From: an uncultured Candidatus Saccharibacteria bacterium
GTDB lineage: Bacteria; Patescibacteriota; Minisyncoccia; Phycocordibacterales; UBA9973
NCBI GenBank assembly: GCA_964473175.1
Contig: CAYYNN010000002.1
Coordinates: 4,563 to 68,562 of the forward strand
Length of the DNA: 64,000 nucleotides
Reading direction: 5' to 3'
Under the pieces are notes generated by a model. That model made no database searches and had not been told where the DNA came from. It worked only from the letters and a program-made list of their open reading frames with translations. A program made the translations under genes and the position numbers. Shown here one piece after another: positions 1 to 64,000 of this stretch (its first letter is position 1; each line of letters begins with the position of its first letter).

Positions 1-34
1 AACCTGCAGTTAGAAAAAGAGCCTAAAAAAGAAA

Positions 35-70
35 GAACGCCCCAAGCAGTACTTGGGGCGTTAGTTTTTT
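35..70. terminator. Bidirectional intrinsic terminator hairpin (gaacgccccaag/cttggggcgtt) flanked by A-run and T-run
   Basis: Inverted repeat with a T-tract on both strands, downstream of the minus gene 80..349. Confidence 0.55.
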
Positions 71-79
71 GGTGTTCAT

Positions 80-349
80 TCAAAACGAATGAATCTCTGC
101 TGGGTTTTCGTGGAACACCGTATCAGCGTCAACCACATGTCCATCAAAATGAGGATCAAACACTTTTTGTTTGCGTAATTTGCGGCGAACAAATCTCGCA
201 AACACAGTGATTTGATTTTGAAGTAAAGGTATCACACATGCCAGTCCGAAGCAGATCGTAGATAGTGCGAACTTGTCATCAACAAGGCAGATACCGCTTG
301 CGCCTATAAGCGCAAGACTTAGTCCGAATTTTTTCCAGGGGATAGTCAT
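80..349 (-). CDS. Hypothetical small membrane protein
   Basis: 89-aa ORF with hydrophobic segments. No recognisable motif. Confidence 0.4.
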   Translation of the reverse strand: MTIPWKKFGLSLALIGASGICLVDDKFALSTICFGLACVIPLLQNQITVFARFVRRKLRKQKVFDPHFDGHVVDADTVFHENPAEIHSF

Positions 350-408
350 ACTAAAGGAATTTACGTTTCCTCTATACTACCATATATTTCATAAAAGTAA
401 ATGTTTCG

Positions 409-1179
409 TTAGAGTTTGATATCGAGAAGTATGGGACAGTGGTCGCTGCCATAGTACTCAGCGAGCGTTTCAAATCCCTGAACCTTTTTCAGTAGAATAG
501 GGGACACAAAGAAATAATCAATGCGCCAGCCGACGTTGCGGTCCCGCGCCTTGGTCTTTTGGTCCCAATAGGTGTAGACATCCTTGAGGTCGGGATTGAG
601 TGCACGGTGTACATCAACCCATCCTTTTGCAATGAGCTTGTCCATCCATGCACGTTCGATAGGCAAGAAGCCTGTGTTCTCAGCATTCTCCTTGGGGCGG
701 GCGAGATCAATCTCGGTGTGAGCGGTATTTACATCTCCACAAAACACGACTGGCTTCTTTTTCTGTAGTTTCTCTATATAGATGAGAAATTGATCATAAA
801 AATCGAGTTTGTATTGTAGTCGCTCGGGACCACCTCCACCGTTGGGGAAGTAACAGGTGATGAGGTAGAAGTCTGCGTATTCGGCAGTGATCGTACGGCC
901 TTCATCATCAAGTGCAGGAAGTCCGATACCATACGCAACCGTTATAGGGGTTTCTCGAGTATAGATGGCAACCCCACTATACCCTTTCTTGAGTGTTGGC
1001 CATGCAAAGTATGACTCATACCCAAATACATCGCGTACCGAATCAGGGAGCTGCTCAGTCATTGCCTTTGTCTCCTGGAGACACACCATGTCGGGGTTGT
1101 ACTCAGCAAACAGTGGGTCAAAATGTCCCTGTTTATATGTTGCCCGCAAGCCGTTAGTGTTCCAAGAGATGATTTTCAT
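409..1179 (-). CDS. xth: Exodeoxyribonuclease III (AP endonuclease, Xth family)
   Basis: N-terminal MKIISWNTNGLRA, QETK, final SDHCP motifs typical of the EEP-fold ExoIII family. 256 aa. Confidence 0.9.
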   Translation of the reverse strand: MKIISWNTNGLRATYKQGHFDPLFAEYNPDMVCLQETKAMTEQLPDSVRDVFGYESYFAWPTLKKGYSGVAIYTRETPITVAYGIGLPALDDEGRTITAEYADFYLITCYFPNGGGGPERLQYKLDFYDQFLIYIEKLQKKKPVVFCGDVNTAHTEIDLARPKENAENTGFLPIERAWMDKLIAKGWVDVHRALNPDLKDVYTYWDQKTKARDRNVGWRIDYFFVSPILLKKVQGFETLAEYYGSDHCPILLDIKL

Positions 1180-1264
1180 ACTGATATGGTAACAATAAAC
1201 GCATAAAATAAACAGGTAAATAAAAAAGCCCCCCCATACGAGAAGGCCTTAAAAGATGAAGAAA

Positions 1265-1609
1265 TTATTGTGACACTTCGGTGACATGTGTTATCGGTTG
1301 TACCGAGATGACATTGCTGTCTCTACCGAGCAGTCCTTTGTATGCAGCGTTGGCAATACGAAGGACTGTATCCTTTTCTTTTTTTTCTTTTACTAAGAAC
1401 ATGTGTGGTTCTATGGTGAAGTTCGTGTCTTTGGGCACAGTGAACGTTGCCCATGAACTATCGATCCATCCTTGGATATATCGATCATTACTACCATTTT
1501 TTTTCTTCACAAAATCCTTGGATGCAATAGCTGCAATACAGCCGACTACAACAATACTTACTGTTATCAAAAAAGGCTTTGATACACTCATTTTTCCATT
1601 CTTATTCAT
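1265..1609 (-). CDS. Hypothetical membrane-anchored protein
   Basis: ORF 1265..1672. Start trimmed to the internal Met (MNKNGK...) because a terminator hairpin overlaps the 5' extension. One TM helix. Confidence 0.4.
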   Translation of the reverse strand: MNKNGKMSVSKPFLITVSIVVVGCIAAIASKDFVKKKNGSNDRYIQGWIDSSWATFTVPKDTNFTIEPHMFLVKEKKEKDTVLRIANAAYKGLLGRDSNVISVQPITHVTEVSQ

Positions 1610-1654
1610 AACTAACATTTTTGTTTTGCTATACCTTACCATATTTTTCGAGAA

Positions 1655-1688
1655 AATAAAAAAACCTCCCAAGTAGTTGGGAGGTTAA
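1655..1688 (-). terminator. Intrinsic terminator (aacctcccaa/ttgggaggtt followed by T-run on the minus strand)
   Basis: Perfect 10-bp stem with poly-U immediately downstream of gene 1710..2003 (minus). Confidence 0.6.
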
Positions 1689-1709
1689 CGATCTTCACAA
1701 AATCATACA

Positions 1710-2003
1710 TTACTGTTTTACCTCTTCTTTTAATACCTCAGGTTTCTTTTCAGGAACTGACATATTATATGACCCATCAGAGTTTAGGGTTACGGTACCC
1801 CCAGTTGTTTGCAACTGCGCTAGTACCTGCTTGATAGGTATATTCTTGCGAATTGGAGTATGACCTATGTTTTTGGAAACTCTGGGTAAACAGAGACATG
1901 AATCACTGCTAAAGGCAAACGAAGTAATAGACGTAGCGATTATAATCGCAAAAAGAATGATTTTTCTCATTGATATTTGTTTTATTTGATTGTTATGGGT
2001 CAT
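1710..2003 (-). CDS. Hypothetical small secreted protein (signal peptide)
   Basis: 97 aa. N-terminal hydrophobic signal-like segment MRKIILFAIIIATSITSFA. Confidence 0.45.
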   Translation of the reverse strand: MTHNNQIKQISMRKIILFAIIIATSITSFAFSSDSCLCLPRVSKNIGHTPIRKNIPIKQVLAQLQTTGGTVTLNSDGSYNMSVPEKKPEVLKEEVKQ

Positions 2004-2089
2004 TCCAAGAGTAGGAATACCGTACTATTTATTGATTGTATTATATCATTTTATAGAGTTTTGTCAAGAACATTGATATATATCTCTCT

Positions 2090-2404
2090 TTGCCAAGAAT
2101 CAATATCGGAGTAGAATTAGATAGTATGAAAAATCAATTTGAAGACTTAGTTGGTCCACGTTCTGAAGATCGAGAAGAAAAAATACTAGATGAAGTTGCT
2201 GCAGATGGGCAGCCTTTATGGATGGCGTTCCTCGCTGACCCTGAAGCACTTTCGATATCAAAAGAAGAAGTCGAGGATGCCAAAAATGCCTTGATTGAGG
2301 CCCAAGGAGACAACGCTATTGTTGTTGCTCTGTGTAAAAATAAAACAATCCCAGAATGCAAAACAATGCTCCAATCTTCTGAGAACTCCTCACTTGCTGC
2401 ATAA
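2090..2404 (+). CDS. Hypothetical acidic protein
   Basis: 104-aa ORF, D/E-rich, no motif recognised. Confidence 0.4.
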   Translation: MPRINIGVELDSMKNQFEDLVGPRSEDREEKILDEVAADGQPLWMAFLADPEALSISKEEVEDAKNALIEAQGDNAIVVALCKNKTIPECKTMLQSSENSSLAA

Positions 2405-2451
2405 ATACCTACTCTTTGTATTAAAAAACTTCCACATCAAGTGGAAGTTTT

Positions 2452-3366
2452 TTAACTTTTAGAATGGAACTTCTTGTGTACATCTCTCAACTGTTTATCC
2501 GTGATATGTGTATATATCTGAGTCGTTGCGATGTTGGCGTGACCGAGCATCATCTGGACTGAGCGAATGTCTGCGCCGTTAGATAACAGATTGGTAGCGA
2601 ATGAGTGGCGTAGTACATGGGGAGTGACTTTCTTGGATATGCCGGCCTTGATAGCGTATCCGCGAATAATACGTTCAATAGAGCGAGGGGAGAGTCGGCG
2701 GTCTTTGCGCCCCCCACCATTCTTTGCGATATCAACAAACATAGCTTCATCCATGTCTTTGCGTGCTTTGAGGTATGTCTTGATGGCAGTGCGCGCATCA
2801 TCGGAGATAAATACTACGCGGACCTTCTCACCCTTACCTCGTATTGAAAATTCGTCTTTCGTGAGGTCGAGGTCGGAGTTGAGCGAACAAAGTTCAGCGA
2901 GACGAAGTCCTGTAGAGAAAAACAGTTCGAGTAATGCCTTATCCCGAAGTCCTTTGATATCTGAGAGGTCTGGAGCTTTGAGCAGTCTGTTGAGTTCGTC
3001 GACAGTCATAAGGTCGAGATGGCGCGCACCAGTCTTTGCCAACTCAATCACATCAGGTGCAACACATTGAATGTTTCGCTTGCGACAGTATTTCAAAAAT
3101 GACCGAAGTGCGATCATATAGTAGTTCTGCGTGTTCTTTTTCATTGTTGCAGCAGATTGTCCACGAACTCTCACGCCAGACGCACGGTTGAGGATCAGTC
3201 GAAACTGACGAAGTGTTTCTTCATCAATGTCTTTTACCTGTTTTATATTCATATCAATCGCAAAACGAGTGAGGTAGTGATCATAGTTCTCAACTGTTTT
3301 AAGCGATCGCCCTTTTTCAATCTCAATGTATTCGAGGAATTGTCGTTTTGCAGTAGGGAAGTCCAT
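2452..3366 (-). CDS. xerC: Site-specific tyrosine recombinase, XerC/XerD family
   Basis: C-terminal catalytic signature ...RHSFATNLLSNGADIRSVQMMLGHANIATTQIYTH... (R-H-R-Y tyrosine recombinase). N-terminal SAM-like domain. Start taken at MDFPTAKRQF (305 aa), not the 388-aa ORF extension. Confidence 0.85.
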   Translation of the reverse strand: MDFPTAKRQFLEYIEIEKGRSLKTVENYDHYLTRFAIDMNIKQVKDIDEETLRQFRLILNRASGVRVRGQSAATMKKNTQNYYMIALRSFLKYCRKRNIQCVAPDVIELAKTGARHLDLMTVDELNRLLKAPDLSDIKGLRDKALLELFFSTGLRLAELCSLNSDLDLTKDEFSIRGKGEKVRVVFISDDARTAIKTYLKARKDMDEAMFVDIAKNGGGRKDRRLSPRSIERIIRGYAIKAGISKKVTPHVLRHSFATNLLSNGADIRSVQMMLGHANIATTQIYTHITDKQLRDVHKKFHSKS

Positions 3367-3448
3367 AAAACTAGTATAGCGTAGTATTATTGTGCGACAT
3401 ATACGCACTACTTGCTTTTTATAATATGGTATGGTACTATGTCTATCT

Positions 3449-3709
3449 ATGTTATCAACGAAGAAAAAGCAGTCAGTCATCAAGAAGCACCAGCTCCACA
3501 CCAAGGATACTGGATCTAAGAAGGTGCAAGTAGCAATGTTGACCGAAAAAATCGACCAACTCGCAACACACCTCAAGATGCACAAGAAAGACAACCACTC
3601 ACGACGTGGCCTCATCAAAATGGTAGCTGACCGACGAGGTCATATCAAGGTACTCGAGAAGACAAACCCTGAGCAACGCAACGACATTTTAAAAATAATC
3701 AAAAATTAA
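3449..3709 (+). CDS. rpsO: 30S ribosomal protein S15
   Basis: [44 protein letters not shown] matches the S15 signature (HKKDHHSRRGL). Start chosen at the Met giving about 86 aa. Confidence 0.85.
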
Positions 3710-3759
3710 CTTTCATCATGTCCCGCTTCGGCGGGACATTTTGATGTATACTTACATTC

Positions 3760-4269
3760 ATGGCAATCATTAAACAAAAAGATCAACGAGTCGGCATTTT
3801 TATCGACGCACAAAACCTGTACCATACAGCAAAAAATTTATATAAACGAAAAGTAAACTTCTCTAACGTCGTCAAAGACGCTCTTGCTGGACGCAAACTT
3901 ATCAGAGCAATCGCGTACGTGATCACAACAGAGAGCAACGATGAGGGTGCGTTTTTTGACGCTTTAACGAAAAACGGTATTGAAACCAAATCAAAAGACC
4001 TCCAAATATTTTATGACGGTAGCAAGAAAGCTGACTGGGATATTGGACTCGCCATTGACGCAGTGTCTATGGCTCCAAAACTAGACGCAATCGTCATTGT
4101 TTCTGGGGACGGAGACTTTGTACCACTCTGTAACTATTTGAAATACCATCACGGTGTACAAGTAGAAGTTGTCACCTTTGGCAAAAGTGCGTCTGCAAGC
4201 CTCAAAGAGGTTGCCGATGATTTCCTCGATCTTTCAGCTAATGCAAAGAAGTACCTTATCGGCTATTAA
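3760..4269 (+). CDS. NYN-domain (LabA-like, PIN-fold) protein
   Basis: VGIFIDAQNLYH...IVIVSGDGDFVPL motifs typical of NYN/LabA nucleases. Confidence 0.65.
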   Translation: MAIIKQKDQRVGIFIDAQNLYHTAKNLYKRKVNFSNVVKDALAGRKLIRAIAYVITTESNDEGAFFDALTKNGIETKSKDLQIFYDGSKKADWDIGLAIDAVSMAPKLDAIVIVSGDGDFVPLCNYLKYHHGVQVEVVTFGKSASASLKEVADDFLDLSANAKKYLIGY

Positions 4270-4281
4270 TACAACGCCACC

Positions 4282-5169
4282 ATGCCTGAATCAGTAGATC
4301 CAACAATCCCTACTCCACCAAAACCAGTTCCACAACAACCGACTGGTCCTATTGTGCATACATATGAGTCAGACCTGGCACTTGCAATGGATACTACTGA
4401 TGCATCGGTAGTACAGGAACTTTTACAAACGGCACGGGAACGAGAAAATGCAGATAAGGAAAAAGAAGTAGTGCGTCGTCAAAAAGGATGGTACACCACT
4501 GGGGGAATCATTCTTTTTGTCCTGGCTCTCAGTGCCTCAATATATGGATACTATTATTATAAAAACCTCACCGTGGATGTTGCGGCAGTTCCATCAGTTG
4601 GAGTATTCCAAAGTACTGCAGCGCTGGTGACGAGTGACTCTGATCTCGCCAATAGTATTACCAAACTCACTACTGAAGATACTATTATAGAAGGCAAACC
4701 ATTACTTGTACCATTATATGCTGACGCAACAACACTTATTCCATTATCTCCCGAACAGACACTCGCGTACCTCAATATCAATCTTGGTGAACCATTTCTT
4801 GCCACGGTTTCACTTGTTCGTCTCGGTGTCTACAACAACGGAAATACTGTTTCGCCATTTTTAATATTCTCAGTACCCAATCCGGAAACAGCGACCAAGG
4901 AGTTCTTGCTCGCCGAGCCAAAACTGCTCGAACTCACCGCTCCGATTTTCAATATCAATCTTACGAACACTGCCAACCAAGTGGGTACAACTTTTGAAAG
5001 TACCTATATGTACAACCTTCCTGTACGAACGTTGACGGCTACAAATCTCGACACAAATATTAAAACGATACTTATGTACTACGGCTACGCAACAGATACC
5101 ACGATAGTTATTGCAACAAATCCAACCATTTTGAAGTCGGTATACGACACTATTATTAGGCAACGATAA
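4282..5169 (+). CDS. Hypothetical bitopic membrane protein with Pro-rich N-terminus
   Basis: PTIPTPPKPVPQQPTGP followed by a single TM helix and an extracytoplasmic domain. 295 aa. Confidence 0.5.
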   Translation: MPESVDPTIPTPPKPVPQQPTGPIVHTYESDLALAMDTTDASVVQELLQTARERENADKEKEVVRRQKGWYTTGGIILFVLALSASIYGYYYYKNLTVDVAAVPSVGVFQSTAALVTSDSDLANSITKLTTEDTIIEGKPLLVPLYADATTLIPLSPEQTLAYLNINLGEPFLATVSLVRLGVYNNGNTVSPFLIFSVPNPETATKEFLLAEPKLLELTAPIFNINLTNTANQVGTTFESTYMYNLPVRTLTATNLDTNIKTILMYYGYATDTTIVIATNPTILKSVYDTIIRQR

Positions 5170-5213
5170 GAGCATCTAGGTGTGCAAAACTTCACTTGTG
5201 CATTCCTATCAGC

Positions 5214-5588
5214 ATGCTACTATGGCGTGTAATGATACACACAAAACATTTTAACGAGAAGCTTGTGGCAGAAAAATCGAACCTTGAAGAAGAGCTCGGG
5301 GGTATTGCCATATTTAACACTGAAACCAATATCTGGGAAGCAACACCCGATCAAGATATGATGGGTGAGATAGATGACAACGATGCGGCAGATCGTTTTG
5401 AAGACTTCGAGGGACGCTCAGGAATGGTATCAACCCTTCAAGCGAGACTGACTGATGTGAACAATGCGATGGAAAAAATAGCGCAAGGGAAGTATGGTAC
5501 CTGCGAAACATGCGGAGAAAAGATCGAAGAAAACCGGCTCGAAGCGAACCCCAGTGCAAAGACGTGTAAGGCGCACATGAATGACTAA
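5214..5588 (+). CDS. DksA/TraR-family C4 zinc-finger protein
   Basis: C-terminal GKYGTCETCGEKIEENRLEANPSAKTCKAH (CxxC-x17-C). ORF begins at TTG, so start placed at the first ATG. Confidence 0.65.
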   Translation: MLLWRVMIHTKHFNEKLVAEKSNLEEELGGIAIFNTETNIWEATPDQDMMGEIDDNDAADRFEDFEGRSGMVSTLQARLTDVNNAMEKIAQGKYGTCETCGEKIEENRLEANPSAKTCKAHMND

Positions 5589-5590
5589 CT

Positions 5591-5640
5591 AAATAGAAAT
5601 AAAAAAACAACTTTAACCAGTTGTTTTTTTATTTCTATTT
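5591..5640. terminator. Perfect 21-bp-arm palindrome (aaatagaaataaaaaaacaac / gttgtttttttatttctattt) acting as bidirectional terminator
   Basis: Exact inverted repeat with 8-nt loop directly after the DksA-like gene. Confidence 0.5.
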
Positions 5641-5764
5641 TTAATTCAATTCGAGCATAACCTACATTAACGGGCGAGTATGACTGCATGTTTTGGGATG
5701 TGCTGTACCAACACACCTAATTGACTTTTGAACACATGAGAGTACAGTTGAACAAAACTATTAC

Positions 5765-6223
5765 ATGCAAACAACAATCGAATACGAAGCACAGCTTCAT
5801 TATGACTTTTTCTTAATACTCATTAAGAAATATGGAATGGAAGAAGTACTTAACAGTAAAAAAAAGATTAATGAATCTTATTATTGGTACCCATTCAATC
5901 AATACAATAGGCCGTACCGCGGTACAGAGATTTTCCTGAATGCAAATCAAAGCGAACATTTCGTCCTTGGACAAACAGTAAACGAAGATCCATTTTGTTA
6001 CACCGTATTTTATGATAGACCTTCACCCTCTGATGACTGGTCTGTTAACAGACATTTTGAAATTAAAGTATTACCTGATCAAATTTTGTACACACAGTTT
6101 ACTGGTCAACCACCAGTACCTCTTGATCGAGAAAGCAGAATCAAGATAAAACTGGGGCACGAGAAACTTCAAGAAGTATTTAGTGAGATTCGGGACTTCG
6201 TTCTTACCCTTCCAAAAAAATGA
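5765..6223 (+). CDS. Hypothetical protein (orphan)
   Basis: 152-aa ORF in a very AT-rich stretch. No motif. Confidence 0.4.
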   Translation: MQTTIEYEAQLHYDFFLILIKKYGMEEVLNSKKKINESYYWYPFNQYNRPYRGTEIFLNANQSEHFVLGQTVNEDPFCYTVFYDRPSPSDDWSVNRHFEIKVLPDQILYTQFTGQPPVPLDRESRIKIKLGHEKLQEVFSEIRDFVLTLPKK

Positions 6224-6307
6224 CCCTCTTTATTGACCACCATAATCGGTGGTCATTTGTTTCACAGACTTTAGAAAATCTTTATCTTTTTTTGCCATAC
6301 TTGTTTC

Positions 6308-7813
6308 ATGGCATTTTCCAGAATTAATAGCGCGCAACTTACCGGTCTCGGAGCGGTTGGTGTTGTAGTGGAAACTGATATCAATAGAGGACTCTATATG
6401 TTTCAAATAGTAGGCCTGCCCGACAAGAGTGTTGAGGAAAGTCGCGAGCGAGTGATCTCTGCACTTCGAAATGCATTAGATAAAAATCCTAAATCAGAAA
6501 ACCACAAAATCATTGTTTCACTCTCACCGGCAGAGCTTCGCAAAGAGGGTGCATACTTTGATGTTGCCATCGCACTTGGATATCTTTGTGCAACAGGAGA
6601 TCTTGTGTTTGATGCAGAACACAAACTATTCATTGGAGAACTTTCACTCAACGGAGAAATACGCCCTGTTCGTGGCATCATTTCAATAGCACAGTGGGCG
6701 AAAACTCATGGGTATACCGAGGTATATATTCCAAAAGATAATGAGGTAGAGGCGCAGCTTGTAGATGGCATAACTTTTTTTATTGTTCCAACCCTTGAGG
6801 CTCTGGTTTCACACCTTACCGGAGAAGAACTGTTACACGAAGTTGTGTACGCACAACCAGCACTCCTAGAGCATACTACTGATATTGATTTTGGTGATGT
6901 ACGCGGCCAACTCCAAGCCAAGCGTGCATTGATGATCGCAGCTGCAGGAGGACATAACATTGTTCTCTATGGACCACCAGGGACCGGTAAAAGTATGCTC
7001 GCAAAAGCATTTCATGGCATCATCCCCGCACTTTCTACACAAGAGTTTTTGGAAGTCGCAACAGTGTATTCAAGTATTGGACTGATCGATACGGTGTTGC
7101 ACGGTGCCGTACCTTTGCGCGCACCGCATCATAGCGCATCACATGTTGCGATTATTGGTGGAGGGCAACATTTGCGACCAGGGGATATTACACTGGCACA
7201 TCGCGGAATTTTATATATGGATGAATTTCCTGAATTTGATCGACGGGTGATTGAAGCACTTCGTGAACCGATCGAAGAAGGTTCGATCACGGTTGCTCGC
7301 GCAAAAGGAAGTATCAAGTATCCTGCGCAATTTATTTTACTTGCAGCAATGAATCCATGTCCGTGCGGATATCGGGGAAGTGGTGTAAAACATTGCACCT
7401 GCAGTGGGTCAGAAATTGCTCGATATAACAAAAAACTTTCAGGGCCTATTATTGATCGTATTGATTTGTGGGTACCCGTACAACATGTCGAATACGCAAC
7501 ACTCCACGAAGATGCCAAAGAAAAAGAAAGCACGAGTGTGCGAACAAAGGTAGCTACCGTTAGAAACATTCAACACCTTCGATATGGCAAACTAAACTCA
7601 GCACTTACTTCAAACGAAGTACAGAGCAGTACCAATCTCTGTGATGATGCACGCAAACAATTACAGATCTACGCAGAAAAGTTAAAACTTTCTCCACGCG
7701 TATATATGCGCACTATTAAAGTTGCTCGAACAATTGCAGACCTGGATGCTTCCGCAGATATTTTGTTATCCCATATTTTGGAAGCACTGCAATACCGTCC
7801 CAAATTTGAATAA
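6308..7813 (+). CDS. comM: YifB/ComM-family Mg-chelatase-like AAA+ ATPase
   Basis: N-terminal MAFSRINSAQLTGLGAVGVVVETDI...FQIVGLPD (Lon-like subdomain), Walker A GPPGTGKS, ChlI-like core. 501 aa. Confidence 0.9.
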   Translation: MAFSRINSAQLTGLGAVGVVVETDINRGLYMFQIVGLPDKSVEESRERVISALRNALDKNPKSENHKIIVSLSPAELRKEGAYFDVAIALGYLCATGDLVFDAEHKLFIGELSLNGEIRPVRGIISIAQWAKTHGYTEVYIPKDNEVEAQLVDGITFFIVPTLEALVSHLTGEELLHEVVYAQPALLEHTTDIDFGDVRGQLQAKRALMIAAAGGHNIVLYGPPGTGKSMLAKAFHGIIPALSTQEFLEVATVYSSIGLIDTVLHGAVPLRAPHHSASHVAIIGGGQHLRPGDITLAHRGILYMDEFPEFDRRVIEALREPIEEGSITVARAKGSIKYPAQFILLAAMNPCPCGYRGSGVKHCTCSGSEIARYNKKLSGPIIDRIDLWVPVQHVEYATLHEDAKEKESTSVRTKVATVRNIQHLRYGKLNSALTSNEVQSSTNLCDDARKQLQIYAEKLKLSPRVYMRTIKVARTIADLDASADILLSHILEALQYRPKFE

Positions 7814-7850
7814 ACAAAAACCACATCTTTATCTGATGTGGTTTTTGTTT
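7814..7850. terminator. Bidirectional intrinsic terminator (aaaaaccacatc...gatgtggttttt)
   Basis: 12-bp stem flanked by A and T tracts between convergent comM and the M23 peptidase. Confidence 0.6.
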
Positions 7851-8977
7851 TAAAATTTTGTTCCTTTTTTAAAAGTAGCAAATGGATTTTTGGGACCATT
7901 TAAAATTTTGAAGTGGAGGTGGGGACCTGTAGAAAGTCCGGAGTTACCCGAGAGTCCAATAACTTGGCCCTGTGTTACGGTGTCACCAACTGACACATTG
8001 ATATCTGAAAGGTGTCCGTACAATGTCTGCGATCCTGCAGGATGTGTGATAACAATATATTGTCCATACCCTCCATTATACCCAGAACTTTTTGCAATGA
8101 TAACGTTTCCTGCTGCTGCTGCATACACCGTTGTTCCAATTTTTGCTCCGAAATCTACGGCATTTCCATCATGAATACCTTGTGTTAGTATCGCTCCTGG
8201 AATCGGGTTTATATATACTGATGTATGTGATGCACTCGTGTCAGTTGATGCTTCTTCTTTTTCGATGACATCATTTCGAGTGTTGGCAACAGGGGGCACT
8301 ATTTTCTCTTTGGGTGATGTAGTAGTTGTTGTTTTAGTTTTTGCAGCAACTTTTACTACTGGTGCTTTTACAACAATAGGTTCAGCTCCTGGGATAATGA
8401 GCTCAAGACCTACCTTGATTGCATCTGCTTCGATATCATTAAATTTGAGAATGTCTTCTTGATTTGCATCAAACTTTACGGCAATACCTGAAAGCGTATC
8501 ACCCTTTTTGACGACGTACTTTACGCCAGTTACCGGAAGTATTACCAGCTCATCCCCAATAGAAATCTTGGATGTTTTTTGAGTAAGGTCATTTGCCCAT
8601 CGAACGGTGTTAATAGAAATATTAAACTTTGCGGCAATACCTGAAAGCGTATCTCCATCTTTAACGATATATGTAGTAATAATAGGATCAAACGATTCTT
8701 CGGCGACAATAGTATTTTCTTCTACTTGGTCACTTGTTACCTCACCGGCGGATGGAAGGGAGGTAGTTTCATCTTTGACTTGATTGGGCGATATAGCGCT
8801 AGCCTTAATGTTAAGTTGTCCGACAACACTATGGACCAGTCCTACATTAATAAGTAATAGTGGAAGAATAATATATATTATTTGCTTCTTTCCGATGTTT
8901 TTAGAAATACTATTAAAAAACTTCTTGGAACGTTTGGGAACGTCTGACGACGAACCGTTTGAATCTGTATGTATCAT
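7850..8977 (-). CDS. LysM-domain M23 family peptidoglycan endopeptidase
   Basis: Two LysM repeats (YVVKKGDTLSGIAVKF / YIVKDGDTLSGIAAKF) plus M23 catalytic motifs (HPAGSQTLYGHL, GNSGLSTGPHLHF). N-terminal TM. Confidence 0.85.
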   Translation of the reverse strand: MIHTDSNGSSSDVPKRSKKFFNSISKNIGKKQIIYIILPLLLINVGLVHSVVGQLNIKASAISPNQVKDETTSLPSAGEVTSDQVEENTIVAEESFDPIITTYIVKDGDTLSGIAAKFNISINTVRWANDLTQKTSKISIGDELVILPVTGVKYVVKKGDTLSGIAVKFDANQEDILKFNDIEADAIKVGLELIIPGAEPIVVKAPVVKVAAKTKTTTTTSPKEKIVPPVANTRNDVIEKEEASTDTSASHTSVYINPIPGAILTQGIHDGNAVDFGAKIGTTVYAAAAGNVIIAKSSGYNGGYGQYIVITHPAGSQTLYGHLSDINVSVGDTVTQGQVIGLSGNSGLSTGPHLHFKILNGPKNPFATFKKGTKF

Positions 8978-9189
8978 AGGTAGGAAATCATTTTACCAAG
9001 GAAATACAGTATCATGTTGATACGACAATATTTGATCTTTATAGTCAATAGTTTTTAGCCGGAAAACCCTTGTTTTAAGGTGTTTTGACAAATATCACAA
9101 GTGCCTGTACTGTGCCATGTTCCTTCAATATCCTTATGTAGCAACACTCATTTTCCCTTTATGAATAAATCGAGTACACTCTACTGACT

Positions 9190-11133
9190 ATGAATCTTCA
9201 CACAAATTTTACCGATGGATTAAATGATGCTCAAAAAAAAGCGGTCATAACTATTGATGGTCCTCTACTGATTGTTGCTGGAGCTGGAGCGGGAAAAACA
9301 AAAACGGTCGTACATCGTATCGGGCACCTTATTACGACAGGTATTGCTCCTTCTGCTATCCTCGCTGTTACCTTTACAAACAAGGCAGCAAAAGAAATGC
9401 GTGAACGAGCTGTGCATCTTATTGAAACAATTCCGTATATAGAACGTATTGGAAAAGGCGAACGAGAGATCCCATTTGTTAGTACCTTTCACAGTTTGGG
9501 TGTATTCCTATTGCGGCGCTTTGGGGCCTTCAATGCAACCGTCAAACGGTTCACAATACTTGATGATTCAGATACGAGTGCGCTCATCAAAGAAGCGCTA
9601 ACCTCGTTTGGTCTTGATCCAAAACAACACGATCCTCGATCGATCAAAAATACTATTAGTCGAGCAGCGAATGCCTTCTTGGATCCCGACCAGCTCGAGA
9701 GAGAAGCGAATCCGTCCTATCGACTCGCTGGACGTGTGTGGAAAAAATACAAAAGTTTGAAGCAAGAACAAAAAGCACTCGACTTTGATGACTTGCTTAC
9801 ACAAACAGTTGCGTTGTTGGAACACAACGAGGAAGTACGCTCATGGTGTCATTCAACATGGTCACACGTCCACATTGATGAGTATCAAGACACCAATGAA
9901 GTACAGTATCGTATTGCAAAAGCACTTGCGTCACATACTAAAAATTTGTGTGTTGTCGGAGACAGTGATCAAAGTATTTATTCATGGCGGGGAGCAAATA
10001 TTAAAAATATTCTTGAGTTCGAACGCGATTATCCTGAAGCAACCGTTGTCGTACTCGAAGAAAATTATCGTTCTACAAAAACAGTCCTTGCTGCTGCAAA
10101 TGAAATAATTGGAAAAAACAACTATCGTACCCCAAAGAAACTTTTTACCAACAACAGTGACGGAGAAATGGTATCTGTATATACCGCATACGATGAAGTC
10201 GATGAGGGTAACTTCATCGTTGAGCGATGCATAGAACATATCGATAGTGGTATGCAGCCTTCAGACATAGCAGTGTTGTTTCGAACCAACTTTCAATCCA
10301 GAGTACTCGAAGAATCCTTTCTTTCATATGCAATTCCATACCAAGTATTGGGTGTCAGGTTCTTTGAACGAAAAGAAGTCAAAGATGTATTGTGTTATGT
10401 TCGAGCTGCGCTGAACCCAGAAAGTCTGATAGATATCAAACGTATTATCAATGTTCCTGCTCGAGGTATTGGGAAAGTCACCATCGCAAAAGTCTTTGCA
10501 AAAGAAGCCCTTCCTGCAAAAGCAGCATTGTCAGTACAAAAGTTTTTTGATCTTCTAGAAAGGATTCGTGAGTATATGAAAGATCATTGTGTATCTGAAA
10601 GCATCAAATATGTCATCACTGAAAGTGCTATGGATACCTACTACAAAGACGATCCCGATGGAGAAGAGCGTTTGGAAAACTTGGCTGAACTGGTAACACT
10701 AGGGACTCGGTATGACCATCTCGGCAGTGAAGATGGCCTCGAGAAACTGATCGAAGAGGCAACATTGATGAGTGACCAAGATAACCTTCAAAACAATGAA
10801 AAGACCGCAAATGGTGTAAAACTCATGACCATTCATGCTGCCAAAGGACTTGAGTTTGCTGTGGTATTTGTTGTTGGCCTTGAACAAGGCCTCTTTCCAC
10901 ACGACCGAGACAAGAACGCAACTGGTGCCGATGCCGAAGAAGAGCGACGTCTGATGTATGTAGCACTCACCCGAGCAAGACAGAAGTTGTATCTGACCTA
11001 TGCAAGCATGCGAACAATATACGGCATGCGCGATGTGCGAATGCCATCAGAGTTTGTTCTCGATATTCCAGAAGAACTCATCACGAGAGAAACAAGAAGT
11101 GGGGAAGCAGGATTTGCGACGGTGTTTCTATAG
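9190..11133 (+). CDS. pcrA: ATP-dependent DNA helicase, UvrD/PcrA/Rep family
   Basis: Motif I AGAGAGKT, DEYQDTN, and other SF1 helicase motifs. 647 aa. Confidence 0.9.
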   Translation: MNLHTNFTDGLNDAQKKAVITIDGPLLIVAGAGAGKTKTVVHRIGHLITTGIAPSAILAVTFTNKAAKEMRERAVHLIETIPYIERIGKGEREIPFVSTFHSLGVFLLRRFGAFNATVKRFTILDDSDTSALIKEALTSFGLDPKQHDPRSIKNTISRAANAFLDPDQLEREANPSYRLAGRVWKKYKSLKQEQKALDFDDLLTQTVALLEHNEEVRSWCHSTWSHVHIDEYQDTNEVQYRIAKALASHTKNLCVVGDSDQSIYSWRGANIKNILEFERDYPEATVVVLEENYRSTKTVLAAANEIIGKNNYRTPKKLFTNNSDGEMVSVYTAYDEVDEGNFIVERCIEHIDSGMQPSDIAVLFRTNFQSRVLEESFLSYAIPYQVLGVRFFERKEVKDVLCYVRAALNPESLIDIKRIINVPARGIGKVTIAKVFAKEALPAKAALSVQKFFDLLERIREYMKDHCVSESIKYVITESAMDTYYKDDPDGEERLENLAELVTLGTRYDHLGSEDGLEKLIEEATLMSDQDNLQNNEKTANGVKLMTIHAAKGLEFAVVFVVGLEQGLFPHDRDKNATGADAEEERRLMYVALTRARQKLYLTYASMRTIYGMRDVRMPSEFVLDIPEELITRETRSGEAGFATVFL

Positions 11134-11145
11134 ATGCTGTGAATA

Positions 11146-11178
11146 TAAAAACCTCTCATCGTGTGAGAGGTTTTTATA
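11146..11178. terminator. Bidirectional intrinsic terminator (aaaaacctctca tcgtg tgagaggttttt)
   Basis: Perfect hairpin with U-tract between convergent pcrA and gene 11179..11538. Confidence 0.65.
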
Positions 11179-11538
11179 TTATGACGTACCGGTTCCTGGC
11201 ATTGAATCAAATCGCCCATCACTTGTCACAGTAGTGCATGGATCTCCTGTCATGAGACAATTTCCACCTGGTGTATAGGAACCTAAAAGGTATGTCCCAT
11301 AAATATTATTATTTGAAAAAAGCCTACCACTCCCATCATAGGTCAGTGCGAGTACCCCGCCACCGTTGCCGTAAGTATTAATATAAATAAGCATGTTACC
11401 ACTACAAGTACAGCTCAGTGCAGAAGTTCTCATTCCACCAAAGTAATTGCCTGCAAATACATTGCGTGGATAAAAACCAAATACTGATCCAAGTATTATT
11501 GTCAGCCCGAGTAATAGTTTAGAATATTTTTTAATCAT
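11179..11538 (-). CDS. Hypothetical small secreted Cys/Gly-rich protein
   Basis: Signal peptide MIKKYSKLLLGLTIILGSVFG. 119 aa. Confidence 0.45.
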   Translation of the reverse strand: MIKKYSKLLLGLTIILGSVFGFYPRNVFAGNYFGGMRTSALSCTCSGNMLIYINTYGNGGGVLALTYDGSGRLFSNNNIYGTYLLGSYTPGGNCLMTGDPCTTVTSDGRFDSMPGTGTS

Positions 11539-12302
11539 TGTAATATTTTTTGAATATCAACTTCGATGGGTACTGCATTACTTTCTCCATTTGCATTAGT
11601 AATTTTGAGTATAGCACGTATGTATGTTGTGCCATTCGCATGAGTAACTGTTTCTCCGGTGAGGTTGTTGACAAATGACGAGAGAATAGATGTGTATCTA
11701 CCAGAGTACTTGTACTGCAGTAACTGAGAACGCATTTTTTCTGCAGTTGTAAACGTGAACGGGAATGTAAGAGTTGTTCCATCACTACTTGAATATGAAC
11801 CCACACCTTGAGTTCCATCGCTTACTACAACAACCGTATTATTGAACGCCGTAAAACCTGTCCCTTGTATCGTAATACTCTGAGGACTACTTGTAATGAT
11901 CGCTGGATTAATAGTTGCAATAGAAACGGAAGTTGTAACTGGGGCAACAAGTACCGGAGCAGGAGTGTACTGCCAACTGAGCTTATAGATTAGTGTTCGA
12001 GTAAAGTATCCCACTACCCCAGTCGGGGCACTCAGTCCAGCGGGGACAAGGGCATCAACGGCATATTTAATTTGTAAGCGACTGACTGCTTTGGCGGTAA
12101 GTGCGCCAAAATATGTTGATTCGTTTCCTGGAGAACCTGGACCATTTGTTGCGATACGAGTATCAGGATCGCTATTAAGAAAGACTTGCAACTCTCTAAC
12201 ATCTGCCCCCCGACTACCAATACTGAGCGTACGAGTTATTTCAGCATGCGCAACTGCATAGAAACACAGTATTGCAATCAAGAAAATAGATACATATTTC
12301 AT
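11535..12302 (-). CDS. Secreted protein with putative peptidoglycan-binding (PG_binding_1-like) domain
   Basis: Signal peptide then RGADVRELQVFLNSDP...YFGALTAKAVSRLQIKY resembling the PG-binding domain. Start set at MKYVSIF. Confidence 0.5.
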   Translation of the reverse strand: MKYVSIFLIAILCFYAVAHAEITRTLSIGSRGADVRELQVFLNSDPDTRIATNGPGSPGNESTYFGALTAKAVSRLQIKYAVDALVPAGLSAPTGVVGYFTRTLIYKLSWQYTPAPVLVAPVTTSVSIATINPAIITSSPQSITIQGTGFTAFNNTVVVVSDGTQGVGSYSSSDGTTLTFPFTFTTAEKMRSQLLQYKYSGRYTSILSSFVNNLTGETVTHANGTTYIRAILKITNANGESNAVPIEVDIQKILQ

Positions 12303-12350
12303 ACAAAACAGTATACACCGTACTCCAAACAAACCTGCTACACTCTATTG

Positions 12351-13139
12351 ATGAAAGCCAAAAAGTCCCTCGGGCAACACTTCCTCAAGAGCGAAAGAGC
12401 TTTGACGCACATTGTCAATGCAGCAAAACCGACACCTGAGGACTACATTTTGGAAATAGGTCCTGGTCACGGTGTACTGACCGAGCGATTGGTACCACTG
12501 GTCAAAAAAGTGGTTGCTATAGAAAAAGACCGTGAACTTATACCATTACTCACAGAGAAGTTCCGAAACGAAGTACGTGACGGCAATATTGAGATCATAG
12601 AGCAAGATATTTTGAAATGGAGCCCAGAGGCACTTGCTTGTAGTTCATATAAACTTGTTGCAAATATCCCGTATTACATTACCGGAGCAATTATTGAACA
12701 GTTTTTGAGTGCAACACACCAACCAACTATCATGGTTCTCCTCATGCAAAGAGAGGTTGCCGAGCGTATTGTTGCCAGAGACGGCAAGGAGAGTATTCTT
12801 TCTATTGCCGTGCATGTGTATGGCACGCCTAAAATTATCGACAGAGTCCCACCCGGTGCATTTGCGCCCGCTCCTACAGTAGAAAGCGCTATCCTCTCTA
12901 TAGAAAACATTACCAGAGATTTTTTTGCAGACTGTAATGAATCATTGTTTTTTGCAGTACTCAAGTCAGTATTTGGTAAGAAGAGGAAACAGATTGGCGG
13001 AAGCCTCTCCGAGTACCTCGATAGTAGGGAAGAAGCACATCGCATCCTCGATGTGGTATCTATAGACCCCAAAAGTCGCCCCGAAGACATACATATATAT
13101 GAATGGAAAAAACTTGTTCAAGTAATACATACGAAATAA
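12351..13139 (+). CDS. rsmA: 16S rRNA (adenine1518/1519-N6)-dimethyltransferase RsmA/KsgA
   Basis: MKAKKSLGQHFL...ILEIGPGHGVLTERL SAM-binding motif. Start at the internal ATG of the longer ORF. Confidence 0.9.
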   Translation: MKAKKSLGQHFLKSERALTHIVNAAKPTPEDYILEIGPGHGVLTERLVPLVKKVVAIEKDRELIPLLTEKFRNEVRDGNIEIIEQDILKWSPEALACSSYKLVANIPYYITGAIIEQFLSATHQPTIMVLLMQREVAERIVARDGKESILSIAVHVYGTPKIIDRVPPGAFAPAPTVESAILSIENITRDFFADCNESLFFAVLKSVFGKKRKQIGGSLSEYLDSREEAHRILDVVSIDPKSRPEDIHIYEWKKLVQVIHTK

Positions 13140-13166
13140 TGTATAAACGTTGTACAATAGTATGTA

Positions 13167-14060
13167 ATGGAAGATCATCTCAACCGACCGAGTAAGCAGT
13201 TTCTAAAACGTGGCGCGATAGCTATTGGCATTCTCGCCATTATCCTTGTTGTCCAAACGACATGGTTCCGACATATATTCACCAAGAAAAGCTCAAGCCC
13301 TATCGTTGCATCTACCACTGTGGGAGATTTGGTTACCAAAGATACCAATGGTAACGGCATAGCAGATTGGGAAGAGCGCTTGTGGGGACTTGACCCAACA
13401 GTGCTTTATACCAACGGTGTGTCTAATGAATCCATCATTGCCGGCAAGAAAAAATCACTCGGTGTTGCCAACACGACATCAGATGCCAACCTTGACGATA
13501 CTGACCGTCTCGCGCGGGAACTGTTCACACTTACTGCGGCATTAGGTCAGTCTGATGAAGTTGATAGTGCAACATTGCGAACAATTGCTGCAAAACTCGG
13601 TTCTTCTGTAGATATCAGAGCCGTAAGCAATCAATATTCACTCAAAGATCTCCAAACCGTTCAAACAACTATTGCGAGCCTTACAAAATACCGAACTTCT
13701 ATGCAAGCAGTCATCAAAAAATATGATGTAAACACTCCTGATATAGAAGTATTGGCAACAGCACTGCAAAATGAAGACTATAGTGGCCTCCCTCAACTTA
13801 CTCAAAGTGCCGTTATATACCAGAGACTAGCCAAAGAACTCACTGCAGTACCTACACCGATTGGCCTGGCGACCAACCATCTCAGTATCATCAACGGTTT
13901 TTCTGGTATTGCGACATCATTTACATACATGACAGAACTTGATGACAACTCACTCAAAGCACTTGTCGGAGTCGCAGTGTACAAAAATTATGCTAACAAA
14001 CTTGCGATTGCAACAAGTCAGATGAATGATTATTTGATTCAATACGGTATACTGCAATAA
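13167..14060 (+). CDS. Hypothetical membrane-anchored protein (first gene of T4SS-like island?)
   Basis: N-terminal TM (AIAIGILAIILVV). 297 aa. No motif. Confidence 0.45.
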   Translation: MEDHLNRPSKQFLKRGAIAIGILAIILVVQTTWFRHIFTKKSSSPIVASTTVGDLVTKDTNGNGIADWEERLWGLDPTVLYTNGVSNESIIAGKKKSLGVANTTSDANLDDTDRLARELFTLTAALGQSDEVDSATLRTIAAKLGSSVDIRAVSNQYSLKDLQTVQTTIASLTKYRTSMQAVIKKYDVNTPDIEVLATALQNEDYSGLPQLTQSAVIYQRLAKELTAVPTPIGLATNHLSIINGFSGIATSFTYMTELDDNSLKALVGVAVYKNYANKLAIATSQMNDYLIQYGILQ

Positions 14061-14063
14061 CAC

Positions 14064-16436
14064 ATGAATACGGCGCGCAATATTTTCTTCATAGCACTCA
14101 TACTCCTCTTTATACCGACGGCAACACATGCGGCTCCACTTTGCTCCGATGGAACACCAGCACCTGCAGGGAACATTTGTAACTGCGCTGCAGCATTCAA
14201 TGGAGGAGGGAGTAACTTCACCCCAGGGTCAGGATCAAGTCTTACCGGAAACACCTTTGATGGTAAGACTTTCTCAGGTTTAGGTGGAGCATTAATAAGC
14301 TGCCTTAACATCGGTGGTGCTATTTCCAACCTTTCCTCTAACCTCCAAAATGGAGATGGGTTTAGTTTTAAAGATAATTCAGTACAGCAAATCCCTGTCA
14401 ATGCTTCATCTGTAGAACAAGGTACAACTAAAACCGCGAAGGAAACAGCGGCGACAACAAAACGAGAACAGTGTCTCAACGGTGCAGCATATGCCGCAGC
14501 AAAAACATCTCTCCAAAAACTCTCTGACAAAACACTCAACTGGGTCAAGACCGGTTACAACGGCAATCCACTCTATGTTCGAGATATTGATTCATTTATG
14601 TCATCTATTGCAGGAGAAAAACTAAACACGTATCTCAACCAATACATCGATGCGAGCAATAGTCCTGTATTTGGTAATGCACTTAAGTCAGTCATCAAAA
14701 AACAAGTTACTGGGTGGGATGACGGCTACCTCAACAAGGCTATGAATACACCTGAAGGTAAGGCATATACGGCATTTCAATCTGATTTTACTCAAGGAGG
14801 GTGGGGGGCGTTGTTAAATATGAAGAACAATCCTATCGGAGCATATTTTAATGCAACGGACCAAGTGAGCGGTATTATTGGTACAGCGCAACAAAATACA
14901 CAGAACGAACTCCAACAAGGAAATGGTTTCTTGAGTATGAGAAAGTGCGTCGAGTATGAAGACAAGAGTACAAAAGTAAGTGGTACAAATTCTTCTGGGC
15001 CTGATTGCGGAACATTACAAGACCAAGCACAAGAACAATACGACACATGTATGCAACTTGCCGGAAGTGGTCAAACACAACAGGAGCAATCTGCCAGTGA
15101 ACAAATTTGTCAGATAACCCTTACTGCTGCTCAGTCTCAAATAACGTCATCAACATGTAGTCCTGCAAATGGTACGACACCAGTACTTGCAGGTAGCAAG
15201 GCAAAGTGTCTTAAATACGAAACAGTGACCCCTGGATCTCTGATTGCCAACCAAGTGAACGGTGTTTCAAACTCAACATCACAGATATTGATTAATGCAG
15301 ATAAAATCAACGAGACGATTGGTGTATTCTTTGGGCAGTTGATGGACAGACTCTTTACGGACGGACTCAGCGGTACTGGTAATGGTTCAAGTGGAAATAA
15401 AGCTGATCCGAGTTGGTCACTGGGAAATAACGTAGTGACTGGTACTAATGGGAAAACCCTTGCAAGCGCATCATCCTGCCAAACCCCGTTAGGGTACGAC
15501 CCTTCTACTGGAGGGTTTGACCAAGAGTTTGATATTAGTAGACCCCAGCAATTGAACTCAGTTATTGTGACGCAGAAAAACTTCCTTACTCGTATGCAAG
15601 ACGCACAATTTGTGATGAACAAATTTATTCCTCGTCTCGGAGCATTGGACTACTGTATTCCAGGACCAAACCCAACATACAACAACAACCTCAACGAGAA
15701 CGCACAGGCACTTATTTCTCAATTTCAAACACTCACTGAAACATATAACAATGCAGCGAATACAGCCATTCAAGGGGCTCTTGATCCTGGGCATATATTG
15801 ACGGCTGCAGGGTGTGCTATTTTCCCTCGAAGCTGTGATAACACTCCTCATATTGTTGGATATTCAACTACTCGAGTATCTCTTTTTGACAAAGTGACTG
15901 AGGAACAAAAAAGAATTAGTGATCGTATTTACGGAACCGGTGCATCAGAAGAATTGATGAGGTTTTTTCTTAGTGATGTTGTCGTAGAACTCAAAAGCTT
16001 ATTTGCAACCACATATACCGACACCAACATCATCAACGCATTCGTTAGTACTAGCACCAACCCTGCCCAACAAACATTGATCTCCGGGAAAATAAAAGAG
16101 TCTATTAAAATAACTGCTGACCTTCCTGGATATGCACAAGGAATAGCTGGATATAATGAATACTACTCATCTACTATCGAGAACACACAAGCAGCTTTAA
16201 CTGAACTTGCTGCTATATACAAAGATGTGCAAGATATTGTTGGTCCAGCAAAAGCACGATATATTCTCGACATGCAAAACGCAGGTACTCCCGTCAACCT
16301 CTCTTGTATTGATAACGCCTACCGACTCGGCCCAATAGGTACCGGCGTGGCTCATCTAGAAAACATTACTGCCCCGCTTGACGCATTCCAGTTGCACTCT
16401 GCGGCGTCGAGCGCATATTTCTATAGTCATCTATAA
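14064..16436 (+). CDS. Large secreted Cys-rich protein (hypothetical)
   Basis: Signal peptide MNTARNIFFIALILLFIPTATHA. 790 aa with many Cys. No recognised domain. Confidence 0.55.
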   Translation: MNTARNIFFIALILLFIPTATHAAPLCSDGTPAPAGNICNCAAAFNGGGSNFTPGSGSSLTGNTFDGKTFSGLGGALISCLNIGGAISNLSSNLQNGDGFSFKDNSVQQIPVNASSVEQGTTKTAKETAATTKREQCLNGAAYAAAKTSLQKLSDKTLNWVKTGYNGNPLYVRDIDSFMSSIAGEKLNTYLNQYIDASNSPVFGNALKSVIKKQVTGWDDGYLNKAMNTPEGKAYTAFQSDFTQGGWGALLNMKNNPIGAYFNATDQVSGIIGTAQQNTQNELQQGNGFLSMRKCVEYEDKSTKVSGTNSSGPDCGTLQDQAQEQYDTCMQLAGSGQTQQEQSASEQICQITLTAAQSQITSSTCSPANGTTPVLAGSKAKCLKYETVTPGSLIANQVNGVSNSTSQILINADKINETIGVFFGQLMDRLFTDGLSGTGNGSSGNKADPSWSLGNNVVTGTNGKTLASASSCQTPLGYDPSTGGFDQEFDISRPQQLNSVIVTQKNFLTRMQDAQFVMNKFIPRLGALDYCIPGPNPTYNNNLNENAQALISQFQTLTETYNNAANTAIQGALDPGHILTAAGCAIFPRSCDNTPHIVGYSTTRVSLFDKVTEEQKRISDRIYGTGASEELMRFFLSDVVVELKSLFATTYTDTNIINAFVSTSTNPAQQTLISGKIKESIKITADLPGYAQGIAGYNEYYSSTIENTQAALTELAAIYKDVQDIVGPAKARYILDMQNAGTPVNLSCIDNAYRLGPIGTGVAHLENITAPLDAFQLHSAASSAYFYSHL

Positions 16437-16444
16437 TACATCCT

Positions 16445-17449
16445 ATGAAACGAGCAATTACAATTTTCCTTATCATCCTTGTCGTCGTCGGCATTTTCCT
16501 TACTGGAGCATGGCTGATATCTCGACGTACTGCAGTCAAAAACAGCGCCCCAGCACCAACATTTCGTGACTTCATCACTGGAGACTCAGGAAAAGGTGAC
16601 ACACTTACTCCAAATAACGGCGATCTTTCATCTGTGTTCGTCGATGACAACCTCGGTAACACCGATACTGTTGGTGTCGTCGATACAACTCCAGGAACTC
16701 AAGTTGCACAGTTTACCAATGGAGGCACTTCGCCATCAGGAGGTAGTAGTGGGGCCGGCAATACACAAGGTACGAGCGGGAACGGTATCACCACTACAAC
16801 CTCTCCCAATGGGACTACTACAACGACAACTCCAGGAACAGTTCCAGGAACAGTTATTATTACAACCACAACTCCCAATGGGACTACTACAACGACAACT
16901 ACCAGTATCGATCCGACAACACAACCTCCGTCAACTGCACCTGCTACCACACCTGGTCCCGCATGTGGTGACGCAGATCTCAATATTCAGTTTACTGCGA
17001 ATGAGCTCGCCAAGTTACAGGTACTTCAAAACCGTTTTTATGCTATCGCGCAAAGCCTCCACTCTGATGCAGATGTAGCAACTGAACTAGGTAACCATGA
17101 CAACTTCCTGGCAAAAGTTACCAATACCGAGAGTCTGTACCTGTTTTGCGATCAAATAGTTACAACCCAAGGAGCTGGTGCTATTACGAATCCTGCATAT
17201 AAAAAGCATATTCCAACACCCTTTTGGCATAGTAACGGTATATTGGGTACAGACAATGAACTATTTATCGCAACAGATGGTCCCTATGATGGAACACTTC
17301 GTATAGGAATACCTATGCCGAACGGATTCCCTGGAAACCAAGACCCCGGAGATATAACGACCAATCCGGATGACCTACTGTTTACACCCAACAACGTCAA
17401 GCTTGTCTTGCGGTCACTTGAACGCTCACTCCGATTGAACCTGTGGTAG
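16445..17449 (+). CDS. Membrane-anchored Thr/Gly/Pro-rich repeat protein
   Basis: N-terminal TM, low-complexity SPNGTTTTTTPGTVPG repeats encoded by about 29-bp direct DNA repeats (16802-16900). Confidence 0.5.
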   Translation: MKRAITIFLIILVVVGIFLTGAWLISRRTAVKNSAPAPTFRDFITGDSGKGDTLTPNNGDLSSVFVDDNLGNTDTVGVVDTTPGTQVAQFTNGGTSPSGGSSGAGNTQGTSGNGITTTTSPNGTTTTTTPGTVPGTVIITTTTPNGTTTTTTTSIDPTTQPPSTAPATTPGPACGDADLNIQFTANELAKLQVLQNRFYAIAQSLHSDADVATELGNHDNFLAKVTNTESLYLFCDQIVTTQGAGAITNPAYKKHIPTPFWHSNGILGTDNELFIATDGPYDGTLRIGIPMPNGFPGNQDPGDITTNPDDLLFTPNNVKLVLRSLERSLRLNLW

Positions 17450-17479
17450 TAAATACTATTTGCGTGATACACTGTACAC

Positions 17480-20400
17480 GTGGATTCACTCTCTGTCAGA
17501 CGGTTTATTTTTAGAATAAAAAAAAATCTCTCACGCATCTCCAAGACAGCGCTTTTCGCGTTCGTCTTTTTGATTTTATTGGGTGGAAATATATCTCAGG
17601 TCTTTGCGGATGATGCATTCAATGAATACAAGTATCTTTTCAATACAGCAAATAGCAGCATTCCTATAACAGTAGGTGTTAATACGAACACTTTTGCAAA
17701 AAAATCATGGATGGTTGACGGTCAGAATATTTCAGGGATTTGGATGAAATATTCCTATACCTTTGGAAGTGAGACAGGGGATAAAAACGCTGAATACACA
17801 TGGGACCATATTGACGCATTAAATGGTAGTGAAATTTTTATCGTGAGATCTTGTGATACGGGAACAACAGATAACTGCATTTATAGCAAAATTCCATATA
17901 CACAATATGGATATGGAACCGATACCAATATCATATTTCGAGCAAGAGCTAGTGCATACTTTGCAAATCAAACCGTTGATATTAAAGCATCACAATGGGT
18001 AACATCTAGTGATAGTTCTATTGTTCCAGATTTTCTCACAAAACCAGCTCAAAGCGTTAGTATTTGGTATTGTGCATCAAAACCAAACCATGCTGTTATC
18101 GCAGGTGGAGATGATCGCCCTGAACCAAAAGATGCTGCTGACTCAGCAAATGATCCAGCAATTCAGAAATTTGGAAGTCTCTGTGATGGAAGAACATATT
18201 TTAAGATCAACCAAGTAGATGGGCTAAAACCTGTGTCTGCTCAGATAGAATCACAGACACAAGCTACTACAACAAATGAGGCAAGTGGTGGTGCTGGGGG
18301 TGCAAAGGCCGAAGGAGAAGGGAACGACCTACCTTCATGTAGTTTTACGGGAGGAATCTTTAGCGCAGGTAGTTTCATGGGGTGTATTGCTCGAGTCGTG
18401 TATTACGTTGTGTATTGGCCTATTGCGTGGTTTGCGAGTTTAATGGGCAACTTGTTTGACTTCTTCTTGTCTTATTCGCTTTCCGACAGCTCGTACCGTG
18501 CTGAGTTTGCTATCAGAGGGTGGCAGATAGTGCGAGATATATCCAACATCTTCTTTATTGTTATCCTGGTTTGGACCGGCTTATCGACAGTGTTCAACAC
18601 AGGGACAAACATGAAGAAAGTAGTGCCAAACCTTATTTTGAATGCACTACTCATCAACTTCTCACTCTTTGGAACGAGAGTGATCATCGATATATCCAAC
18701 ATCGTCGCTCGTGTCTTTTATAATACGATGCAGGTCTGTGAGGGGAAGTGTGTGGATGCCAACAACGATGGAGTACAGGACAACCCAGCCATTGGTGCCG
18801 GTAAGTCAAAAGCTCTTTCCCAAAAAATAGTTTCTGCATTCAATCCGCAAAAAATATTTGACACTAGTGTAATTGACTCACAAAGAGCTGTTAAAAACGT
18901 TACTCAATCAAAGATTGCTGACAGTGACAGTGAGGTTGCTGGGTATTATATCGTGGTGACCATCATTGCTGCGGCTATTCTTTTTGGTATTGCAATGATG
19001 TTTTGGAGAGTGGCATTTTTCTTCTTGGGAAGAGTTATTGGTCTGTATGTGGCCATGATATTTGCGCCATTCGCATTCCTGGGACGAGGAGGTCTTCCGT
19101 TGGTGAGTGGTATCAAAGAACTGTCGTGGGATAGTTGGCTTTCAGACTTGACCAAATATGCATTGTTAGCACCTATTTTTGTATTCTTTTTATATATTAT
19201 TTATTCATTCCTTGAAACAAATTTCATCACCGTATATACAGGTGTGGTAGGGAATACTTTCTTTGAAACAGTTATCTATATCGCAGTGCCGATGTTGATC
19301 GTCTATTTCATGGTCAAACAAGGGGTTACCATTGCGGAGAATTATGCGGGGAAAATCGGAAAGCAGGTGCAGGAAGGCGCAATGAAGGTTATAGGGTCAG
19401 GTGTCGGTCTCGCAGCGGGCACAGCAGCATTTGCTGGAAGAAATATTATTGGACGAGGTCTTGGTGCTATAGGTAAACAAAAAGTTTCGTATACAGATAA
19501 GGATGGAAAAGAGATCGAAACAACTCGGGCTGCACAATGGGCAGCTAATTCAAACAACAGTTTCTTTGCAAGGAGATGGAACAACACCTACAGTGCATCT
19601 CAGACTGGGTCATGGGATGCTCGAAATGTAAATGTCGCAGGAAAATCCGCTGAAGATAGGCTTTTCAAAGGCCTTGGCCTTAGTGACAATATTAGCGGGA
19701 AGCTCGGAATTGGCAAAGAAAAAGCACTCGGGAAAGATGGTAAGGCAGGAGGTAATGTCATGATTAATAAAAAACGTGATGAAGAAAAACAGAAAGAAAT
19801 AGAAAGTAGAATCCAGACAGCCCATCTATCAGATGAGGATGCTAAGGCGGCGGGCGAGCGCTATAAGAATGAAAAAATTAAGGCATTTGCGGATCAGCAT
19901 TGGACAGAACATGTTGATGTCGATGATATCGCACTAAATTCTAAAGCATATCGTGACCTTAAGACAAAAGAAGAACAAATACAAAAAGATTTAGTTGCTG
20001 CTAAGGCTGCTAATCTACCTGGGGCAACGGCAATACATGAACAAAGTCTTGCAGACAATAAGACTGCACAGGCTCAAACATTGCAGAAGGAAAAAGATAC
20101 AGCAAAAGATACAAAAGAAAAAGACCAAGCTGCATTTCAACAACTCAAGCTTCAGGCAGTTGACCAGATCACAAAAGACAATAAGCGAAATGAGAGCGAA
20201 GCTTTTAAAGATACAGTCAAAGAAGAAAGAGATCGTTTGGATAAGTATGGAAAAATTAAAGACAATAAAAGCTTTACGAACATGATGAGAGCCGAATATG
20301 TTGAAGACTTACAAAATGGATCCTTCTGGGGGGAATTTACAAAATCTGGTTTCGGTTCTGCTGTTAGTAAAACTGCAATTGGATCTATTCTCGGAACACT

Positions 20401-20938
20401 AATACCTGTACTTGCGCCAGCAGTAGGGACTTTATTAGGGGGAGTATTTGCAAAAGAATTAGCAGACGATCTTATAGACAATGCTACAGGATCTAGATCT
20501 CGTGCAATAAAAGCAATCATAAAAAAGGCAACGGCTGCTCCAGGAACTGGAAACACACTAGTCGATCTCGAAGCTCGACTTCAAAAACACAAAGACTCTG
20601 CAGTGGACGCAATCAACGAATCACTTAAGACTGCTTACGACTCATACGACAAAATTTTACCAGCAGAGTCTAAAAGGGGGATATTAAAAAGGATTGCGAT
20701 GCTTGATGAAGATATAGAAAATTTTACAGAAGAGATTAAGACTTTAACAGGTGATAAAAAGATTGAGGCCAGATACAATAAAGCCAAGGCTGAGGATGAG
20801 CGTACAAATCTTCGAAATATTGAAGAAAAACTTGCCCGTGCACAAAAAGATCTTGATGAGAAAAAAGACCGTGAGAATGACAAAGAAGAGAGGAAGAAAG
20901 AATCAAATAAGCCTAAAACTAAAGAGCCTAGTAAATAA
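17480..20938 (+). CDS. Polytopic membrane protein, VirB6/TrbL-like, with long C-terminal K/E-rich coiled-coil tail
   Basis: Signal/TM, extracytoplasmic domain, then at least 6 TM helices in the pattern of TrbL/VirB6 proteins, then about 450 aa charged coiled coil. 1152 aa. Confidence 0.45.
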   Translation: MDSLSVRRFIFRIKKNLSRISKTALFAFVFLILLGGNISQVFADDAFNEYKYLFNTANSSIPITVGVNTNTFAKKSWMVDGQNISGIWMKYSYTFGSETGDKNAEYTWDHIDALNGSEIFIVRSCDTGTTDNCIYSKIPYTQYGYGTDTNIIFRARASAYFANQTVDIKASQWVTSSDSSIVPDFLTKPAQSVSIWYCASKPNHAVIAGGDDRPEPKDAADSANDPAIQKFGSLCDGRTYFKINQVDGLKPVSAQIESQTQATTTNEASGGAGGAKAEGEGNDLPSCSFTGGIFSAGSFMGCIARVVYYVVYWPIAWFASLMGNLFDFFLSYSLSDSSYRAEFAIRGWQIVRDISNIFFIVILVWTGLSTVFNTGTNMKKVVPNLILNALLINFSLFGTRVIIDISNIVARVFYNTMQVCEGKCVDANNDGVQDNPAIGAGKSKALSQKIVSAFNPQKIFDTSVIDSQRAVKNVTQSKIADSDSEVAGYYIVVTIIAAAILFGIAMMFWRVAFFFLGRVIGLYVAMIFAPFAFLGRGGLPLVSGIKELSWDSWLSDLTKYALLAPIFVFFLYIIYSFLETNFITVYTGVVGNTFFETVIYIAVPMLIVYFMVKQGVTIAENYAGKIGKQVQEGAMKVIGSGVGLAAGTAAFAGRNIIGRGLGAIGKQKVSYTDKDGKEIETTRAAQWAANSNNSFFARRWNNTYSASQTGSWDARNVNVAGKSAEDRLFKGLGLSDNISGKLGIGKEKALGKDGKAGGNVMINKKRDEEKQKEIESRIQTAHLSDEDAKAAGERYKNEKIKAFADQHWTEHVDVDDIALNSKAYRDLKTKEEQIQKDLVAAKAANLPGATAIHEQSLADNKTAQAQTLQKEKDTAKDTKEKDQAAFQQLKLQAVDQITKDNKRNESEAFKDTVKEERDRLDKYGKIKDNKSFTNMMRAEYVEDLQNGSFWGEFTKSGFGSAVSKTAIGSILGTLIPVLAPAVGTLLGGVFAKELADDLIDNATGSRSRAIKAIIKKATAAPGTGNTLVDLEARLQKHKDSAVDAINESLKTAYDSYDKILPAESKRGILKRIAMLDEDIENFTEEIKTLTGDKKIEARYNKAKAEDERTNLRNIEEKLARAQKDLDEKKDRENDKEERKKESNKPKTKEPSK

Positions 20939-20940
20939 TT

Positions 20941-21471
20941 ATGACAGATCAAAACAACACAAAACAAGAAGAGGATTTTGATAAAGCACTTATTGAAGTG
21001 CCTGAAGAAGTCAGGGAATTTATGTGGAGTGATGCATATACTTACATACTCGATGTAGCACAGAAAGCACTTTCATTAACTGATTCGGAAAAAGCAGCGA
21101 TGAGGGTCACTTCTTACAATCTACTATTGCGTATTACTGATATGGAAACGGAGAGTAAAAATATGCTTTCCTCAGAAATAGATCCGGAGAAAATAACAAA
21201 GATACTTTATACAATTCATACTCAAATATTAACTGCTGCAAAAAATATTATGAAATATGATCAATATATTGACGATGAGATTGCATCAAATGAGGGAGCA
21301 ACCGCCCCAACTCCATCCGACATGCTTGCACGTCTCAACCAAACCTTCATAAAGCCGACAACGCTAAGCTCTACCAAGCGCGATCTCAGTAATGAGGGTA
21401 TTAAAAGTATCGATACCGTCCCAAAAAGCTCATCATCTATAGACCCCTATAGAGAACTTCCTGATAAATAA
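20941..21471 (+). CDS. Hypothetical acidic cytoplasmic protein (T4SS-like island)
   Basis: 176-aa ORF tightly packed in island (3-nt gap from upstream gene). Confidence 0.45.
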   Translation: MTDQNNTKQEEDFDKALIEVPEEVREFMWSDAYTYILDVAQKALSLTDSEKAAMRVTSYNLLLRITDMETESKNMLSSEIDPEKITKILYTIHTQILTAAKNIMKYDQYIDDEIASNEGATAPTPSDMLARLNQTFIKPTTLSSTKRDLSNEGIKSIDTVPKSSSSIDPYRELPDK

Positions 21472-21506
21472 AAGGGTAATGAAAAAATAACTGCTATACT
21501 TTACTC

Positions 21507-21911
21507 ATGCAGTTCAAGGTTCCACAATTCATCGACATTGAAGACAAAGTATTTGGACCATTTACGTTCCGGCAGTTCGTATACCTCGCTGGTGGGGCAG
21601 GGTTGGTATACCTCTCACTAAAACTACTTCCACTTCTCATTGCATTGATATTCGTTCCGATATTTGGAGGACTCGCACTTGCGCTCACTTTTTTCAAATA
21701 CAACGACAAGCCTTTTATCAATGTCCTAGAATCCTTCATACGGTTTTATTCACGATCTCGTCTCTACCTCTGGCACAAAAAAGAAACCAAAGCGTCGAGC
21801 AAGATAGTACCCGAAGCAAGAGTCAGTGCAGAGCGTGCTACACTGACGGAGAGTAAGCTCAAGACACTTTCATGGAGTCTTGATGTGATTGACCCCAATA
21901 ATAGTAAATAG
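21507..21911 (+). CDS. PrgI/VirB3-like small membrane protein
   Basis: FGPFTFRQFVYLAGGAGLVYL two-TM hairpin typical of PrgI-family proteins that precede VirB4 in Gram-positive-type T4SS. Confidence 0.5.
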   Translation: MQFKVPQFIDIEDKVFGPFTFRQFVYLAGGAGLVYLSLKLLPLLIALIFVPIFGGLALALTFFKYNDKPFINVLESFIRFYSRSRLYLWHKKETKASSKIVPEARVSAERATLTESKLKTLSWSLDVIDPNNSK

Positions 21912-21928
21912 AACAAACAGTCTCAACC

Positions 21929-22564
21929 ATGGCTACCATCGGCACACCCGCTCAACAATTCGTTCCAGTCAAAGAAGTACGCGACGGCATCATCGTTATG
22001 AAAGACGGTTCCCTCGCTATGGCAATACTTGTTTCATCGGTTAACTTGTCGCTCAAAAGCTTTGATGAACAGCGTGCAACGTTGATGCAGTTTCAAAACT
22101 TCCTCAATACACTGGATTTCCCGATACAAATAGTTATTCAGTCTCGTCGATATGACATTCGACCCTACATTTTGACCCTGCAAAACCGCCTCAAGGAGCA
22201 AACAGAGTCGCTCTTGCAGGTGCAAACACGCGAATACATTCAGTTCATCCAAAGTTTTACTGACCAAGTCAACATCATGCGCAAAAACTTCTTTGTGGTT
22301 ATTCCATACATTCCGCCGATCCTCAACCAACAAAGCGGTATCGGCAAGATCTTTTCATTTTTAAACAAAACAAATACTGCGACACAGTCCGTGATCGAGT
22401 TTGAGCAACAGCGTACACAACTTGAAGAAAGAGTTAACGTGGTTGAGCAAGGGCTTTCTCGTGTCGGTCTTCGTGTTGCACAACTTGGAACTGAAGAGGT
22501 GATTGAGTTGCTCTACAAAACATTTAACCCAGGAGAAAGTACGTCACAAGCAAAAGCACAATAA
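21929..22564 (+). CDS. VirB4/TrbE N-terminal domain fragment (split gene, part 1)
   Basis: KEVRDGIIVMKDGSLAMAILVSSVNLSL...FPIQIVIQSRR resembles the start of CagE_TrbE_VirB N-domain. Same frame as the next ORF, separated by TAA...TAG. Confidence 0.5.
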   Translation: MATIGTPAQQFVPVKEVRDGIIVMKDGSLAMAILVSSVNLSLKSFDEQRATLMQFQNFLNTLDFPIQIVIQSRRYDIRPYILTLQNRLKEQTESLLQVQTREYIQFIQSFTDQVNIMRKNFFVVIPYIPPILNQQSGIGKIFSFLNKTNTATQSVIEFEQQRTQLEERVNVVEQGLSRVGLRVAQLGTEEVIELLYKTFNPGESTSQAKAQ

Positions 22565-22606
22565 TACTCACACCAAATGATAATAGTATTGTATACTGCG
22601 TAGGCA

Positions 22607-24421
22607 ATGGCACTCTTTGGTTCAAACAAAAAAAAGGAAGACAAGCTGTTACCGATCGCACCGTCACAAGTGTATGAATGGGCAACAATGGAGCTCGCTG
22701 ATAAAATAGCGCCTTCAGCTATCGAAATCACTCCGAAGTCGATGCGTATCGGCGACAAGATCATCCGAACTTTTTTCGTTATTTCATATCCGAGATTTCT
22801 CACTGACAACTGGCTGACTCCTATCATCAACCTGGACAAGATTTTTGATGTTGCTATTTACGTCAACCCTATTGAAACAGCAGAACTGTTGAAGCACTTC
22901 CAAAAAAAGATCGCTGAAGTTGAGAGTCAAATCATCGTCAGACAACAAAAAGGTGTTGTTCGTGATCCGATGCTCGATACTGCATACCAAGACCTTGAAG
23001 AACTTCGTGACAACCTCACCCAAGCGCAGGACAAAATGTTCAATATTGGCTTCTATATCTCTATCTATGCCGATAACGAGAACGATCTCTTTCGAACTGA
23101 AAGTGAGATCAAAAGTATGCTTGAGAGCAAGATGATCTATATCAAACCTGCTCTTTTCCAAGAAGAGGATGGGTTCAAAACAGTAACACCTCTAGGTACT
23201 GACAAACTCGGTATTACCCAAAAGCTAAACTCTGAACCGATATCATCGATGTTTCCGTTCGTGTCTTTTGATCTGACAGGGGATACTGGGATTTTGTATG
23301 GGGTTAACCGCCACAACTCTTCTCTGGTTATCTTTGACCGGTTTTCTCTCGAGAACTACAACTCCATCATTTTTGCCAAGTCTGGTGCCGGCAAATCATA
23401 TGCGACAAAGCTCGAGATTATCCGTACACTCATGTTTGATACAGATGTGATTGTTATTGACCCAGAACGAGAGTATGAATATTTGGCGGAAGCAATCGGA
23501 GGCAGGTATTTCAATATTTCACTTTCGTCTGACAACCACATCAACCCCTTTGATTTGCCTATACCTCGAGTTGATGAGTCACCTGCAGATGTACTTCGCT
23601 CCAACATCATTAACCTCGTTGGACTATTTCGTATTATGCTTGGAGGACTTTCTCCAGAAGAAGACTCTATTGTTGACCGCGCGATCACTGAAACATATTC
23701 ACTCAAAGATATTACGCCTGAAAGCGACTTCACTTCTATCGAACCCCCACTTCTTTCTGACTTTGAAATGGTCCTTTCGGGAATGGAGGGGACAGAATCG
23801 GTATTGCAGCGTCTCACCAAATACACTCATGGCTCATGGGCAACATTCATCAACCAACCAACGAACGTAGATATCAACAAGAAATTCGTTGTGTTCTCAG
23901 TGCGAGATATGGAGGATGATCTCAAACCAGCTGCAATGTACATTGTGACGCACTTTATATGGAATGCGGTTCGCAAAGAGCTCAAGAAACGGTTGCTCGT
24001 CGTCGATGAGGCGTGGTGGATGATGAAATCAGATGATACTGCATCATTCTTGTACTCTATTGCAAAGCGAGGGCGTAAATACTATCTCGGGCTGTGTACC
24101 ATCACGCAAGACGTGGGGGACTTCATGAAGAGTCCGTATGGTGTCCCTATCGTGACCAACTCATCTATTCAACTCTTGCTCAAGCAGTCTCCGTCTACTA
24201 TGGACGTCCTCCAGAAGACGTTCAACCTTACTGACGAAGAAAAATTTCTCCTTTTAGAAAGTGGTGTAGGGGAGGGTATATTCTTTGCGGGACTCAAACA
24301 CGTCGCAATCAAGATTATTGCAAGTTATACCGAAGATCAGATCATTACTTCTGACCCGTCACAGGTTATTTCTATTCGTAGTGCAAAAAAAGAATTTAGT
24401 GAACAAAATAAACGTTCATAG
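22607..24421 (+). CDS. VirB4/TrbE/CagE-family T4SS ATPase (split gene, part 2)
   Basis: N-domain continuation (ITPKSMRIGDKIIRTFFVISYPRFLTDNWLTPII), Walker A IIFAKSGAGKSY, Walker B LLVVDEAWWMM. 604 aa. Confidence 0.8.
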   Translation: MALFGSNKKKEDKLLPIAPSQVYEWATMELADKIAPSAIEITPKSMRIGDKIIRTFFVISYPRFLTDNWLTPIINLDKIFDVAIYVNPIETAELLKHFQKKIAEVESQIIVRQQKGVVRDPMLDTAYQDLEELRDNLTQAQDKMFNIGFYISIYADNENDLFRTESEIKSMLESKMIYIKPALFQEEDGFKTVTPLGTDKLGITQKLNSEPISSMFPFVSFDLTGDTGILYGVNRHNSSLVIFDRFSLENYNSIIFAKSGAGKSYATKLEIIRTLMFDTDVIVIDPEREYEYLAEAIGGRYFNISLSSDNHINPFDLPIPRVDESPADVLRSNIINLVGLFRIMLGGLSPEEDSIVDRAITETYSLKDITPESDFTSIEPPLLSDFEMVLSGMEGTESVLQRLTKYTHGSWATFINQPTNVDINKKFVVFSVRDMEDDLKPAAMYIVTHFIWNAVRKELKKRLLVVDEAWWMMKSDDTASFLYSIAKRGRKYYLGLCTITQDVGDFMKSPYGVPIVTNSSIQLLLKQSPSTMDVLQKTFNLTDEEKFLLLESGVGEGIFFAGLKHVAIKIIASYTEDQIITSDPSQVISIRSAKKEFSEQNKRS

Positions 24422-24437
24422 TGCTATACTAGTACCT

Positions 24438-25385
24438 ATGAAACGTGTATTCACGCTCTTGTTTCTTATAGTCATATTCTCGAGTGCACCATATACTGGC
24501 GCGCAAAGTATTACCGATGATATTTCGGTTGATATTATTCCACTTAACCCGGCCCCCGGTGCAATAGTGACACTCCGAGCAAACAGTTACAGTATGGACT
24601 TGAGTCAAGCAAGCCTCTCATGGACCTACAACAACGTTAGCATTGGTAAAGGAACAGGTAAAACAACGGTTAGTATTGTTGCTCCCGCAAGTGGCGCCAC
24701 TGGAGTTATTTCTGTTAGTGCGTCTGGCTCAGGAAGCACAGCGTCTACGAGTATTGTTTTGAGACCAGGAAGTGTTGATGTCCTCTGGGAAGCGGTAGAT
24801 GCATATACTCCTCCGTTTTATAAAGGCAAAGCACTCCTACCGGTCAACGGGTTGATCCGCTATGTCGCAATGCCGGCAACATCTGCACCCAAAACACTGA
24901 CATATACATGGTCACGCAACAGTTCTGTATTACCTGATGAATCTGGTTATAACAAATCAAGTCTTCTCATCAAGCATAGTGAGTTCAACCCTGTAGAAAG
25001 TGTCACTGTTGCGATTTCTGGTGGATCATATGCTGGTAACAGCACTATCAATGTCCGACCCATAACATCTCCAAGTATTGTGGCGTATCAAAACAGGGAA
25101 GGGTTTGTCGACTACACTACAGGGTACAGTAGTGTGATTCCATTTACCCAGAGTGGTATGGTGCTTCACTTTGAACCATACTATTTCTCTATTGCGCGCA
25201 CGCTGCTCAGTGATCTTTCTTATGATCTCACTATTGATGGACAGTCAGTCAGTCCATCAAAACCAAATGAAGTTGGTCTTTCTCGACCGTCTAGGCCCGG
25301 ACAAAGTACCATCAACCTCGCGATAACAACCACTGCGTACAGCTTGCAACATGCAGAAAAAGCCCTTACCCTCAATTTCAATTAA
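24438..25385 (+). CDS. Hypothetical secreted protein (T4SS-like island)
   Basis: Signal peptide MKRVFTLLFLIVIFSSAPYTGAQS. Start trimmed from the longer ORF. Confidence 0.5.
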   Translation: MKRVFTLLFLIVIFSSAPYTGAQSITDDISVDIIPLNPAPGAIVTLRANSYSMDLSQASLSWTYNNVSIGKGTGKTTVSIVAPASGATGVISVSASGSGSTASTSIVLRPGSVDVLWEAVDAYTPPFYKGKALLPVNGLIRYVAMPATSAPKTLTYTWSRNSSVLPDESGYNKSSLLIKHSEFNPVESVTVAISGGSYAGNSTINVRPITSPSIVAYQNREGFVDYTTGYSSVIPFTQSGMVLHFEPYYFSIARTLLSDLSYDLTIDGQSVSPSKPNEVGLSRPSRPGQSTINLAITTTAYSLQHAEKALTLNFN

Positions 25386-25386
25386 T

Positions 25387-27228
25387 ATGACTACCGTTTT
25401 AAAATCATTTTTTTTCATACTTTTCTTTACACTTTTGGTCATACCAGTATCCAAAACATTTGCCGCACCACCATACCCATTTACCGCAACCATAAATGGT
25501 AACAGTATCGTTGCAAAAATGACCAATGCTCCTGCTGATGCGACACAATATCGCCTCTACAACGGAAACACTCCTGTCGCATCCAACGACCTTGTTGGTC
25601 CGGATACGAGTATCCAAACACAAACAAATGGTATCGTTACTTGGACTATTAGTGGTCTTGGGTTTGTAAACGGTGTTTACACCTTGCATGTTGAAAAAGT
25701 CCCGGCAGTTGGACAAATTACCGTATTTGGCGGCACCAACATTGTAACCGCCGATGTATCAGTCACCGTCAACACAAGTACTACAGACTTTTTCCTCTGG
25801 CCCATGAACGCGGTCAGTGCAACAGGACAAGGTATTGTCTTGGCAGGTAAAATAGATACATCACAATACCCTGCGACGAATGGTCTACAGGTTAAAATAC
25901 AGTATTCAACATCCGCTAACCCTTCAGGAGGTACAGAGTTGGTTGCCCACAGCACACTTGGGTCAGGTAGTACCGAAGGGGTGGCATCAGATGGGTCATA
26001 CTATTTTGAACTGAACTCACTGACACCAAAAACAAAGTATTACTATCGTCAAACTATCACTGCTACAGCAACCAACACGGTGCTGAGCACCAAAGACCTC
26101 TATTTCAATAGTACCGATGGGTATGTTCCCTCAGGGACTCTCCAGCAAGAAGAAGTGGAGGCAGATCGTACATATCATCTCCTTGCTCCATGGCCAGGAC
26201 TTTCCAAACTCTATGACCCAGCACTCTGTCAGGAGAAAAAAGATGCGGGAGAAATTCCAGTGAATTCTGTGTGTGACGTGAACGGCTTCATCAACTTTGC
26301 ATTCAAAACATTGATCGGACTCACTGCGGTTGTGCTTGTCCTCCGATTGATGTTTGAAGGCTACCAATACATGGTCACTGATGTCCCATTTCTCAAAGCA
26401 TCCGCAAAGGGGAGCTTCTTTTCTGCATTGATGGGCTTGTTGCTTGCACTCGGGTCATATGTGATTCTCAATACCGTGAACCCAAAGTTGGTGGATAACA
26501 AGTTTAATATTGCGGGAGTGAATGTGGGGGTTGAATTTACAGAATTTGATGCAGCAACATTCCAATCTGTTTCAGGTAGGCCTATAAAAGCAAAAGCTGA
26601 GTTACTTGCTATAGTAAAATCGACTGCTCAATCAAAAAATATTGATTCTTGCATCGTTCAAGCAATCATTCAACATGAAAGTCAGTGGAAAGAAAATGCT
26701 GTTGGGTGTGACGAAAATGTGAAAAGTAACGGAGTTCCATCCCGAACTGCATTTGTACAATCTGGAGTTACACTATCGGGAACTACTTTTACTCCAACCT
26801 CTGCCACTTCTTCAGTCACAAATGATAGCCTGGTTCCTGGTAAAAAATGTTATTTTGATGAAACTAAGCCAGGATTTAATTTAGACTGGAGATTTTCAAA
26901 AGGATTTGGTTTAGGGCAAACTACAATTTTCCCTTCAAACTACAATGAATCAAGTTGGTTTACTGATGTTAAACAAGGGGGTGTACTTTGGAACAATCGC
27001 TCTACTGTCCCTACTGCAAAAATTAAAGATCTCTTGCAAAATCCTGCTACTCAAGTTAATGCAATAATTACTATATATAAAAACAACGCAAGTACCTGCT
27101 TGACTGATATACAAAAATCTTTTGCTGCATATAACGGGGGAAGTTGCGGTACTACAAATGCTAATGCGTTAGCATATGGACGAAGTGTAAAGGCGACATA
27201 TGATCTCTGTAAGCAAAACGGTGGTTAA
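25387..27228 (+). CDS. Secreted/membrane protein with C-terminal lytic transglycosylase (SLT, VirB1-like) domain
   Basis: Signal peptide, beta-rich N domain, two-TM hairpin (LIGLTAVVLVLRLMFEGY...LLLALGSYVILN), C-terminal AIIQHESQWKENAVG ... GFGLGQ ... AAYNGG resembling the SLT ES/GLMQ/AYNAG motifs. Confidence 0.55.
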   Translation: MTTVLKSFFFILFFTLLVIPVSKTFAAPPYPFTATINGNSIVAKMTNAPADATQYRLYNGNTPVASNDLVGPDTSIQTQTNGIVTWTISGLGFVNGVYTLHVEKVPAVGQITVFGGTNIVTADVSVTVNTSTTDFFLWPMNAVSATGQGIVLAGKIDTSQYPATNGLQVKIQYSTSANPSGGTELVAHSTLGSGSTEGVASDGSYYFELNSLTPKTKYYYRQTITATATNTVLSTKDLYFNSTDGYVPSGTLQQEEVEADRTYHLLAPWPGLSKLYDPALCQEKKDAGEIPVNSVCDVNGFINFAFKTLIGLTAVVLVLRLMFEGYQYMVTDVPFLKASAKGSFFSALMGLLLALGSYVILNTVNPKLVDNKFNIAGVNVGVEFTEFDAATFQSVSGRPIKAKAELLAIVKSTAQSKNIDSCIVQAIIQHESQWKENAVGCDENVKSNGVPSRTAFVQSGVTLSGTTFTPTSATSSVTNDSLVPGKKCYFDETKPGFNLDWRFSKGFGLGQTTIFPSNYNESSWFTDVKQGGVLWNNRSTVPTAKIKDLLQNPATQVNAIITIYKNNASTCLTDIQKSFAAYNGGSCGTTNANALAYGRSVKATYDLCKQNGG

Positions 27229-27247
27229 ACTGTAGTACAATACACAT

Positions 27248-28513
27248 ATGCGAAAGTTGCTCATCATTATTTTATCTCTCATCGTGCTTTCAGGAGTTGG
27301 GTGGTACATATACGCCAAGATGCACCAGACTGCTCCAGGTGTACCATCTATCACTGATTTCACTTCCTTCTTTCCTACGGGTGATCAGACGAACCCTGGA
27401 GGTGTACCAGGTATCCTGCCAGGACTTCCTTCGACATCCACTACTGCAGAGATAGCGACGTCGAACTCTCCATTCAAACAGATCAGTCCAAACCCCGTAG
27501 CAGGTTTTACTATTTTTGACCGAAGCATCACTGTCGTAACGCCAGCTGATCCTACAGTACCCAAATCAAAACCAACACCACAAACCGTTCTCAAACATTT
27601 GTTGCGCTATGTCTCACGTACAAACGGCTATGTGTATGAAATAGAAGACGGCTCTATTCCACTACAAATCTCAAACGTCTATATTCCAAATATCTATGAA
27701 GCAGTGTTTGGCGACAAATATGAAACAGCAGTCCTTCGCTTCCTCAGAACAGACCAGCGCACGATTGCAACCTATGCGGTTCCTATTCCATCACCCAACC
27801 CTGACGGTACACGCACACAAAAGCCAGGGACATACTTGCCCGACAACCTTATCGCAGCGGTGTCCGCACCGGATGACAGCCAGGTGGCACGCATCATGAT
27901 CGACAAGAATGGATCACTTCTTTCAACATCAGCGACCGTCACTGGCAAAAAATCCGATATCCTATCAAACACTTTTAGAGAGTGGATATTGTCGTGGCCA
28001 AATGCCAAAAGTCTCTATCTCCAAACAAAAGCAAGTGCACAAGTGCCAGGGTATTTGTATCGAGTCGACACCAGTGACAAGAAACTACAAAAAGTACTTG
28101 GGGGTATTACTGGTCTAACAGCATCAGTGAGTCCATCAGGAACATATGTCTTGTATTCTCAAAGTACTGATACAGGATTTGTGACAAAACTATTTAATAC
28201 AAAAACCAACACCACAAAAGGTATCAGCTTGAACATTCTTCCCGAGAAATGTGCTTGGCTTAAAAATGAAGACCTCGTATGTGCAGGTAATACCGCCATA
28301 CCTAACGCAATATACCCCGATGCGTGGTACCAGGGAACAGTGGCATTTTCAGATCAGTTGTATCGTATTTATACAGGCTCTCTTATTTTTGATACTTTGT
28401 ATGACAATACCAGTCGGTCATACGATATGACATCGCTCATGGTTAATGAATCCACCAACACGGTGTATTTCATAGACAAACCAACGGGTTTACTCTGGCA
28501 GTTTTCTTATTAA
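27248..28513 (+). CDS. Hypothetical membrane-anchored secreted protein
   Basis: N-terminal TM/signal MRKLLIIILSLIVLSGVGWYIYA. 421 aa. Confidence 0.5.
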   Translation: MRKLLIIILSLIVLSGVGWYIYAKMHQTAPGVPSITDFTSFFPTGDQTNPGGVPGILPGLPSTSTTAEIATSNSPFKQISPNPVAGFTIFDRSITVVTPADPTVPKSKPTPQTVLKHLLRYVSRTNGYVYEIEDGSIPLQISNVYIPNIYEAVFGDKYETAVLRFLRTDQRTIATYAVPIPSPNPDGTRTQKPGTYLPDNLIAAVSAPDDSQVARIMIDKNGSLLSTSATVTGKKSDILSNTFREWILSWPNAKSLYLQTKASAQVPGYLYRVDTSDKKLQKVLGGITGLTASVSPSGTYVLYSQSTDTGFVTKLFNTKTNTTKGISLNILPEKCAWLKNEDLVCAGNTAIPNAIYPDAWYQGTVAFSDQLYRIYTGSLIFDTLYDNTSRSYDMTSLMVNESTNTVYFIDKPTGLLWQFSY

Positions 28514-28520
28514 GTAGACC

Positions 28521-29225
28521 TTATAGTTTTCCGAGGGTTATTCTCTTTCGGAAATAGATCTCTTGAAGTATTGAGAATGTATTGGCAACTATCCAATAGA
28601 GCGCTACTGCTGCTGCGAGCTTTGTGGCAACAAAGATAATGATAAGAGGGAGAATGTATCGAGTCTGTACGGACATACTCTTGGCAAACTGATTTTGAAA
28701 TCCAGCATCGTTGCTCGCCGCAGGTTTTGGCTGGAGGAATGCCTGAATACCTTGGGTAACACCAGCAAGTATCGCAAACGGAAGAAATGGTTGTGATATA
28801 TCGATCAAACCTAAAAGAGTGTTCTTGAGACCTTCAGTACTCAAAAATGAATAGAGGTGTGTTGGTTGATCAACTCCAGCCTGGAATACAAAGTACAGTG
28901 CAAAAAGAATGGGGAGTTGAATGAGAAGGTAGAGACATCCTGAAAAAGGATTAATTTTCTCAGTTTTGTAGAGTGCAAAAGTTTCTTTTGCTTCTTCCTC
29001 TTTTGACAAACCTTTCGCCTTGATTGCAGCAATCTTGGGCTCAAGTGCACGCATTTTGTATTGTCCAACAATACTCTTCTTGGACAACGGCATCACAATA
29101 AAACGGATAATGACAGTGAGAATAATCACTGCAACACCAACATCACGAAAGGTGAGGTATTGAGCAATAAATATAAGCGCGTTATAAATAGGGTTGTAGA
29201 TGACAGTGTTCCAAAGGGTATGCAT
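28521..29225 (-). CDS. yidC: Membrane protein insertase YidC (short form)
   Basis: IRFIVMPLSKKS...INPFSGCLYLLIQLPILFALYFVF conserved YidC/Oxa1 core. 234 aa. Sits in the conserved rpmH-rnpA-yidD-yidC cluster. Confidence 0.85.
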   Translation of the reverse strand: MHTLWNTVIYNPIYNALIFIAQYLTFRDVGVAVIILTVIIRFIVMPLSKKSIVGQYKMRALEPKIAAIKAKGLSKEEEAKETFALYKTEKINPFSGCLYLLIQLPILFALYFVFQAGVDQPTHLYSFLSTEGLKNTLLGLIDISQPFLPFAILAGVTQGIQAFLQPKPAASNDAGFQNQFAKSMSVQTRYILPLIIIFVATKLAAAVALYWIVANTFSILQEIYFRKRITLGKL

Positions 29226-29270
29226 CCGTCTATTGTACTGACTCCTTCAAAAATGGCAATTTATCCGTCG

Positions 29271-29540
29271 TTACACCATATCCACCCCTGGTTCATTTCC
29301 GGGGTGACATCGACCAACTCGATCTGCTGTTTTTCTCAGTGCGACGAGGAATGGGTACTTTTTGAACGCCAATATACCGTACTCTGAACATGTTGGATAA
29401 AATATACATGTCGGACGTGGATAAAAGGGGATAAAACGTAGTATTCCAACACTTGGCGAGAAAATAACCCTGTATATAGTAATACATACTATAGCGATAC
29501 TGTTGAGCACTCTATTTTTGCGTTTTTTTGAGTAATTCAT
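29271..29540 (-). CDS. yidD: Membrane protein insertion efficiency factor YidD
   Basis: FYPTCSEYGILAFKKYP motif (CxFxPTCSxY). Start trimmed to MNYSKK. Confidence 0.75.
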   Translation of the reverse strand: MNYSKKRKNRVLNSIAIVCITIYRVIFSPSVGILRFIPFYPRPTCIFYPTCSEYGILAFKKYPFLVALRKTADRVGRCHPGNEPGVDMV

Positions 29541-29832
29541 TAAAAAGTCTTTGTATTTCAATGTATTCTAGTGAATATATGGATTTAGATGTGTACAAAA
29601 TGCCTTTGATTTGCGGATTTGCATCCCCAAAAAGTGCATATACACGTCGTCGTAGTTTATTTCGAATTACCGCCTTCTTTTGATGCTTGCTGCTTGTAAC
29701 GACAGAAAGTGCTTTTTCACCACTTTTAACATATTTGAGAGTGCCGAGTTGATTATAAATAACCAAAATATCCTTATTTTTAAGGATATTTGAGAACTGA
29801 GAGCGGGAGAACCGTTCCTTTTGAGAAAGCAT
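29512..29832 (-). CDS. rnpA: Ribonuclease P protein component
   Basis: KKAVIRNKLRRRVYA basic motif and position between rpmH and yidD. Confidence 0.8.
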   Translation of the reverse strand: MLSQKERFSRSQFSNILKNKDILVIYNQLGTLKYVKSGEKALSVVTSSKHQKKAVIRNKLRRRVYALFGDANPQIKGILYTSKSIYSLEYIEIQRLFNELLKKTQK

Positions 29833-29843
29833 AGCCTAAATGA

Positions 29844-29978
29844 TTAGACGCTGAGCTTCGCACGACCTTTATGACGACGTGCTTTGAGTACCTTGCGGCC
29901 ACCAACACTTGCACTCCGGACCAAGAATCCGTGTGTCGTTGCTCGTTTTCGCTTGTTTGGTTGATAGGTCTGTGACAT
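29844..29978 (-). CDS. rpmH: 50S ribosomal protein L34
   Basis: Translation [44 protein letters not shown] matches the L34 consensus. 44 aa, too short for the ORF track. Confidence 0.85.
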
Positions 29979-30041
29979 AAGTATTGGAGACTATACACAA
30001 AAAGAGGGAAGTAATCAAGTCTTCTGTCTCCGCCGCGATTT

Positions 30042-30050
30042 CTGATATAA
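30042..30050 (+). promoter_or_regulatory. Extended -10 promoter element (TGATATAAT) upstream of dnaA overlapping a DnaA-box-like site (TAATCCACA)
   Basis: TGnTATAAT consensus about 45 nt upstream of the dnaA start. Adjacent TTATACACA near-box. Confidence 0.4.
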
Positions 30051-30090
30051 TCCACACTGTACACAGGTTATACACACTTTCAACAAAGTC

Positions 30091-31473
30091 GTGAATGTAC
30101 TGTATGATACATCTATGCAACACTCTCCTGAAACAACTATTGAGAACCTCTGGAGTACCTGCCTGCAGGAGATAGAGCCCCAGGTTACCAATGCAAACTT
30201 TACTACATGGTTCAAAAATACCGCTATTAGTAAAGAAGAGGATGGTATTATTTTCATCGCGGTACCAAACGAGTTCGTTAGAGAATGGATGATAACGAAA
30301 TACCATAAACTAATCCTTAAAACTATTGTGGATCACTATGGGCATATTCGAGGTGTTGAGTTCATCATCGGAGCAGTTACTCCTGTAGTTGTTACCCCAA
30401 AAGCTCCTATAGAAACCCTTACAAACGAACTTCCGTTGCAAAACTTGTATATCAACCGCGATGACAACCTCAACCCCCGCTATACATTCGACAGCTTCAT
30501 TGTAGGGCCATTTAACGAACTCGCGTATGCAGCTGCCCAAGCGGTGGTCAAAAACCCTCAAAATGCATATAACCCATTGTTTTTCTATAGCCAAAGTGGT
30601 CTTGGTAAAACGCACCTTATCCAATCAGTAGGAAATGCGCTTAAACAACAGTTTCCAGAGAAGCGAGTACTCTACACAACTGCGGAGAAGTTCAGTAATG
30701 ACTATGTAAGTTCTGTACAAAACAATAAACCCATCGTTTTCCGTGAAAAATACCGCAAATTTGATGTTCTCATCATTGATGATATCCAATTTATTTCTGG
30801 AAAAGAACAAACACAAAATGAATTGTTTCACCTCTTCAATACTCTCTATGAGCAGAATAAAAATATCATCTTTTCATCTGATAAACACCCTAACCATATC
30901 ATTGGTCTCGAAGATCGATTGAAAACCCGTTTCAATGCAGGAATGACTATTGATATACAAGAACCTGACCTTGAAAGTCGACTCGCTATTGTTCGAGAAA
31001 AGAGTAGTCATCTCACTCATCAACTTGATGAGGAAGTACTTCTCTATGTCGCATCAGTGGTCACGAGTAGTATTCGAGAGCTTGAAGGAGTACTTAATGT
31101 TATATCTGTACATGCAGAAGTGAAACAAAAACCTATTTCTCTTGCTGAAGTAAAGATTCTTATTAAAAACAGTGTTAAGCCAAAGAAAGTAGTCTCTATC
31201 GACACTGTTGTAAAGCTTATTTCCGAATACTACAACTTAGATGAACGTGTTATTTATGAAAAAACACGTCGAAAAGAAATAGTCCGCGCCCGACAAATCA
31301 TCATGTTCATGCTTCGAGAGGATTTCAACGAATCATATCCTTCTATTGGTGCAAAACTTGGGGGAAAAGACCACACGACAGTCATTCATTCATATGAAAA
31401 AATCAAAAGTGAACTTTCTCATGATGCACAACTTATGAAACAACTTGAAGATATCCGTATCATGTTTAAATGA
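30091..31473 (+). CDS. dnaA: Chromosomal replication initiator protein DnaA
   Basis: AAA+ Walker A GLGKTHL, DnaA signature and C-terminal DNA-binding domain (HTTVIHSYEKI). 460 aa. Confidence 0.95.
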   Translation: MNVLYDTSMQHSPETTIENLWSTCLQEIEPQVTNANFTTWFKNTAISKEEDGIIFIAVPNEFVREWMITKYHKLILKTIVDHYGHIRGVEFIIGAVTPVVVTPKAPIETLTNELPLQNLYINRDDNLNPRYTFDSFIVGPFNELAYAAAQAVVKNPQNAYNPLFFYSQSGLGKTHLIQSVGNALKQQFPEKRVLYTTAEKFSNDYVSSVQNNKPIVFREKYRKFDVLIIDDIQFISGKEQTQNELFHLFNTLYEQNKNIIFSSDKHPNHIIGLEDRLKTRFNAGMTIDIQEPDLESRLAIVREKSSHLTHQLDEEVLLYVASVVTSSIRELEGVLNVISVHAEVKQKPISLAEVKILIKNSVKPKKVVSIDTVVKLISEYYNLDERVIYEKTRRKEIVRARQIIMFMLREDFNESYPSIGAKLGGKDHTTVIHSYEKIKSELSHDAQLMKQLEDIRIMFK

Positions 31474-31669
31474 TGTGGATATCTATGAGAAAGCGCTCGA
31501 ATAAACAGAGGAAACACTATGTATAGCGAGGGGATAGTGTTGATGAGTCAAAAAGATATCTGAGATACACTATCACTATCCACAACCCCTATTCCTTATA
31601 TATCCTTATATACAAACGTTTTATACGTATTATCCACAATCCACACCATATACTAAACGAAAAATTTTT
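31474..31669. other. Putative oriC: DnaA boxes (TTATCCACA at 31630, CTATCCACA at 31576, ATATCCACA on minus at 31475, AATCCACAC at 31638) plus AT-rich unwinding stretch
   Basis: Perfect and one-mismatch matches to the DnaA-box consensus in the dnaA-dnaN intergenic region. Confidence 0.6.
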
Positions 31670-32767
31670 ATGAAAGTACATTGTTCAGTAGAAAAATTAA
31701 AAAATGCAGTAACGCTCGCTGATCGAATGACTGGTAAGCATTTAACATTACCAATACTGCATTCAATACTTTTGACCGCATCTGGGAATACTATAAAAAT
31801 CCGCTCTACGAACTTGACTGTTGGTATAGAAATTGAAATCCCTGCAAAAATTGAACAAGAAGGTACTGTAGTAATCAAAGGGGATATCGTTGCCAATATT
31901 TGTAATAATCTTTCAGGAGTTACTGATATAACACTTTCATTAGAGAATGAAAATCTCACTATTACTTCACATAAAACAACAACCGTTATCAAGTCACTTC
32001 CTGCTGAAGAATTCCCTGCACTCCCGATAGTAGAAGGGGAAATGTTTGATATTAAAAGTGAAGTATTACAAGAAGCGTTACGAAGTGTGTATTTTGCTGC
32101 AGCAGTGAGTGAAATTAAACCTGAAATTTCAAGTATTTATCTGTATAGTGAAAATGGAACATTGTTTATTGTTGCAACAGACTCTTTTCGACTTGCTGAG
32201 AAAAAAATAGTACTAAAAGGTATTCCAGATATTTCAAAGATTCTTATTCCGTACAAGAATGTTGCTGACTTACTTCGTGCGCTTGAAGTTTCAGGGGACA
32301 CAGTACATGTTTCATACACTCGTAATCAGATATCGTTTCGTGGTAATACTATGTACTTCACTTCTCGGCTCATCGACGGAGGATTTCCCCCGTACCAACT
32401 GATTATCCCAAAAGAAGAAGTGACAAAAGTTGTTGTGATGAAACAGGATCTCTTGAATACATTGAAACTCTCAACTATTTTTGCTGACAAATTTTTCCAA
32501 GTAGTATTTTCTATTAACCCTACCGAGAAACAAATATCACTATCATCTAAAAATAGTGATGTCGGGTCTTCACTTTCTCTTGTAGATTCCGTTGTTCAAG
32601 GAGAAGCGATAGAGGTTGTCTGTAATCTCAAATATTTCCTTGATGTATTTCAAGCACTTTCTGGGGACAGTGTTTCTTTATCATTTACTACACCAACCAA
32701 ACCTATTGTTGTACGGGCTATTAACGATACTTCATTTCTTTATTTACTGATGCCAACAAATAGATAG
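31670..32767 (+). CDS. dnaN: DNA polymerase III beta sliding clamp
   Basis: Position after dnaA. N-terminal MKVHCSVEKLKNAVTLADRMTGKHLTLPILHSILL typical of DnaN. 365 aa. Confidence 0.9.
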   Translation: MKVHCSVEKLKNAVTLADRMTGKHLTLPILHSILLTASGNTIKIRSTNLTVGIEIEIPAKIEQEGTVVIKGDIVANICNNLSGVTDITLSLENENLTITSHKTTTVIKSLPAEEFPALPIVEGEMFDIKSEVLQEALRSVYFAAAVSEIKPEISSIYLYSENGTLFIVATDSFRLAEKKIVLKGIPDISKILIPYKNVADLLRALEVSGDTVHVSYTRNQISFRGNTMYFTSRLIDGGFPPYQLIIPKEEVTKVVVMKQDLLNTLKLSTIFADKFFQVVFSINPTEKQISLSSKNSDVGSSLSLVDSVVQGEAIEVVCNLKYFLDVFQALSGDSVSLSFTTPTKPIVVRAINDTSFLYLLMPTNR

Positions 32768-32779
32768 TGTATATAGGAT

Positions 32780-33034
32780 ATGTCACTCTTTAACGCATTA
32801 CTCCATGGGCTTAAACAAAAGATTGATGCACAAAACACCTATAAAGATGTCGTTATTGTTTCCATAAAAGAAATTGTGAATATAACACTCACTCACGATG
32901 CTATTATTTCACTTAAAGAAGGAATTCTTGTACTACAAGTAACTCCAACAGTTAAAACAGCACTTCTATTAAAGAAAGAAAAAGTAATAGCATTATTACA
33001 ACAAAAAGGTCTTAAAATAGTATCTATTAGATAA
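32780..33034 (+). CDS. DUF721 (DciA-like) small protein
   Basis: KEGILVLQVTPTVKTALLLKKEKVIALLQQKGLKIVSI resembles DUF721, found near dnaN-recF loci. Confidence 0.45.
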   Translation: MSLFNALLHGLKQKIDAQNTYKDVVIVSIKEIVNITLTHDAIISLKEGILVLQVTPTVKTALLLKKEKVIALLQQKGLKIVSIR

Positions 33035-35549
33035 CAGTAAAAGGAACCTCAATTGTTTTTTTTGAGAAGATAGCATTGGTCCCTATGGCTTTCATTGTAT
33101 AGGTTCCTGTAGTATAGCCGTATTCAGTAGGGGTAAATCTCAAACGAAATGGTGCAGAGAGTGTTGTAACTAATTTATTATTAACAAACAAGTCAACTGA
33201 CGTAAGAGGGTACTGACTATCACTCGCAACACTGATAGTGGTAGGGGTGTTTAGTGGTATTTGATTTGAAATACCACTAATAGTCAGGCGAGAGTTTGTG
33301 TCATTTGCGTGTACCGTGTCGTAGCCTGTTGGAATATCACTAAGTGTTGTTCCGGGGTATGACATATAGTTATTTGCCCACCATGTTTGCACTGACGGAC
33401 TCCAAAGACGGAATTGAGGATCATCACTAGGGTTTGTTGGGGCTGGTCCACGGGGGTCTTTTTTATTTACCCAATACAGAATACTTTGTACATCAGTGAT
33501 AATTTTCTCGATACGAGATTCTGCTGGCGTATCAGGTGTTGCTTGTAAACCGGTCACTCTATCTATTTCAACAGTGCGGTTACCCATCCATTTTCCACGA
33601 AGAATTGGCTTCAAGCTATCATAATCAGGATCAGGAATTGGTTTTTCAAATGCAGGAGCAGGGTGTTCTGCGAGGTACTCCTCCATAAATGTTTTCCATA
33701 TAGGACCAGATACGGTACCACCACCGCTACGCATGGATTTATTGTCATTGTTACCACTCCACACAGCTGTAACAATAGACGGTGTGTACCCAATAATCCA
33801 CGCATCACGGTCATCGTTGGTTGTACCGGTCTTTACTGCGACTCCGGGAATAGTGATACTACTTCCAAATGTAGGAATACGAGCATTGGCATCACTAAGA
33901 ACATCGTTGAGCGTGAGGACTGCATTTTTATCCATTACTTGCGCGCTATCTGGTGTAAAGTGCTCGATAACTTTACTTGCATTATCTTTGACTTCAAGGA
34001 TACCGGTTGTTGGGTTACGAAGACCTGAGTTCGCAAAAACTCCATAGGCACTAGCCATATCCAAAAGTCGTACTTCTCCTCCACCGAGTACAAGAGAGAG
34101 TCCATAATTACTCTTATCTTTCAATGTTGAAAGTCCGAGAGCTTTTGCGTTTGCGAGAACATCATCAAGTCCAGTAAGGTACAAGAGTTTTACCGATGGA
34201 ACGTTACGAGATTCAGCAATTGCACTACGCAATGATATTGGACCTTTAAATTTATTATCAAAGTTTTGAGGGTGATAACAATCCTTAGTACTATTACCAG
34301 ATAACGGAGTAGAACTCGAGGTACAACTTGTCGAGAACTCTGTTGGCACATCAAAGAGGATAGTGTCAGGTGTGTATCCTTGTTGGAATGCTGTTGCATA
34401 CACAAAGGGTTTAAAGGATGATCCTGGTTGTCTGTCAGCGAGCGCAATGTTATACGCTCCATCGATGTCTTTACTAAAGTAGTCTTTGGATCCAACCATT
34501 GCTAATATTTGTCCTGTAGTAGGGTCAAGAGCAACCATTGCCTCGTTAGATGCATTAAACTTTTTGAGATTACTCTCAGCATACTTGGTGACTGCAGCTT
34601 CAGCTTTCTGTTGTAGTTCATAATCAAGTGTTGTTGTAATAGTGTAGCCACCACTTTCCATGACATCTTTTCCATATTTTTGTTCTAGATAATCGAGTAT
34701 CCAAAAGGTGAAGTGAGGAGCTTTGATACTGTTGGATGCAGAAAGATTAAACACAACCTTTTCTGCTTTTGCGGTATCAAGTTGTTCCTGGGTGATGTAT
34801 CCGTACTGCTCCATCTTTGAAAGGACTAAGTCTTTTCGTTCATCAAGCTTGTCTTTGTGTGCTCCAAAAGGGGAATAGTATGTTGGAGCAGGAATCATCG
34901 CAGCGAGGTACGCTGACTGCGCAAGACTCAAATCTTTTGCGTCCATTGTAAAGAACGCTTTTGATGCTTCTTGTACACCATAAATAGTACTCCCAAACGG
35001 TGCATCGTTGAGATAAATCTGAAGAATTTGCTCTTTTGTAAACTGTCGTTCTAGTTTCAATGCTAACACCCATTCTTTGAATTTTCGTGAAATAGTCTTG
35101 TCGGTATTGAGGAGTGTGTTTTTGATGATTTGCTGTGTCAGCGTAGAACCTCCTTGTGAGAAGCTGCCTGTGGTGAAGTTTACAAAGACCGCACGTAGTA
35201 TAGATGTCGGTCTGATGCCAGAGTGTGTATAGAAATGTGAATCTTCAATAGAAACAACTGCGTTTTTGATGTTGTCACCCATTTGGTCTGAAGGGATTTC
35301 GGTCCGGCGGACACCTTGGTTGATGTCATAGAGTACGACACCATTGCGATCGGTGATCTTGGAAGAGTTGGCTATTTTGCGAGCTTCAAATGTAGAGATG
35401 TCAGGAAGCTTGATTGTTGCGGCCCATATCAGGCCACTTCCTATGAGGAGGAATCCGAAGGCGATAAGGACCAATAGTATTTTTTTCCAGCTGAAGGTTT
35501 TGAACCAGTCCGTTATAGTATTTTTTTTCTTTGGCATAGTAGGTATCAT
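33027..35549 (-). CDS. Class A penicillin-binding protein 1A (transglycosylase/transpeptidase)
   Basis: GT51 motifs SIEDSHFYTHSGI, GGSTLTQQ and a transpeptidase domain. N-terminal TM. 840 aa. Confidence 0.9.
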   Translation of the reverse strand: MIPTMPKKKNTITDWFKTFSWKKILLVLIAFGFLLIGSGLIWAATIKLPDISTFEARKIANSSKITDRNGVVLYDINQGVRRTEIPSDQMGDNIKNAVVSIEDSHFYTHSGIRPTSILRAVFVNFTTGSFSQGGSTLTQQIIKNTLLNTDKTISRKFKEWVLALKLERQFTKEQILQIYLNDAPFGSTIYGVQEASKAFFTMDAKDLSLAQSAYLAAMIPAPTYYSPFGAHKDKLDERKDLVLSKMEQYGYITQEQLDTAKAEKVVFNLSASNSIKAPHFTFWILDYLEQKYGKDVMESGGYTITTTLDYELQQKAEAAVTKYAESNLKKFNASNEAMVALDPTTGQILAMVGSKDYFSKDIDGAYNIALADRQPGSSFKPFVYATAFQQGYTPDTILFDVPTEFSTSCTSSSTPLSGNSTKDCYHPQNFDNKFKGPISLRSAIAESRNVPSVKLLYLTGLDDVLANAKALGLSTLKDKSNYGLSLVLGGGEVRLLDMASAYGVFANSGLRNPTTGILEVKDNASKVIEHFTPDSAQVMDKNAVLTLNDVLSDANARIPTFGSSITIPGVAVKTGTTNDDRDAWIIGYTPSIVTAVWSGNNDNKSMRSGGGTVSGPIWKTFMEEYLAEHPAPAFEKPIPDPDYDSLKPILRGKWMGNRTVEIDRVTGLQATPDTPAESRIEKIITDVQSILYWVNKKDPRGPAPTNPSDDPQFRLWSPSVQTWWANNYMSYPGTTLSDIPTGYDTVHANDTNSRLTISGISNQIPLNTPTTISVASDSQYPLTSVDLFVNNKLVTTLSAPFRLRFTPTEYGYTTGTYTMKAIGTNAIFSKKTIEVPFTVI

Positions 35550-35664
35550 AGCAATTGGGGAGTGTTTATAAAAGACGAGCTACTATAGCAGAGTATTACA
35601 ATAATTGCTTATTTGTAAAAGACGAAGTATTTCATGAGTTTCTTGCGAAGTTGCTCGGCTTTCC

Positions 35665-36543
35665 TTACTTATTAATTTTTAGTAATTCAACAACTTCATC
35701 CTCGTTCTTACACGCGTATAGTTTCTGTATTAATTCTCGCTCATGCTTATCTTCTGTAGTTTTCAACACTTCTTCCATATGGAATGTCTCAATCGCATGT
35801 AGTGCAAAACCAACCGCACCACCAACTGGTGCAAATGTTTCTTCACCGATTTGTGGCATATGTTCTGCAAAGTAGTCCAAACATTCCTTCCATTGTTCGA
35901 GGGATGTGTAGGTGGTGGGAATAAAGTGTATGTGACCATCATCGATGGTGACGGTGGTACCAAACTTTTCTTTGAGGCCTTGGGTCAATGACTCGGGTAC
36001 GACTACGGCATCTCGTAAATGGAAGAATTGAGTTCCAGCAAATTCATCGCAGAAACCCGACTCAGTAGTCTGGTACCCCTTGCGTCGTAGTGTCAATACA
36101 GCATCTCGTGTTTGTGACTCAATTTGTTCTATGTAACATCCCAACAATAGCTCTTGTGCTGTCGGCATCGGAGATACCTCTTTGCGGCGCTCGAGGTCGG
36201 GGTGGCCGTATCCTCGAACGCGCTGATAGTCCACCATGCTTTTTAGGTTATCTACCGACAGCGGTTCTATTGTTTCAAGTGAACGATTTGCATTGCCAGT
36301 ATAGTAGTGAAATGTTCCACCGATTATTTTCTCAAATTCTGAATCATTAAGTGATGTCAAAAATGCTGTACCGTCGGCATTAAGTGCAGCAGGGAAGTTC
36401 TTTTCAAACATTTCAATATTTCGGAGGTTGTCAGTTGTATCATTGGGACGTTGTTCTAAATGAGTACGAGCGGTATCAATCAATACTTTCAATCGCTCCT
36501 CAAACGATGGCTGCTGCTCGGGGGTAAGTGAGAGTTGTTCCAT
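35665..36543 (-). CDS. Hypothetical cytoplasmic protein (orphan)
   Basis: 292-aa ORF, no motif. Locally somewhat more GC-rich than its neighbours (by eye). Confidence 0.45.
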   Translation of the reverse strand: MEQLSLTPEQQPSFEERLKVLIDTARTHLEQRPNDTTDNLRNIEMFEKNFPAALNADGTAFLTSLNDSEFEKIIGGTFHYYTGNANRSLETIEPLSVDNLKSMVDYQRVRGYGHPDLERRKEVSPMPTAQELLLGCYIEQIESQTRDAVLTLRRKGYQTTESGFCDEFAGTQFFHLRDAVVVPESLTQGLKEKFGTTVTIDDGHIHFIPTTYTSLEQWKECLDYFAEHMPQIGEETFAPVGGAVGFALHAIETFHMEEVLKTTEDKHERELIQKLYACKNEDEVVELLKINK

Positions 36544-36607
36544 AACCTCAGTATACCATTGCGCTATATAGTAAAAGTGGCCTTCATAAAATGAAGGCCA
36601 CTGTGTT

Positions 36608-36994
36608 TTAATTTAAATTTGTGTTTTTGCCATTGAGAATATCAAATGCTTCCTCATTAGAGGTCTCACCTTCCTCATCTTCAATATTGATCTTCATTCC
36701 AATTGCGAATGAGAATGCAATCTTTTCCTCTTTAAAGAATTCTGTAAGTTCTTTTTCTAGGTTGGCGTATTCGAGACTGGGAGGGAGGATAAGTTCTACT
36801 GCAATGATTTTGATAGAATGACTAACGCATCGGCCGACCCACCATCCAATATTTTCTAATAATCTTTCGATAATACCTTCCCGAAATTGGGGCCGTATCA
36901 TTTGATCAATAGGTAACGGCTTGATATGTAGGGAATAGGTGAGCCTGTAGCCATACTGTAATCGTGTGCATAAAACAGTTATTTTACTTTCCAT
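36608..36994 (-). CDS. Hypothetical protein (orphan)
   Basis: 128-aa ORF co-directional with 35665..36543. Confidence 0.4.
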   Translation of the reverse strand: MESKITVLCTRLQYGYRLTYSLHIKPLPIDQMIRPQFREGIIERLLENIGWWVGRCVSHSIKIIAVELILPPSLEYANLEKELTEFFKEEKIAFSFAIGMKINIEDEEGETSNEEAFDILNGKNTNLN

Positions 36995-37113
36995 ATAGAA
37001 TTTTTAAATGAATGATTAAAAGCATACTATCATAGAAGTATTGACATGTCAAATATTATATGCTATTATACAGACATAGTTCTTTTAAACTTTCACCTTA
37101 AAATAGAAAATAA

Positions 37114-37338
37114 ATGAATAACTTTATAGGTTTTTTCTTGAGTACACCGCAACGTTGCTTGGCGACAATTGCTGGTTTATTGGTTGTATGGGGATGTTTC
37201 CATATGGAGCAGGTCTCAGCATTCTTTGATGCAATATTTCTTATACTGGTTAACAAGGTCTTACCGATAGTTATCGTTATTGCAATAATCATTGCTCTAC
37301 TAAATAAAGAGAAGGCAAAGCCACCAACAAAAAAATAA
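37114..37338 (+). CDS. Small two-TM membrane protein
   Basis: 74 aa, two hydrophobic helices. Followed by its own terminator hairpin at 37349-37382. Confidence 0.45.
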   Translation: MNNFIGFFLSTPQRCLATIAGLLVVWGCFHMEQVSAFFDAIFLILVNKVLPIVIVIAIIIALLNKEKAKPPTKK

Positions 37339-37348
37339 CGTTTACATT

Positions 37349-37382
37349 CTTATTATTTGAAGCACAACACTGTGCTTCTTTT
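37349..37382 (+). terminator. Intrinsic terminator (gaagcaca acac tgtgcttc + T7)
   Basis: 8-bp stem plus U-tract after the small ORF. Confidence 0.55.
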
Positions 37383-37432
37383 TTTATTCCAAAATGTCGA
37401 AATAGGCCAAAAATGCTACAATCCATCCATAT

Positions 37433-38629
37433 ATGGAACACATGGAAAAGGAGGAGAAAATTCAGATATTGCTTGAGAAGGGAGTAGCCGAGATATTACC
37501 AAGTAAAGGCTTCGTTGAGGCAGCACTGAAAAGCGGCAAGAAATTGTCAGTCTACTGCGGCTTTGATCCTACTGCACCAACATTGCATATTGGACACGCG
37601 ATCACGCTTCGCAAACTTCGCCACTTCCAAGATTTGGGACACAAGATTATTTTTCTCATTGGAGACTTCACTGCACGTATTGGGGACCCTACAGACAAAG
37701 GTGCAGCACGAAGTCAGCTGACTGAAAAAGAGATCAAGACAAACTTGAAGCTGTACAAAAAACAAGCGTCAAAATTTATCCGATTTACTGGAACAAATGC
37801 AGCAGTAGTAAAGTTTAACAATGCATGGCTCGGCAAAATGAAATTTGCTGATGTGCTCAACCTCGCGTCACACATGACGGTAGATCAAATGCTCAAGCGT
37901 GACATGTTCCAAAAGCGAAACGAAGAAGGGAAACCCATTTATATACATGAGTTCATGTACCCTTTGATGCAGGGCTACGATAGTGTCGCGATGGATGTTG
38001 ATGGAGAAGTGGGAGGGAATGATCAACTCTTTAACATGCTTGCTGGCCGAACACTACTCAAGCAGTTGAAACATAAAGAAAAGTTTGTCATCACTATGAA
38101 GCTCCTTGCAGATGCAAATGGCAAGAAAATGGGCAAGACTGAGGGTAACATGATCGCCCTTTCTGATACGCCTGCAGATATGTATGGCAAAGTCATGTCG
38201 TGGACTGACGACATGATCGTGTCCGGATTTGAATTGTGTACTGACTACAGCATGAATCAATGTAACACTATCAAACTTGAACTTGAGGCCGGCATCAATC
38301 CTCGTGATATCAAAATGCGTCTCGCATTTGAAATTGTAAAAAGTTGTAGTAGTGAAAAAGAAGCCGTGTCAGCTGAGGGCGCATTCGTTGCGACGTTTCA
38401 ACAAGGACAAAGTACTGGCGATATAACAGAGGTAACTGCCAACGGTCGAACACTCGAAGATATTCTCATTACAGAAAAACTTGTTGAGTCCAAAAGTGTC
38501 ATGCGTAGACTGATGGATGCCGGAGCTATTTCAAATTTCGATACTAAGGAAAAATTACAAGATGCCAAGGTAGTGGTAGATCCTGGGGTCTATAAAATAG
38601 GCAAGAACCGATTCATCAAGATCGTCTAA
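37433..38629 (+). CDS. tyrS: Tyrosine--tRNA ligase
   Basis: HIGH motif (LHIGHAI), KMGKT (KMSKS variant), C-terminal S4-like domain. 398 aa. Confidence 0.9.
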   Translation: MEHMEKEEKIQILLEKGVAEILPSKGFVEAALKSGKKLSVYCGFDPTAPTLHIGHAITLRKLRHFQDLGHKIIFLIGDFTARIGDPTDKGAARSQLTEKEIKTNLKLYKKQASKFIRFTGTNAAVVKFNNAWLGKMKFADVLNLASHMTVDQMLKRDMFQKRNEEGKPIYIHEFMYPLMQGYDSVAMDVDGEVGGNDQLFNMLAGRTLLKQLKHKEKFVITMKLLADANGKKMGKTEGNMIALSDTPADMYGKVMSWTDDMIVSGFELCTDYSMNQCNTIKLELEAGINPRDIKMRLAFEIVKSCSSEKEAVSAEGAFVATFQQGQSTGDITEVTANGRTLEDILITEKLVESKSVMRRLMDAGAISNFDTKEKLQDAKVVVDPGVYKIGKNRFIKIV

Positions 38630-38865
38630 AGCTTGAGCGTCTTTTTCATCAAGTCTTCCCATGTTTTCTGCAAAAGGGTCACGATCAAAAAAGAAGGTAG
38701 AAATACCAAAGATACAAGCACAAAGAGTGCAAAGTTCAGTAGTGAAATGAGTATCTTTTCGATTATTTCCATAAATCGCATACTAGCGCACTTCACCTTT
38801 TTTGCAAAAGAGTGTTTTTGTTGTGCAGCGAAGAGTCATGCCGGTCTTTGTGCTACCATAATGGT

Positions 38866-39771
38866 ATGACTATTGTACTGACTGGGGGATCTGGCTTCAT
38901 TGGTACCCAACTATCTCGCAAGCTTCTTGCACTGGGAGACACGGTTATTGTTGTCGATCGGAGTGCCCCAACCTTTACGCATGAGCGCCTTTTTTATATT
39001 GCTTCTGATATTACCACGCAGCAGCTCCCATTTAACGTACTGGAGCATACAGATGCAATCATCAACCTTGTCGGTGCATCAATATCCAAGAAATGGACAC
39101 CATCATACAAGAAGCTTATTCGAGACAGCCGCATCATCAGCACAAAACACGTTGTTGAAAGTATGTACGCAGCAACATCACGTCCTGCCATATTGATCAA
39201 CGCATCAGCTGTGGGGTATTACGGAGAACGCGGTGAAGAAGAGCTTACCGAAAAGTCATTAAAAGGAACAGGGTATCTCAGCGACGTTGTTAGTGAATGG
39301 GAAACAGAAGCACACAAAGCAGAAGCATTTGGTACACGAGTTGTCTGTATCCGTACTGCACCAGTTGTTGGACATGGAGGGATGATTGCAGAGATGAGAA
39401 AAAGTGCGCGATTTGGTTTCTTGCTTGCATTAACAAAGAAAGATTTTTGGCAGCCATGGATTCATGAAGATGACATTGTGAATGCGTATCTCTTTGCACT
39501 ACAAACATCCACTGTACAAGGTGCCATCAATGCCGCTGCGCCAGAGATTGTGACACATACAACGTTTATGAAGACGCTCGGGCAAGTAACACATCGTCGA
39601 GTTATTGGTGCTCTACCAGTGTGGCTTAAGCGAATGCTGTTTGGGGATCTGACTGTTGGGTTGACGCAAAGTCAACGAGTACTGCCGCAGCTTATTATGG
39701 ATAAAGGATTTATTTTTACATACCCAACCGTACTTGCTGCAATGACAGATGCGATAACAAAAAAACAATAA
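38866..39771 (+). CDS. TIGR01777-family epimerase-like protein (YfcH-like, NAD-binding plus DUF1731)
   Basis: MTIVLTGGSGFIGTQL Rossmann motif and C-terminal DUF1731-like region. Start trimmed to the internal ATG. Confidence 0.7.
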   Translation: MTIVLTGGSGFIGTQLSRKLLALGDTVIVVDRSAPTFTHERLFYIASDITTQQLPFNVLEHTDAIINLVGASISKKWTPSYKKLIRDSRIISTKHVVESMYAATSRPAILINASAVGYYGERGEEELTEKSLKGTGYLSDVVSEWETEAHKAEAFGTRVVCIRTAPVVGHGGMIAEMRKSARFGFLLALTKKDFWQPWIHEDDIVNAYLFALQTSTVQGAINAAAPEIVTHTTFMKTLGQVTHRRVIGALPVWLKRMLFGDLTVGLTQSQRVLPQLIMDKGFIFTYPTVLAAMTDAITKKQ

Positions 39772-39772
39772 T

Positions 39773-40630
39773 ATGAACCGTATTGATATAGAAACGACTG
39801 GTTGGAGCGAATACTCACTTATAGATAGTGGAGAAGGCAGAAAGCTCGAAGTGTTCAACGGGGTGATACTCGATCGACCAGACCCTCAAGTACTCTGGGG
39901 TAAATCTTGTATAGAGCGATGGAGTGAAGCACACGCACAGTTCGTATGGGCAGACAAAGGAGAACGTTGGAAGGCATCAAAAGACCTTGCGGAAAGTTGG
40001 CATATACGGTGGCGAGACATGACACTCGCCCTTTCATTGAAAGGGTTTAAGCATATCGGAATATTTCCTGAGCATGCACATCAATGGGAAGATTTACACC
40101 TACTTGCCAAGAAAGTACCTGACCTCAATATGTTAAACCTCTTTGGGTACACGGGAGCGGCAAGTGTCGCAGCGTCGCTCGGTGGCATGCACGTGACACA
40201 TATCGATGCGTCAAAAAGTACCATTGAAATAGTAAAAGAAAACGCAACACTTTCTGGACTTCCATCTACTGCGATACGTATTATATGTGAAGACACACTG
40301 CGATATGTAAAGCGGCTGATTCAACGTGAGGAAACTTTCGAAGTGATCGTGATGGACCCGCCAGCATTTGGGCGTGGACCAAAAGGAGAAATGTGGAAAA
40401 TAGAAGAATCGCTCACTGAACTTTTGTCATTAATACCAAAACTACTTTCTCCAAAAGCCAGATTGGTTATCCTTAACGGATACGCATCGGGGTACAGCGC
40501 TCGAACATTTGCTGAGCTTCTGAGAGAAGTGATGAAAGATGGATCGATAGAGTACGGTGATATCGGTATCAAACAAGTTGATTCTGAAAGACTGCTGACA
40601 ACCGGTATCTATGCCAAGTGGCAAGCATAA
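39773..40630 (+). CDS. Class I SAM-dependent rRNA methyltransferase (RlmI/RlmK-like)
   Basis: LNLFGYTGAASVAA...VMDPPAFGRG motifs (SAM-binding glycine loop and DPP motif). 285 aa. Confidence 0.7.
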   Translation: MNRIDIETTGWSEYSLIDSGEGRKLEVFNGVILDRPDPQVLWGKSCIERWSEAHAQFVWADKGERWKASKDLAESWHIRWRDMTLALSLKGFKHIGIFPEHAHQWEDLHLLAKKVPDLNMLNLFGYTGAASVAASLGGMHVTHIDASKSTIEIVKENATLSGLPSTAIRIICEDTLRYVKRLIQREETFEVIVMDPPAFGRGPKGEMWKIEESLTELLSLIPKLLSPKARLVILNGYASGYSARTFAELLREVMKDGSIEYGDIGIKQVDSERLLTTGIYAKWQA

Positions 40631-40646
40631 TATATAATGCGCGCGT

Positions 40647-41075
40647 ATGGCCTCACCCAAATATCTTCCAAAGTATAAGTACCCCAACGATTTAGCAGTG
40701 AAGCGCGGTATTAACGGTCTTGGACTGTTTGCAAAGGTCCCAATTAAAAAAGGGGACTGCGTTATCGAATACGTCGGAGAAATCATCACTGCCGCACAAG
40801 CCAACGAACGCGGAGGACGCTATCTATTTGAAACATCTTCAAATAGACACATTGATGGGACAAGTCGCACCAATACTGCTCGGTATATCAACCACTCATG
40901 TCGAGCAAACTGTGAACCTGATACATCTGGAGGAAGAGTCTACATATCTGCAATCAAAAACATTCAACCAGGAGAAGAACTCTGTTACGATTATGGCAAA
41001 GAATATTGGAATGAATATATCAAGCCCAAAGGGTGTCTGTGTGCAAAATGTAAAGAAAAAAGAGAACAGAAGTAA
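40647..41075 (+). CDS. SET-domain protein (putative protein-lysine methyltransferase)
   Basis: NHSCRANC (NHSCxPN), ELCYDYG (ELxYDY) and post-SET CLCAKC motifs. 142 aa. Confidence 0.75.
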   Translation: MASPKYLPKYKYPNDLAVKRGINGLGLFAKVPIKKGDCVIEYVGEIITAAQANERGGRYLFETSSNRHIDGTSRTNTARYINHSCRANCEPDTSGGRVYISAIKNIQPGEELCYDYGKEYWNEYIKPKGCLCAKCKEKREQK

Positions 41076-41077
41076 AT

Positions 41078-41105
41078 AAAAACCCTCATACTGAGGGTTT
41101 TTATT
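41078..41105. terminator. Bidirectional intrinsic terminator (aaaaaccctca tac tgagggttttt)
   Basis: Perfect hairpin with flanking A and T tracts. Confidence 0.65.
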
Positions 41106-41305
41106 TAATAATCACTTATTTCGTACGGGTCCATGAGTTGTGCGATGAGCTCTTCCTCTTCGTCAACTGGTTCGTCGTCACTGATTTCATCTGCAAGGAG
41201 TGGAATCTCGTCGATCACTTCTACTTCGAGTACTTCATCCACAAGGAGTACTTTTGCGGGATCAATATCATCGTGTAGTTCTTCGGGTACTTCATCATCA
41301 GGCAT
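41105..41305 (-). CDS. Hypothetical highly acidic small protein
   Basis: 66 aa, D/E-rich. Downstream of ruvC. Weak. Confidence 0.3.
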   Translation of the reverse strand: MPDDEVPEELHDDIDPAKVLLVDEVLEVEVIDEIPLLADEISDDEPVDEEEELIAQLMDPYEISDY

Positions 41306-41395
41306 GGAACAAATATATTTATTTACGTTAGTATGCAGATAGTTGTATCAAACTCTGTTTTCTTTTGCAAGGGTTTTTTTGCAAAAAACTCTTTT

Positions 41396-41881
41396 TTATT
41401 GAAAAGCTCGAACACGCAAGGCTTCTGCTGCAGCAAATCCGAGCGCAATTGCATCGATCTCATCATCGAGTTTCTTTGAAATATCGATCTTGAGTGTGAG
41501 TTCAGCCATCTTTTGCACCTGTTTCTTGTCAGCATTCCCTACACCTGCCATCGCAAGTTTCACTTCTTGTGGAGAGAGCTCGATGAGCGGGAGCTGATGT
41601 TGTCCTGCAATCAATACGATCACGCCACGACTCTCCGCGACTTTGATTGCAGTCTTTTTATTTACTGAAAAGAATAATGTTTCAAGTGCAATATGTGTCG
41701 GATGCCACTGCTCAATCATCGCTGACACTTGCTCGTATACATCGAGCAGGCGTTTTTCCTGCAAATCCTTTTTGTTGGTTTCAATACATATTGAATCAAT
41801 CAACTTTGCCGGATGTCCCGTTTCAACAATGGCAACACCAACACGGTCGTATCCTGGATCTATGGCGAGAATGGTGTTCAT
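41396..41881 (-). CDS. ruvC: Crossover junction endodeoxyribonuclease RuvC
   Basis: ILAIDPGYDRVGVAIVE, catalytic acidic residues. 161 aa. Confidence 0.9.
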   Translation of the reverse strand: MNTILAIDPGYDRVGVAIVETGHPAKLIDSICIETNKKDLQEKRLLDVYEQVSAMIEQWHPTHIALETLFFSVNKKTAIKVAESRGVIVLIAGQHQLPLIELSPQEVKLAMAGVGNADKKQVQKMAELTLKIDISKKLDDEIDAIALGFAAAEALRVRAFQ

Positions 41882-41979
41882 TAAAATTAGTATCGCATAT
41901 TGACGAGGATTGCCATATTATTGAAGAACTGTTTGAGGCGAAGCCGAGTTTTCGGAAAGAATATGGCAATCCTCGGAGA

Positions 41980-42969
41980 TTACTTATTTATATACTCTCT
42001 TCCTTTCTCACTCAACACACGACCTCGCGATGTTCGTTCAATAAGTCCGAGCTGTATCAGGTATGGCTCTACAACGTCTTCAATAGTTCCTTCGTCTTCG
42101 CCTGTTGCTGCTGCGAGGTTTTTGACACCAGTTGGGCCACCATGAAACTTTTCTTTGAGCGTTCTGAGAATGAGTATGTCGTTTGCAGAGAGACCGTTTT
42201 CATCAAGGCCGAGCAGTGTGAACGCTTCACGAACGCTTTCTGCGTCAATATCGCGCTTGTGCATTTGTGCATAGTCTCGAACACGACGAAGGAGATAGTT
42301 GGCGATACGTGGTGTCTGCCTCGATCGGGAAGCAACTGCGGCGAGCATTTCTTGGGGAAGTGTGATGTCGAGGATCTTCGCAGAGCGACCAAGAATGGTT
42401 GAGATTTCATTGTCACTATAAAACTCAAGTCTGAATGCTCCACCAGAGAATCTCGAACGCAGTGGTGCCGAGAGCATTCCAAATCTGGTGGTTGCTCCTA
42501 CGAGCGTAAATGGTGGCAAGTCGAGCTGCACTGTGCGCGCAGACGGGCCTTTGCCGATCATGATATCCATCTTGCCGGTTTCCATGACAGGGTAGAGGAC
42601 CTCCTCAATAGTTTTGTTGAGACGATGAATCTCATCGATGAATAACATATCGCCTGGCTGGAGGTTGGTCAGTATCGCTGCGAGGTCGCCGACGCGTTCG
42701 ATCGCAGGACCGCTTGTTACACGAATGTTTGCACCGACTTCACGAGCGATCACATGCGCGAGAGTGGTCTTGCCAAGTCCTGGCGGACCATAAAACAGGA
42801 TGTGTTCAGGACTGTGACCGCGTTCTTTGGCGGCACCGATGAGTATGCTGAGGTTTTTTTTGATATGCGATTGACCGATATAGTCGTCAAAAGAACCCGG
42901 ACGCAGTACTGTGTCGGAGAACTGTCCGTCGAGCGCTTTTTCTAATGAATCAGGGAGTGTACTTGACAT
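41980..42969 (-). CDS. ruvB: Holliday junction branch migration helicase RuvB
   Basis: Walker A GPPGLGKTTLA, sensor motifs, C-terminal winged helix. 329 aa. Confidence 0.9.
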   Translation of the reverse strand: MSSTLPDSLEKALDGQFSDTVLRPGSFDDYIGQSHIKKNLSILIGAAKERGHSPEHILFYGPPGLGKTTLAHVIAREVGANIRVTSGPAIERVGDLAAILTNLQPGDMLFIDEIHRLNKTIEEVLYPVMETGKMDIMIGKGPSARTVQLDLPPFTLVGATTRFGMLSAPLRSRFSGGAFRLEFYSDNEISTILGRSAKILDITLPQEMLAAVASRSRQTPRIANYLLRRVRDYAQMHKRDIDAESVREAFTLLGLDENGLSANDILILRTLKEKFHGGPTGVKNLAAATGEDEGTIEDVVEPYLIQLGLIERTSRGRVLSEKGREYINK

Positions 42970-43177
42970 AATTTATATATATGCTAGACTGTTCCTAGAC
43001 ATATATTCATTATACATCGAAGAAGGCTCAAATCTCTAAGCAGTCAGCTACGGTTCTAGATCTCTGCGCAGGACGTTCTGGTTTCGACTGGGGCTATCCT
43101 ACAACGTTGTCTTACTTATATTTTCTATATTTATAAGGACTGTTTAGAGATTTGAGCTTTTTTATGTACATATTAAT

Positions 43178-43208
43178 AAAAAGAACCGGCATAAGTCGGT
43201 TCTTTTTA
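43178..43208. terminator. Bidirectional intrinsic terminator (aaagaaccg gcataagt cggttcttttt)
   Basis: Hairpin with U-tracts on both strands directly after the pilB stop (minus). Confidence 0.6.
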
Positions 43209-44921
43209 TTTCTGATCATCCAAATCCACGACACTTCTCACTTCTGCAAAATCAGTTTTTCCTTGGAGGATTTTTATAAGGCCATCTTCGCGCATATCGA
43301 GCGTGCCTTGTGCGTCAGCAATTTTTTTAATATCACGTTCACTTGGACTACTGATAATGATCTTCTCAATCTGCTCATCGTTTTGGATGACTTCAAATAT
43401 TCCAAGTCGCCCTTTGTACCCAGTGTTGTTGCAGTTACTACACCCTGCAACTTGCCATAGCGTGTTCACATCACGTCGTACGCCAAACTGCTCCATGTTT
43501 TTACCTTTGGCAACAGCAGTATCCCAGATGTGTTCGATGTACTTCTTTTCCTCATCAGTGACTGGTCGTTCTGATTTACATTGAGTACACAATGTTCGCA
43601 CGAGACGCTGCGCAATAGAGAGCGAGAGTGCCGACACCAAGATCTTGGGATTCACATCAAGGTCGATGAGACGGGGGATGACACCGGATGCGTTGTTGGT
43701 GTGGAGTGTTGAAAAGACTAAGTGACCCGTGAGTGCACTTTCTACTGCAATCTTTGCCGTTTCTGGATCTCGGATTTCTCCCACCATGATAACGTCGGGG
43801 TCTTGTCGGAGTGCAGAGCGAAGACCTTCGAGGAATGTGTAGCCTTTTTTGTGATCAGTTTGCGTTTGGGTAATACCAGGCAAGTGATATTCAATAGGGT
43901 CTTCGATGGTGATGATTTTGATTTCTGGACTATATATCTTTTGGAGAAATGCATAGAGTGTCGTAGTCTTTCCAGAGCCAGTCGGGCCGGTCAAGAGGAT
44001 CATACCGTTTGGTTTTTTGATTTCGCGCATAAAGATGTCAAACATCGGAGCAGAAATGCCCATGGTGTCGAGTTGAACTCGGATACTTTTGGGGTTAAGG
44101 ATACGAAGCACAATACTTTCGCCATATGCACCAGGAATCAATGATGTACGAAATGATATTTCAACTTGCTCTTCGCCAGTCCCCAGAAATGCACTGAACC
44201 GTCCGTCTTGAGGAGTACTGTTGATGGTGAGTTTGAGCCCAGAGAGTAGTTTGATGCGAGTGTTTATTTGTTTGTAGATAGCTGCGGTAAAGTAGGTTAC
44301 CACACGCAATACTCCGTCGAGACGGAAACGAAGTTCAACCTTGTCTTCCATTGGTTCAATGTGGACGTCAGATGCGCCGATACCAATACCTGACCCAAGA
44401 ATAATTTCCAAAATACGTGAGAGGTGATGGGCACTAGAGTCATCTGCTAATGCTTTTTCAATTTCATGGACTGCGTCATCAATCGTTTTGATTTTATGTG
44501 AAAGATCCACAAGAACATCAGGGGACACATCTAGTCCTCCTGCTCGAGAACGAGTTGCAAATGACAAGTCTTCGTATCTACTCCATACCTTTTTCATACT
44601 GCGCTCACTTGCCATCACAAACGTCACTTCAAACCCTTTTGCTTCAAGCATTTCTTTGGCTTGTAGCGCACCATCAGCCAGAGGAGAACGAACGGCAAGC
44701 TTGAGCTTTTTGCCGATAAGTTTGTAGGGAGCAACATCGAGTCCTCGAGCATCTTTTTCTTCCATGAGTCGGATAGCATCGTTGTCGATAGGCATACCTG
44801 AGAGGTCGACACTTTCTATACCATAGCGGTCGCGTGCAAGCATCGATACCAAGCCTTCTTCTTCTTCGGTTCGCAAGCTCGCAAACTTCTTTTGTTGCTC
44901 TTCTTCATCAAAATGGACCAT
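43206..44921 (-). CDS. pilB: Type IV pilus assembly ATPase PilB (GspE family)
   Basis: Walker A GPTGSGKTTT, Asp box, His box, and C-terminal tetra-Cys motif (CTQC...CSNCNNTGYKGR). 571 aa. Confidence 0.9.
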   Translation of the reverse strand: MVHFDEEEQQKKFASLRTEEEEGLVSMLARDRYGIESVDLSGMPIDNDAIRLMEEKDARGLDVAPYKLIGKKLKLAVRSPLADGALQAKEMLEAKGFEVTFVMASERSMKKVWSRYEDLSFATRSRAGGLDVSPDVLVDLSHKIKTIDDAVHEIEKALADDSSAHHLSRILEIILGSGIGIGASDVHIEPMEDKVELRFRLDGVLRVVTYFTAAIYKQINTRIKLLSGLKLTINSTPQDGRFSAFLGTGEEQVEISFRTSLIPGAYGESIVLRILNPKSIRVQLDTMGISAPMFDIFMREIKKPNGMILLTGPTGSGKTTTLYAFLQKIYSPEIKIITIEDPIEYHLPGITQTQTDHKKGYTFLEGLRSALRQDPDVIMVGEIRDPETAKIAVESALTGHLVFSTLHTNNASGVIPRLIDLDVNPKILVSALSLSIAQRLVRTLCTQCKSERPVTDEEKKYIEHIWDTAVAKGKNMEQFGVRRDVNTLWQVAGCSNCNNTGYKGRLGIFEVIQNDEQIEKIIISSPSERDIKKIADAQGTLDMREDGLIKILQGKTDFAEVRSVVDLDDQK

Positions 44922-45016
44922 TGTATATATAGTATAGCGTATAACCCTGGAGATACCCCTACTATAAGCTTAAAAACAGCTCCTTTTCGACACATATTTG
45001 GTCTATAGGGAAGTAG

Positions 45017-45045
45017 TTGACAATATATGTATAGTATGCTATGAT
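45017..45045 (+). promoter_or_regulatory. Sigma70-like promoter TTGACA-17-TATGAT
   Basis: Consensus -35 with 17-nt spacer about 50 nt upstream of gene 45095. Confidence 0.4.
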
Positions 45046-45094
45046 ATACACAAATCTTAATTCAAAATATTTTTAAACTTTAAAACTATAAAGA

Positions 45095-46243
45095 ATGAAT
45101 GTACGTTCAAAAATGGCGATATTGATAGTATTAATATCAATATCGTTTAATACAAAAGCAGAAAATTTACGCATGTTCCCGATTACATTGGAAACATTGC
45201 ATCCTAATTCGACAATGCACGCCGCATTCAAGCCTCAGTATTTGTTTAAATACAATACCCCGGCAAACCATGCTGAGTGTAAGCGATTATTGGCCGGTTT
45301 GGTATTAGGGGAGAAGTCATCAATGAATTACTTCCAGTTTCCGGAAAGCCAAAGGACTATTATCCAGAAGGAAATGAGTACTAAATACAAACCCGTTGGC
45401 GACAATACGTTACTGACATTTGAAGAAATAGCAGAAATAATTGATCGCTCAACGTTTGTACTGACACCCAGTAATCTCAAAGAGCACTATGCGCTATTGA
45501 GGCTTGATAACAATGGCAATGGTTCATTCGAATCAAGAAACCCTTACAAAACTGGAGACTATATCGATGGATATAGAGGATATGCACCTGAAGACGAGTA
45601 CAGTCTCGTCGATGGTGATATTATCAACTTCCAGGCATGTTGTGGCAATCTTGCCATAGGCATCGATGAGCCAGGTCATGTTTATAAGCCTGAAGTTAAA
45701 ATTGAGTATGTGGACAGACCTGTTCCATACCCTGTTGATCGTCCAGTTCCTTATGCAATTCATGACACAACAGTAGTTACTGCACCAAATGGCGGCAACG
45801 TAGCAACCAATACAACAAATGTATACGGTTGTGGCACCTGTGGCTCAACGCCAGCACCTGCTCCAAAAGAAAAAGTTCGCGTCGGTCAAACAGTCGGCGG
45901 AATCATTCTCGGTACTGCAGTCGGTACAACAGTTGGTGTAGTCGCTGGAGGAGCAATCCTCAACGGTATCTACAACCGAAGAGGGAGGATAAATGTGCCT
46001 CTACCAAATGGCCCGTCTAACCCTCCAACAAGATGGCCTGATGAGACTCCTCATCAAGGTGGTTCGGCTGGTACCAATCAGCCCAATGGAACCCCTATCC
46101 CTAACGATCCTAACTCAACACCCCCAATCGGTGGACACACATGGCTCCTTGGTCAAGGATCTAATCCTCCCCAAGGTGCTTCGTCTGTTGTACAGAGAGT
46201 AGGAACGGTATCCCCGATGCGTAGGGGGCTAGTTGCGAATTAA
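45095..46243 (+). CDS. Secreted repeat protein (VDRPVPYP tandem motif, Gly/Pro-rich C-terminus)
   Basis: Signal peptide MNVRSKMAILIVLISISFNTKA. 382 aa. Confidence 0.5.
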   Translation: MNVRSKMAILIVLISISFNTKAENLRMFPITLETLHPNSTMHAAFKPQYLFKYNTPANHAECKRLLAGLVLGEKSSMNYFQFPESQRTIIQKEMSTKYKPVGDNTLLTFEEIAEIIDRSTFVLTPSNLKEHYALLRLDNNGNGSFESRNPYKTGDYIDGYRGYAPEDEYSLVDGDIINFQACCGNLAIGIDEPGHVYKPEVKIEYVDRPVPYPVDRPVPYAIHDTTVVTAPNGGNVATNTTNVYGCGTCGSTPAPAPKEKVRVGQTVGGIILGTAVGTTVGVVAGGAILNGIYNRRGRINVPLPNGPSNPPTRWPDETPHQGGSAGTNQPNGTPIPNDPNSTPPIGGHTWLLGQGSNPPQGASSVVQRVGTVSPMRRGLVAN

Positions 46244-46277
46244 ACGTGCTTTATGTATTAAAATGTGTAGGTTGCCT

Positions 46278-46312
46278 AAACAGCAACCTACTTTTCTTTA
46301 GTGTCTATGTGT
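46278..46312 (+). terminator. Intrinsic terminator (gtaggttg...caacctac + T-tract)
   Basis: 8-bp stem plus U-tract after 45095..46243. Confidence 0.55.
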
Positions 46313-46340
46313 TGCCCCACAAGGGCACTGAAGAGAGGTA

Positions 46341-46369
46341 TTGACTTTTATTATTAAAAATAGTATAAT
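46341..46369 (+). promoter_or_regulatory. Consensus sigma70 promoter TTGACT-17-TATAAT
   Basis: Near-perfect -35/-10 with 17-nt spacer about 40 nt upstream of gene 46409. Confidence 0.5.
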
Positions 46370-46408
46370 ACACTCGTCGAATTATAAGTGGAAATCAACA
46401 AAACAAGT

Positions 46409-48481
46409 ATGAAAAAAATTATTATCACAGCACTCGCACTCATTATGGCAGTATCTACTGTCTCTTCGACTGCAGTAGCTGCTTCAAGTTTCAACGCTCC
46501 TGGCCTTATGCCAACAGTAACTGTTACAAACGCTACGACACATCCGTGTTCTGCTGGCGGGATTGATGGTTGTTGGCAAACGCATACAACTGCGGTGCCT
46601 GGAGATGTTATCGCCGTACACATTTATTATAAGAATACGAGTAACGTGCCTGCAGTAAATGCAACACTCTCTATTCAGCCAAGTCGTTCAGGAACAGCAG
46701 TAAGCTTTTACGGAGGAGTCGCTTCAGACACCGTATCTCGCGCAACTGGTACTGCAACTGCAACACTTTCACAGGTAACGACCTTTAGTTACATGGATGG
46801 GCAATATGCAGCATGTTGGGAACCAAGTGCAACAAGTGGATGTCGTTCAGTAAACGCTGACGCATTGTTTGGAACATCAGGTTTCAGTATCGGAACAGTA
46901 AATCCTGGAGAACAGGGAACACTCGTTGCTCGATTCCGAGTAAACGGTGTCGCTCAGAATACAACATATCAATGTAACGATGGCATCGACAACGATGGCG
47001 ACGGGTACACTGACTATCCGAGTGATCCTGGATGTTCATCAGCAACTGATGACTCTGAATATAATGCTCCGGTTAACAACAACCAATGTCAGATCGATAG
47101 CTTCAATGCAAGTCCTTCTACAATAATGGAAGGGAACTCATCTCAGCTTTCATGGGACACATCAGATTGTAGTTATGTGACACTCACCAATGTTTCAGGA
47201 AATCTCAGTGCTGATGGAAACCGTTCAGTAAGTCCTAGTAGTACCACAACGTATACGCTCCGTGCATATAACGACAATGGAACTCTCGGAGGTACTGACA
47301 CGAGAACTGTTACTGTTAACCAGCAACAGAATCAATCATGTCGTGTTGATGACTTCTATGCATCTCCGACAACAATCGATCGTGGGGACACGAGTACACT
47401 TCGTTGGTCAACCAGTGGAGGTGTCGATTATGTGACTATCTCAGGATTGTCAGGTAACCGTAGTGAAGACGGTTCAGTAAGTGTGAGTCCATACAGTACA
47501 CAAAGTTATTCACTTCGTGCATATTGTAACAATGGAAATTCCGCTACAGATTCAGTAACTGTTTCTGTACGAAGTACTCAGATAACAACTGCTCCACAAG
47601 CCATCACTACTGTTGCGACAGTACTTGGTAACACACAAGCTCGATTGAACGGTATCGCTGTACCCAATACTACTAACTCTACAACAAGCGCATGGTTTGA
47701 ATGGGGAGTAAGTGGATCATTTGGAAACCGTACTATTTCGCAAACAGTATCAAGTGGAAATAATTCACAATACTATAGTGATATTGCTTCAGGACTTGTT
47801 CCTGGTGGCGTATATTTCTACCGTGCAGTTGTCCAAAATCAAAACGGAATAGCCTATGGCGATACTGTACGATTTCAGACAACCCGATCAACAACTCCAT
47901 CGCCAGTAATTGTGAACCCGACACCTGTTGTACACAATGTAGTGGTAGCCCAGAGCGCGCCGTCATTACTTAAACTCAGTGTCGAAAGCAATTATGATCG
48001 AATGTGTATCAATGGTCAGATCGATTATACGATCACCTATGAGAACATTTCGACTACAGTACTCCAAAAGGCAGTACTCCAGTTTAATCACCCGAAGGAA
48101 CTTACCTATCTATCAGCAACGGGCGGACACTACGAAGTAGTTGACCGAACGATGACTATTGACCTTGGTGAAGTTCAGCCAGGAGAACGAGGAATTATCA
48201 CTGTGCATGCTCGTGTAAACGAAACTGCACTCAGTGGCAACCTAACCGTTGCAACTGCAACAGTGGTATACACAAACGCTCGAACACATGCTCAAGAAGA
48301 CGCTATTGCGTATTCACTGATCACGGTATCAAACGATTGTCCTAGTCTTCTCGGTGCAAGTGTATTTGGATTCGGTTCATTCCTCCCAAGTACCCTTATC
48401 GGATGGTTACTTCTCATACTTGTAATCTTCGCACTTATTGTCCTTGGTCGTCAGCTCTACAAAAAGACTGACCACTCATAA
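46409..48481 (+). CDS. Large cell-surface protein with tandem Ig-like repeats and C-terminal TM anchor
   Basis: Signal peptide. Two repeats of about 80 aa (CQIDSFNASPSTI...YTLRAYNDNG / CRVDDFYASPTTI...YSLRAYCNNG). C-terminal hydrophobic anchor plus KK. Confidence 0.6.
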   Translation: MKKIIITALALIMAVSTVSSTAVAASSFNAPGLMPTVTVTNATTHPCSAGGIDGCWQTHTTAVPGDVIAVHIYYKNTSNVPAVNATLSIQPSRSGTAVSFYGGVASDTVSRATGTATATLSQVTTFSYMDGQYAACWEPSATSGCRSVNADALFGTSGFSIGTVNPGEQGTLVARFRVNGVAQNTTYQCNDGIDNDGDGYTDYPSDPGCSSATDDSEYNAPVNNNQCQIDSFNASPSTIMEGNSSQLSWDTSDCSYVTLTNVSGNLSADGNRSVSPSSTTTYTLRAYNDNGTLGGTDTRTVTVNQQQNQSCRVDDFYASPTTIDRGDTSTLRWSTSGGVDYVTISGLSGNRSEDGSVSVSPYSTQSYSLRAYCNNGNSATDSVTVSVRSTQITTAPQAITTVATVLGNTQARLNGIAVPNTTNSTTSAWFEWGVSGSFGNRTISQTVSSGNNSQYYSDIASGLVPGGVYFYRAVVQNQNGIAYGDTVRFQTTRSTTPSPVIVNPTPVVHNVVVAQSAPSLLKLSVESNYDRMCINGQIDYTITYENISTTVLQKAVLQFNHPKELTYLSATGGHYEVVDRTMTIDLGEVQPGERGIITVHARVNETALSGNLTVATATVVYTNARTHAQEDAIAYSLITVSNDCPSLLGASVFGFGSFLPSTLIGWLLLILVIFALIVLGRQLYKKTDHS

Positions 48482-48502
48482 ATAGCATAACTTCTATTTT
48501 AC

Positions 48503-48537
48503 AAAACCCCCGCTACAAGCGGGGGTTTTGTTTTGTG
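48503..48537 (+). terminator. Intrinsic terminator (aaaacccccgc tacaa gcgggggtttt)
   Basis: GC-rich 11-bp stem plus U-tract. Confidence 0.7.
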
Positions 48538-48550
48538 CTAGAATCCAGTT

Positions 48551-48979
48551 ATGGATACGGTCTATACGGAGCAAGAAACTGGTGTTGTTGCAGGGGTGCT
48601 GATACAGGGACTTGTCCCTACTGAAACTCACGCAACAGTGGTTGGGTTGTCGGGCGATTTGGGTGCAGGTAAAACGACGCTAGTGCAATCTGTCGCCACT
48701 GTGTTGGGTGTACAAGAGCGCGTTGTAAGTCCGACATTTGTCATTGCCAAGTTTTACGAAACCACCCATTCACAGTGGAAGAAACTTATTCATATCGATG
48801 CGTACCGTATTGAAGACACTAAAGAGTTGGAGATACTTGGATGGGATACAATAGTACAAGAACCTCAAACACTCGTCGTCATTGAGTGGCCAGAAATAGT
48901 CAGTGCAATTCTTCCTCAGACAACAATACGCTATACGATAGAGCATAACGGTCATAGTCGTCATATCACCCGAACATGA
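48551..48979 (+). CDS. tsaE: tRNA threonylcarbamoyladenosine biosynthesis protein TsaE
   Basis: P-loop GDLGAGKTT and SPTF motif. 142 aa. Confidence 0.85.
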   Translation: MDTVYTEQETGVVAGVLIQGLVPTETHATVVGLSGDLGAGKTTLVQSVATVLGVQERVVSPTFVIAKFYETTHSQWKKLIHIDAYRIEDTKELEILGWDTIVQEPQTLVVIEWPEIVSAILPQTTIRYTIEHNGHSRHITRT

Positions 48980-51345
48980 AAAAGAAATCTTCAGAAAAAA
49001 ATGCTGCACAACAAACCCTCGTCATTTTAGACGCGCACGCTATCATCCATCGTGCATATCACGCACTACCTAACTTCGCTAATAGTCAGGGTATTCCAAC
49101 CGGTGCGCTGTATGGTATTGCAACAATGCTCATTCGTATCGTAGAAGAATTGAAACCAACGTACATCGTAGCGGCGTATGATTTACCAAAACCAACATTT
49201 AGACATTTGGCATATGACGACTATAAAAAGGGGAGAGCAAAGGCAGACGAGGACCTCGTGGCTCAGATGAAAACATCTCGAGATCTGTTTGCGGCGTTTA
49301 ACATCGAGTGCCTGGATGCAGAAGGGTTTGAAGCGGACGACGTGATAGGCACGCTCGTTGAGCAATATCGAGCTGATCCAAATATCAAGATCATTATTGC
49401 TTCCGGTGATATGGACACACTCCAACTTGTCGAGAATACAAAGATACAGGTCTTTACGTTGAAAAAGGGAGTCACGGATACAATACTCTACGATGAGGCT
49501 GCGGTAGTTGCTCGGTATGGCTTTGAACCAAAACAACTTGTTGACTACAAAGGGTTGCGCGGAGATCCGTCCGACAACATCATTGGAGTACCGGGCATTG
49601 GAGAGAAAACTGCCACAACTATTATTCAAACATTTGGAACTATTGAGGGATTGTACAAAGCATTGGAAAAGAAACCAGAGAAACTCACAGAAGCAGGACT
49701 CACTCCTCGAATCATCGGTATTCTCACTGAACACAAGGATGATGCATTCTTTTCAAAAACACTTGCAACGATCAGGCGGGATGCACCAGTAAGTTTTGCA
49801 TTGCCAGAAAAGCCATATCGAGAATCTATTGATCAAGAAAAAGTTACATCAAAAATAGCAGACTATGAATTCCGTTCACTCCTGCCACGTATTCGCAAAC
49901 TCTTTGCGTTTGAGGACGAGGGACCAAAGGAAGAAGTCGATCCAGAGCTCCTACACCGTGCATCTATTGCGCTTTGGGTACTGTATTCCGAAAATACGAA
50001 TCCTGACTATGAAGCAATACTTGAACGAACTCGCAAGAAAAATCTCGTCGATGCGTACGAAGCAATCCTGGGAGAACTACAAAAGAAAAACTCGTTAGAA
50101 CTTTTTGATAAAATAGAAAAGCCGCTTATTCCGATTATTACTGATATGCACGACTGGGGGATTATGATCGATCGCCCACATTTTGAAATGCTTCGAGAGA
50201 CGATGAAAGAAAAAATCTTACGCATTGAACGTGAAGTTGTAGAACTGACTGGTGAAACAATAAATATGAATTCTCCAAAGCAGCTTTCAGAGCTTCTGTT
50301 TGGGAAATTAGGCCTTAAACCAAAAGGGAAACAAAAGGCATCTGGTGCCTACACTACCAATGCAGAGACACTCGAATCTCTCGTTGATGCGCATCCGATC
50401 ATTCCTAAAGTTCTTGAGCACCGCGAAGTGCAAAAATTGCTCTCTACGTATGTTGAGGCGTTGCTCGAATGTGCTGATACAAAAGACATAGTGCATTCAA
50501 CGTTTTTGCAACATGGCGCTGCGACTGGGCGGTTTTCATCGATCAATCCCAATTTACAAAATATCCCTGCAAAAGGTGAAGGTGGAAAAGAAATCCGTCA
50601 TGGATTTGTTGCTCGTCCCGGACACGTATTCATTGGAAGCGATTATTCGCAGATCGAGTTGCGCGTACTTGCTATGCTTTCAAAAGATGAACGGTTGATC
50701 GAAACGTTTGAAAGCGGCAAGGACATTCATGCGAGAGTTGCTTCAGATATGTTCGGTGTCCCAATCGAGGCGGTAACAAGTGATATGCGTCGCAAGGCCA
50801 AGGTCATCAACTTCGGTATTCTGTACGGTATGGGTGTATCAGCGTTACAGAAAAACTTGGGATCTACTCGTGCTGAGGCGACAGAGTATTATGAAAATTA
50901 TTTTAAGACGTTTCCAACCATTGCTGCGTATCTCGAGCAGACAAAACAGTTTGCACGAGAGAACGGTTTTACCGAAACCGTGTTTGGACGTCGTCGGTAT
51001 TTCCCTGGTATATCTTCTGGTGCACCATTTCTTCGCGCATTTGCAGAGCGTATGGCAGTGAACGCACCAATACAGGGAACGAATGCAGATATTGTAAAAA
51101 TCGCTATTGTACTCATCGACACTGATCTGCGAAATGCAGGACTTATTGACAAGGTACACCTCACATTACAAGTGCACGATGAACTCGTATATGAAGTAGC
51201 AGAAAGCGTGCAAAAAACAGCAGAAGATATTATTATCAAGGCAATGAATAATGCATTCGCCCGTAGCCCGCTCCCAGTCACTATTGCAACCGTTCCGCTT
51301 GCCGTTTCGGTAGGGGTAGGGTCTCGACTAGATCAGCTGAAATAA
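48976..51345 (+). CDS. polA: DNA polymerase I
   Basis: N-terminal 5'-3' exonuclease (FEN) domain, C-terminal family A polymerase motifs (DYSQIELR, QVHDEL). 789 aa. 4-nt overlap with tsaE. Confidence 0.9.
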   Translation: MKKKSSEKNAAQQTLVILDAHAIIHRAYHALPNFANSQGIPTGALYGIATMLIRIVEELKPTYIVAAYDLPKPTFRHLAYDDYKKGRAKADEDLVAQMKTSRDLFAAFNIECLDAEGFEADDVIGTLVEQYRADPNIKIIIASGDMDTLQLVENTKIQVFTLKKGVTDTILYDEAAVVARYGFEPKQLVDYKGLRGDPSDNIIGVPGIGEKTATTIIQTFGTIEGLYKALEKKPEKLTEAGLTPRIIGILTEHKDDAFFSKTLATIRRDAPVSFALPEKPYRESIDQEKVTSKIADYEFRSLLPRIRKLFAFEDEGPKEEVDPELLHRASIALWVLYSENTNPDYEAILERTRKKNLVDAYEAILGELQKKNSLELFDKIEKPLIPIITDMHDWGIMIDRPHFEMLRETMKEKILRIEREVVELTGETINMNSPKQLSELLFGKLGLKPKGKQKASGAYTTNAETLESLVDAHPIIPKVLEHREVQKLLSTYVEALLECADTKDIVHSTFLQHGAATGRFSSINPNLQNIPAKGEGGKEIRHGFVARPGHVFIGSDYSQIELRVLAMLSKDERLIETFESGKDIHARVASDMFGVPIEAVTSDMRRKAKVINFGILYGMGVSALQKNLGSTRAEATEYYENYFKTFPTIAAYLEQTKQFARENGFTETVFGRRRYFPGISSGAPFLRAFAERMAVNAPIQGTNADIVKIAIVLIDTDLRNAGLIDKVHLTLQVHDELVYEVAESVQKTAEDIIIKAMNNAFARSPLPVTIATVPLAVSVGVGSRLDQLK

Positions 51346-51348
51346 TCT

Positions 51349-51801
51349 ATGAAACACATATCACTACACCGTACTCTTGCGCACTCATACCTTACATACT
51401 TCATCTTTAGTATTGTCGGGCTATTTGCCGACACAGTGATTGGTTTTTCTATGACCTATGTCGCATACACAAATGAAATAGCAGTTGCTTGTTTTGGGGT
51501 GGGGACACTCCTTATCATCTGGGCACAATATACATCACGATATATGAAGCACGATGAAGAAATACAAAATCCTTATTTTTTCAAGGGACCCTATCGATAC
51601 ATGCGCAACCCCACACATCTTGGCATTGTTTTTTTGGTTACTGGGTACACCGCCGTTTCTGGTTCATTAGTGTTTTTCGGAGTCACGATTATTGCATACT
51701 TTATATCCAATATTTTATTCCAGCGGTACGAAGCACTACTCGTTCGAACCTATGACGGGGAATACAAGGCATATAAAAGTAAGGTCCCAAAAATCCTCTA
51801 A
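51349..51801 (+). CDS. Isoprenylcysteine carboxyl methyltransferase (ICMT/PEMT)-family membrane protein
   Basis: RNPTHLG and C-terminal EE..L...FG.EY..Y...V-like motif (YEALLVRTYDGEYKAYKSKVP). Multi-TM. Confidence 0.65.
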   Translation: MKHISLHRTLAHSYLTYFIFSIVGLFADTVIGFSMTYVAYTNEIAVACFGVGTLLIIWAQYTSRYMKHDEEIQNPYFFKGPYRYMRNPTHLGIVFLVTGYTAVSGSLVFFGVTIIAYFISNILFQRYEALLVRTYDGEYKAYKSKVPKIL

Positions 51802-52427
51802 TGATATTTCTTGTTGTTGGCGATAACCAAGAATCTCGTATTTCGCAGATACAAAAAATTATGGAACCGTTATCGGGCAGTGATGTGTTAGTGTACGACG
51901 ATACGTATGGAACGGTACTTGATTTGGAACACTATGTATACCCGTCACTGTTTATGAGTGCTCCACCAGTAGTACATCTCAAATTTATGATTGGAAGCGA
52001 TGGTGAGACAATCACTGCATCTTTTTTAAAAAAATTACTTGCAAGCCCAACGGTGTTTTTGTTTGAAGAAATGGCGCTGTCTCCAGCTGTCATAACAATG
52101 TTTAAAAAATCTGGCGTTGTTGTCCATGAAGACAAGAAAAGCATAGGGGTAAAAAAAGATGGAGATATTTTTGCGGTAACACATGCATTGACTGCCCCCG
52201 ACAAAAAAGCTCGATGGATAGCATATCGCAGTACACTGAAGACGCATGCGATCGAAGCAGTGATGGGAATCTTGTATTGGAAAGTGCGAGATCTCGCAAC
52301 AAAGAATCCAAAAGAAAAAAATAAGTATAATGAACTGTATAAAAAATTATTACAGGCACACGCGAGTGCGTGGGAGACCGGAGCATCACTGGAGGTACTG
52401 ATCGAAAAAATAATTCTCACGCAATAA
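51801..52427 (+). CDS. Hypothetical protein
   Basis: 208-aa ORF overlapping the upstream stop by 1 nt. No firm motif. Confidence 0.45.
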   Translation: MIFLVVGDNQESRISQIQKIMEPLSGSDVLVYDDTYGTVLDLEHYVYPSLFMSAPPVVHLKFMIGSDGETITASFLKKLLASPTVFLFEEMALSPAVITMFKKSGVVVHEDKKSIGVKKDGDIFAVTHALTAPDKKARWIAYRSTLKTHAIEAVMGILYWKVRDLATKNPKEKNKYNELYKKLLQAHASAWETGASLEVLIEKIILTQ

Positions 52428-52439
52428 CATAAAAAGAGA

Positions 52440-52470
52440 AAAAGCCTTTATGAGAAATAAAGGCTTTTTG
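52440..52470 (+). terminator. Intrinsic terminator (aaaagccttta tgagaaa taaaggcttttt)
   Basis: 10-bp stem plus U-tract. Confidence 0.65.
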
Positions 52471-52671
52471 GATATTGTGACGAGATAATATGAATTATTT
52501 TCGTCGAGTCTATAGAGAGGTTTATTGTAAAAAATGTGAATGAACGTTCGGGGGAGGAGCAGTTTATATGCAAGATATAAATGGTTTGAATGAATATGGG
52601 AACGGCGCACTTAGGCTTATCCCTATATGAAATACATTCTAAAGAACTTATACACTTAGTATAGCCCTATT

Positions 52672-53193
52672 TTACAACTTCACAACTGATACATGTGGAT
52701 AACGTCGTGCAACAAGGTTTACGAGGATACCTGCGCCGAGTACTGTCAGAGACATGACAGGAATGGTGATGTACCCAAATTCATAGACGTACCGCATGAG
52801 GCATGAAGGTCCTGTCGCTCCACACACATCCAGACCAGTCGGGAATATATCAATGATGGTATGAAAGAGTGCTACAAGAAAACCGGCAATTGAAAGAATC
52901 AATAACTGGTTCTGTAGCAACTTGCTCGTACGAAGATTTGTGGTCCATGAAAGAATTGCGATAGGGAGTATTGCAATACGTTGATACCAACACAGTAGAC
53001 ATGGTTCATACCCAAAGCCATATTGATACACGAAACTCATCAACACAGCGAGTGTAAAAATAATTGCGATGATGTGTCCTGCATTTCGCGCGATGAATGT
53101 CATGAATGGTGCACGTACTATCCATCCCACAATAACCACGACAATAAAAACTTGTATCCCCATAGTTCCGAGCGCCGCAAAAAGGTTAAACAT
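52672..53193 (-). CDS. dsbB: Disulfide bond formation protein B (DsbB/BdbC family)
   Basis: Four TM helices. CLLC in loop 1 and C...C (CGATGPSC) in loop 2. Confidence 0.75.
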   Translation of the reverse strand: MFNLFAALGTMGIQVFIVVVIVGWIVRAPFMTFIARNAGHIIAIIFTLAVLMSFVYQYGFGYEPCLLCWYQRIAILPIAILSWTTNLRTSKLLQNQLLILSIAGFLVALFHTIIDIFPTGLDVCGATGPSCLMRYVYEFGYITIPVMSLTVLGAGILVNLVARRYPHVSVVKL

Positions 53194-53194
53194 A

Positions 53195-53608
53195 TTATTG
53201 GGCGACTATTGGAGACACTCCAGTATCTCTGTCGAGTTGTGCTGAGCAGTTTGTGTTCTCTGCGAGTTCTTGTAATGTTCGTTCACCGCCGAGTTCTGTT
53301 CCATTTGCAAACCTCCATGTTGGATATCCCTTGATACCTGCTTCATCGCAAATAGGGAGCTGCCCACTTCCGCTCGGTTGTGAACATTCAATATAGGGAA
53401 GAAGTTTTGCGCTTTTTCCAAACATCGCTTTTGTTGCTTGGCAGTGAGGGCACCAAAACGCACCATAAAACTTCGCACCACTGTCGGTGATACATTGTGC
53501 AACACCATCGTATTTGCCTGGCTTGTTTGCTTGAACTACGAGTAATGATACAAGTCCTCCGATAACGAGTACAACGATAACGACCCAGATCCAATTTGAT
53601 TTCTTCAT
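53195..53608 (-). CDS. Membrane-anchored thioredoxin-fold thiol:disulfide oxidoreductase (DsbA/BdbD-like)
   Basis: N-terminal TM. WCPHC active site. Next to and co-directional with dsbB. Confidence 0.7.
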   Translation of the reverse strand: MKKSNWIWVVIVVLVIGGLVSLLVVQANKPGKYDGVAQCITDSGAKFYGAFWCPHCQATKAMFGKSAKLLPYIECSQPSGSGQLPICDEAGIKGYPTWRFANGTELGGERTLQELAENTNCSAQLDRDTGVSPIVAQ

Positions 53609-53681
53609 ATCTACTAACGGTAACTCGCGAGAGTTTTTTTTGCAACTTCCATAATACGCAATTTGGTGGCATGATAGCGAT

Positions 53682-54437
53682 ATGATATTCCTTATTGCAG
53701 TGCTCGCATTTCTGGCAACCTATCTTGGCGGGCTGTTCGCAATAGCATGTAAAGACAAACTACACCTCATTTTAGGATTTAGTGCTGGTGCAGTTATCGC
53801 TGTGGCATTTTTTGATCTTTTGCCGGAGGCACTCAATCTTGGAAGTGGACGATTTACGTCGACACATATGTTGAGCATTACTGCGCTTGGATTTTTTGTA
53901 TTTATGATTTTAGATCGATTTGTCATATTGCACAGCCATCATCACGAAGATGGGCATACATCTATATCGGAACATGAATCGAAAGAAAAACACGAAAAAA
54001 AATCGAGAGGGAAGTTGGGCGCGGGATCGCTATCAGTCCATAGTTTCTTGGATGGAGTCGTTATCGGACTCGCGTTTCAGGTTTCTCCTGCCGTTGGTGC
54101 GATTGTTACGGCGGCAGTACTGGTACACGATTTTTCAGATGGTATCAACACCGTCAATCTTGTTTTAAAAAATGGAGGTACTATCAAAAATGCACGCAAA
54201 TGGCTCGTCATTGATGCGTTAGCTCCAGCACTCGGAGTGATAGCAACAGTATTTTTCTCTGTCCCCGAAACTACACTTGGTATTATTCTTGCGCTCTTTG
54301 CGGGATTCTTTTTGTATATCGGAGCAAGTGATTTGTTGCCAGAGAGTCATCACAATCATCCAACAATTTGGACGACTGTTGCGACATTGATCGGGGTCGC
54401 GGTACTCTATTTTGCAATCAAGATCGCAGGATTATAA
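53682..54437 (+). CDS. zupT: ZIP-family metal cation transporter (ZupT-like)
   Basis: His-rich loop HSHHHEDGH. SVHSFLDGVVIGL and HDFSDG motifs. 251 aa. Confidence 0.8.
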   Translation: MIFLIAVLAFLATYLGGLFAIACKDKLHLILGFSAGAVIAVAFFDLLPEALNLGSGRFTSTHMLSITALGFFVFMILDRFVILHSHHHEDGHTSISEHESKEKHEKKSRGKLGAGSLSVHSFLDGVVIGLAFQVSPAVGAIVTAAVLVHDFSDGINTVNLVLKNGGTIKNARKWLVIDALAPALGVIATVFFSVPETTLGIILALFAGFFLYIGASDLLPESHHNHPTIWTTVATLIGVAVLYFAIKIAGL

Positions 54438-54441
54438 TCGG

Positions 54442-54514
54442 TGCGCCCAGCAGGATTCGAACCTGCGACCGTCTCCTTAAAAGGGAGCTGCTCTACCAAC
54501 TGAGCTATGGGCGC
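54442..54514 (-). tRNA. tRNA-Lys (anticodon TTT)
   Basis: Cloverleaf hand-folded: acceptor GCGCCCA/TGGGCGC, D-arm GCTCAGTTGGTAGAGC, anticodon loop CTTTTAA, T-arm GCAGGTTCGAATCCTGC. Confidence 0.85.
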
Positions 54515-54582
54515 GTTGTTTCTTTCATCGCAAGGAGTCATTGCCTTGCAAAAAAGTAGCAAAACTATACCATGCAAGCCAT

Positions 54583-55050
54583 ATGAAATCAATGCTGATT
54601 TTACACAATATTCGCAGTGCACAAAATGTTGGAGCACTCTTTCGAACCGCCGATGCTGCAGGGATTACACGTATCTATCTATCGGCTATTACACCGCAGC
54701 CGATAGATCGGTTTGGGCGCCAGCGTACAGATATTGCAAAGACAGCACTCGGTGCAGAGCAGAGTGTTCAGTGGGAGTCCTATAATGATATTCATCTTCT
54801 CTTGAAAACACTGAAACAAGAAGGGGTGCACATAGTAGCTATTGAGCAATCAAAAAGTGCTGTTGACTATAAAACGGTACCACTTCAAGAGTCCATAGTA
54901 TTTATATTAGGTAATGAAGTCGAAGGGCTTCCGCAGGCCGTACTCGACAAGAGTGATGTTGTTGCAATGATACCAATGCTCGGAATAAAAGAATCGCTTA
55001 ATGTCTCAGTTGCTGGCGGAATAGCATTGTTTCGAATGCTTGGGATTTAA
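54583..55050 (+). CDS. TrmH/SpoU-family RNA 2'-O-methyltransferase
   Basis: SPOUT motifs (NVGALFRTADAAG, ILGNEVEGL, SLNVSVAGGIALF). ORF begins TTG, so start put at the first ATG. Confidence 0.75.
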   Translation: MKSMLILHNIRSAQNVGALFRTADAAGITRIYLSAITPQPIDRFGRQRTDIAKTALGAEQSVQWESYNDIHLLLKTLKQEGVHIVAIEQSKSAVDYKTVPLQESIVFILGNEVEGLPQAVLDKSDVVAMIPMLGIKESLNVSVAGGIALFRMLGI

Positions 55051-55059
55051 GAGAAAAGA

Positions 55060-55272
55060 TTATGGACGAGTACCTGCTTTGAGGTCGCTTGGACCATAAA
55101 TATCCCCAGTATGGTCGATGGTAGATTCTTCCATGAACGGGTTTGCTCTATTGGTCTGTATACGGTCAGGTCCACCGGTTACAAACCAGGCAAGCCAAAG
55201 ACCTGCCAAGAGAAGAAGGAACCATTTGAATTCGGGGTGCATACATATAGTATACACGCTCTTCTTAGACAA
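55060..55272 (-). CDS. Small membrane protein (hypothetical)
   Basis: 70 aa with one TM (WFLLLLAGLWLAWFV). Convergent with trmH. Confidence 0.35.
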   Translation of the reverse strand: MSKKSVYTICMHPEFKWFLLLLAGLWLAWFVTGGPDRIQTNRANPFMEESTIDHTGDIYGPSDLKAGTRP

Positions 55273-55282
55273 AATATCAAAA

Positions 55283-55933
55283 ATGAGTATGATAAAAGAA
55301 AAATTCTTTTATATGCAAACAACTTCATTAGAAAGTACCCACACCACTGATTGGGCACAGGTCCCGATACCTGAACTAACAAAAAAGCTTTTGATAGATA
55401 TCAAAATGCGTTTAGAAAACAGTGAACAAGTAGTACCTAGTTTCTATGTACCTTTTTCAGAAAAAACATATTTTACTCATGTCGATACTATTTTCCCCGG
55501 ATCATTTTCTGAAGGAGTATTATTCCTGGGGCAGATATTGATGGAAGAGCATACTGATAAATTGGCAAGTTATCCGAATAAAGAGTTGGCCAATAAGGTG
55601 AAAAGTCTCAAAAATATGTATGGCGTTACCGCTCAATCATATCGAGGCTACTGCATCTACCGGTCAACATTTTGGCACATACCATTAGTGAGACTATTTA
55701 ATGTTGATGTCGCATTCTTTAATGCAGTTGCTCGTGCAATGAATAATGGGAAAAACTTGGGCAGGAACCCTCCTGCTTTTAGTAATCGAGTATGTGCACA
55801 TGAAAGGGAATACCGTAACCTTTTCTTGAGATCAAATGAAAACAAAGAACTACTCTATGTATTCAATGAACTGCATCTACGCATTTTCCTCGGATGGCTT
55901 AAGGCTTCCACTAAAAATTTATCAACGAAGTAA
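55283..55933 (+). CDS. Hypothetical protein
   Basis: Start trimmed to the internal ATG (MSMIKEK) to resolve overlap. 216 aa. No motif. Confidence 0.45.
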   Translation: MSMIKEKFFYMQTTSLESTHTTDWAQVPIPELTKKLLIDIKMRLENSEQVVPSFYVPFSEKTYFTHVDTIFPGSFSEGVLFLGQILMEEHTDKLASYPNKELANKVKSLKNMYGVTAQSYRGYCIYRSTFWHIPLVRLFNVDVAFFNAVARAMNNGKNLGRNPPAFSNRVCAHEREYRNLFLRSNENKELLYVFNELHLRIFLGWLKASTKNLSTK

Positions 55934-55959
55934 CGTTACGCTCCCTTATATAAGGGAGC

Positions 55960-56505
55960 TTATTTTTTTAGAATTTGTAGTGCCAGCGTTATTTGGCGCT
56001 CAAGTGTTTGTGACGCATCGATACTTGAAATGGCATTGCGGATGTCACCGTCTTTGAATCCGAGAGAAAGCAGAGCTTCTACTAGATCGCTTGCACCAAG
56101 TTGTTCAGATACTCCAAAACCTGCGAGTTTATCTTTGAGGTCAATAATAACTTTTTCCGCTGTTTTTTTGCCGATACCAGGAACAAGGGAAATCGCTTTT
56201 GCGTCTCCTGATCTGATGGCGCGAACAAGTTCTGAGAGCGGATACATCGTGAGCATGTGTAGTCCGGTTTTGGGCCCGACACCAGAAACAGAAATGAGAC
56301 TGGTGAACAATGTCTTTTCATCAGGATAGACAAACCCATAGAGTTCGTGTGCGTCCTCGCGGATAACCAAATGCGTATGAAGGGTGACGCGCTCACCGAT
56401 TGAAAAAATGGCAGGGGAATACACTGCATATCCAATACCGGCTGTTTCAATAACCATCCCTTTCTCAAAGAGCTCAACAACTACCCCGGTGATACGTGCA
56501 ATCAT
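55960..56505 (-). CDS. ruvA: Holliday junction DNA helicase RuvA
   Basis: OB-fold N-terminus MIARITGVV. Twin HhH motifs (SVSGVGPKTG, LVPGIGKKTAEKV). 181 aa. Confidence 0.9.
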   Translation of the reverse strand: MIARITGVVVELFEKGMVIETAGIGYAVYSPAIFSIGERVTLHTHLVIREDAHELYGFVYPDEKTLFTSLISVSGVGPKTGLHMLTMYPLSELVRAIRSGDAKAISLVPGIGKKTAEKVIIDLKDKLAGFGVSEQLGASDLVEALLSLGFKDGDIRNAISSIDASQTLERQITLALQILKK

Positions 56506-56582
56506 GTCTCTATCATAGCAAAAGTTTCACTCAATTTGTTCCTCTTGCGCAAAATGCCTGCGCCTGCTATAGTTTTGCCACT

Positions 56583-56843
56583 ATGCCTATCACCAGAAGC
56601 GCCAAAAAAGCACTCCGCGTCTCAGATAAAAAGAACGCGATAAACACACGTACCAAGAAAGCTTTGAAAGAAGGAGCAAAAAGCATTGAAAAGCTCGTAA
56701 CTGCAAAGAACTGGAAAGATGCAAAAAGCTCACTCTCAGCTGCTTATAGTGCTATCGATAAGGCTGCAAAGAACGGTGTAATCAAGAAGAATACCGCAAA
56801 CCGCAAGAAAGCTCGTTTGTCACGGATGTCGAAAGAGAAGTAG
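56583..56843 (+). CDS. rpsT: 30S ribosomal protein S20
   Basis: MPITRSAKKALRVSDKKN... basic S20 signature. Start at the internal ATG. 86 aa. Confidence 0.85.
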   Translation: MPITRSAKKALRVSDKKNAINTRTKKALKEGAKSIEKLVTAKNWKDAKSSLSAAYSAIDKAAKNGVIKKNTANRKKARLSRMSKEK

Positions 56844-56849
56844 GTATCT

Positions 56850-56884
56850 AAAAACACACAATTCAAAAATTGTGTGTTTTTTTG
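56850..56884 (+). terminator. Intrinsic terminator (aaacacacaatt caaaa aattgtgtgttttttt)
   Basis: 12-bp stem plus U-tract after rpsT. Confidence 0.65.
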
Positions 56885-56897
56885 ATATACTAGATAT

Positions 56898-57161
56898 ATG
56901 TTATACGAATTCTACGGAGAAGAATGTCCCCACTGCATGCGTATGCGTCAGATGACCACAAAACTAATGAAGGAATTTCCCGCAGTGAGCATTGTGCGCA
57001 AAGAAGTCTGGCATGATAAGAAAAATATGGCATTCATCAAAGAATGTGATAAAAACGATGAGTGTGGAGGGGTACCTTTTTTTTACAACAGTGAAAACAA
57101 AGAATGGTTGTGTGGGGAAGTAGAGTACGATGCATTGAAAAAGTGGGCAGGAGTGCAGTAG
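56898..57161 (+). CDS. Small thioredoxin/glutaredoxin-like protein (CPHC active site)
   Basis: MLYEFYGEECPHCMRM at the N-terminus. 87 aa. Confidence 0.6.
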   Translation: MLYEFYGEECPHCMRMRQMTTKLMKEFPAVSIVRKEVWHDKKNMAFIKECDKNDECGGVPFFYNSENKEWLCGEVEYDALKKWAGVQ

Positions 57162-57208
57162 TTTGACAAATACTATTTTTGTATTAGTATTCATTCAAAT
57201 TACTCATA

Positions 57209-57523
57209 ATGAAAAAACGCTCGGGGGACTTTTATGGGAGAACAGGTAGTTCTCACCAATCTCACAATATTACTTTAAAAGGGGATATTGTTGATAGTAT
57301 AAGGAGCACAGTCCAATGCTGGCGTGAGATTACATTTTCTTGCGTAGTTATTTTCTTGGCATACATATTGCCCGGAGAATGGTTTTGGGCACTCTTTGGT
57401 ATTGGTATGTATTCATACAGTTTATATGAATGGAGAAAGCAAACAGTAGGAATAAGTATTGCTGTGGGCATCATTGCACTCTCGATCTATATCCGCTTAA
57501 TCTGGATAGCGTATCATTCGTAA
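57209..57523 (+). CDS. Hypothetical membrane protein
   Basis: 104 aa, 2-3 TM. Followed by a hairpin plus T-tract at 57551-57582. Confidence 0.4.
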   Translation: MKKRSGDFYGRTGSSHQSHNITLKGDIVDSIRSTVQCWREITFSCVVIFLAYILPGEWFWALFGIGMYSYSLYEWRKQTVGISIAVGIIALSIYIRLIWIAYHS

Positions 57524-57593
57524 ATACCTTTTGTACTTGGTTGTATCTACAAAGTGACTGTAACGGTCACTTTGTTTTTTATTACGAAACTTG

Positions 57594-57665
57594 TCCTCTC
57601 GATAGGAATCGAACCTATATCATAACTTCCGCAAAGTTACGTCCTATCCATTGAACGACGAGAGG
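57594..57665 (-). tRNA. tRNA-Arg (anticodon GCG by hand-fold)
   Basis: Acceptor CCTCTCG/CGAGAGG, anticodon stem TAACT/AGTTA with loop TTGCGGA, T-arm ATAGGTTCGATTCCTAT. Confidence 0.7.
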
Positions 57666-57685
57666 GATAGATATTGTGTGGATTA

Positions 57686-58183
57686 TTAAAATCCTAAGCG
57701 CTCAGCTATTTTGGACCCCATGGATTCGCGCATCATTGTTTCGGGGGCGTGTTTGAGCATTTCTGACCTCACGCTCTGTGCGGTCACATTTGCGAGGGGG
57801 ATTGCCATCATAGGAGTAAAAGACCCCTTGATGAGCAATAGCAGCATATCTGGTTTTCCTGTTTCGTCAATCCAGAACTGTGTGACTCGCTCATACAAAA
57901 TACGCTCGTTGTCCACGGTGATATCTTTCTCATCAAGTGTTATCGAAAGCATTTTGGGACGTCGTTGAGCAAAAAGAATGATTGCAGCTCCTGCGACAAT
58001 GAGGAATATACCAAAGAAAATATTTGCATAGAAAAAAGATATCGTTGCTGCGATCGCAAATATAAGCCCGGCATACCACAACCAGTCAGGGTGGCGCTCA
58101 CGGTGTTCGAATTCGAGGACTGACCACGTGAGTGGTTGTGAAGGAGTTGGAATAGTTGGTGTTACAGGAGCTGTTTCTTCCAT
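57686..58183 (-). CDS. Hypothetical membrane protein
   Basis: 165 aa, two TM helices. Pro/Thr-rich N-terminus. Confidence 0.45.
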   Translation of the reverse strand: MEETAPVTPTIPTPSQPLTWSVLEFEHRERHPDWLWYAGLIFAIAATISFFYANIFFGIFLIVAGAAIILFAQRRPKMLSITLDEKDITVDNERILYERVTQFWIDETGKPDMLLLLIKGSFTPMMAIPLANVTAQSVRSEMLKHAPETMMRESMGSKIAERLGF

Positions 58184-58214
58184 GACTCTAGTGTATCACG
58201 AGGAGTACTGAGAC

Positions 58215-58529
58215 TTACTCTTTTTTCTTATCGAGTTTGTCCAACCCGAGGGCCTTGATCCCAAAGTATACAACTGCAGCAATGATGATGAAGTCGATGA
58301 TAGTAGAGATAAATGCACCCCACTTGATGGACGCTGCGCCAATCATTGTCATCTTGTCTGCAAGGTCGACTTTGCCCAATGCGAGTCCGACGAGAGGGTT
58401 AACAATGTTGTCCACTAGTGAGCTTACAGTCTTTGATACTGCACCGCCGAGTATGAACCCAATAGCCAGTCCGACAACACCTTGCTCACGAATGAAGTCC
58501 ATGAAGCCTGTAAGTTTGTGTTTGATCAT
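58215..58529 (-). CDS. mscL: Large-conductance mechanosensitive channel MscL
   Basis: FIREQGVVGLAIGFILGGA...VNPLVG conserved TM1 region. 104 aa. Confidence 0.85.
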   Translation of the reverse strand: MIKHKLTGFMDFIREQGVVGLAIGFILGGAVSKTVSSLVDNIVNPLVGLALGKVDLADKMTMIGAASIKWGAFISTIIDFIIIAAVVYFGIKALGLDKLDKKKE

Positions 58530-58537
58530 ATAAAAAA

Positions 58538-58891
58538 TTATAGCACAGAGTGTTCGACGGTGATGCCGCTATCAAAATCATCTTCCAACTCACGTTTTGT
58601 TAATGTAAGTTTTATATGTTGAACTCGCGGTATGAGACAAATCTTTGCAATAATGCGATCTGAAAGTGTTTCGATAAGGTGAACAGAAGGTCCCTCGATA
58701 ACACCACGTGCAATCGAGACTACTTTCCTATAGTCAAACACATGTGCGATATCGTCAGTTGTAATGGCTTGTGATATATCACCAACGTCAATTTCAATAT
58801 CAAGCTTGAATTCTTTGGGTTTGGCAGTAGGGAGGTGGGCACCATGTGTGCCGACGATAATAAGGTTGTGAACGAAGATTGTAGAAGACAT
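58538..58891 (-). CDS. folB: Dihydroneopterin aldolase (FolB family)
   Basis: IIVGTHGAHLPTAKPKEFKLDIEI...DYRKVVSIARGVIEGPSVHLIETL pattern. ORF begins TTG. Start placed at the internal ATG (MSSTIF), about 117 aa. Confidence 0.65.
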   Translation of the reverse strand: MSSTIFVHNLIIVGTHGAHLPTAKPKEFKLDIEIDVGDISQAITTDDIAHVFDYRKVVSIARGVIEGPSVHLIETLSDRIIAKICLIPRVQHIKLTLTKRELEDDFDSGITVEHSVL

Positions 58892-59083
58892 AGAGCAATA
58901 AAAACTGTGGTGTATATTGAACGAAGTTCGAATGTATTTTGAATTGAATCCTGATGAACAATGATGCGCGCCTCGTCCGCTCCGCGTTCTGTGGTAACTC
59001 AAAGAATATGGATTGTACTAGGCACAAACAAGTCTGTACGTGCTTGCCTACATCATTTCTTTAGGAACAAATTCTGGACTGTT

Positions 59084-59938
59084 TTAGTTAATCAAGCAAG
59101 GTGTGTCGTGATAAGTTGTCTCTTTAGTAACAAGTGATAACTCACCACTAAAGCATTTATTCTGATTTTGGTCTAAAGTGCCAGATACAGAGATAAACGC
59201 TTCACCGCCTTCACCAGCGAACGGGTAACCTGATTTTTCTGCACCTTCTTTATTCCAGAAATATTGAAAACCCTGGTTTTGAACTTTCGCACCAGTGTCT
59301 TTCAAATTATATTTATCAACAAAAAAGTTCAACGCTTCACTTTGGCTATTGAAAAACAATTTGTCGCGAAGATTAACAGTTGACACCCCTATTCGTCCGG
59401 ATTTTGTAGGATCGCTCTCAAGAGGAAGGGTATCTGGTGAAATAGTTGGTGGAACACCAAGGGTCATACTGTCTATTTGATTTACTGTTAACCAATCTTT
59501 TTTGACTGCATATCTTACTGTCAATTCGCAAGTGTTACCTACTGGTCGCAGAGATACGGCAGTGGCAGTGATATAAGAATTAAATTCTGAATCAGAAAGA
59601 TTGTTTTCCTTTTTAAATGTTTTTCCCCAACCGTCAAAATATGCTTTTGCACTGTAATTAATCAAGTTACCACAATCGTTACTTAATGAAGGATTTTGAG
59701 TTAATGGTGCAGTTGGACTTGGTGATCGGGTAGGCGAAGGAGTTGGAGTTTGGCTAGGAATTTTAGTATTTGTCTGTTGTTCATTTTGATTTGATGACTG
59801 TGTTTTAGTATCAACGACAATAGGTGCTTCTGTTTTTTTATTTTTGTAAATATAAACACTGCCCCCGACTACCAATGCTACAATAATCACTAGAAGTAAT
59901 GGCACAATAAAACCTTTTTGTGAGTTTTTCATATTCAT
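59084..59938 (-). CDS. Hypothetical membrane-anchored secreted protein
   Basis: N-terminal TM (FIVPLLLVIIVALVVGG). Thr/Pro/Ser-rich linker. 284 aa. Confidence 0.5.
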   Translation of the reverse strand: MNMKNSQKGFIVPLLLVIIVALVVGGSVYIYKNKKTEAPIVVDTKTQSSNQNEQQTNTKIPSQTPTPSPTRSPSPTAPLTQNPSLSNDCGNLINYSAKAYFDGWGKTFKKENNLSDSEFNSYITATAVSLRPVGNTCELTVRYAVKKDWLTVNQIDSMTLGVPPTISPDTLPLESDPTKSGRIGVSTVNLRDKLFFNSQSEALNFFVDKYNLKDTGAKVQNQGFQYFWNKEGAEKSGYPFAGEGGEAFISVSGTLDQNQNKCFSGELSLVTKETTYHDTPCLIN

Positions 59939-60046
59939 AATTATATTGTTATTTTAATAAATCCTCAATAGGAACGCTTAACGACTTGGAGATTTTTTGA
60001 ATTGTTTGAACACTTGGTTTTATAACAACGTCACCCTCAATTTTTG

Positions 60047-60133
60047 CGGAAGCGGTGAGATTCGAACTCACGGTCCCCTTACGAGGACTCCTGTTTTCAA
60101 GACAGGTGCATTCGACCACTCTGCCACGCTTCC
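60047..60133 (-). tRNA. tRNA-Ser (anticodon TGA)
   Basis: Acceptor GGAAGCG/CGCTTCC, anticodon loop CTTGAAA, long variable arm, T-arm GTGAGTTCGAATCTCAC. Confidence 0.85.
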
Positions 60134-60217
60134 AAACGTTACTTCAGTGGTATCGAAGTAGTGCCACTGTACCATACAGAATATGGATTTTCAACGGTGC
60201 TATGGTAGTCTTTTTGT

Positions 60218-60607
60218 ATGAAATATCTTGGCATAGATTTTGGGACGAAAAGGGTAGGGGTGGCAATCTCTGACGATGATGGTTCTTTTGCATTTCCAAA
60301 GGCGATAGTTGAAAGCGAAAAGGCGATAGAGCAGATAGCGACGCTATGCAAAACAGAGCTTGTTGGAGCCATTGTTATTGGAGAATCAGTTGCGAGTAAC
60401 GGAGAGCCAAACAAACTTTTGAACGCAATCAATACATTCAAGGCAAGGCTCACTGTTGCGACGACACTCCCTATATTTTCTATACGAGAAGATTTCTCAA
60501 GTGTGGAGGCACATCGCTATCAGATAGATGCAGGCAAGAGAGATGATAGTGCGGCAGCAATCATACTCCAACGGTATTTGGATAGATTGGATAAACAAAA
60601 AAAGTAG
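60218..60607 (+). CDS. ruvX: Putative pre-16S rRNA nuclease / Holliday junction resolvase-like YqgF (RuvX)
   Basis: MKYLGIDFGTKRVGVAISD RNase H-like N-terminus. 129 aa. Confidence 0.85.
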   Translation: MKYLGIDFGTKRVGVAISDDDGSFAFPKAIVESEKAIEQIATLCKTELVGAIVIGESVASNGEPNKLLNAINTFKARLTVATTLPIFSIREDFSSVEAHRYQIDAGKRDDSAAAIILQRYLDRLDKQKK

Positions 60608-60621
60608 CATAGAATTTATAT

Positions 60622-60954
60622 ATGGATCACATCACTATCGACGAATTTAAAAAAGTTGAAGCCCGTATCGGAAAGGTATTAGCGGCTGAAGCAGTAGAAG
60701 GATCAGAAAAACTGATCAAACTTAGTTTGGATTTTGGAGAAGAAACACCACGGCAAATACTCTCGGGTATCAGGGAATGGTACACACCAGAGAGTTTGAT
60801 AGGGAAGCAGTTGTTGTTTGTCACAAACCTCGCACCTCGATCTATGATGGGACTTGAAAGTAATGGTATGTTGATGGCGGTCGATGGTGTAGATGGTGCG
60901 CCAGTATTTATCGTACCAGAAACAGAGGTTGTAAGCGGTGCAAAGGTGCGATAG
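60622..60954 (+). CDS. tRNA-binding domain protein (CsaA/Trbp111-like, OB-fold)
   Basis: IDEFKKVEARIGKVLAAEAVEGSEKLIKLSLDFGEE...LAPRSMMGLESNGMLMA pattern of the tRNA-binding (EMAP/MetRS C-terminal) domain. 110 aa. Confidence 0.7.
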   Translation: MDHITIDEFKKVEARIGKVLAAEAVEGSEKLIKLSLDFGEETPRQILSGIREWYTPESLIGKQLLFVTNLAPRSMMGLESNGMLMAVDGVDGAPVFIVPETEVVSGAKVR

Positions 60955-60981
60955 TACACAACTTAGCTTATACTATACCTA

Positions 60982-62226
60982 GTGTCGTCACGACGTTTCA
61001 ATACAATAGATCCTATTTTCTCCGATCATGTCGGTATTGATTTTGATACACGGAGCGTGCGAGTCATAAAACTCAAGCGAAACAATAAGGGAATGATACC
61101 GGTCTTGCATCGAACATTTTCATGGCCAGACGGAGTTGTTGTTAATGGCATCATTACTGATAAAGCAAGAGCTGTTACGTTTCTGAAACAGATTAAAAAA
61201 TCATGCAGTATTCATCGCGCATACGCATCGTTGCCAGATACGGTAGTAGCAACAGAAATGATATTACTGGCGCACAATTCGTACAAAACAGTACGACAGG
61301 GAATACAAAAACATTTCACCGATACCGGGATAACCAAAGTATTTTTTGATCATCGAGTGCTTGGCAAAACTCCTGCAGGTATGGCAGTACAAGTGGTGTC
61401 AGTTGCAAAAGATGTGCTAGACGGATACCTCTTGGTTACTTCACATGCGGGTATTGCACTGGTTGGTATCGAGCCTCGGCATGCAGCACTTGCTCGCGCG
61501 ATAACAAAAAAGGGAGAAGAGTATTTTATTCTCGTTGATATTCACGGTACGAGAACGTCGGTCAGTGTATTGGCAAAAGGAATTCCGATCATGACAGAAG
61601 AGGTTCCGTTTGGGGGACGCGATTTGTCGCAAGTGATCAGTAAGGTACACGGCATTGATACCAAGCAGGCGTGGGAACTCTTGGAAACGCACGGTGTGTC
61701 AACTGACGGTGAAGGTAAAAAAGCATTTCAAGAACTTGGAGAAGCATTGGTGATTCTCGAAGATCTGGTAAAACGTGCTGCAGCATATTGGCACGAACAA
61801 AAGACTTGGCACGCTAACCATATACCGATCAGCCGTTTTCATCTTTCTGGAGAGGCGAGTACAGTGCCCGGTCTTGCAGACTATCTCAGTGCGACGCTCA
61901 GACACGAAGTACTTCAAACTAATGTGTGGCAAAACTGTTTTTCATTCCAAGATGTTATTCCAGATATTTCAAGAGATGAAGCTGCGCCGTATGCAGCAGC
62001 AATCGGGTTAGCACTCGCGCCTGCACCATCGGATATTTCGTTGTTACCCAAAGCATCGGAGCATGCAATGGTGCGCAAGGAACATCGGCTGCACATCTTA
62101 CACAAGATAGGTATTATTATCATCACCACGATACTTGCTGCTGGACTCGCGGCAGTGTGTGTACTGGTGTATCAATATATAGTGGAGAAAAATACTTCAC
62201 AAAATACTAGCTCGGTGGTACAGTAG
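60982..62226 (+). CDS. pilM: Type IV pilus assembly protein PilM-like (actin-fold) with C-terminal PilN-like TM segment
   Basis: VGIDFDTRSVRVIKLKR, FILVDIHGTRTSVSVL, HLSGEASTVPGLADYL in PilM-like order. C-terminal TM helix. 414 aa. Confidence 0.5.
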   Translation: MSSRRFNTIDPIFSDHVGIDFDTRSVRVIKLKRNNKGMIPVLHRTFSWPDGVVVNGIITDKARAVTFLKQIKKSCSIHRAYASLPDTVVATEMILLAHNSYKTVRQGIQKHFTDTGITKVFFDHRVLGKTPAGMAVQVVSVAKDVLDGYLLVTSHAGIALVGIEPRHAALARAITKKGEEYFILVDIHGTRTSVSVLAKGIPIMTEEVPFGGRDLSQVISKVHGIDTKQAWELLETHGVSTDGEGKKAFQELGEALVILEDLVKRAAAYWHEQKTWHANHIPISRFHLSGEASTVPGLADYLSATLRHEVLQTNVWQNCFSFQDVIPDISRDEAAPYAAAIGLALAPAPSDISLLPKASEHAMVRKEHRLHILHKIGIIIITTILAAGLAAVCVLVYQYIVEKNTSQNTSSVVQ

Positions 62227-62245
62227 CTTTGCGCCCCTAGAGAAA

Positions 62246-62317
62246 GCCCCCGTAGTTAAATGGATATAACTGCGGACTTCTAAGCCGTTATTGTAGGTTC
62301 GATTCCTACCGGGGGCA
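62246..62317 (+). tRNA. tRNA-Arg (anticodon TCT)
   Basis: Acceptor GCCCCCG/CGGGGGC, anticodon loop CTTCTAA, T-arm GTAGGTTCGATTCCTAC. Confidence 0.8.
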
Positions 62318-62332
62318 CAATATATAGAGCAT

Positions 62333-62405
62333 GCGCTCTTAGCTCAGTTGGTAGAGCAGCGCTTTTACACAGCGAAGGTCGGGGGTTCGAATCCCTCAGG
62401 GCGCA
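62333..62405 (+). tRNA. tRNA-Val (anticodon TAC)
   Basis: Acceptor GCGCTCT/AGGGCGC, D-arm GCTCAGTTGGTAGAGC, anticodon loop TTTACAC, T-arm GGGGGTTCGAATCCCTC. Confidence 0.85.
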
Positions 62406-62410
62406 CAAAT

Positions 62411-63121
62411 ATGGAAAACCTACATATCAAACCATTTGAAATTAAAAAAGTTCAAAAAATAGTCGAGTCGAGAGAAACAGAAGCTTTGGTGGAATGTATT
62501 GAATCTCTTGAAATTCATGCAGTATCTATTGGTGAAGGAGGAAATGCTGAAGTTATGGCTATTGAAGAAGGGTCATTTTCTAAGGTTTGTTTGAAGCGAC
62601 TTAAAGAAATGCCACAAATAGATTGTAATTCTATTGATCGAGAAAATGAACTACAAGGTTTGGCAAGAAAAGCAGGTGTTCGTACACCACTCACATTAAT
62701 TTCTCTTGAAACAGACAACAATAAGTTTCTTATAATGGAAAAGGTTATTGGTTGCACGGTAGAAGAGGTACTTGCAAAACCATCAAATCTTCCTGAAAAA
62801 TATTCTCATGAAGAATTCATGAAAGATTTGGATGAACAGATTATTAAAATGCACAATGCAGGAATTTATCACAGGGATCTCCATAGTCGAAACGTTATGA
62901 TAAATGAGGAAGGACTTCCGGTGATTATTGATTTTGGAACAGCTATTGAAGGTTCAGGAAGTGATTCTACATATGAGGAAATGGCGAATGTGTATAATCC
63001 GACAAAAGGTAGATATGAACTAGTGGCAGGGAAGTTCAAAGACGATAAAGATATGGTGAGAAATCTTAAAAGCGCCATGGCGCCACTCATGCTACAAAGG
63101 ATATTGACAAAATCTAATTAA
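62411..63121 (+). CDS. Protein-kinase-like fold protein (atypical kinase: RIO/Bud32/APH-like)
   Basis: Gly-rich region GEGGNAEV, conserved Lys (KVCLKR), catalytic HRDLHSRNVMI and IIDFG motifs. Start trimmed to MENLHIK because the longer ORF overlaps tRNA-Val. 236 aa. Confidence 0.6.
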   Translation: MENLHIKPFEIKKVQKIVESRETEALVECIESLEIHAVSIGEGGNAEVMAIEEGSFSKVCLKRLKEMPQIDCNSIDRENELQGLARKAGVRTPLTLISLETDNNKFLIMEKVIGCTVEEVLAKPSNLPEKYSHEEFMKDLDEQIIKMHNAGIYHRDLHSRNVMINEEGLPVIIDFGTAIEGSGSDSTYEEMANVYNPTKGRYELVAGKFKDDKDMVRNLKSAMAPLMLQRILTKSN

Positions 63122-63149
63122 TAAATATAATAATAACAAATCATACCTT

Positions 63150-63362
63150 ATGTATATAGGAGAACAGTACAAAGAAATAGTCGAAAACGCATATGCAACC
63201 GCAAAGACTACCAATCAAAATGAGCTCATTTTGGATGAAAAAGTACTCGGTGGCATTAAGTTGTTTATTGGAAAAAAACCAAAATTTACTCTCGGATCAT
63301 TCGTTATGGAGGATGGTGAGATTGTGTATATTGGTGAAGAGGTAATAGGAACGGTTTCTTAA
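63150..63362 (+). CDS. Hypothetical small protein
   Basis: 70-aa ORF followed by a terminator hairpin at about 63347-63388. Confidence 0.35.
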   Translation: MYIGEQYKEIVENAYATAKTTNQNELILDEKVLGGIKLFIGKKPKFTLGSFVMEDGEIVYIGEEVIGTVS

Positions 63363-63387
63363 TTTATTAAGGAACCGTTTATTTTTT

Positions 63388-64000
63388 ATGCATATCGATA
63401 TTTTATTAGAAACAACTGATTTCATCGTCATCAACAAACCCGCAGGTCTCCGCACCCATGGTGATGGTAAAAGTGACGTGCCGACAGTCGTCGACTGGAT
63501 ACTACGCGAGCGACCAGACATTGTCGGGGTTGGGGAGAATATGGAAGTCGATGGCAAAGTGATTGAACGGCCTGGTATCGTGCATCGACTTGATGAAGAA
63601 ACATCAGGTGTGTTAGTCATCACTAAAACTCAGGCAAGTTTTGAATATTTAAAACAACAATTTAAAGATAGGAAGGTGGAGAAAGAATACCATGCATTTG
63701 TATGGGGGCATTTTAAAGATCGTACTGGTATTGTGGACGCGGCAATCGGGCGAAGTAGTGGAGATTTCAGACGATGGCTTGCAGGACGAGGTACCAGAGG
63801 AGAAGTGCGTGAGGCGTTGACCAAATGGGAAGCAGTAATACAGTTTGTTGATGAGTCTGGTGAGCAGTTTTCATTCATGTATCTCTGGCCCAAAACCGGG
63901 CGCACTCATCAGTTGCGTGTGCACATGAAATACCTGCAGCGACCTATTGTTTCAGATAGTTTGTACGCGACTACTAAACCCAAAGCATTAGGGTTTGGTC
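63388..64000 (+). CDS. rluA: RluA-family pseudouridine synthase (3' partial, runs off window)
   Basis: Translation MHIDILLETTDFIVINKPAGLRTHGDG...GIVHRLDEETSGVLVITK contains the catalytic HRLD motif. Confidence 0.8.
   Translation, partial: MHIDILLETTDFIVINKPAGLRTHGDGKSDVPTVVDWILRERPDIVGVGENMEVDGKVIERPGIVHRLDEETSGVLVITKTQASFEYLKQQFKDRKVEKEYHAFVWGHFKDRTGIVDAAIGRSSGDFRRWLAGRGTRGEVREALTKWEAVIQFVDESGEQFSFMYLWPKTGRTHQLRVHMKYLQRPIVSDSLYATTKPKALGFG

Follow-up and report, generated by a model that had tools for sequence, protein, structure and literature searches.

Introduction

Type IV secretion systems (T4SS) of Patescibacteria have been described in papers from 2023 to 2025 (Wang et al. 2023; Quinonero-Coronel et al. 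2025) and are reviewed in PMC12857230. Quinonero-Coronel et al. 2025 (PMC12102498) covers their MPF-FATA ancestry, the separate TrsD, the absence of relaxases and, in Paceibacteria, a dnaA/dnaN/rnpA/ksgA/rpmH neighborhood; it also presents stand-alone TrsD-type proteins as a known feature. In the Saccharibacteria, another class, the T4SS is essential for epibiotic growth, and that of Southlakia epibionticum is encoded by SEML1_0006–0019 (Wang et al. 2023, PMC10633639). Nearly all Paceibacteria (ultrasmall "CPR" bacteria) carry a T4SS, which is vertically inherited and biologically important.

Here we describe a cluster of eleven genes (g1–g11) in a window of 64,000 nucleotides, i.e. the whole stretch of DNA that was analyzed. 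The cluster is confirmed as a real T4SS. It is very probably a chromosomal Patescibacteria T4SS of the Paceibacteria form, descended from MPF-FATA conjugation systems, with the DNA-processing module lost, inherited vertically as a core locus at oriC, and serving the host interface rather than conjugation. New here are the putative VirB2-like core of g10 with its swapped hydrolase, the seven-bladed beta-propeller of g11 and the three tandem repeats of g9.

Gene organization and chromosomal position

The eleven open reading frames are co-directional and are separated by 2–42 nt (Table 1). Their sizes and spacing bear out an earlier reading of the DNA, made from the sequence only, which had proposed tightly packed genes upstream of yidC-rnpA-rpmH. 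The neighbors yidC, yidD, rnpA, rpmH, dnaA and dnaN are common to most of the loci fetched for comparison and place the cluster at the replication origin. There are three DnaA-box-like sites between dnaA and dnaN, one of them perfect, and the minimum of the cumulative GC skew is at ~32 kb; the cluster thus adjoins oriC, as had been suggested.

Table 1. Positions in the window of the cluster genes, their internal features and other loci named in the text.
Feature	Position	Strand	Length (aa)	Remarks
Tyrosine recombinase	2452–3618	−		Phage_integrase 1e-43
ksgA/rsmA	12186–13139	+		RrnaAD 1.5e-57; 27 nt upstream of g1
g1	13167–14060	+	297	
g2	14064–16436	+	790	
g3	16445–17449	+	334	
g3 DNA repeat	16786–16921			
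g4	17480–20938	+	1152	
g4 multi-TM core	18329–19483			residues ~284–668
g5	20941–21471	+	176	
g6	21507–21911	+		VirB3/PrgI-like
g7	21929–22564	+		TrsD-like, N-terminal VirB4 domain
g8	22607–24421	+		VirB4 ATPase core
g9	24438–25385	+	315	
g10	25351–27228	+	625	pilin-like core and SLT domain
g10 two-TM core	26152–26550			residues 268–400
g10 SLT domain	~26617–27228			from residue ~423
g11	27248–28513	+		TM anchor and beta-propeller
yidC	28521–29225	−		Pfam match
yidD	within 29271–29561	−		Pfam match
rnpA	29512–29832	−		Pfam match
rpmH	29844–29978	−		Pfam match
dnaA	30091–31473	+		Pfam match
DnaA-box-like sites	31474, 31576, 31630			
dnaN	31670–32767	+		Pfam match
T2SSE-superfamily ATPase	43206–44921			PilB-type

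A g8 relative was found in at least 597 species, and the 80 loci best in g8 similarity were fetched; this choice somewhat inflates the g8 identity values. The order ksgA, g1–g11, yidC, rnpA, rpmH, dnaA, dnaN recurs across these 80 Paceibacteria loci where the contig is long enough, with ksgA preceding g1 in 25 loci. In all 57 loci that have both proteins, conservation is higher for VirB4 than for DnaA. This conserved origin-adjacent order, the VirB4 conservation and the literature agree with the sequence-only reading that the system is chromosomally fixed, is not a conventional conjugative element and is probably repurposed. The word "island" is however misleading, because this is a core locus passed on by vertical descent.

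None of the scanned window open reading frames of at least 110 aa encodes a VirD4, relaxase or VirB11, as had been stated. The sole T2SSE-superfamily ATPase is a PilB-type pilus ATPase. The window also has a separate type IV pilus system with PilB and PilM. The statement that the window contains no integrase is literally wrong. A single recombinase, XerC/XerD-like and predicted to be a Xer-type housekeeping enzyme, lies 9.5 kb from the cluster, with six to eight ordinary open reading frames between them depending on how unannotated ones are counted. The flanks display no att-like direct repeats, no border tRNA and no shift in GC or composition.

VirB4 and PrgI/VirB3-like proteins

g8 matches the TraG P-loop family (1e-24), PDB entry 4ag5 (4e-41) and the NCBIfam CD1110-family VirB4 model (372 bits, cut-off 325). 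Both the Walker A motif (A257–S264) and the Walker B motif (LLVVDE, positions 463–468) are intact. Among the best 80 of at least 597 species loci, the identity of g8 is 73–96%, whereas with plasmid VirB4 proteins it does not exceed 35%. g8 aligns with residues 202–754 of a one-piece plasmid VirB4 (E-value = 7e-86) and g7 with residues 35–193, and the two together are colinear with the plasmid protein. The NCBIfam matches of g7 are to VirB4_plasma (3.7e-14, positions 105–285), CD1110 VirB4 (2.3e-6, positions 2–118) and TrsD (7.8e-6). Its identity across species is 48–87%.

g7 and g8 are distinct open reading frames in 80 of 80 loci, covering all three relative frames. g7 is a stand-alone, TrsD-like N-terminal VirB4 domain, which would form the VirB4 ATPase together with g8. 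The split into two genes (TrsD-like plus VirB4) is an ancient, conserved design and not damage, which corrects the earlier description of a "VirB4 ATPase in two pieces".

g6 scores 40.3 bits with the Pfam PrgI profile (4.8e-10, cut-off 27) and also matches TcpE (1.6e-3). It is found in 76 of 80 loci with a median identity of 48%. Its profile score supports the earlier assignment as a VirB3/PrgI-like small membrane protein, predicted to form a two-TM hairpin.

VirB6-like protein g4

In g4 an extracytoplasmic N-terminal part is followed by a conserved multi-TM core; the long C-terminal tail is charged and contains one extra hydrophobic segment. In 54 orthologues the core displays invariant W348, R352, N356, N393-F394-S395, D404, R518 and P530. 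g4 itself gave no direct Pfam HMM or PDB sequence match; PF04610 (TrbL/VirB6) was matched by 5 of 45 members of the wider g4 family, with a best E-value of 1.4e-6. For an AF2 model of this core (pLDDT 78.7), the top Foldseek matches in the PDB are R388 TrwI/VirB6 and DotA, both of them weak (E 0.04–0.25, TM 0.23–0.34). By this indirect evidence g4 may be an "extended VirB6-like" polytopic membrane protein. Of the earlier assignment, the polytopic character stands and the VirB6/TrbL relationship is transitive, with weak fold matches, but is without a direct HMM match.

g10, a pilin-like core with an exchangeable wall hydrolase

The g10 start codon is likely the second Met, at 25387. The N-terminal region has a signal peptide and a variable part, with Ig/FN3-type domains only in some relatives. 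The C-terminal SLT domain scores 25.3 bits (1.2e-5, cut-off 21.3) and has the catalytic E443-S444 motif, in accord with the lytic transglycosylase of SLT/VirB1 type noted earlier at the protein end. That account missed the region between. PF18895 (T4SS_pilin) is matched by 58 of 67 g10 orthologues and TrbC/VirB2 by 17 of 67; the window's own g10 reached neither model at E ≤ 0.1, and its assignment was made through the orthologue alignment. The conserved two-TM core is thereby predicted to be a VirB2-like pilin domain. This core is kept in all 67 orthologues, whereas their C-terminal modules form at least 20 clusters unrelated to one another. The wall hydrolase is swapped even among close relatives, e.g. 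SLT, NlpC/P60, VanY, YkuD and M15. The same pattern is present in 75 representatives from a library of 1.84 billion proteins.

Accessory proteins

Of the eleven proteins, six are accessories that lie outside the cytoplasm or are anchored at the surface and have no recognized family. g1 has one N-terminal TM anchor (hydrophobic residues 11–29), a helical C-terminal part and an acidic DTDGDGIxDWEExLWGxDP-like motif that is conserved in the alignment. It has no significant match in Pfam and none in NCBIfam or by PDB sequence, and is found at the same position in 36–37 loci (median identity 28%). g2 has a signal-peptide-like N-terminus and gave no match in Pfam, NCBIfam or PDB searches. About half of the protein is alignable between species, with a median identity of 27%. 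It is a candidate secreted or surface protein for host contact. The size and N-terminus agree with the earlier description; "Cys-rich" is generous, as there are 16 Cys in 790 residues (2%).

g3 has an N-terminal anchor and a Thr-rich low-complexity stalk (17% Thr) which, with the DNA repeat, confirms the proposed Thr-repeat anchored protein. It is fast-evolving and its sequence is detectable in the 8 closest loci only. The slot has at least one open reading frame in 25 of 44 loci, and in the examples inspected it encodes a protein with one TM segment. g5 is acidic and soluble, has no TM segment and is probably cytoplasmic. Its sequence is recognizable in the 7 closest loci only; the g4–g6 slot has at least one open reading frame in 63 of 63 loci tested, and in 12 that were inspected most products have a net acidic charge and no TM segment.

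g9 starts at 24438 and not within an overlapping 366 aa open reading frame. It displays a signal-peptide-like N-terminus and three tandem homologous repeats of ~100 aa each (hhalign probabilities of 92–96% between repeats), which are apparently strand-rich. There is no match by Pfam or PDB sequence; the gene is found in 77 of 80 loci. g11 has an N-terminal TM anchor, a disordered linker (residues 32–71) and an extracytoplasmic seven-bladed beta-propeller. With g9 repeat-based and g11 a beta-propeller, no VirB8-like component was found.

Possible function

The component homologies, the split VirB4, the synteny, the absence of relaxase and VirD4 from the window and the g10 and g11 architecture are directly supported. 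How the parts lie in the membrane and assemble, what is transported and in which direction are inferred, as is a function as a host-contact translocation machine rather than conjugation. g7 (N-terminal domain) and g8 (motor core) would make up a two-polypeptide VirB4 ATPase that docks at the membrane via g6 and g4. This inner-membrane platform would handle the pilin module of g10, whose N-terminal part and hydrolase would both face outward, the hydrolase allowing passage through peptidoglycan. The anchored or secreted g1, g2, g3, g9 and g11 may provide wall-spanning and host-contact parts. The machine would then serve macromolecule exchange or attachment at the host-cell interface.

An ordinary integrated conjugative element, inserted beside the origin and moving DNA between cells, is highly improbable. 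The core genes do descend from conjugation machinery and the window has a tyrosine recombinase; however the latter is XerC/XerD-like with housekeeping genes between it and the cluster, relaxase, MobC and VirD4 are absent among the scanned window open reading frames, and the borders show flat GC and neither direct repeats nor a tRNA. Position and neighbors recur in the fetched loci, where VirB4 conservation exceeds that of DnaA, and published surveys report relaxases in only ~100 Patescibacteria genomes (PMC12102498). There is likewise very little likelihood of a decaying T4SS remnant with the VirB4 split as a sign of pseudogenization. In the window g7 and g8 are in the same frame with two stop codons between them, within 42 nt, but the occurrence of two genes in all 80 species and all relative frames, the intact Walker motifs and the cross-species identities given above argue against decay, and TrsD-type stand-alone proteins were already known (PMC12102498).

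As to what a host-contact machine does, the delivery of effector proteins or toxins to the host cell, known from the antibacterial T4SS of Xanthomonas and from Streptococcus suis 89K, is a tentative possibility. Wang et al. (PMC10633639) favor protein export because DNA-processing proteins are missing, and the operon encodes the fast-evolving secreted g1–g3; yet known effector translocators usually need VirD4, absent from the window, and the scanned open reading frames include no gene pairs of effector-like or immunity type. Import of host nucleic acids or other macromolecules, as in Helicobacter ComB or archaeal Ced, feeding a cell without nucleotide synthesis, is somewhat doubtful. It is consistent with the lack of coupling protein and relaxase in the window and with weak similarity of g8 to CedB and CedD, two ATPases of DNA import, although these scores are far under cut-offs. 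Nucleotide acquisition via T4SS has been proposed because competence is dispensable in Southlakia (PMC11665869), but no import substrate has been demonstrated for any patescibacterial T4SS. A 2026 preprint on a cultivated relative (10.64898/2026.06.21.733656) describes parasite-to-host tubular structures and host RNA consumption; the tubes are not demonstrated as T4SS products. A system without cargo, building only a surface filament or adhesion structure with local wall remodeling, is unlikely. The VirB2-like module and the many surface accessories would fit it, and the PilB/PilM type IV pilus system in the window makes attachment clearly a major investment; but adhesion in Saccharibacteria is already covered by type IV pili (PMC12857230), and the VirB4 motor and VirB6-like channel core are conserved to an extreme degree, which suggests continuous work over assembly alone.

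Comparison with known systems

Published Patescibacteria T4SS (PMC12102498, PMC10633639) resemble the window in having VirB4 with a separate TrsD-like gene, PrgI/VirB3, a VirB6-like protein, a VirB2-like pilin and, as reported for Paceibacteria, a wall hydrolase near virB4. They likewise lack a relaxase, have a non-adjacent T4CP and lie alongside dnaA/dnaN/rnpA/ksgA/rpmH. Saccharibacteria have arrays of small separate pilin genes, whereas the window has one pilin-like module inside a 625 aa hydrolase protein. The g11 beta-propeller, the g9 triple repeat and g1–g3 are not named in the accessible text of these papers.

MPF-FATA conjugative T4SS of monoderms include PrgH–PrgL of pCF10 and the CD1110/CD1115-type system on Clostridium perfringens pSXP-169_2. 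The latter shares the core order of two hypothetical proteins, PrgI, VirB4 and an SLT-domain protein; the hypothetical protein encoded ahead of PrgI may correspond to VirB6, and g8 and the plasmid VirB4 share 32% identity over 559 residues. Unlike the window, the plasmid has VirB4 as one 783 aa chain and MobC, relaxase and VirD4 upstream; the window has the split VirB4, the added pilin-like module and a fixed position in the chromosome. Like g7, TrsD/TraD of pGO1-type staphylococcal plasmids is a small stand-alone N-terminal VirB4 homologue encoded beside VirB4 (PMC12102498). g7 scores 25.8 bits with the curated TrsD model (cut-off 200), outside NCBI's membership threshold, and is thus a distant relative and not a member.

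Bordetella Ptl, Brucella VirB and Helicobacter ComB resemble the window in their non-conjugative function and in that VirD4 is not encoded with the system. They differ in being diderm systems with VirB7/VirB9/VirB10 outer-membrane cores, and the bacteria that carry them do not depend on them for life. The VirB1-type hydrolases of Gram-positive systems (PrgK, TraG of pIP501 and CwlT) are, like g10, membrane-anchored, outward-facing peptidoglycan hydrolases beside VirB4. In g10, however, a VirB2-like pilin module appears to serve as the anchor, and there is exchange of the enzyme domain even among close relatives.

Organization of the cluster and its chromosomal location

[quoted passage not shown] Spacing between consecutive open reading frames is 2 to 42 nt. 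ksgA/rsmA is situated upstream, 27 nt from its end to g1; yidC, yidD, rnpA and rpmH are found downstream and are convergent with g11, and are followed by dnaA and dnaN. The cumulative GC skew has its minimum at about 32 kb in the window. The dnaA–dnaN spacer displays three DnaA-box-like sites, one of them perfect. This local cluster is suggestive and is the sole informative part of the box scan, the number of DnaA boxes counted across the window being not above chance. A promoter and terminator scan gave a result no better than that of shuffled sequence, and an Rfam scan of the window shows five tRNAs and nothing else.

Positions of the T4SS open reading frames and other features in the window
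Feature	Position	Strand	Remarks
g1	13167-14060	+	297 aa
g2	14064-16436	+	790 aa
g3	16445-17449	+	334 aa
g3 stalk repeat	16786-16921		67-69 nt imperfect tandem DNA repeat
g4	17480-20938	+	1152 aa
g5	20941-21471	+	176 aa
g6	21507-21911	+	134 aa
g7	21929-22564	+	211 aa
g8	22607-24421	+	604 aa
g9	24438-25385	+	315 aa, corrected start
g10	25351 or 25387 to 27228	+	625 or 613 aa, by start used
g10 conserved part	26152-26550		residues 268-400
g11	27248-28513	+	421 aa
Tyrosine recombinase	2452-3618	-	Phage_integrase 1e-43, N-terminal SAM-like domain
NYN-domain nuclease-like protein	3760-4269		upstream of T4SS cluster
DksA/TraR-type zinc-finger protein	5196-5588		upstream of T4SS cluster
ComM-like Mg-chelatase-family ATPase	6308-7813		upstream of T4SS cluster
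Secreted LysM + M23 peptidase	7850-8977		upstream of T4SS cluster
SET-domain protein	40647-41075	+	142 aa, 8e-25
PilB-type pilus ATPase	43206-44921	-	MshEN domain
Open reading frame, no family	45095-46243		382 aa, beside DUF11-repeat protein
DUF11-repeat surface protein	46388-48481	+	697 aa, near pilus gene
DsbB-like protein	52672-53193	-	
Thioredoxin-like protein	53195-53608	-	
PilM, type IV pilus gene	60982-62226	+	
tRNA-Val	62333-62406		
Ser/Thr protein-kinase-like open reading frame	62348-63121	+	overlaps tRNA-Val

Conservation of the locus

With one genome scanned per species, at least 597 loci encode a relative of g8, the VirB4 motor. The best 80 of these were fetched; all are from Patescibacteria (labels Nomurabacteria, Paceibacterota, Parcubacteria, Kaiserbacteria and Wolfebacteria) and have g8 identities of 73–96%. 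The g8 sequence has at most 35% identity with any of 72,556 plasmids. Judged by identity, g8 appears to belong to a Patescibacteria VirB4 lineage that is far from the VirB4 proteins of mobile elements.

Wherever the contig reaches, the order in the 80 loci is uvrD, ksgA, g1, g2, (g3), g4, (g5), g6–g11, yidC, rnpA, dnaA, dnaN and a PBP gene. The synteny comparison finds both gene order and origin-side neighbors kept in the fetched loci. Local swaps in this otherwise fixed order are few: g6 and g7 are inverted in locus L015, g11 precedes g10 in L012, L022 and L074, and g10 precedes g9 in L024.

The median identity to the window protein in the fetched loci is 77.5% for g8, 59% for DnaA, 57% for g7, 48% for g6 and also for DnaN, 46% for YidC, and 27–33% for g1, g2, g4, g9, g10 and g11. 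g8 is more conserved than DnaA in 57 of the 57 loci that have both; selection of loci by g8 similarity favors g8 somewhat, however the gap is large. A VirB4 core that outdoes DnaA in conservation is unusual for a secretion-system gene. This property of the motor argues for a constant and essential use.

Tests for a mobile element

The Pfam scan covered every major open reading frame of at least 110 aa in the window, with nested ones skipped and with rpmH and yidD added. No VirD4, relaxase, MobC or VirB11 is found among these, and in this scope the earlier statement that VirD4, relaxase and VirB11 are absent is borne out. The only T2SSE-superfamily ATPase of the window is of the PilB type. The window had also been described as free of integrases, which is incorrect, as a tyrosine recombinase is present on the opposite strand. 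This protein scores as XerC/XerD/XerA and is located 9.5 kb from g1, the interval being occupied by genes for the NYN-domain, DksA/TraR-type, ComM-like and M23/LysM proteins, UvrD, KsgA and a few open reading frames of no family. From its sequence it looks like a housekeeping enzyme of the chromosome-dimer resolvase kind and not like the integrase of an element.

An integrated conjugative element with an integrase and att repeats at its flanks was one alternative for the cluster. No direct repeats that bracket the cluster were found, there is no tRNA at either border, and GC content is flat across it. These properties, together with the synteny, the lack of a relaxase or VirD4 among the scanned open reading frames, and a recombinase that is distant and of the Xer type, lead to rejection of an integrative conjugative element. 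The term "island" is therefore not appropriate for what is a fixed locus in the fetched loci without mobile-element borders; the part of the sequence-only reading that regards the system as chromosomally fixed and non-conjugative stands.

The VirB4 motor and its VirB3 partner

g6 encodes a PrgI/VirB3-like protein, a small membrane partner encoded next to VirB4, and the proposed PrgI assignment has support from the Pfam model (40.3 bits, cut-off 27). g8 matches the NCBIfam model "VirB4-like conjugal transfer ATPase, CD1110 family" with 372 bits (cut-off 325) and spans positions 183–733 of its 752. It also displays a TraG P-loop match in Pfam (1e-24) and a match to PDB entry 4ag5 (E 4e-41). The Walker A motif (residues 257–264) and the Walker B motif LLVVDE (463–468) are both intact. 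g8 is thus a VirB4 motor.

g7 matches positions 105–285 of one VirB4 model and positions 2–118 of the CD1110 model. Its match to the TrsD/TraD family model (NF041427) is weak and below threshold, with 25.8 bits against a curated cut-off of 200. By these matches g7 is a homologue of the VirB4 N-terminal domain, yet not a TrsD/TraD member at the curated threshold. The one-piece, 783-aa VirB4 of a Clostridium perfringens plasmid aligns with g7 at residues 35–193 and with g8 at residues 202–754; as the alignments are to successive parts of one protein, g7 plus g8 is colinear with a normal VirB4. The description of a VirB4 ATPase in two pieces is accordingly correct, i.e. an N-terminal domain and a motor.

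In the window, g7 and g8 are in the same frame with a double stop between them. Pseudogenization and recoding were considered for these in-frame stops and rejected. The two are separate open reading frames in 80 of 80 loci, and all three relative reading frames occur, thus the same-frame double stop is a coincidence.

The VirB6-like candidate

g4 is predicted to be polytopic, with about seven hydrophobic segments within a conserved core at residues 284–668. Neither g4 nor any of 54 close orthologues has a TrbL match in Pfam or NCBIfam, so that its earlier assignment as VirB6/TrbL-like is without direct HMM support. A PDB sequence profile search gave chance matches only, the core has no tblastn match in the 72,556 plasmids, and hhalign of the g4 profile with the protein upstream of PrgI on the Clostridium plasmid gave a probability of 1%. 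What stands in favor of the assignment comes from distant relatives and from structure. PF04610 (TrbL/VirB6) is matched by 5 of 45 more distant members of the g4 family (best E 1.4e-6), and the best PDB fold matches for the modelled core (AlphaFold, pLDDT 78.7) are chains of R388 TrwI/VirB6 and the Legionella protein DotA, all of them weak (E 0.04–0.25, TM ≤0.34). g4 is likely, but not proven, to be VirB6.

A pilin-like core with an exchangeable wall hydrolase

g10 terminates in an SLT domain that scores 25.3 bits (cut-off 21.3) and retains the Glu-Ser motif of the catalytic site, E443-S444; the SLT/VirB1-like assignment made earlier is thus supported by HMM. However, the part of g10 that is conserved over 67 orthologues is not the SLT domain but a two-TM module. 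Among these orthologues, 58 match PF18895 (T4SS_pilin) and 17 match the Pfam TrbC/VirB2 model. The window protein itself falls short of the Pfam pilin model at E ≤ 0.1 and aligns in register with the orthologues that match. A VirB2-like pilin module is thus assigned to g10 via its orthologues, and g10 is predicted to be mainly a pilin-like protein.

The pilin-like core is kept in all 67 orthologues. In 65 of them the chain continues past the core for at least 50 aa (mostly 140–260 aa), and these C-terminal extensions form at least 20 unrelated sequence clusters, e.g. NlpC/P60 (12 members), VanY (10), YkuD (5), SLT_2/SLT_4 (4), SLT_3 (3), Peptidase_M15_4 (3) and SLT (3, including the window). 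The N-terminal extension is variable as well (29 clusters, 21–471 aa). The hydrolase module differs even among the nearest relatives of the window, despite VirB4 identities of 86–96%. The window and L009 have SLT, L002 and L004 have SLT_2/4, L003, L006 and L008 have NlpC/P60, L005 has VanY, and L007 has a different module.

With the 133-aa pilin core as query, a word-indexed search for homologues gave no match; when 1.84 billion representative proteins were searched exhaustively, 6,843 relatives emerged. The core is located mid-protein, in chains of about 430–730 aa, in most of the best 150 of the 6,843. Pfam analysis of 75 representatives shows NlpC/P60 in 16, VanY in 12, SLT in 8, SLT_2 in 7, M15_4 in 6, Amidase_5 in 5, YkuD in 4, and Amidase_2 and a GDSL esterase in 2 each. 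Several representatives from this search (P0325–P0330) contain two to four pilin-like core copies per polypeptide, and these would be tandem pilin modules and not pilin gene arrays.

In the usual VirB2 topology both ends face outward, and because of this the enzyme domain of g10 would be extracytoplasmic. No description of a pilin-hydrolase fusion was found in the literature, supplements aside. In a published survey pilins and VirB1 are counted separately, and most pilin-bearing Patescibacteria are without VirB1 (PMC12102498). Fusion of the pilin to hydrolases other than VirB1 may explain this reported lack. The module swapping in g10 is the one lead worth following.

Accessory proteins

The position of g11 after the hydrolase suggested a VirB8 or TcpC analogue; this is rejected, as the structure model of g11 is a beta-propeller. 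g9 begins with a signal peptide, after which come three homologous tandem repeats of about 100 aa each. No VirB8-like (NTF2-fold) bitopic protein is found by the model of g11 or by PDB sequence profiles of g9 and g1, and no usable PDB profile match was obtained with g1, g2 or g9.

Between g4 and g6, at least one open reading frame occupies the slot in 63 of the 63 loci tested. Twelve of these were inspected; most lack a TM segment and are net acidic. Likeness to g5 at the sequence level is detectable in the closest relatives only. The fast-evolving proteins g1, g2 and g3 are each anchored or secreted, and no family is recognized for them in Pfam or NCBIfam, or in PDB profiles for g1 and g2. 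In g3 the Thr-rich stalk derives from a tandem DNA repeat, where length is likely to vary. The beta-propeller, the triple-repeat protein and the three fast-evolving surface proteins are lineage-specific outer parts and could be host-contact elements.

Elsewhere in the window, a DsbB-like gene adjoins a thioredoxin-like gene. The pair suggests extracytoplasmic disulfide formation, which fits the conserved cysteines in exported parts of g2, g4 (C287, C302) and g11 (C335, C345).

Other genes of the window

The NYN-domain, DksA/TraR-type, ComM-like and LysM/M23 genes are not in the conserved T4SS block. The SET domain, a lysine methyltransferase fold, is uncommon in bacteria. The listed TTG start of the kinase-like open reading frame is probably wrong because of its overlap with the tRNA-Val gene.

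Proposed function

The cluster has an inner-membrane set of VirB3, split VirB4 and a VirB6-like protein, and a VirB2-like module whose hydrolase would face outward; purifying selection on the cluster is strong, its place in the chromosome is fixed, and it has no DNA-processing genes. Five of the six accessory proteins are anchored or secreted and one is soluble and probably cytoplasmic. The motor and channel would build or drive a structure that spans the wall where the cell meets its host, the hydrolase would open peptidoglycan, either its own or that of the host, and the cargo would be protein or host-derived macromolecules and not conjugative DNA.

As regards the direction of transport, export of protein can be put forward tentatively, import of host macromolecules is a rather doubtful mode, and a role in structure or adhesion only is quite improbable. 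With respect to g10, the Paceibacteria VirB2-like "pilin" might be a carrier that displays an exchangeable envelope-degrading enzyme outside the T4SS filament or at the channel mouth, with the rapid swaps among almost identical machines reflecting adaptation to differing host wall chemistries and the whole forming a wall-drilling tube for feeding or injection. The enzymes concerned comprise lytic transglycosylase, NlpC/P60 endopeptidase, the carboxypeptidases VanY and M15, a YkuD-fold domain, amidase and a GDSL esterase. Phage tail lysins vary in a like manner and are an analogue. This carrier function is considered unlikely as it stands; if true, hydrolases would be supplied in cis by non-VirB1 domains, and the published absence of VirB1 would be accounted for. 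A swappable wall-degrading enzyme on a pilin-like module is a testable handle on any action at the host wall.

Comparison with known systems

The T4SS of a Saccharibacterium (SEML1_0006–0019) is essential for its epibiotic growth; its nearest kin are the conjugative systems of Gram-positive bacteria, and it has pilins but no recognizable coupling protein or relaxase (Wang et al. 2023, PMC10633639). Among T4SSs, the patescibacterial one is the first with demonstrated essentiality for its bearer, this being in Saccharibacteria. A survey of 2,474 patescibacterial virB4 genes places their products in a clade of their own, allied to MPF-FATA, with a separate TrsD homologue adjoining VirB4 and with PrgI/VirB3, VirB6 and VirB2-like pilins (Quinonero-Coronel et al. 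2025, PMC12102498). In that survey VirB1 is linked to virB4 mainly in Paceibacteria, VirB8 is almost absent, relaxases are very few, coupling proteins are mostly distant from virB4, and the virB4 neighbors in Paceibacteria are dnaA, dnaN, rnpA, ksgA and rpmH. The same picture is drawn in a review from 2025 (PMC12857230) and a perspective from 2024 (PMC11665869), where effector delivery or nucleotide uptake is proposed. A 2026 preprint (10.64898/2026.06.21.733656) describes tubes that connect a cultivated relative with its host, suggested to be perhaps T4SS pili.

The interpretation of the sequence-only reading is thus supported and is not new, since both it and the underlying observation are already published for this very class. 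The window does not represent a new kind of system and is a clean Paceibacteria example, which displays the traits of the patescibacterial clade (PMC12102498), i.e. a separate TrsD-like gene by virB4, no relaxase and origin-proximal housekeeping neighbors. On the Clostridium plasmid, chosen as the one with the closest annotated VirB4, the order is MobC, relaxase, DUF3801, VirD4, two hypothetical proteins, PrgI, VirB4 and an SLT protein. The window cluster keeps the second half of this order without the first half.

Follow-up and report, generated by a model that had tools for sequence, protein, structure and literature searches.

How does a T4SS locus come to carry its VirB4 ATPase as two open reading frames that share a frame and are separated by two stop codons, and do these represent one gene that has been broken, one gene that is recoded, or two genes? 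We analyzed the locus within a window of 64,000 nucleotides, this being the whole stretch of DNA under study, and considered the following features.

17480 to 20938, + strand: gene of the same string for a polytopic membrane protein of up to 1152 aa with nine TM-like segments
21507 to 21911, + strand: PrgI family (VirB3-like) membrane protein, 134 aa (Pfam PrgI, 4.8e-10, 40.3 bits, cut-off 27)
21929 to 22564, + strand: ORF1, 211 aa, TrsD-like and stand-alone (ATG at 21929, TAA at 22562–22564)
22565 to 22606, + strand: intergenic spacer of 42 nt, in frame by chance, with the second stop TAG at 22601–22603
22590 to 22597, + strand: TGTATACT, −10-like box of the extended type, 9 nt 5' of the ORF2 ATG; putative promoter
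22607 to 24421, + strand: ORF2, VirB4-type ATPase, 604 aa (ATG at 22607, stop at 24419–24421)
23375 to 23398, + strand: Walker A (P-loop) AKSGAGKS of ORF2, located from the translation
25351 to 27228, + strand: 625-aa protein with a weak Pfam SLT match (1.2e-5, 25.3 bits, cut-off 21.3) at residues 423–452

Coordinates and frames were re-derived and agree with the first-pass annotation, which had described the shared frame, the 42-nt distance, and the TAA at 22562 and TAG at 22601 with 12 codons between them. The start codons of ORF1 and ORF2 are congruent mod 3, and the spacer read in the frame of ORF1 consists of 12 sense codons, TAG, and GCA, followed by the ATG of ORF2 (the peptide across the spacer, were both stops read through, would be YSHQMIIVLYTA). 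We propose that ORF1 and ORF2 are very probably two genuine genes, each translated on its own, in a monoderm-style T4SS locus of Patescibacteria (Paceibacteria/Nomurabacteria type), and that their products would together rebuild VirB4.

As judged from its sequence, ORF2 is a VirB4-type T4SS ATPase, with a P-loop, Walker A and B motifs, and scores above curated family thresholds. It matched Pfam P-loop_TraG (1.1e-24, 87.4 bits, cut-off 25.8) and also AAA_10 and DUF87, its residues 226–582 matched the C-terminal domain of VirB4 in PDB 4AG5 (4e-41), and NCBIfam conju_CD1110 was matched with 372.1 bits (cut-off 325, 5.4e-111). In a 53-sequence alignment the G, G, K, and S of Walker A were invariant, as were the D, E, A, and W of the Walker B-type LLVVDEAWW. 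Matches of ORF2 begin well inside the profiles of complete proteins, at position 183 of 752 for CD1110 (extending to 733), 292 of 894 for VirB4_plasma (extending to 893), 251 of 800 for TraC, and 287 of 792 for VirB4_CagE; on its own, ORF2 falls short of a complete VirB4-type ATPase, in which the full N-domain and the ATPase form one chain of approximately 750 to 900 aa. ORF2 is composed of the latter portion of the N-terminal domain and the RecA-like C-terminal ATPase domain, and what is absent from it is supplied by ORF1.

ORF1 corresponds to the opening stretch, approximately 200 residues long, of the N-terminal domain of VirB4. It matched VirB4_plasma at positions 105–285 of 894 (3.7e-14), abutting the portion matched by ORF2 without overlap, and also CD1110 (positions 2–118 of 752) and TrbE (positions 53–206). 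Residues 19–124 matched positions 26–141 of 201 of the TrsD/TraD profile NF041427 with 25.8 bits (E 7.8e-6), which misses the curated cut-off of 200 bits and therefore indicates remote homology only. Searching the PDB with the ORF1 sequence gave no match (best E 1.1), and the link to TrwK came from the fold search alone, in which all 14 PDB matches of the ORF1 AF2 model (pLDDT 84.8) retrieved by Foldseek at E ≤ 0.001 were TrwK/VirB4. Pfam PF26593.2 is precomputed on P0001, a protein 100% identical to ORF1, on all 120 best homologues listed, and on fused VirB4 proteins as well; a local Pfam scan of ORF1 returned no family, and the PF26593 model is probably absent from the copy used. The first-pass annotation had taken ORF1 for the first half of the VirB4 N-domain and ORF2 for the rest of it, with Walker A about 250 aa from the ORF2 start and near residue 460 of a joined product of about 815 aa. 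The VirB4_plasma and TrwK/VirB4 matches bear out this layout, the alignment to VirB4/TrbE that it had recommended found ORF1 to be related and not unrelated to the VirB4 N-domain, and the GAGKS core lies at residues 260–264 of ORF2, which are residues 471–475 of the concatenation.

Jointly, ORF1 and ORF2 make up a complete VirB4 of 815 aa when concatenated. This concatenation aligned end to end with the fused protein P0265 (47% identity over 810 aa), with ORF1 collinear with the N-terminus of P0265 and the junction appearing as a 17-aa gap. Modelled as a single chain on an alignment with fused homologues, an approach that cannot prove that separate chains bind, it reached a pLDDT of 78, with junction residues 217–238 below 50, and matched full-length TrwK over approximately 840 columns (E 2e-28, TM 0.59–0.60). 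The fused clade comprises about 118 proteins of 775 to 807 aa with PF26593, and in Colwellbacteria, the sister clade, the counterpart is one fused protein of about 790 aa that is 47% identical and collinear. Within the fused Colwellbacteria clade there are also 2 relatives of approximately 600 aa, P0289 and P0385, that cover the ATPase part only.

ORF1 might instead be a diverged paralogue of the VirB4 N-domain with a role of its own, such as a PrgI-bound adaptor or regulator, in which case ORF2 would be an N-terminally short VirB4. Such a role would suit the seeming transcription of ORF1 with prgI and the separate −10-like box of ORF2, as well as the many stand-alone relatives of ORF1 with C-terminal extensions that bring them up to 300 to 440 aa. 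It would also suit the 608 of 2,272 Patescibacteria TrsD homologues, notably those of Gracilibacteria, that lie away from virB4 according to the passages on TrsD in PMC12102498. We nevertheless consider this reading improbable because PF26593 is common to the ORF1 family and the fused N-termini, with which ORF1 aligns collinearly, ORF1 adjoins ORF2 in 78 of 78 loci, and the combined model fits the complete TrwK protomer.

The reading as two genes was borne out among relatives, where the first-pass annotation had advised looking for the same split. In all 78 related Paceibacteria/Nomurabacteria genomes whose contig carries both parts, the genes are separate and adjacent; the loci were sought with an alignment of 11 closer sequences. 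At least 7,973 homologues of ORF1 exist. The 120 best are without exception stand-alone proteins of 207 to 219 aa, and 148 of the 150 best representatives (50% clustering) are short. The spacer ranges from −71 to +434 nt in relatives (median 26.5), and in one locus (L031) an unrelated gene, 23S_rRNA_IVP, is inserted between the ORF1 and ORF2 orthologues. Programmed readthrough or recoding, whether regulated or constitutive, would produce a fused VirB4 of approximately 830 aa and has in its favor that the pair is in frame in this genome. However, two different stops, TAA and TAG, would both need to be suppressed, and neither the frame relation nor the stop context is conserved: the two genes share a frame in only 20 of the 78 genomes, which is the level expected by chance, in-frame pairs among relatives have 1 to 6 in-frame stops, and some pairs overlap (−71, −4 nt) while in others 100 to 434 nt lie between the genes, a stretch that can contain as many as 6 in-frame stops or an entire gene. 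ORF1 orthologues end in TAA, TAG, and TGA, and none of the 5 tRNAs that ARAGORN identified in the window is a suppressor. Because the in-frame relation is random, the spacers are variable, and one contains an inserted gene, readthrough is effectively excluded, and we regard it as very improbable. The in-frame double stop on which the title of the first-pass annotation had laid stress is a coincidence in this genome.

Recent pseudogenisation, by which a single virB4 would have been broken by nonsense mutations and now be decaying, could be suspected from the shared frame of ORFs only 42 nt apart and from the existence of fused relatives, but the conservation of both genes argues against it. Their dN values are 0.04–0.19 (0.08–0.19 for ORF1), synonymous sites are saturated, and dN/dS is about 0.05 or less; both genes are under purifying selection. 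ORF2 is 86% to 97% identical to its orthologues in species in which ORF1 is at 72% to 89% identity, the ORF2 start and the M-x-L/I-F N-terminus are kept in every orthologue displayed, and the spacer holds a conserved box and not decayed coding sequence. Since the split is kept in 78 of 78 related species, in thousands of homologues, and in other phyla, with dN/dS at or below about 0.05 and dS saturated, recent pseudogenisation is excluded as far as we can judge and is hardly credible. Equally far-fetched is a sequencing or assembly error that put stops into a single gene. Nothing specific speaks in its favor; the genome was probably assembled from a metagenome. The two-gene structure recurs in independent assemblies of 78 species, and P0001 and P0002, two records of the 100% identical 211-aa protein, have separate sources. 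Of the three options that the first-pass annotation had left open, the two-polypeptide VirB4 therefore stands on the separate genes in 78 of 78 genomes, whereas pseudogenisation does not agree with dN/dS nor readthrough with the random frame.

The spacer pointed to how the two genes may be expressed. In the clade of the window, a conserved TG(n)TATACT box is present in the spacer 6 to 10 nt 5' of the ORF2 ATG. More broadly, a TAnA[ACT]T box precedes the ORF2 ATG in 62 of 79 spacers, at 6 to 10 nt in 46 of them, mainly from closer relatives; more distant relatives have spacers of 1 to 11 nt without the box. Across the window, TATACT-N5-11-ATG was observed 14 times against 4.2 expected, several times at gene starts, and a TATACT at 21495–21500 lies 6 nt 5' of the prgI ATG. 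A two-hexamer sigma-70 scan did not call the spacer box and found no −35, and a terminator scan found none after ORF1. The box suggests that ORF2 has its own promoter and a leaderless or near-leaderless mRNA. Our literature search gave nothing useful on leaderless transcripts in Patescibacteria, on PF26593, or on TrsD with TrsE.

The surrounding genes are in keeping with a T4SS locus. The product of 21507–21911 is a PrgI/VirB3-like protein by its score above the gathering threshold, its two TM-like hydrophobic segments (residues 27–64), and the vicinity of virB4, and prgI, directly 5' of ORF1, is probably co-transcribed with it. The polytopic protein of 17480–20938, putatively a VirB6-like channel subunit, had no Pfam or NCBIfam match, and that of 25351–27228, with its SLT match, is a candidate VirB1-like cell-wall hydrolase (lytic transglycosylase) of the locus.

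We envisage that ORF1 would be transcribed with prgI and ORF2 from a separate leaderless transcript starting at the box 9 nt before its ATG, and that the two polypeptides would associate non-covalently into a canonical VirB4 protomer. The rebuilt protomer would then dock on PrgI/VirB3 at the membrane and power assembly and secretion. The break falls after N-domain residue ~205, in a linker that is variable and disordered, and neither the shared frame nor the second stop codon would have a function. The fission is very probably old; it is found throughout the clade and in T4SS of Bacillota, Actinomycetota, and haloarchaea, with the Colwellbacteria sister lineage retaining the single chain. It is conceivable, though we think it rather unlikely, that the fission is functional and not neutral, the PrgI-TrsD membrane platform forming one transcription unit and the ATPase being made from its own leaderless promoter. 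If so, the motor could be supplied at another stoichiometry or time and dock reversibly, and repeated fission and fusion of VirB4 at one linker would point to that linker as a natural hinge within the inner-membrane complex of the T4SS. Evidence for such repetition comes from the Nomurabacteria/Paceibacteria-type clades, which are split, from the Colwellbacteria clade, which is fused but includes P0289 and P0385, and from the split forms of Bacillota, Actinomycetota, and haloarchaea.

Compared with single-chain VirB4 proteins (TrwK of R388, the CD1110 family, VirB4 of Mycoplasma ICEs, and the fused P0265), the pair has the same fold, domain order, and Walker A and B motifs, but those are one polypeptide whereas here 2 parts have separate start codons. 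TrsD/TraD and TrsE/TraE are gene names in the conjugative plasmids pGO1/pSK41 and pIP501. In these plasmids (MPF_FATA subclass) a protein of approximately 200 aa is likewise encoded 5' of a VirB4-like ATPase, but the likeness of ORF1 to the staphylococcal/enterococcal TrsD/TraD is remote (25.8 against 200 bits), and the plasmids encode conjugation systems whereas that of Patescibacteria is located on the chromosome. The order PrgI, small protein, and ATPase was also found on annotated plasmids of Bacillota, Actinomycetota, and haloarchaea. In these triplets of PrgI, TraC-family protein, and ATPase (pCBG, pJFP838A, Pontibacillus, Miltoncostaea, and Haloprofundus pMHR1-2) the order and the split position are the same, and ORF1 is 22% to 29% identical to the small proteins over 87% to 100% of its length; they differ in that the small proteins are longer (257 to 349 aa), many of the genes abut or share an 11-nt overlap, and the triplets are plasmid-borne.

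The closest known system is that of TrsD and VirB4 in the T4SS of Patescibacteria (Quinonero-Coronel et al. 2025, Microb Genom, PMC12102498). According to the TrsD passages of that article, a small TrsD-like protein with remote homology to the N-terminus of VirB4 is encoded beside virB4 and prgI/virB3 in a monoderm-type locus and is widespread in Patescibacteria; the window shares this gene order and this homology. Judged by those passages, nothing essential differs, the present locus being a Paceibacteria/Nomurabacteria-type instance, and the split arrangement is normal in Patescibacteria and already published. TrsD, defined there by the CONJScan/MPF_FATA TrsD profile, is a remote homologue of the VirB4 N-terminus, usually beside virB4 (1,664 of the 2,272 Patescibacteria homologues are VirB4-associated), the commonest T4SS component of Patescibacteria, and essential in Ca. 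S. epibionticum ML1. The passages of that article on TrsD and on split, fused, or N-terminal forms do not mention a fused clade, frame or spacer statistics, or a −10-like box, and TrsD is not named in the main text of Guglielmini 2014. The Patescibacteria T4SS is chromosomal and is considered not to be a conjugation machinery of the classical kind (PMC10633639). Epibiotic growth of the only strain examined, Ca. Southlakia epibionticum ML1, could not proceed without it (Wang et al. 2023, PMC10633639).

For annotation, this means that the pair should not be flagged as a frameshifted or pseudogenised virB4 and that ORF1 should be labelled a TrsD-like VirB4 N-terminal module; for structural biology, the split within the VirB4 N-domain offers a ready-made domain boundary. 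In the models, secondary-structure elements follow one another in a similar order in ORF1 and in the N-terminal portion of ORF2. An internal duplication, with the split lying between two homologous half-domains, was therefore considered and found no support in sequence, hhalign between both family alignments giving a probability of 0.65% over 7 columns.

Sequence analysis showed that ORF1 and ORF2 share one reading frame and are separated by two stop codons with 12 sense codons between them, all at the coordinates reported in the first-pass annotation:

21929-22564, + strand: ORF1, from the ATG at 21929 to the TAA at 22562-22564, 211 aa
22565-22606, + strand: spacer, with 12 sense codons, the TAG at 22601-22603 and GCA, followed by the ATG at 22607
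22607-24421, + strand: ORF2, 604 aa
23375-23398, + strand: Walker A motif of ORF2, AKSGAGKS

ORF2 is a VirB4-type ATPase. It matched P-loop_TraG (1.1e-24), AAA_10 and DUF87 in Pfam, the NCBIfam family 'VirB4-like conjugal transfer ATPase, CD1110 family' (5.4e-111, 372 bits, cut-off 325), and, in crystal structure 4AG5, the C-terminal domain of VirB4 from Thermoanaerobacter (4e-41).

ORF1 is the VirB4 N-terminus that is absent from ORF2, as the first-pass annotation had proposed. In full-length NCBIfam VirB4 profiles the two proteins matched adjacent segments without overlap: positions 105-285 and 292-893 of VirB4_plasma (894 positions), and 2-118 and 183-733 of CD1110 (752 positions), for ORF1 and ORF2, respectively. 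ORF1 also matched positions 53-206 of the TrbE profile and, weakly (7.8e-6), the stand-alone TrsD/TraD family. When the structure predicted for ORF1 by AlphaFold2 (alignment of 45 sequences, pLDDT 84.8) was compared with solved structures, only TrwK/VirB4 of plasmid R388 was found (14 of 14 matches with E<=0.001; probability 1.0, query TM 0.50-0.62). The joined proteins were collinear with P0265, a single-chain VirB4 of 797 aa (47% identity over 810 residues), and the ORF1/ORF2 junction fell inside a 17-residue gap of this alignment. The concatenation was modelled as well (alignment of 53 sequences, pLDDT 78); the model superposed on the whole TrwK protomer (approximately 840 columns, E 2e-28, TM 0.59-0.60) and had a disordered junction (residues 217-238 at pLDDT <50).

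The in-frame double stop had left three readings: a genuine two-polypeptide VirB4, regulated readthrough or recent pseudogenisation. At least 7,973 ORF1 homologues were found in a collection of 5.8 billion proteins; the best 120 of these, from Paceibacteria, Nomurabacteria and Minisyncoccia MAGs, were all 207-219 aa long (75-100% identity). Among the best 150 representatives at 50% clustering, 148 were short stand-alone proteins and 2 were fused (797 and 898 aa). We then compared 80 loci, each from a different GTDB species, 78 of which contain both parts. In all 78 the split recurred as separate genes, an ORF1 orthologue with its own stop followed by an ORF2 orthologue usually of 595-617 aa. 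Readthrough is refuted by the spacers, which range from -71 to +434 nt (median 26.5 nt) and keep a common frame in only 20 of the 78 pairs, in line with the chance expectation of about one third. The longest, in a related Paceibacterota MAG (L031), holds a complete 23S-rRNA-intervening-sequence-protein gene (L031:4679-5017, 112 aa, PF05635, 3.6e-35). Pseudogenisation is refuted by the same 78 loci and by low dN against the closest relatives (0.08-0.19 for ORF1, 0.04-0.10 for ORF2) with saturated dS (>1.7 or undefined). An assembly error is excluded because the two-gene structure is found in all 78 species. The two-polypeptide reading is the right one: ORF1 and ORF2 are distinct cistrons under selection and together span the VirB4 fold, with the break located in a variable, disordered linker. 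The in-frame double stop is a coincidence.

The pair is an instance of a published arrangement, TrsD plus VirB4. Quinonero-Coronel et al. (2025, PMC12102498) describe TrsD as a remote homologue of the VirB4 N-terminus, count 2,272 TrsD homologues in Patescibacteria, 1,664 of them VirB4-associated, and give the homologue of Ca. S. epibionticum ML1 as essential. Wang et al. (2023, PMC10633639) showed that epibiotic growth requires this T4SS, which is similar to Gram-positive conjugative systems. What the present analysis adds is small: statistics on frame and spacer, a fused sister clade and a probable leaderless promoter in the spacer.

With ORF1 as tblastn query, the order PrgI, small protein, DUF87/VirB4 ATPase recurred on plasmids (Pontibacillus, Clostridium botulinum pCBG, C. 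perfringens pJFP838A, the actinomycetote Miltoncostaea and the haloarchaeon Haloprofundus), the small protein being annotated as 'TraC family' or hypothetical. The fused P0265 retrieved approximately 118 proteins, 775-807 aa long and labelled Candidatus Colwellbacteria or Parcubacteria, with the same N-terminal PF26593 domain as the ORF1 family; both architectures therefore exist within Patescibacteria. Two proteins of approximately 600 aa, P0289 and P0385 (88% and 77% identity to P0265), are probably split forms in this otherwise fused Colwellbacteria clade, because they cover 75% of the query, the ATPase part only, and lack PF26593. Their presence there hints at repeated fission. In the fused P0218 (898 aa), a long linker rich in Pro and Ala sits precisely where the other proteins are split. 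Stand-alone ORF1 relatives of 300-443 aa (e.g., P0131, P0141, P0143, P0170 and P0217) form a sizeable minority; their homologous part is N-terminal, and they thus have C-terminal extensions.

In many genes of the window, the end of a -10-like box lies 6-10 nt upstream of the ATG; the box reads TATACT, TACAAT or TATAAT and frequently follows a TG. Examples are:

3747-3762
14048-14066
21495-21509
22592-22609
24425-24440
36541-36555, - strand
44919-44936, - strand

TATACT-N5-11-ATG had 14 occurrences in the window (4.2 expected), several of which coincide with gene starts, and none of 56 putative genes had a Shine-Dalgarno-like motif. This suggests that leaderless mRNAs are widespread and in the majority, with Shine-Dalgarno-independent initiation, in this Paceibacteria-type genome. 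ORF1 would be transcribed with prgI, since it starts 17 nt downstream with no -10-like box of its own and a TATACT lies 6 nt upstream of the prgI ATG. The TGTATACT box 9 nt upstream of the ORF2 ATG, conserved with a distance of 6-10 nt across most of the closer relatives, may act as a promoter for ORF2, which we propose tentatively because a classical -35/-10 scan did not call the spacer and a scan found no terminator after ORF1. More distant relatives lack the box, and the genes there are 1-11 nt apart. We propose that the two chains would associate non-covalently and that the VirB4 protomer so formed would dock on PrgI/VirB3 at the membrane, by analogy with the binding of TrwK to TrwM of R388 (structures 7O41 and 8RTB).

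The genes on either side of prgI, ORF1 and ORF2 (13167-21471 and 24438-28513) had no Pfam or NCBIfam match except one weak SLT, and are probably divergent T4SS envelope components (VirB6-, VirB8-, VirB1-like, or pilins) described for Patescibacteria. Most carry an N-terminal segment of signal-peptide or TM-like character. About 9 TM segments were counted in one of the proteins (up to 1152 aa). The mechanical ORF list uses upstream TTG starts for 24285-25385, 11535-12332 (- strand) and 2452-3618 (- strand), where a -10-like box with an ATG at 24438, 12302 and 3366, respectively, suggests shorter true genes; with its start at 24438, the first of these no longer appears to overlap the 3' end of ORF2 (24285-24421). 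For many of the closest genomes the deposited name is 'uncultured Candidatus Saccharibacteria'; others, with near-identical genes, are filed under Nomurabacteria, Paceibacteria or Minisyncoccia, and the Saccharibacteria labels of this MAG series (loci L004-L083) look unreliable.
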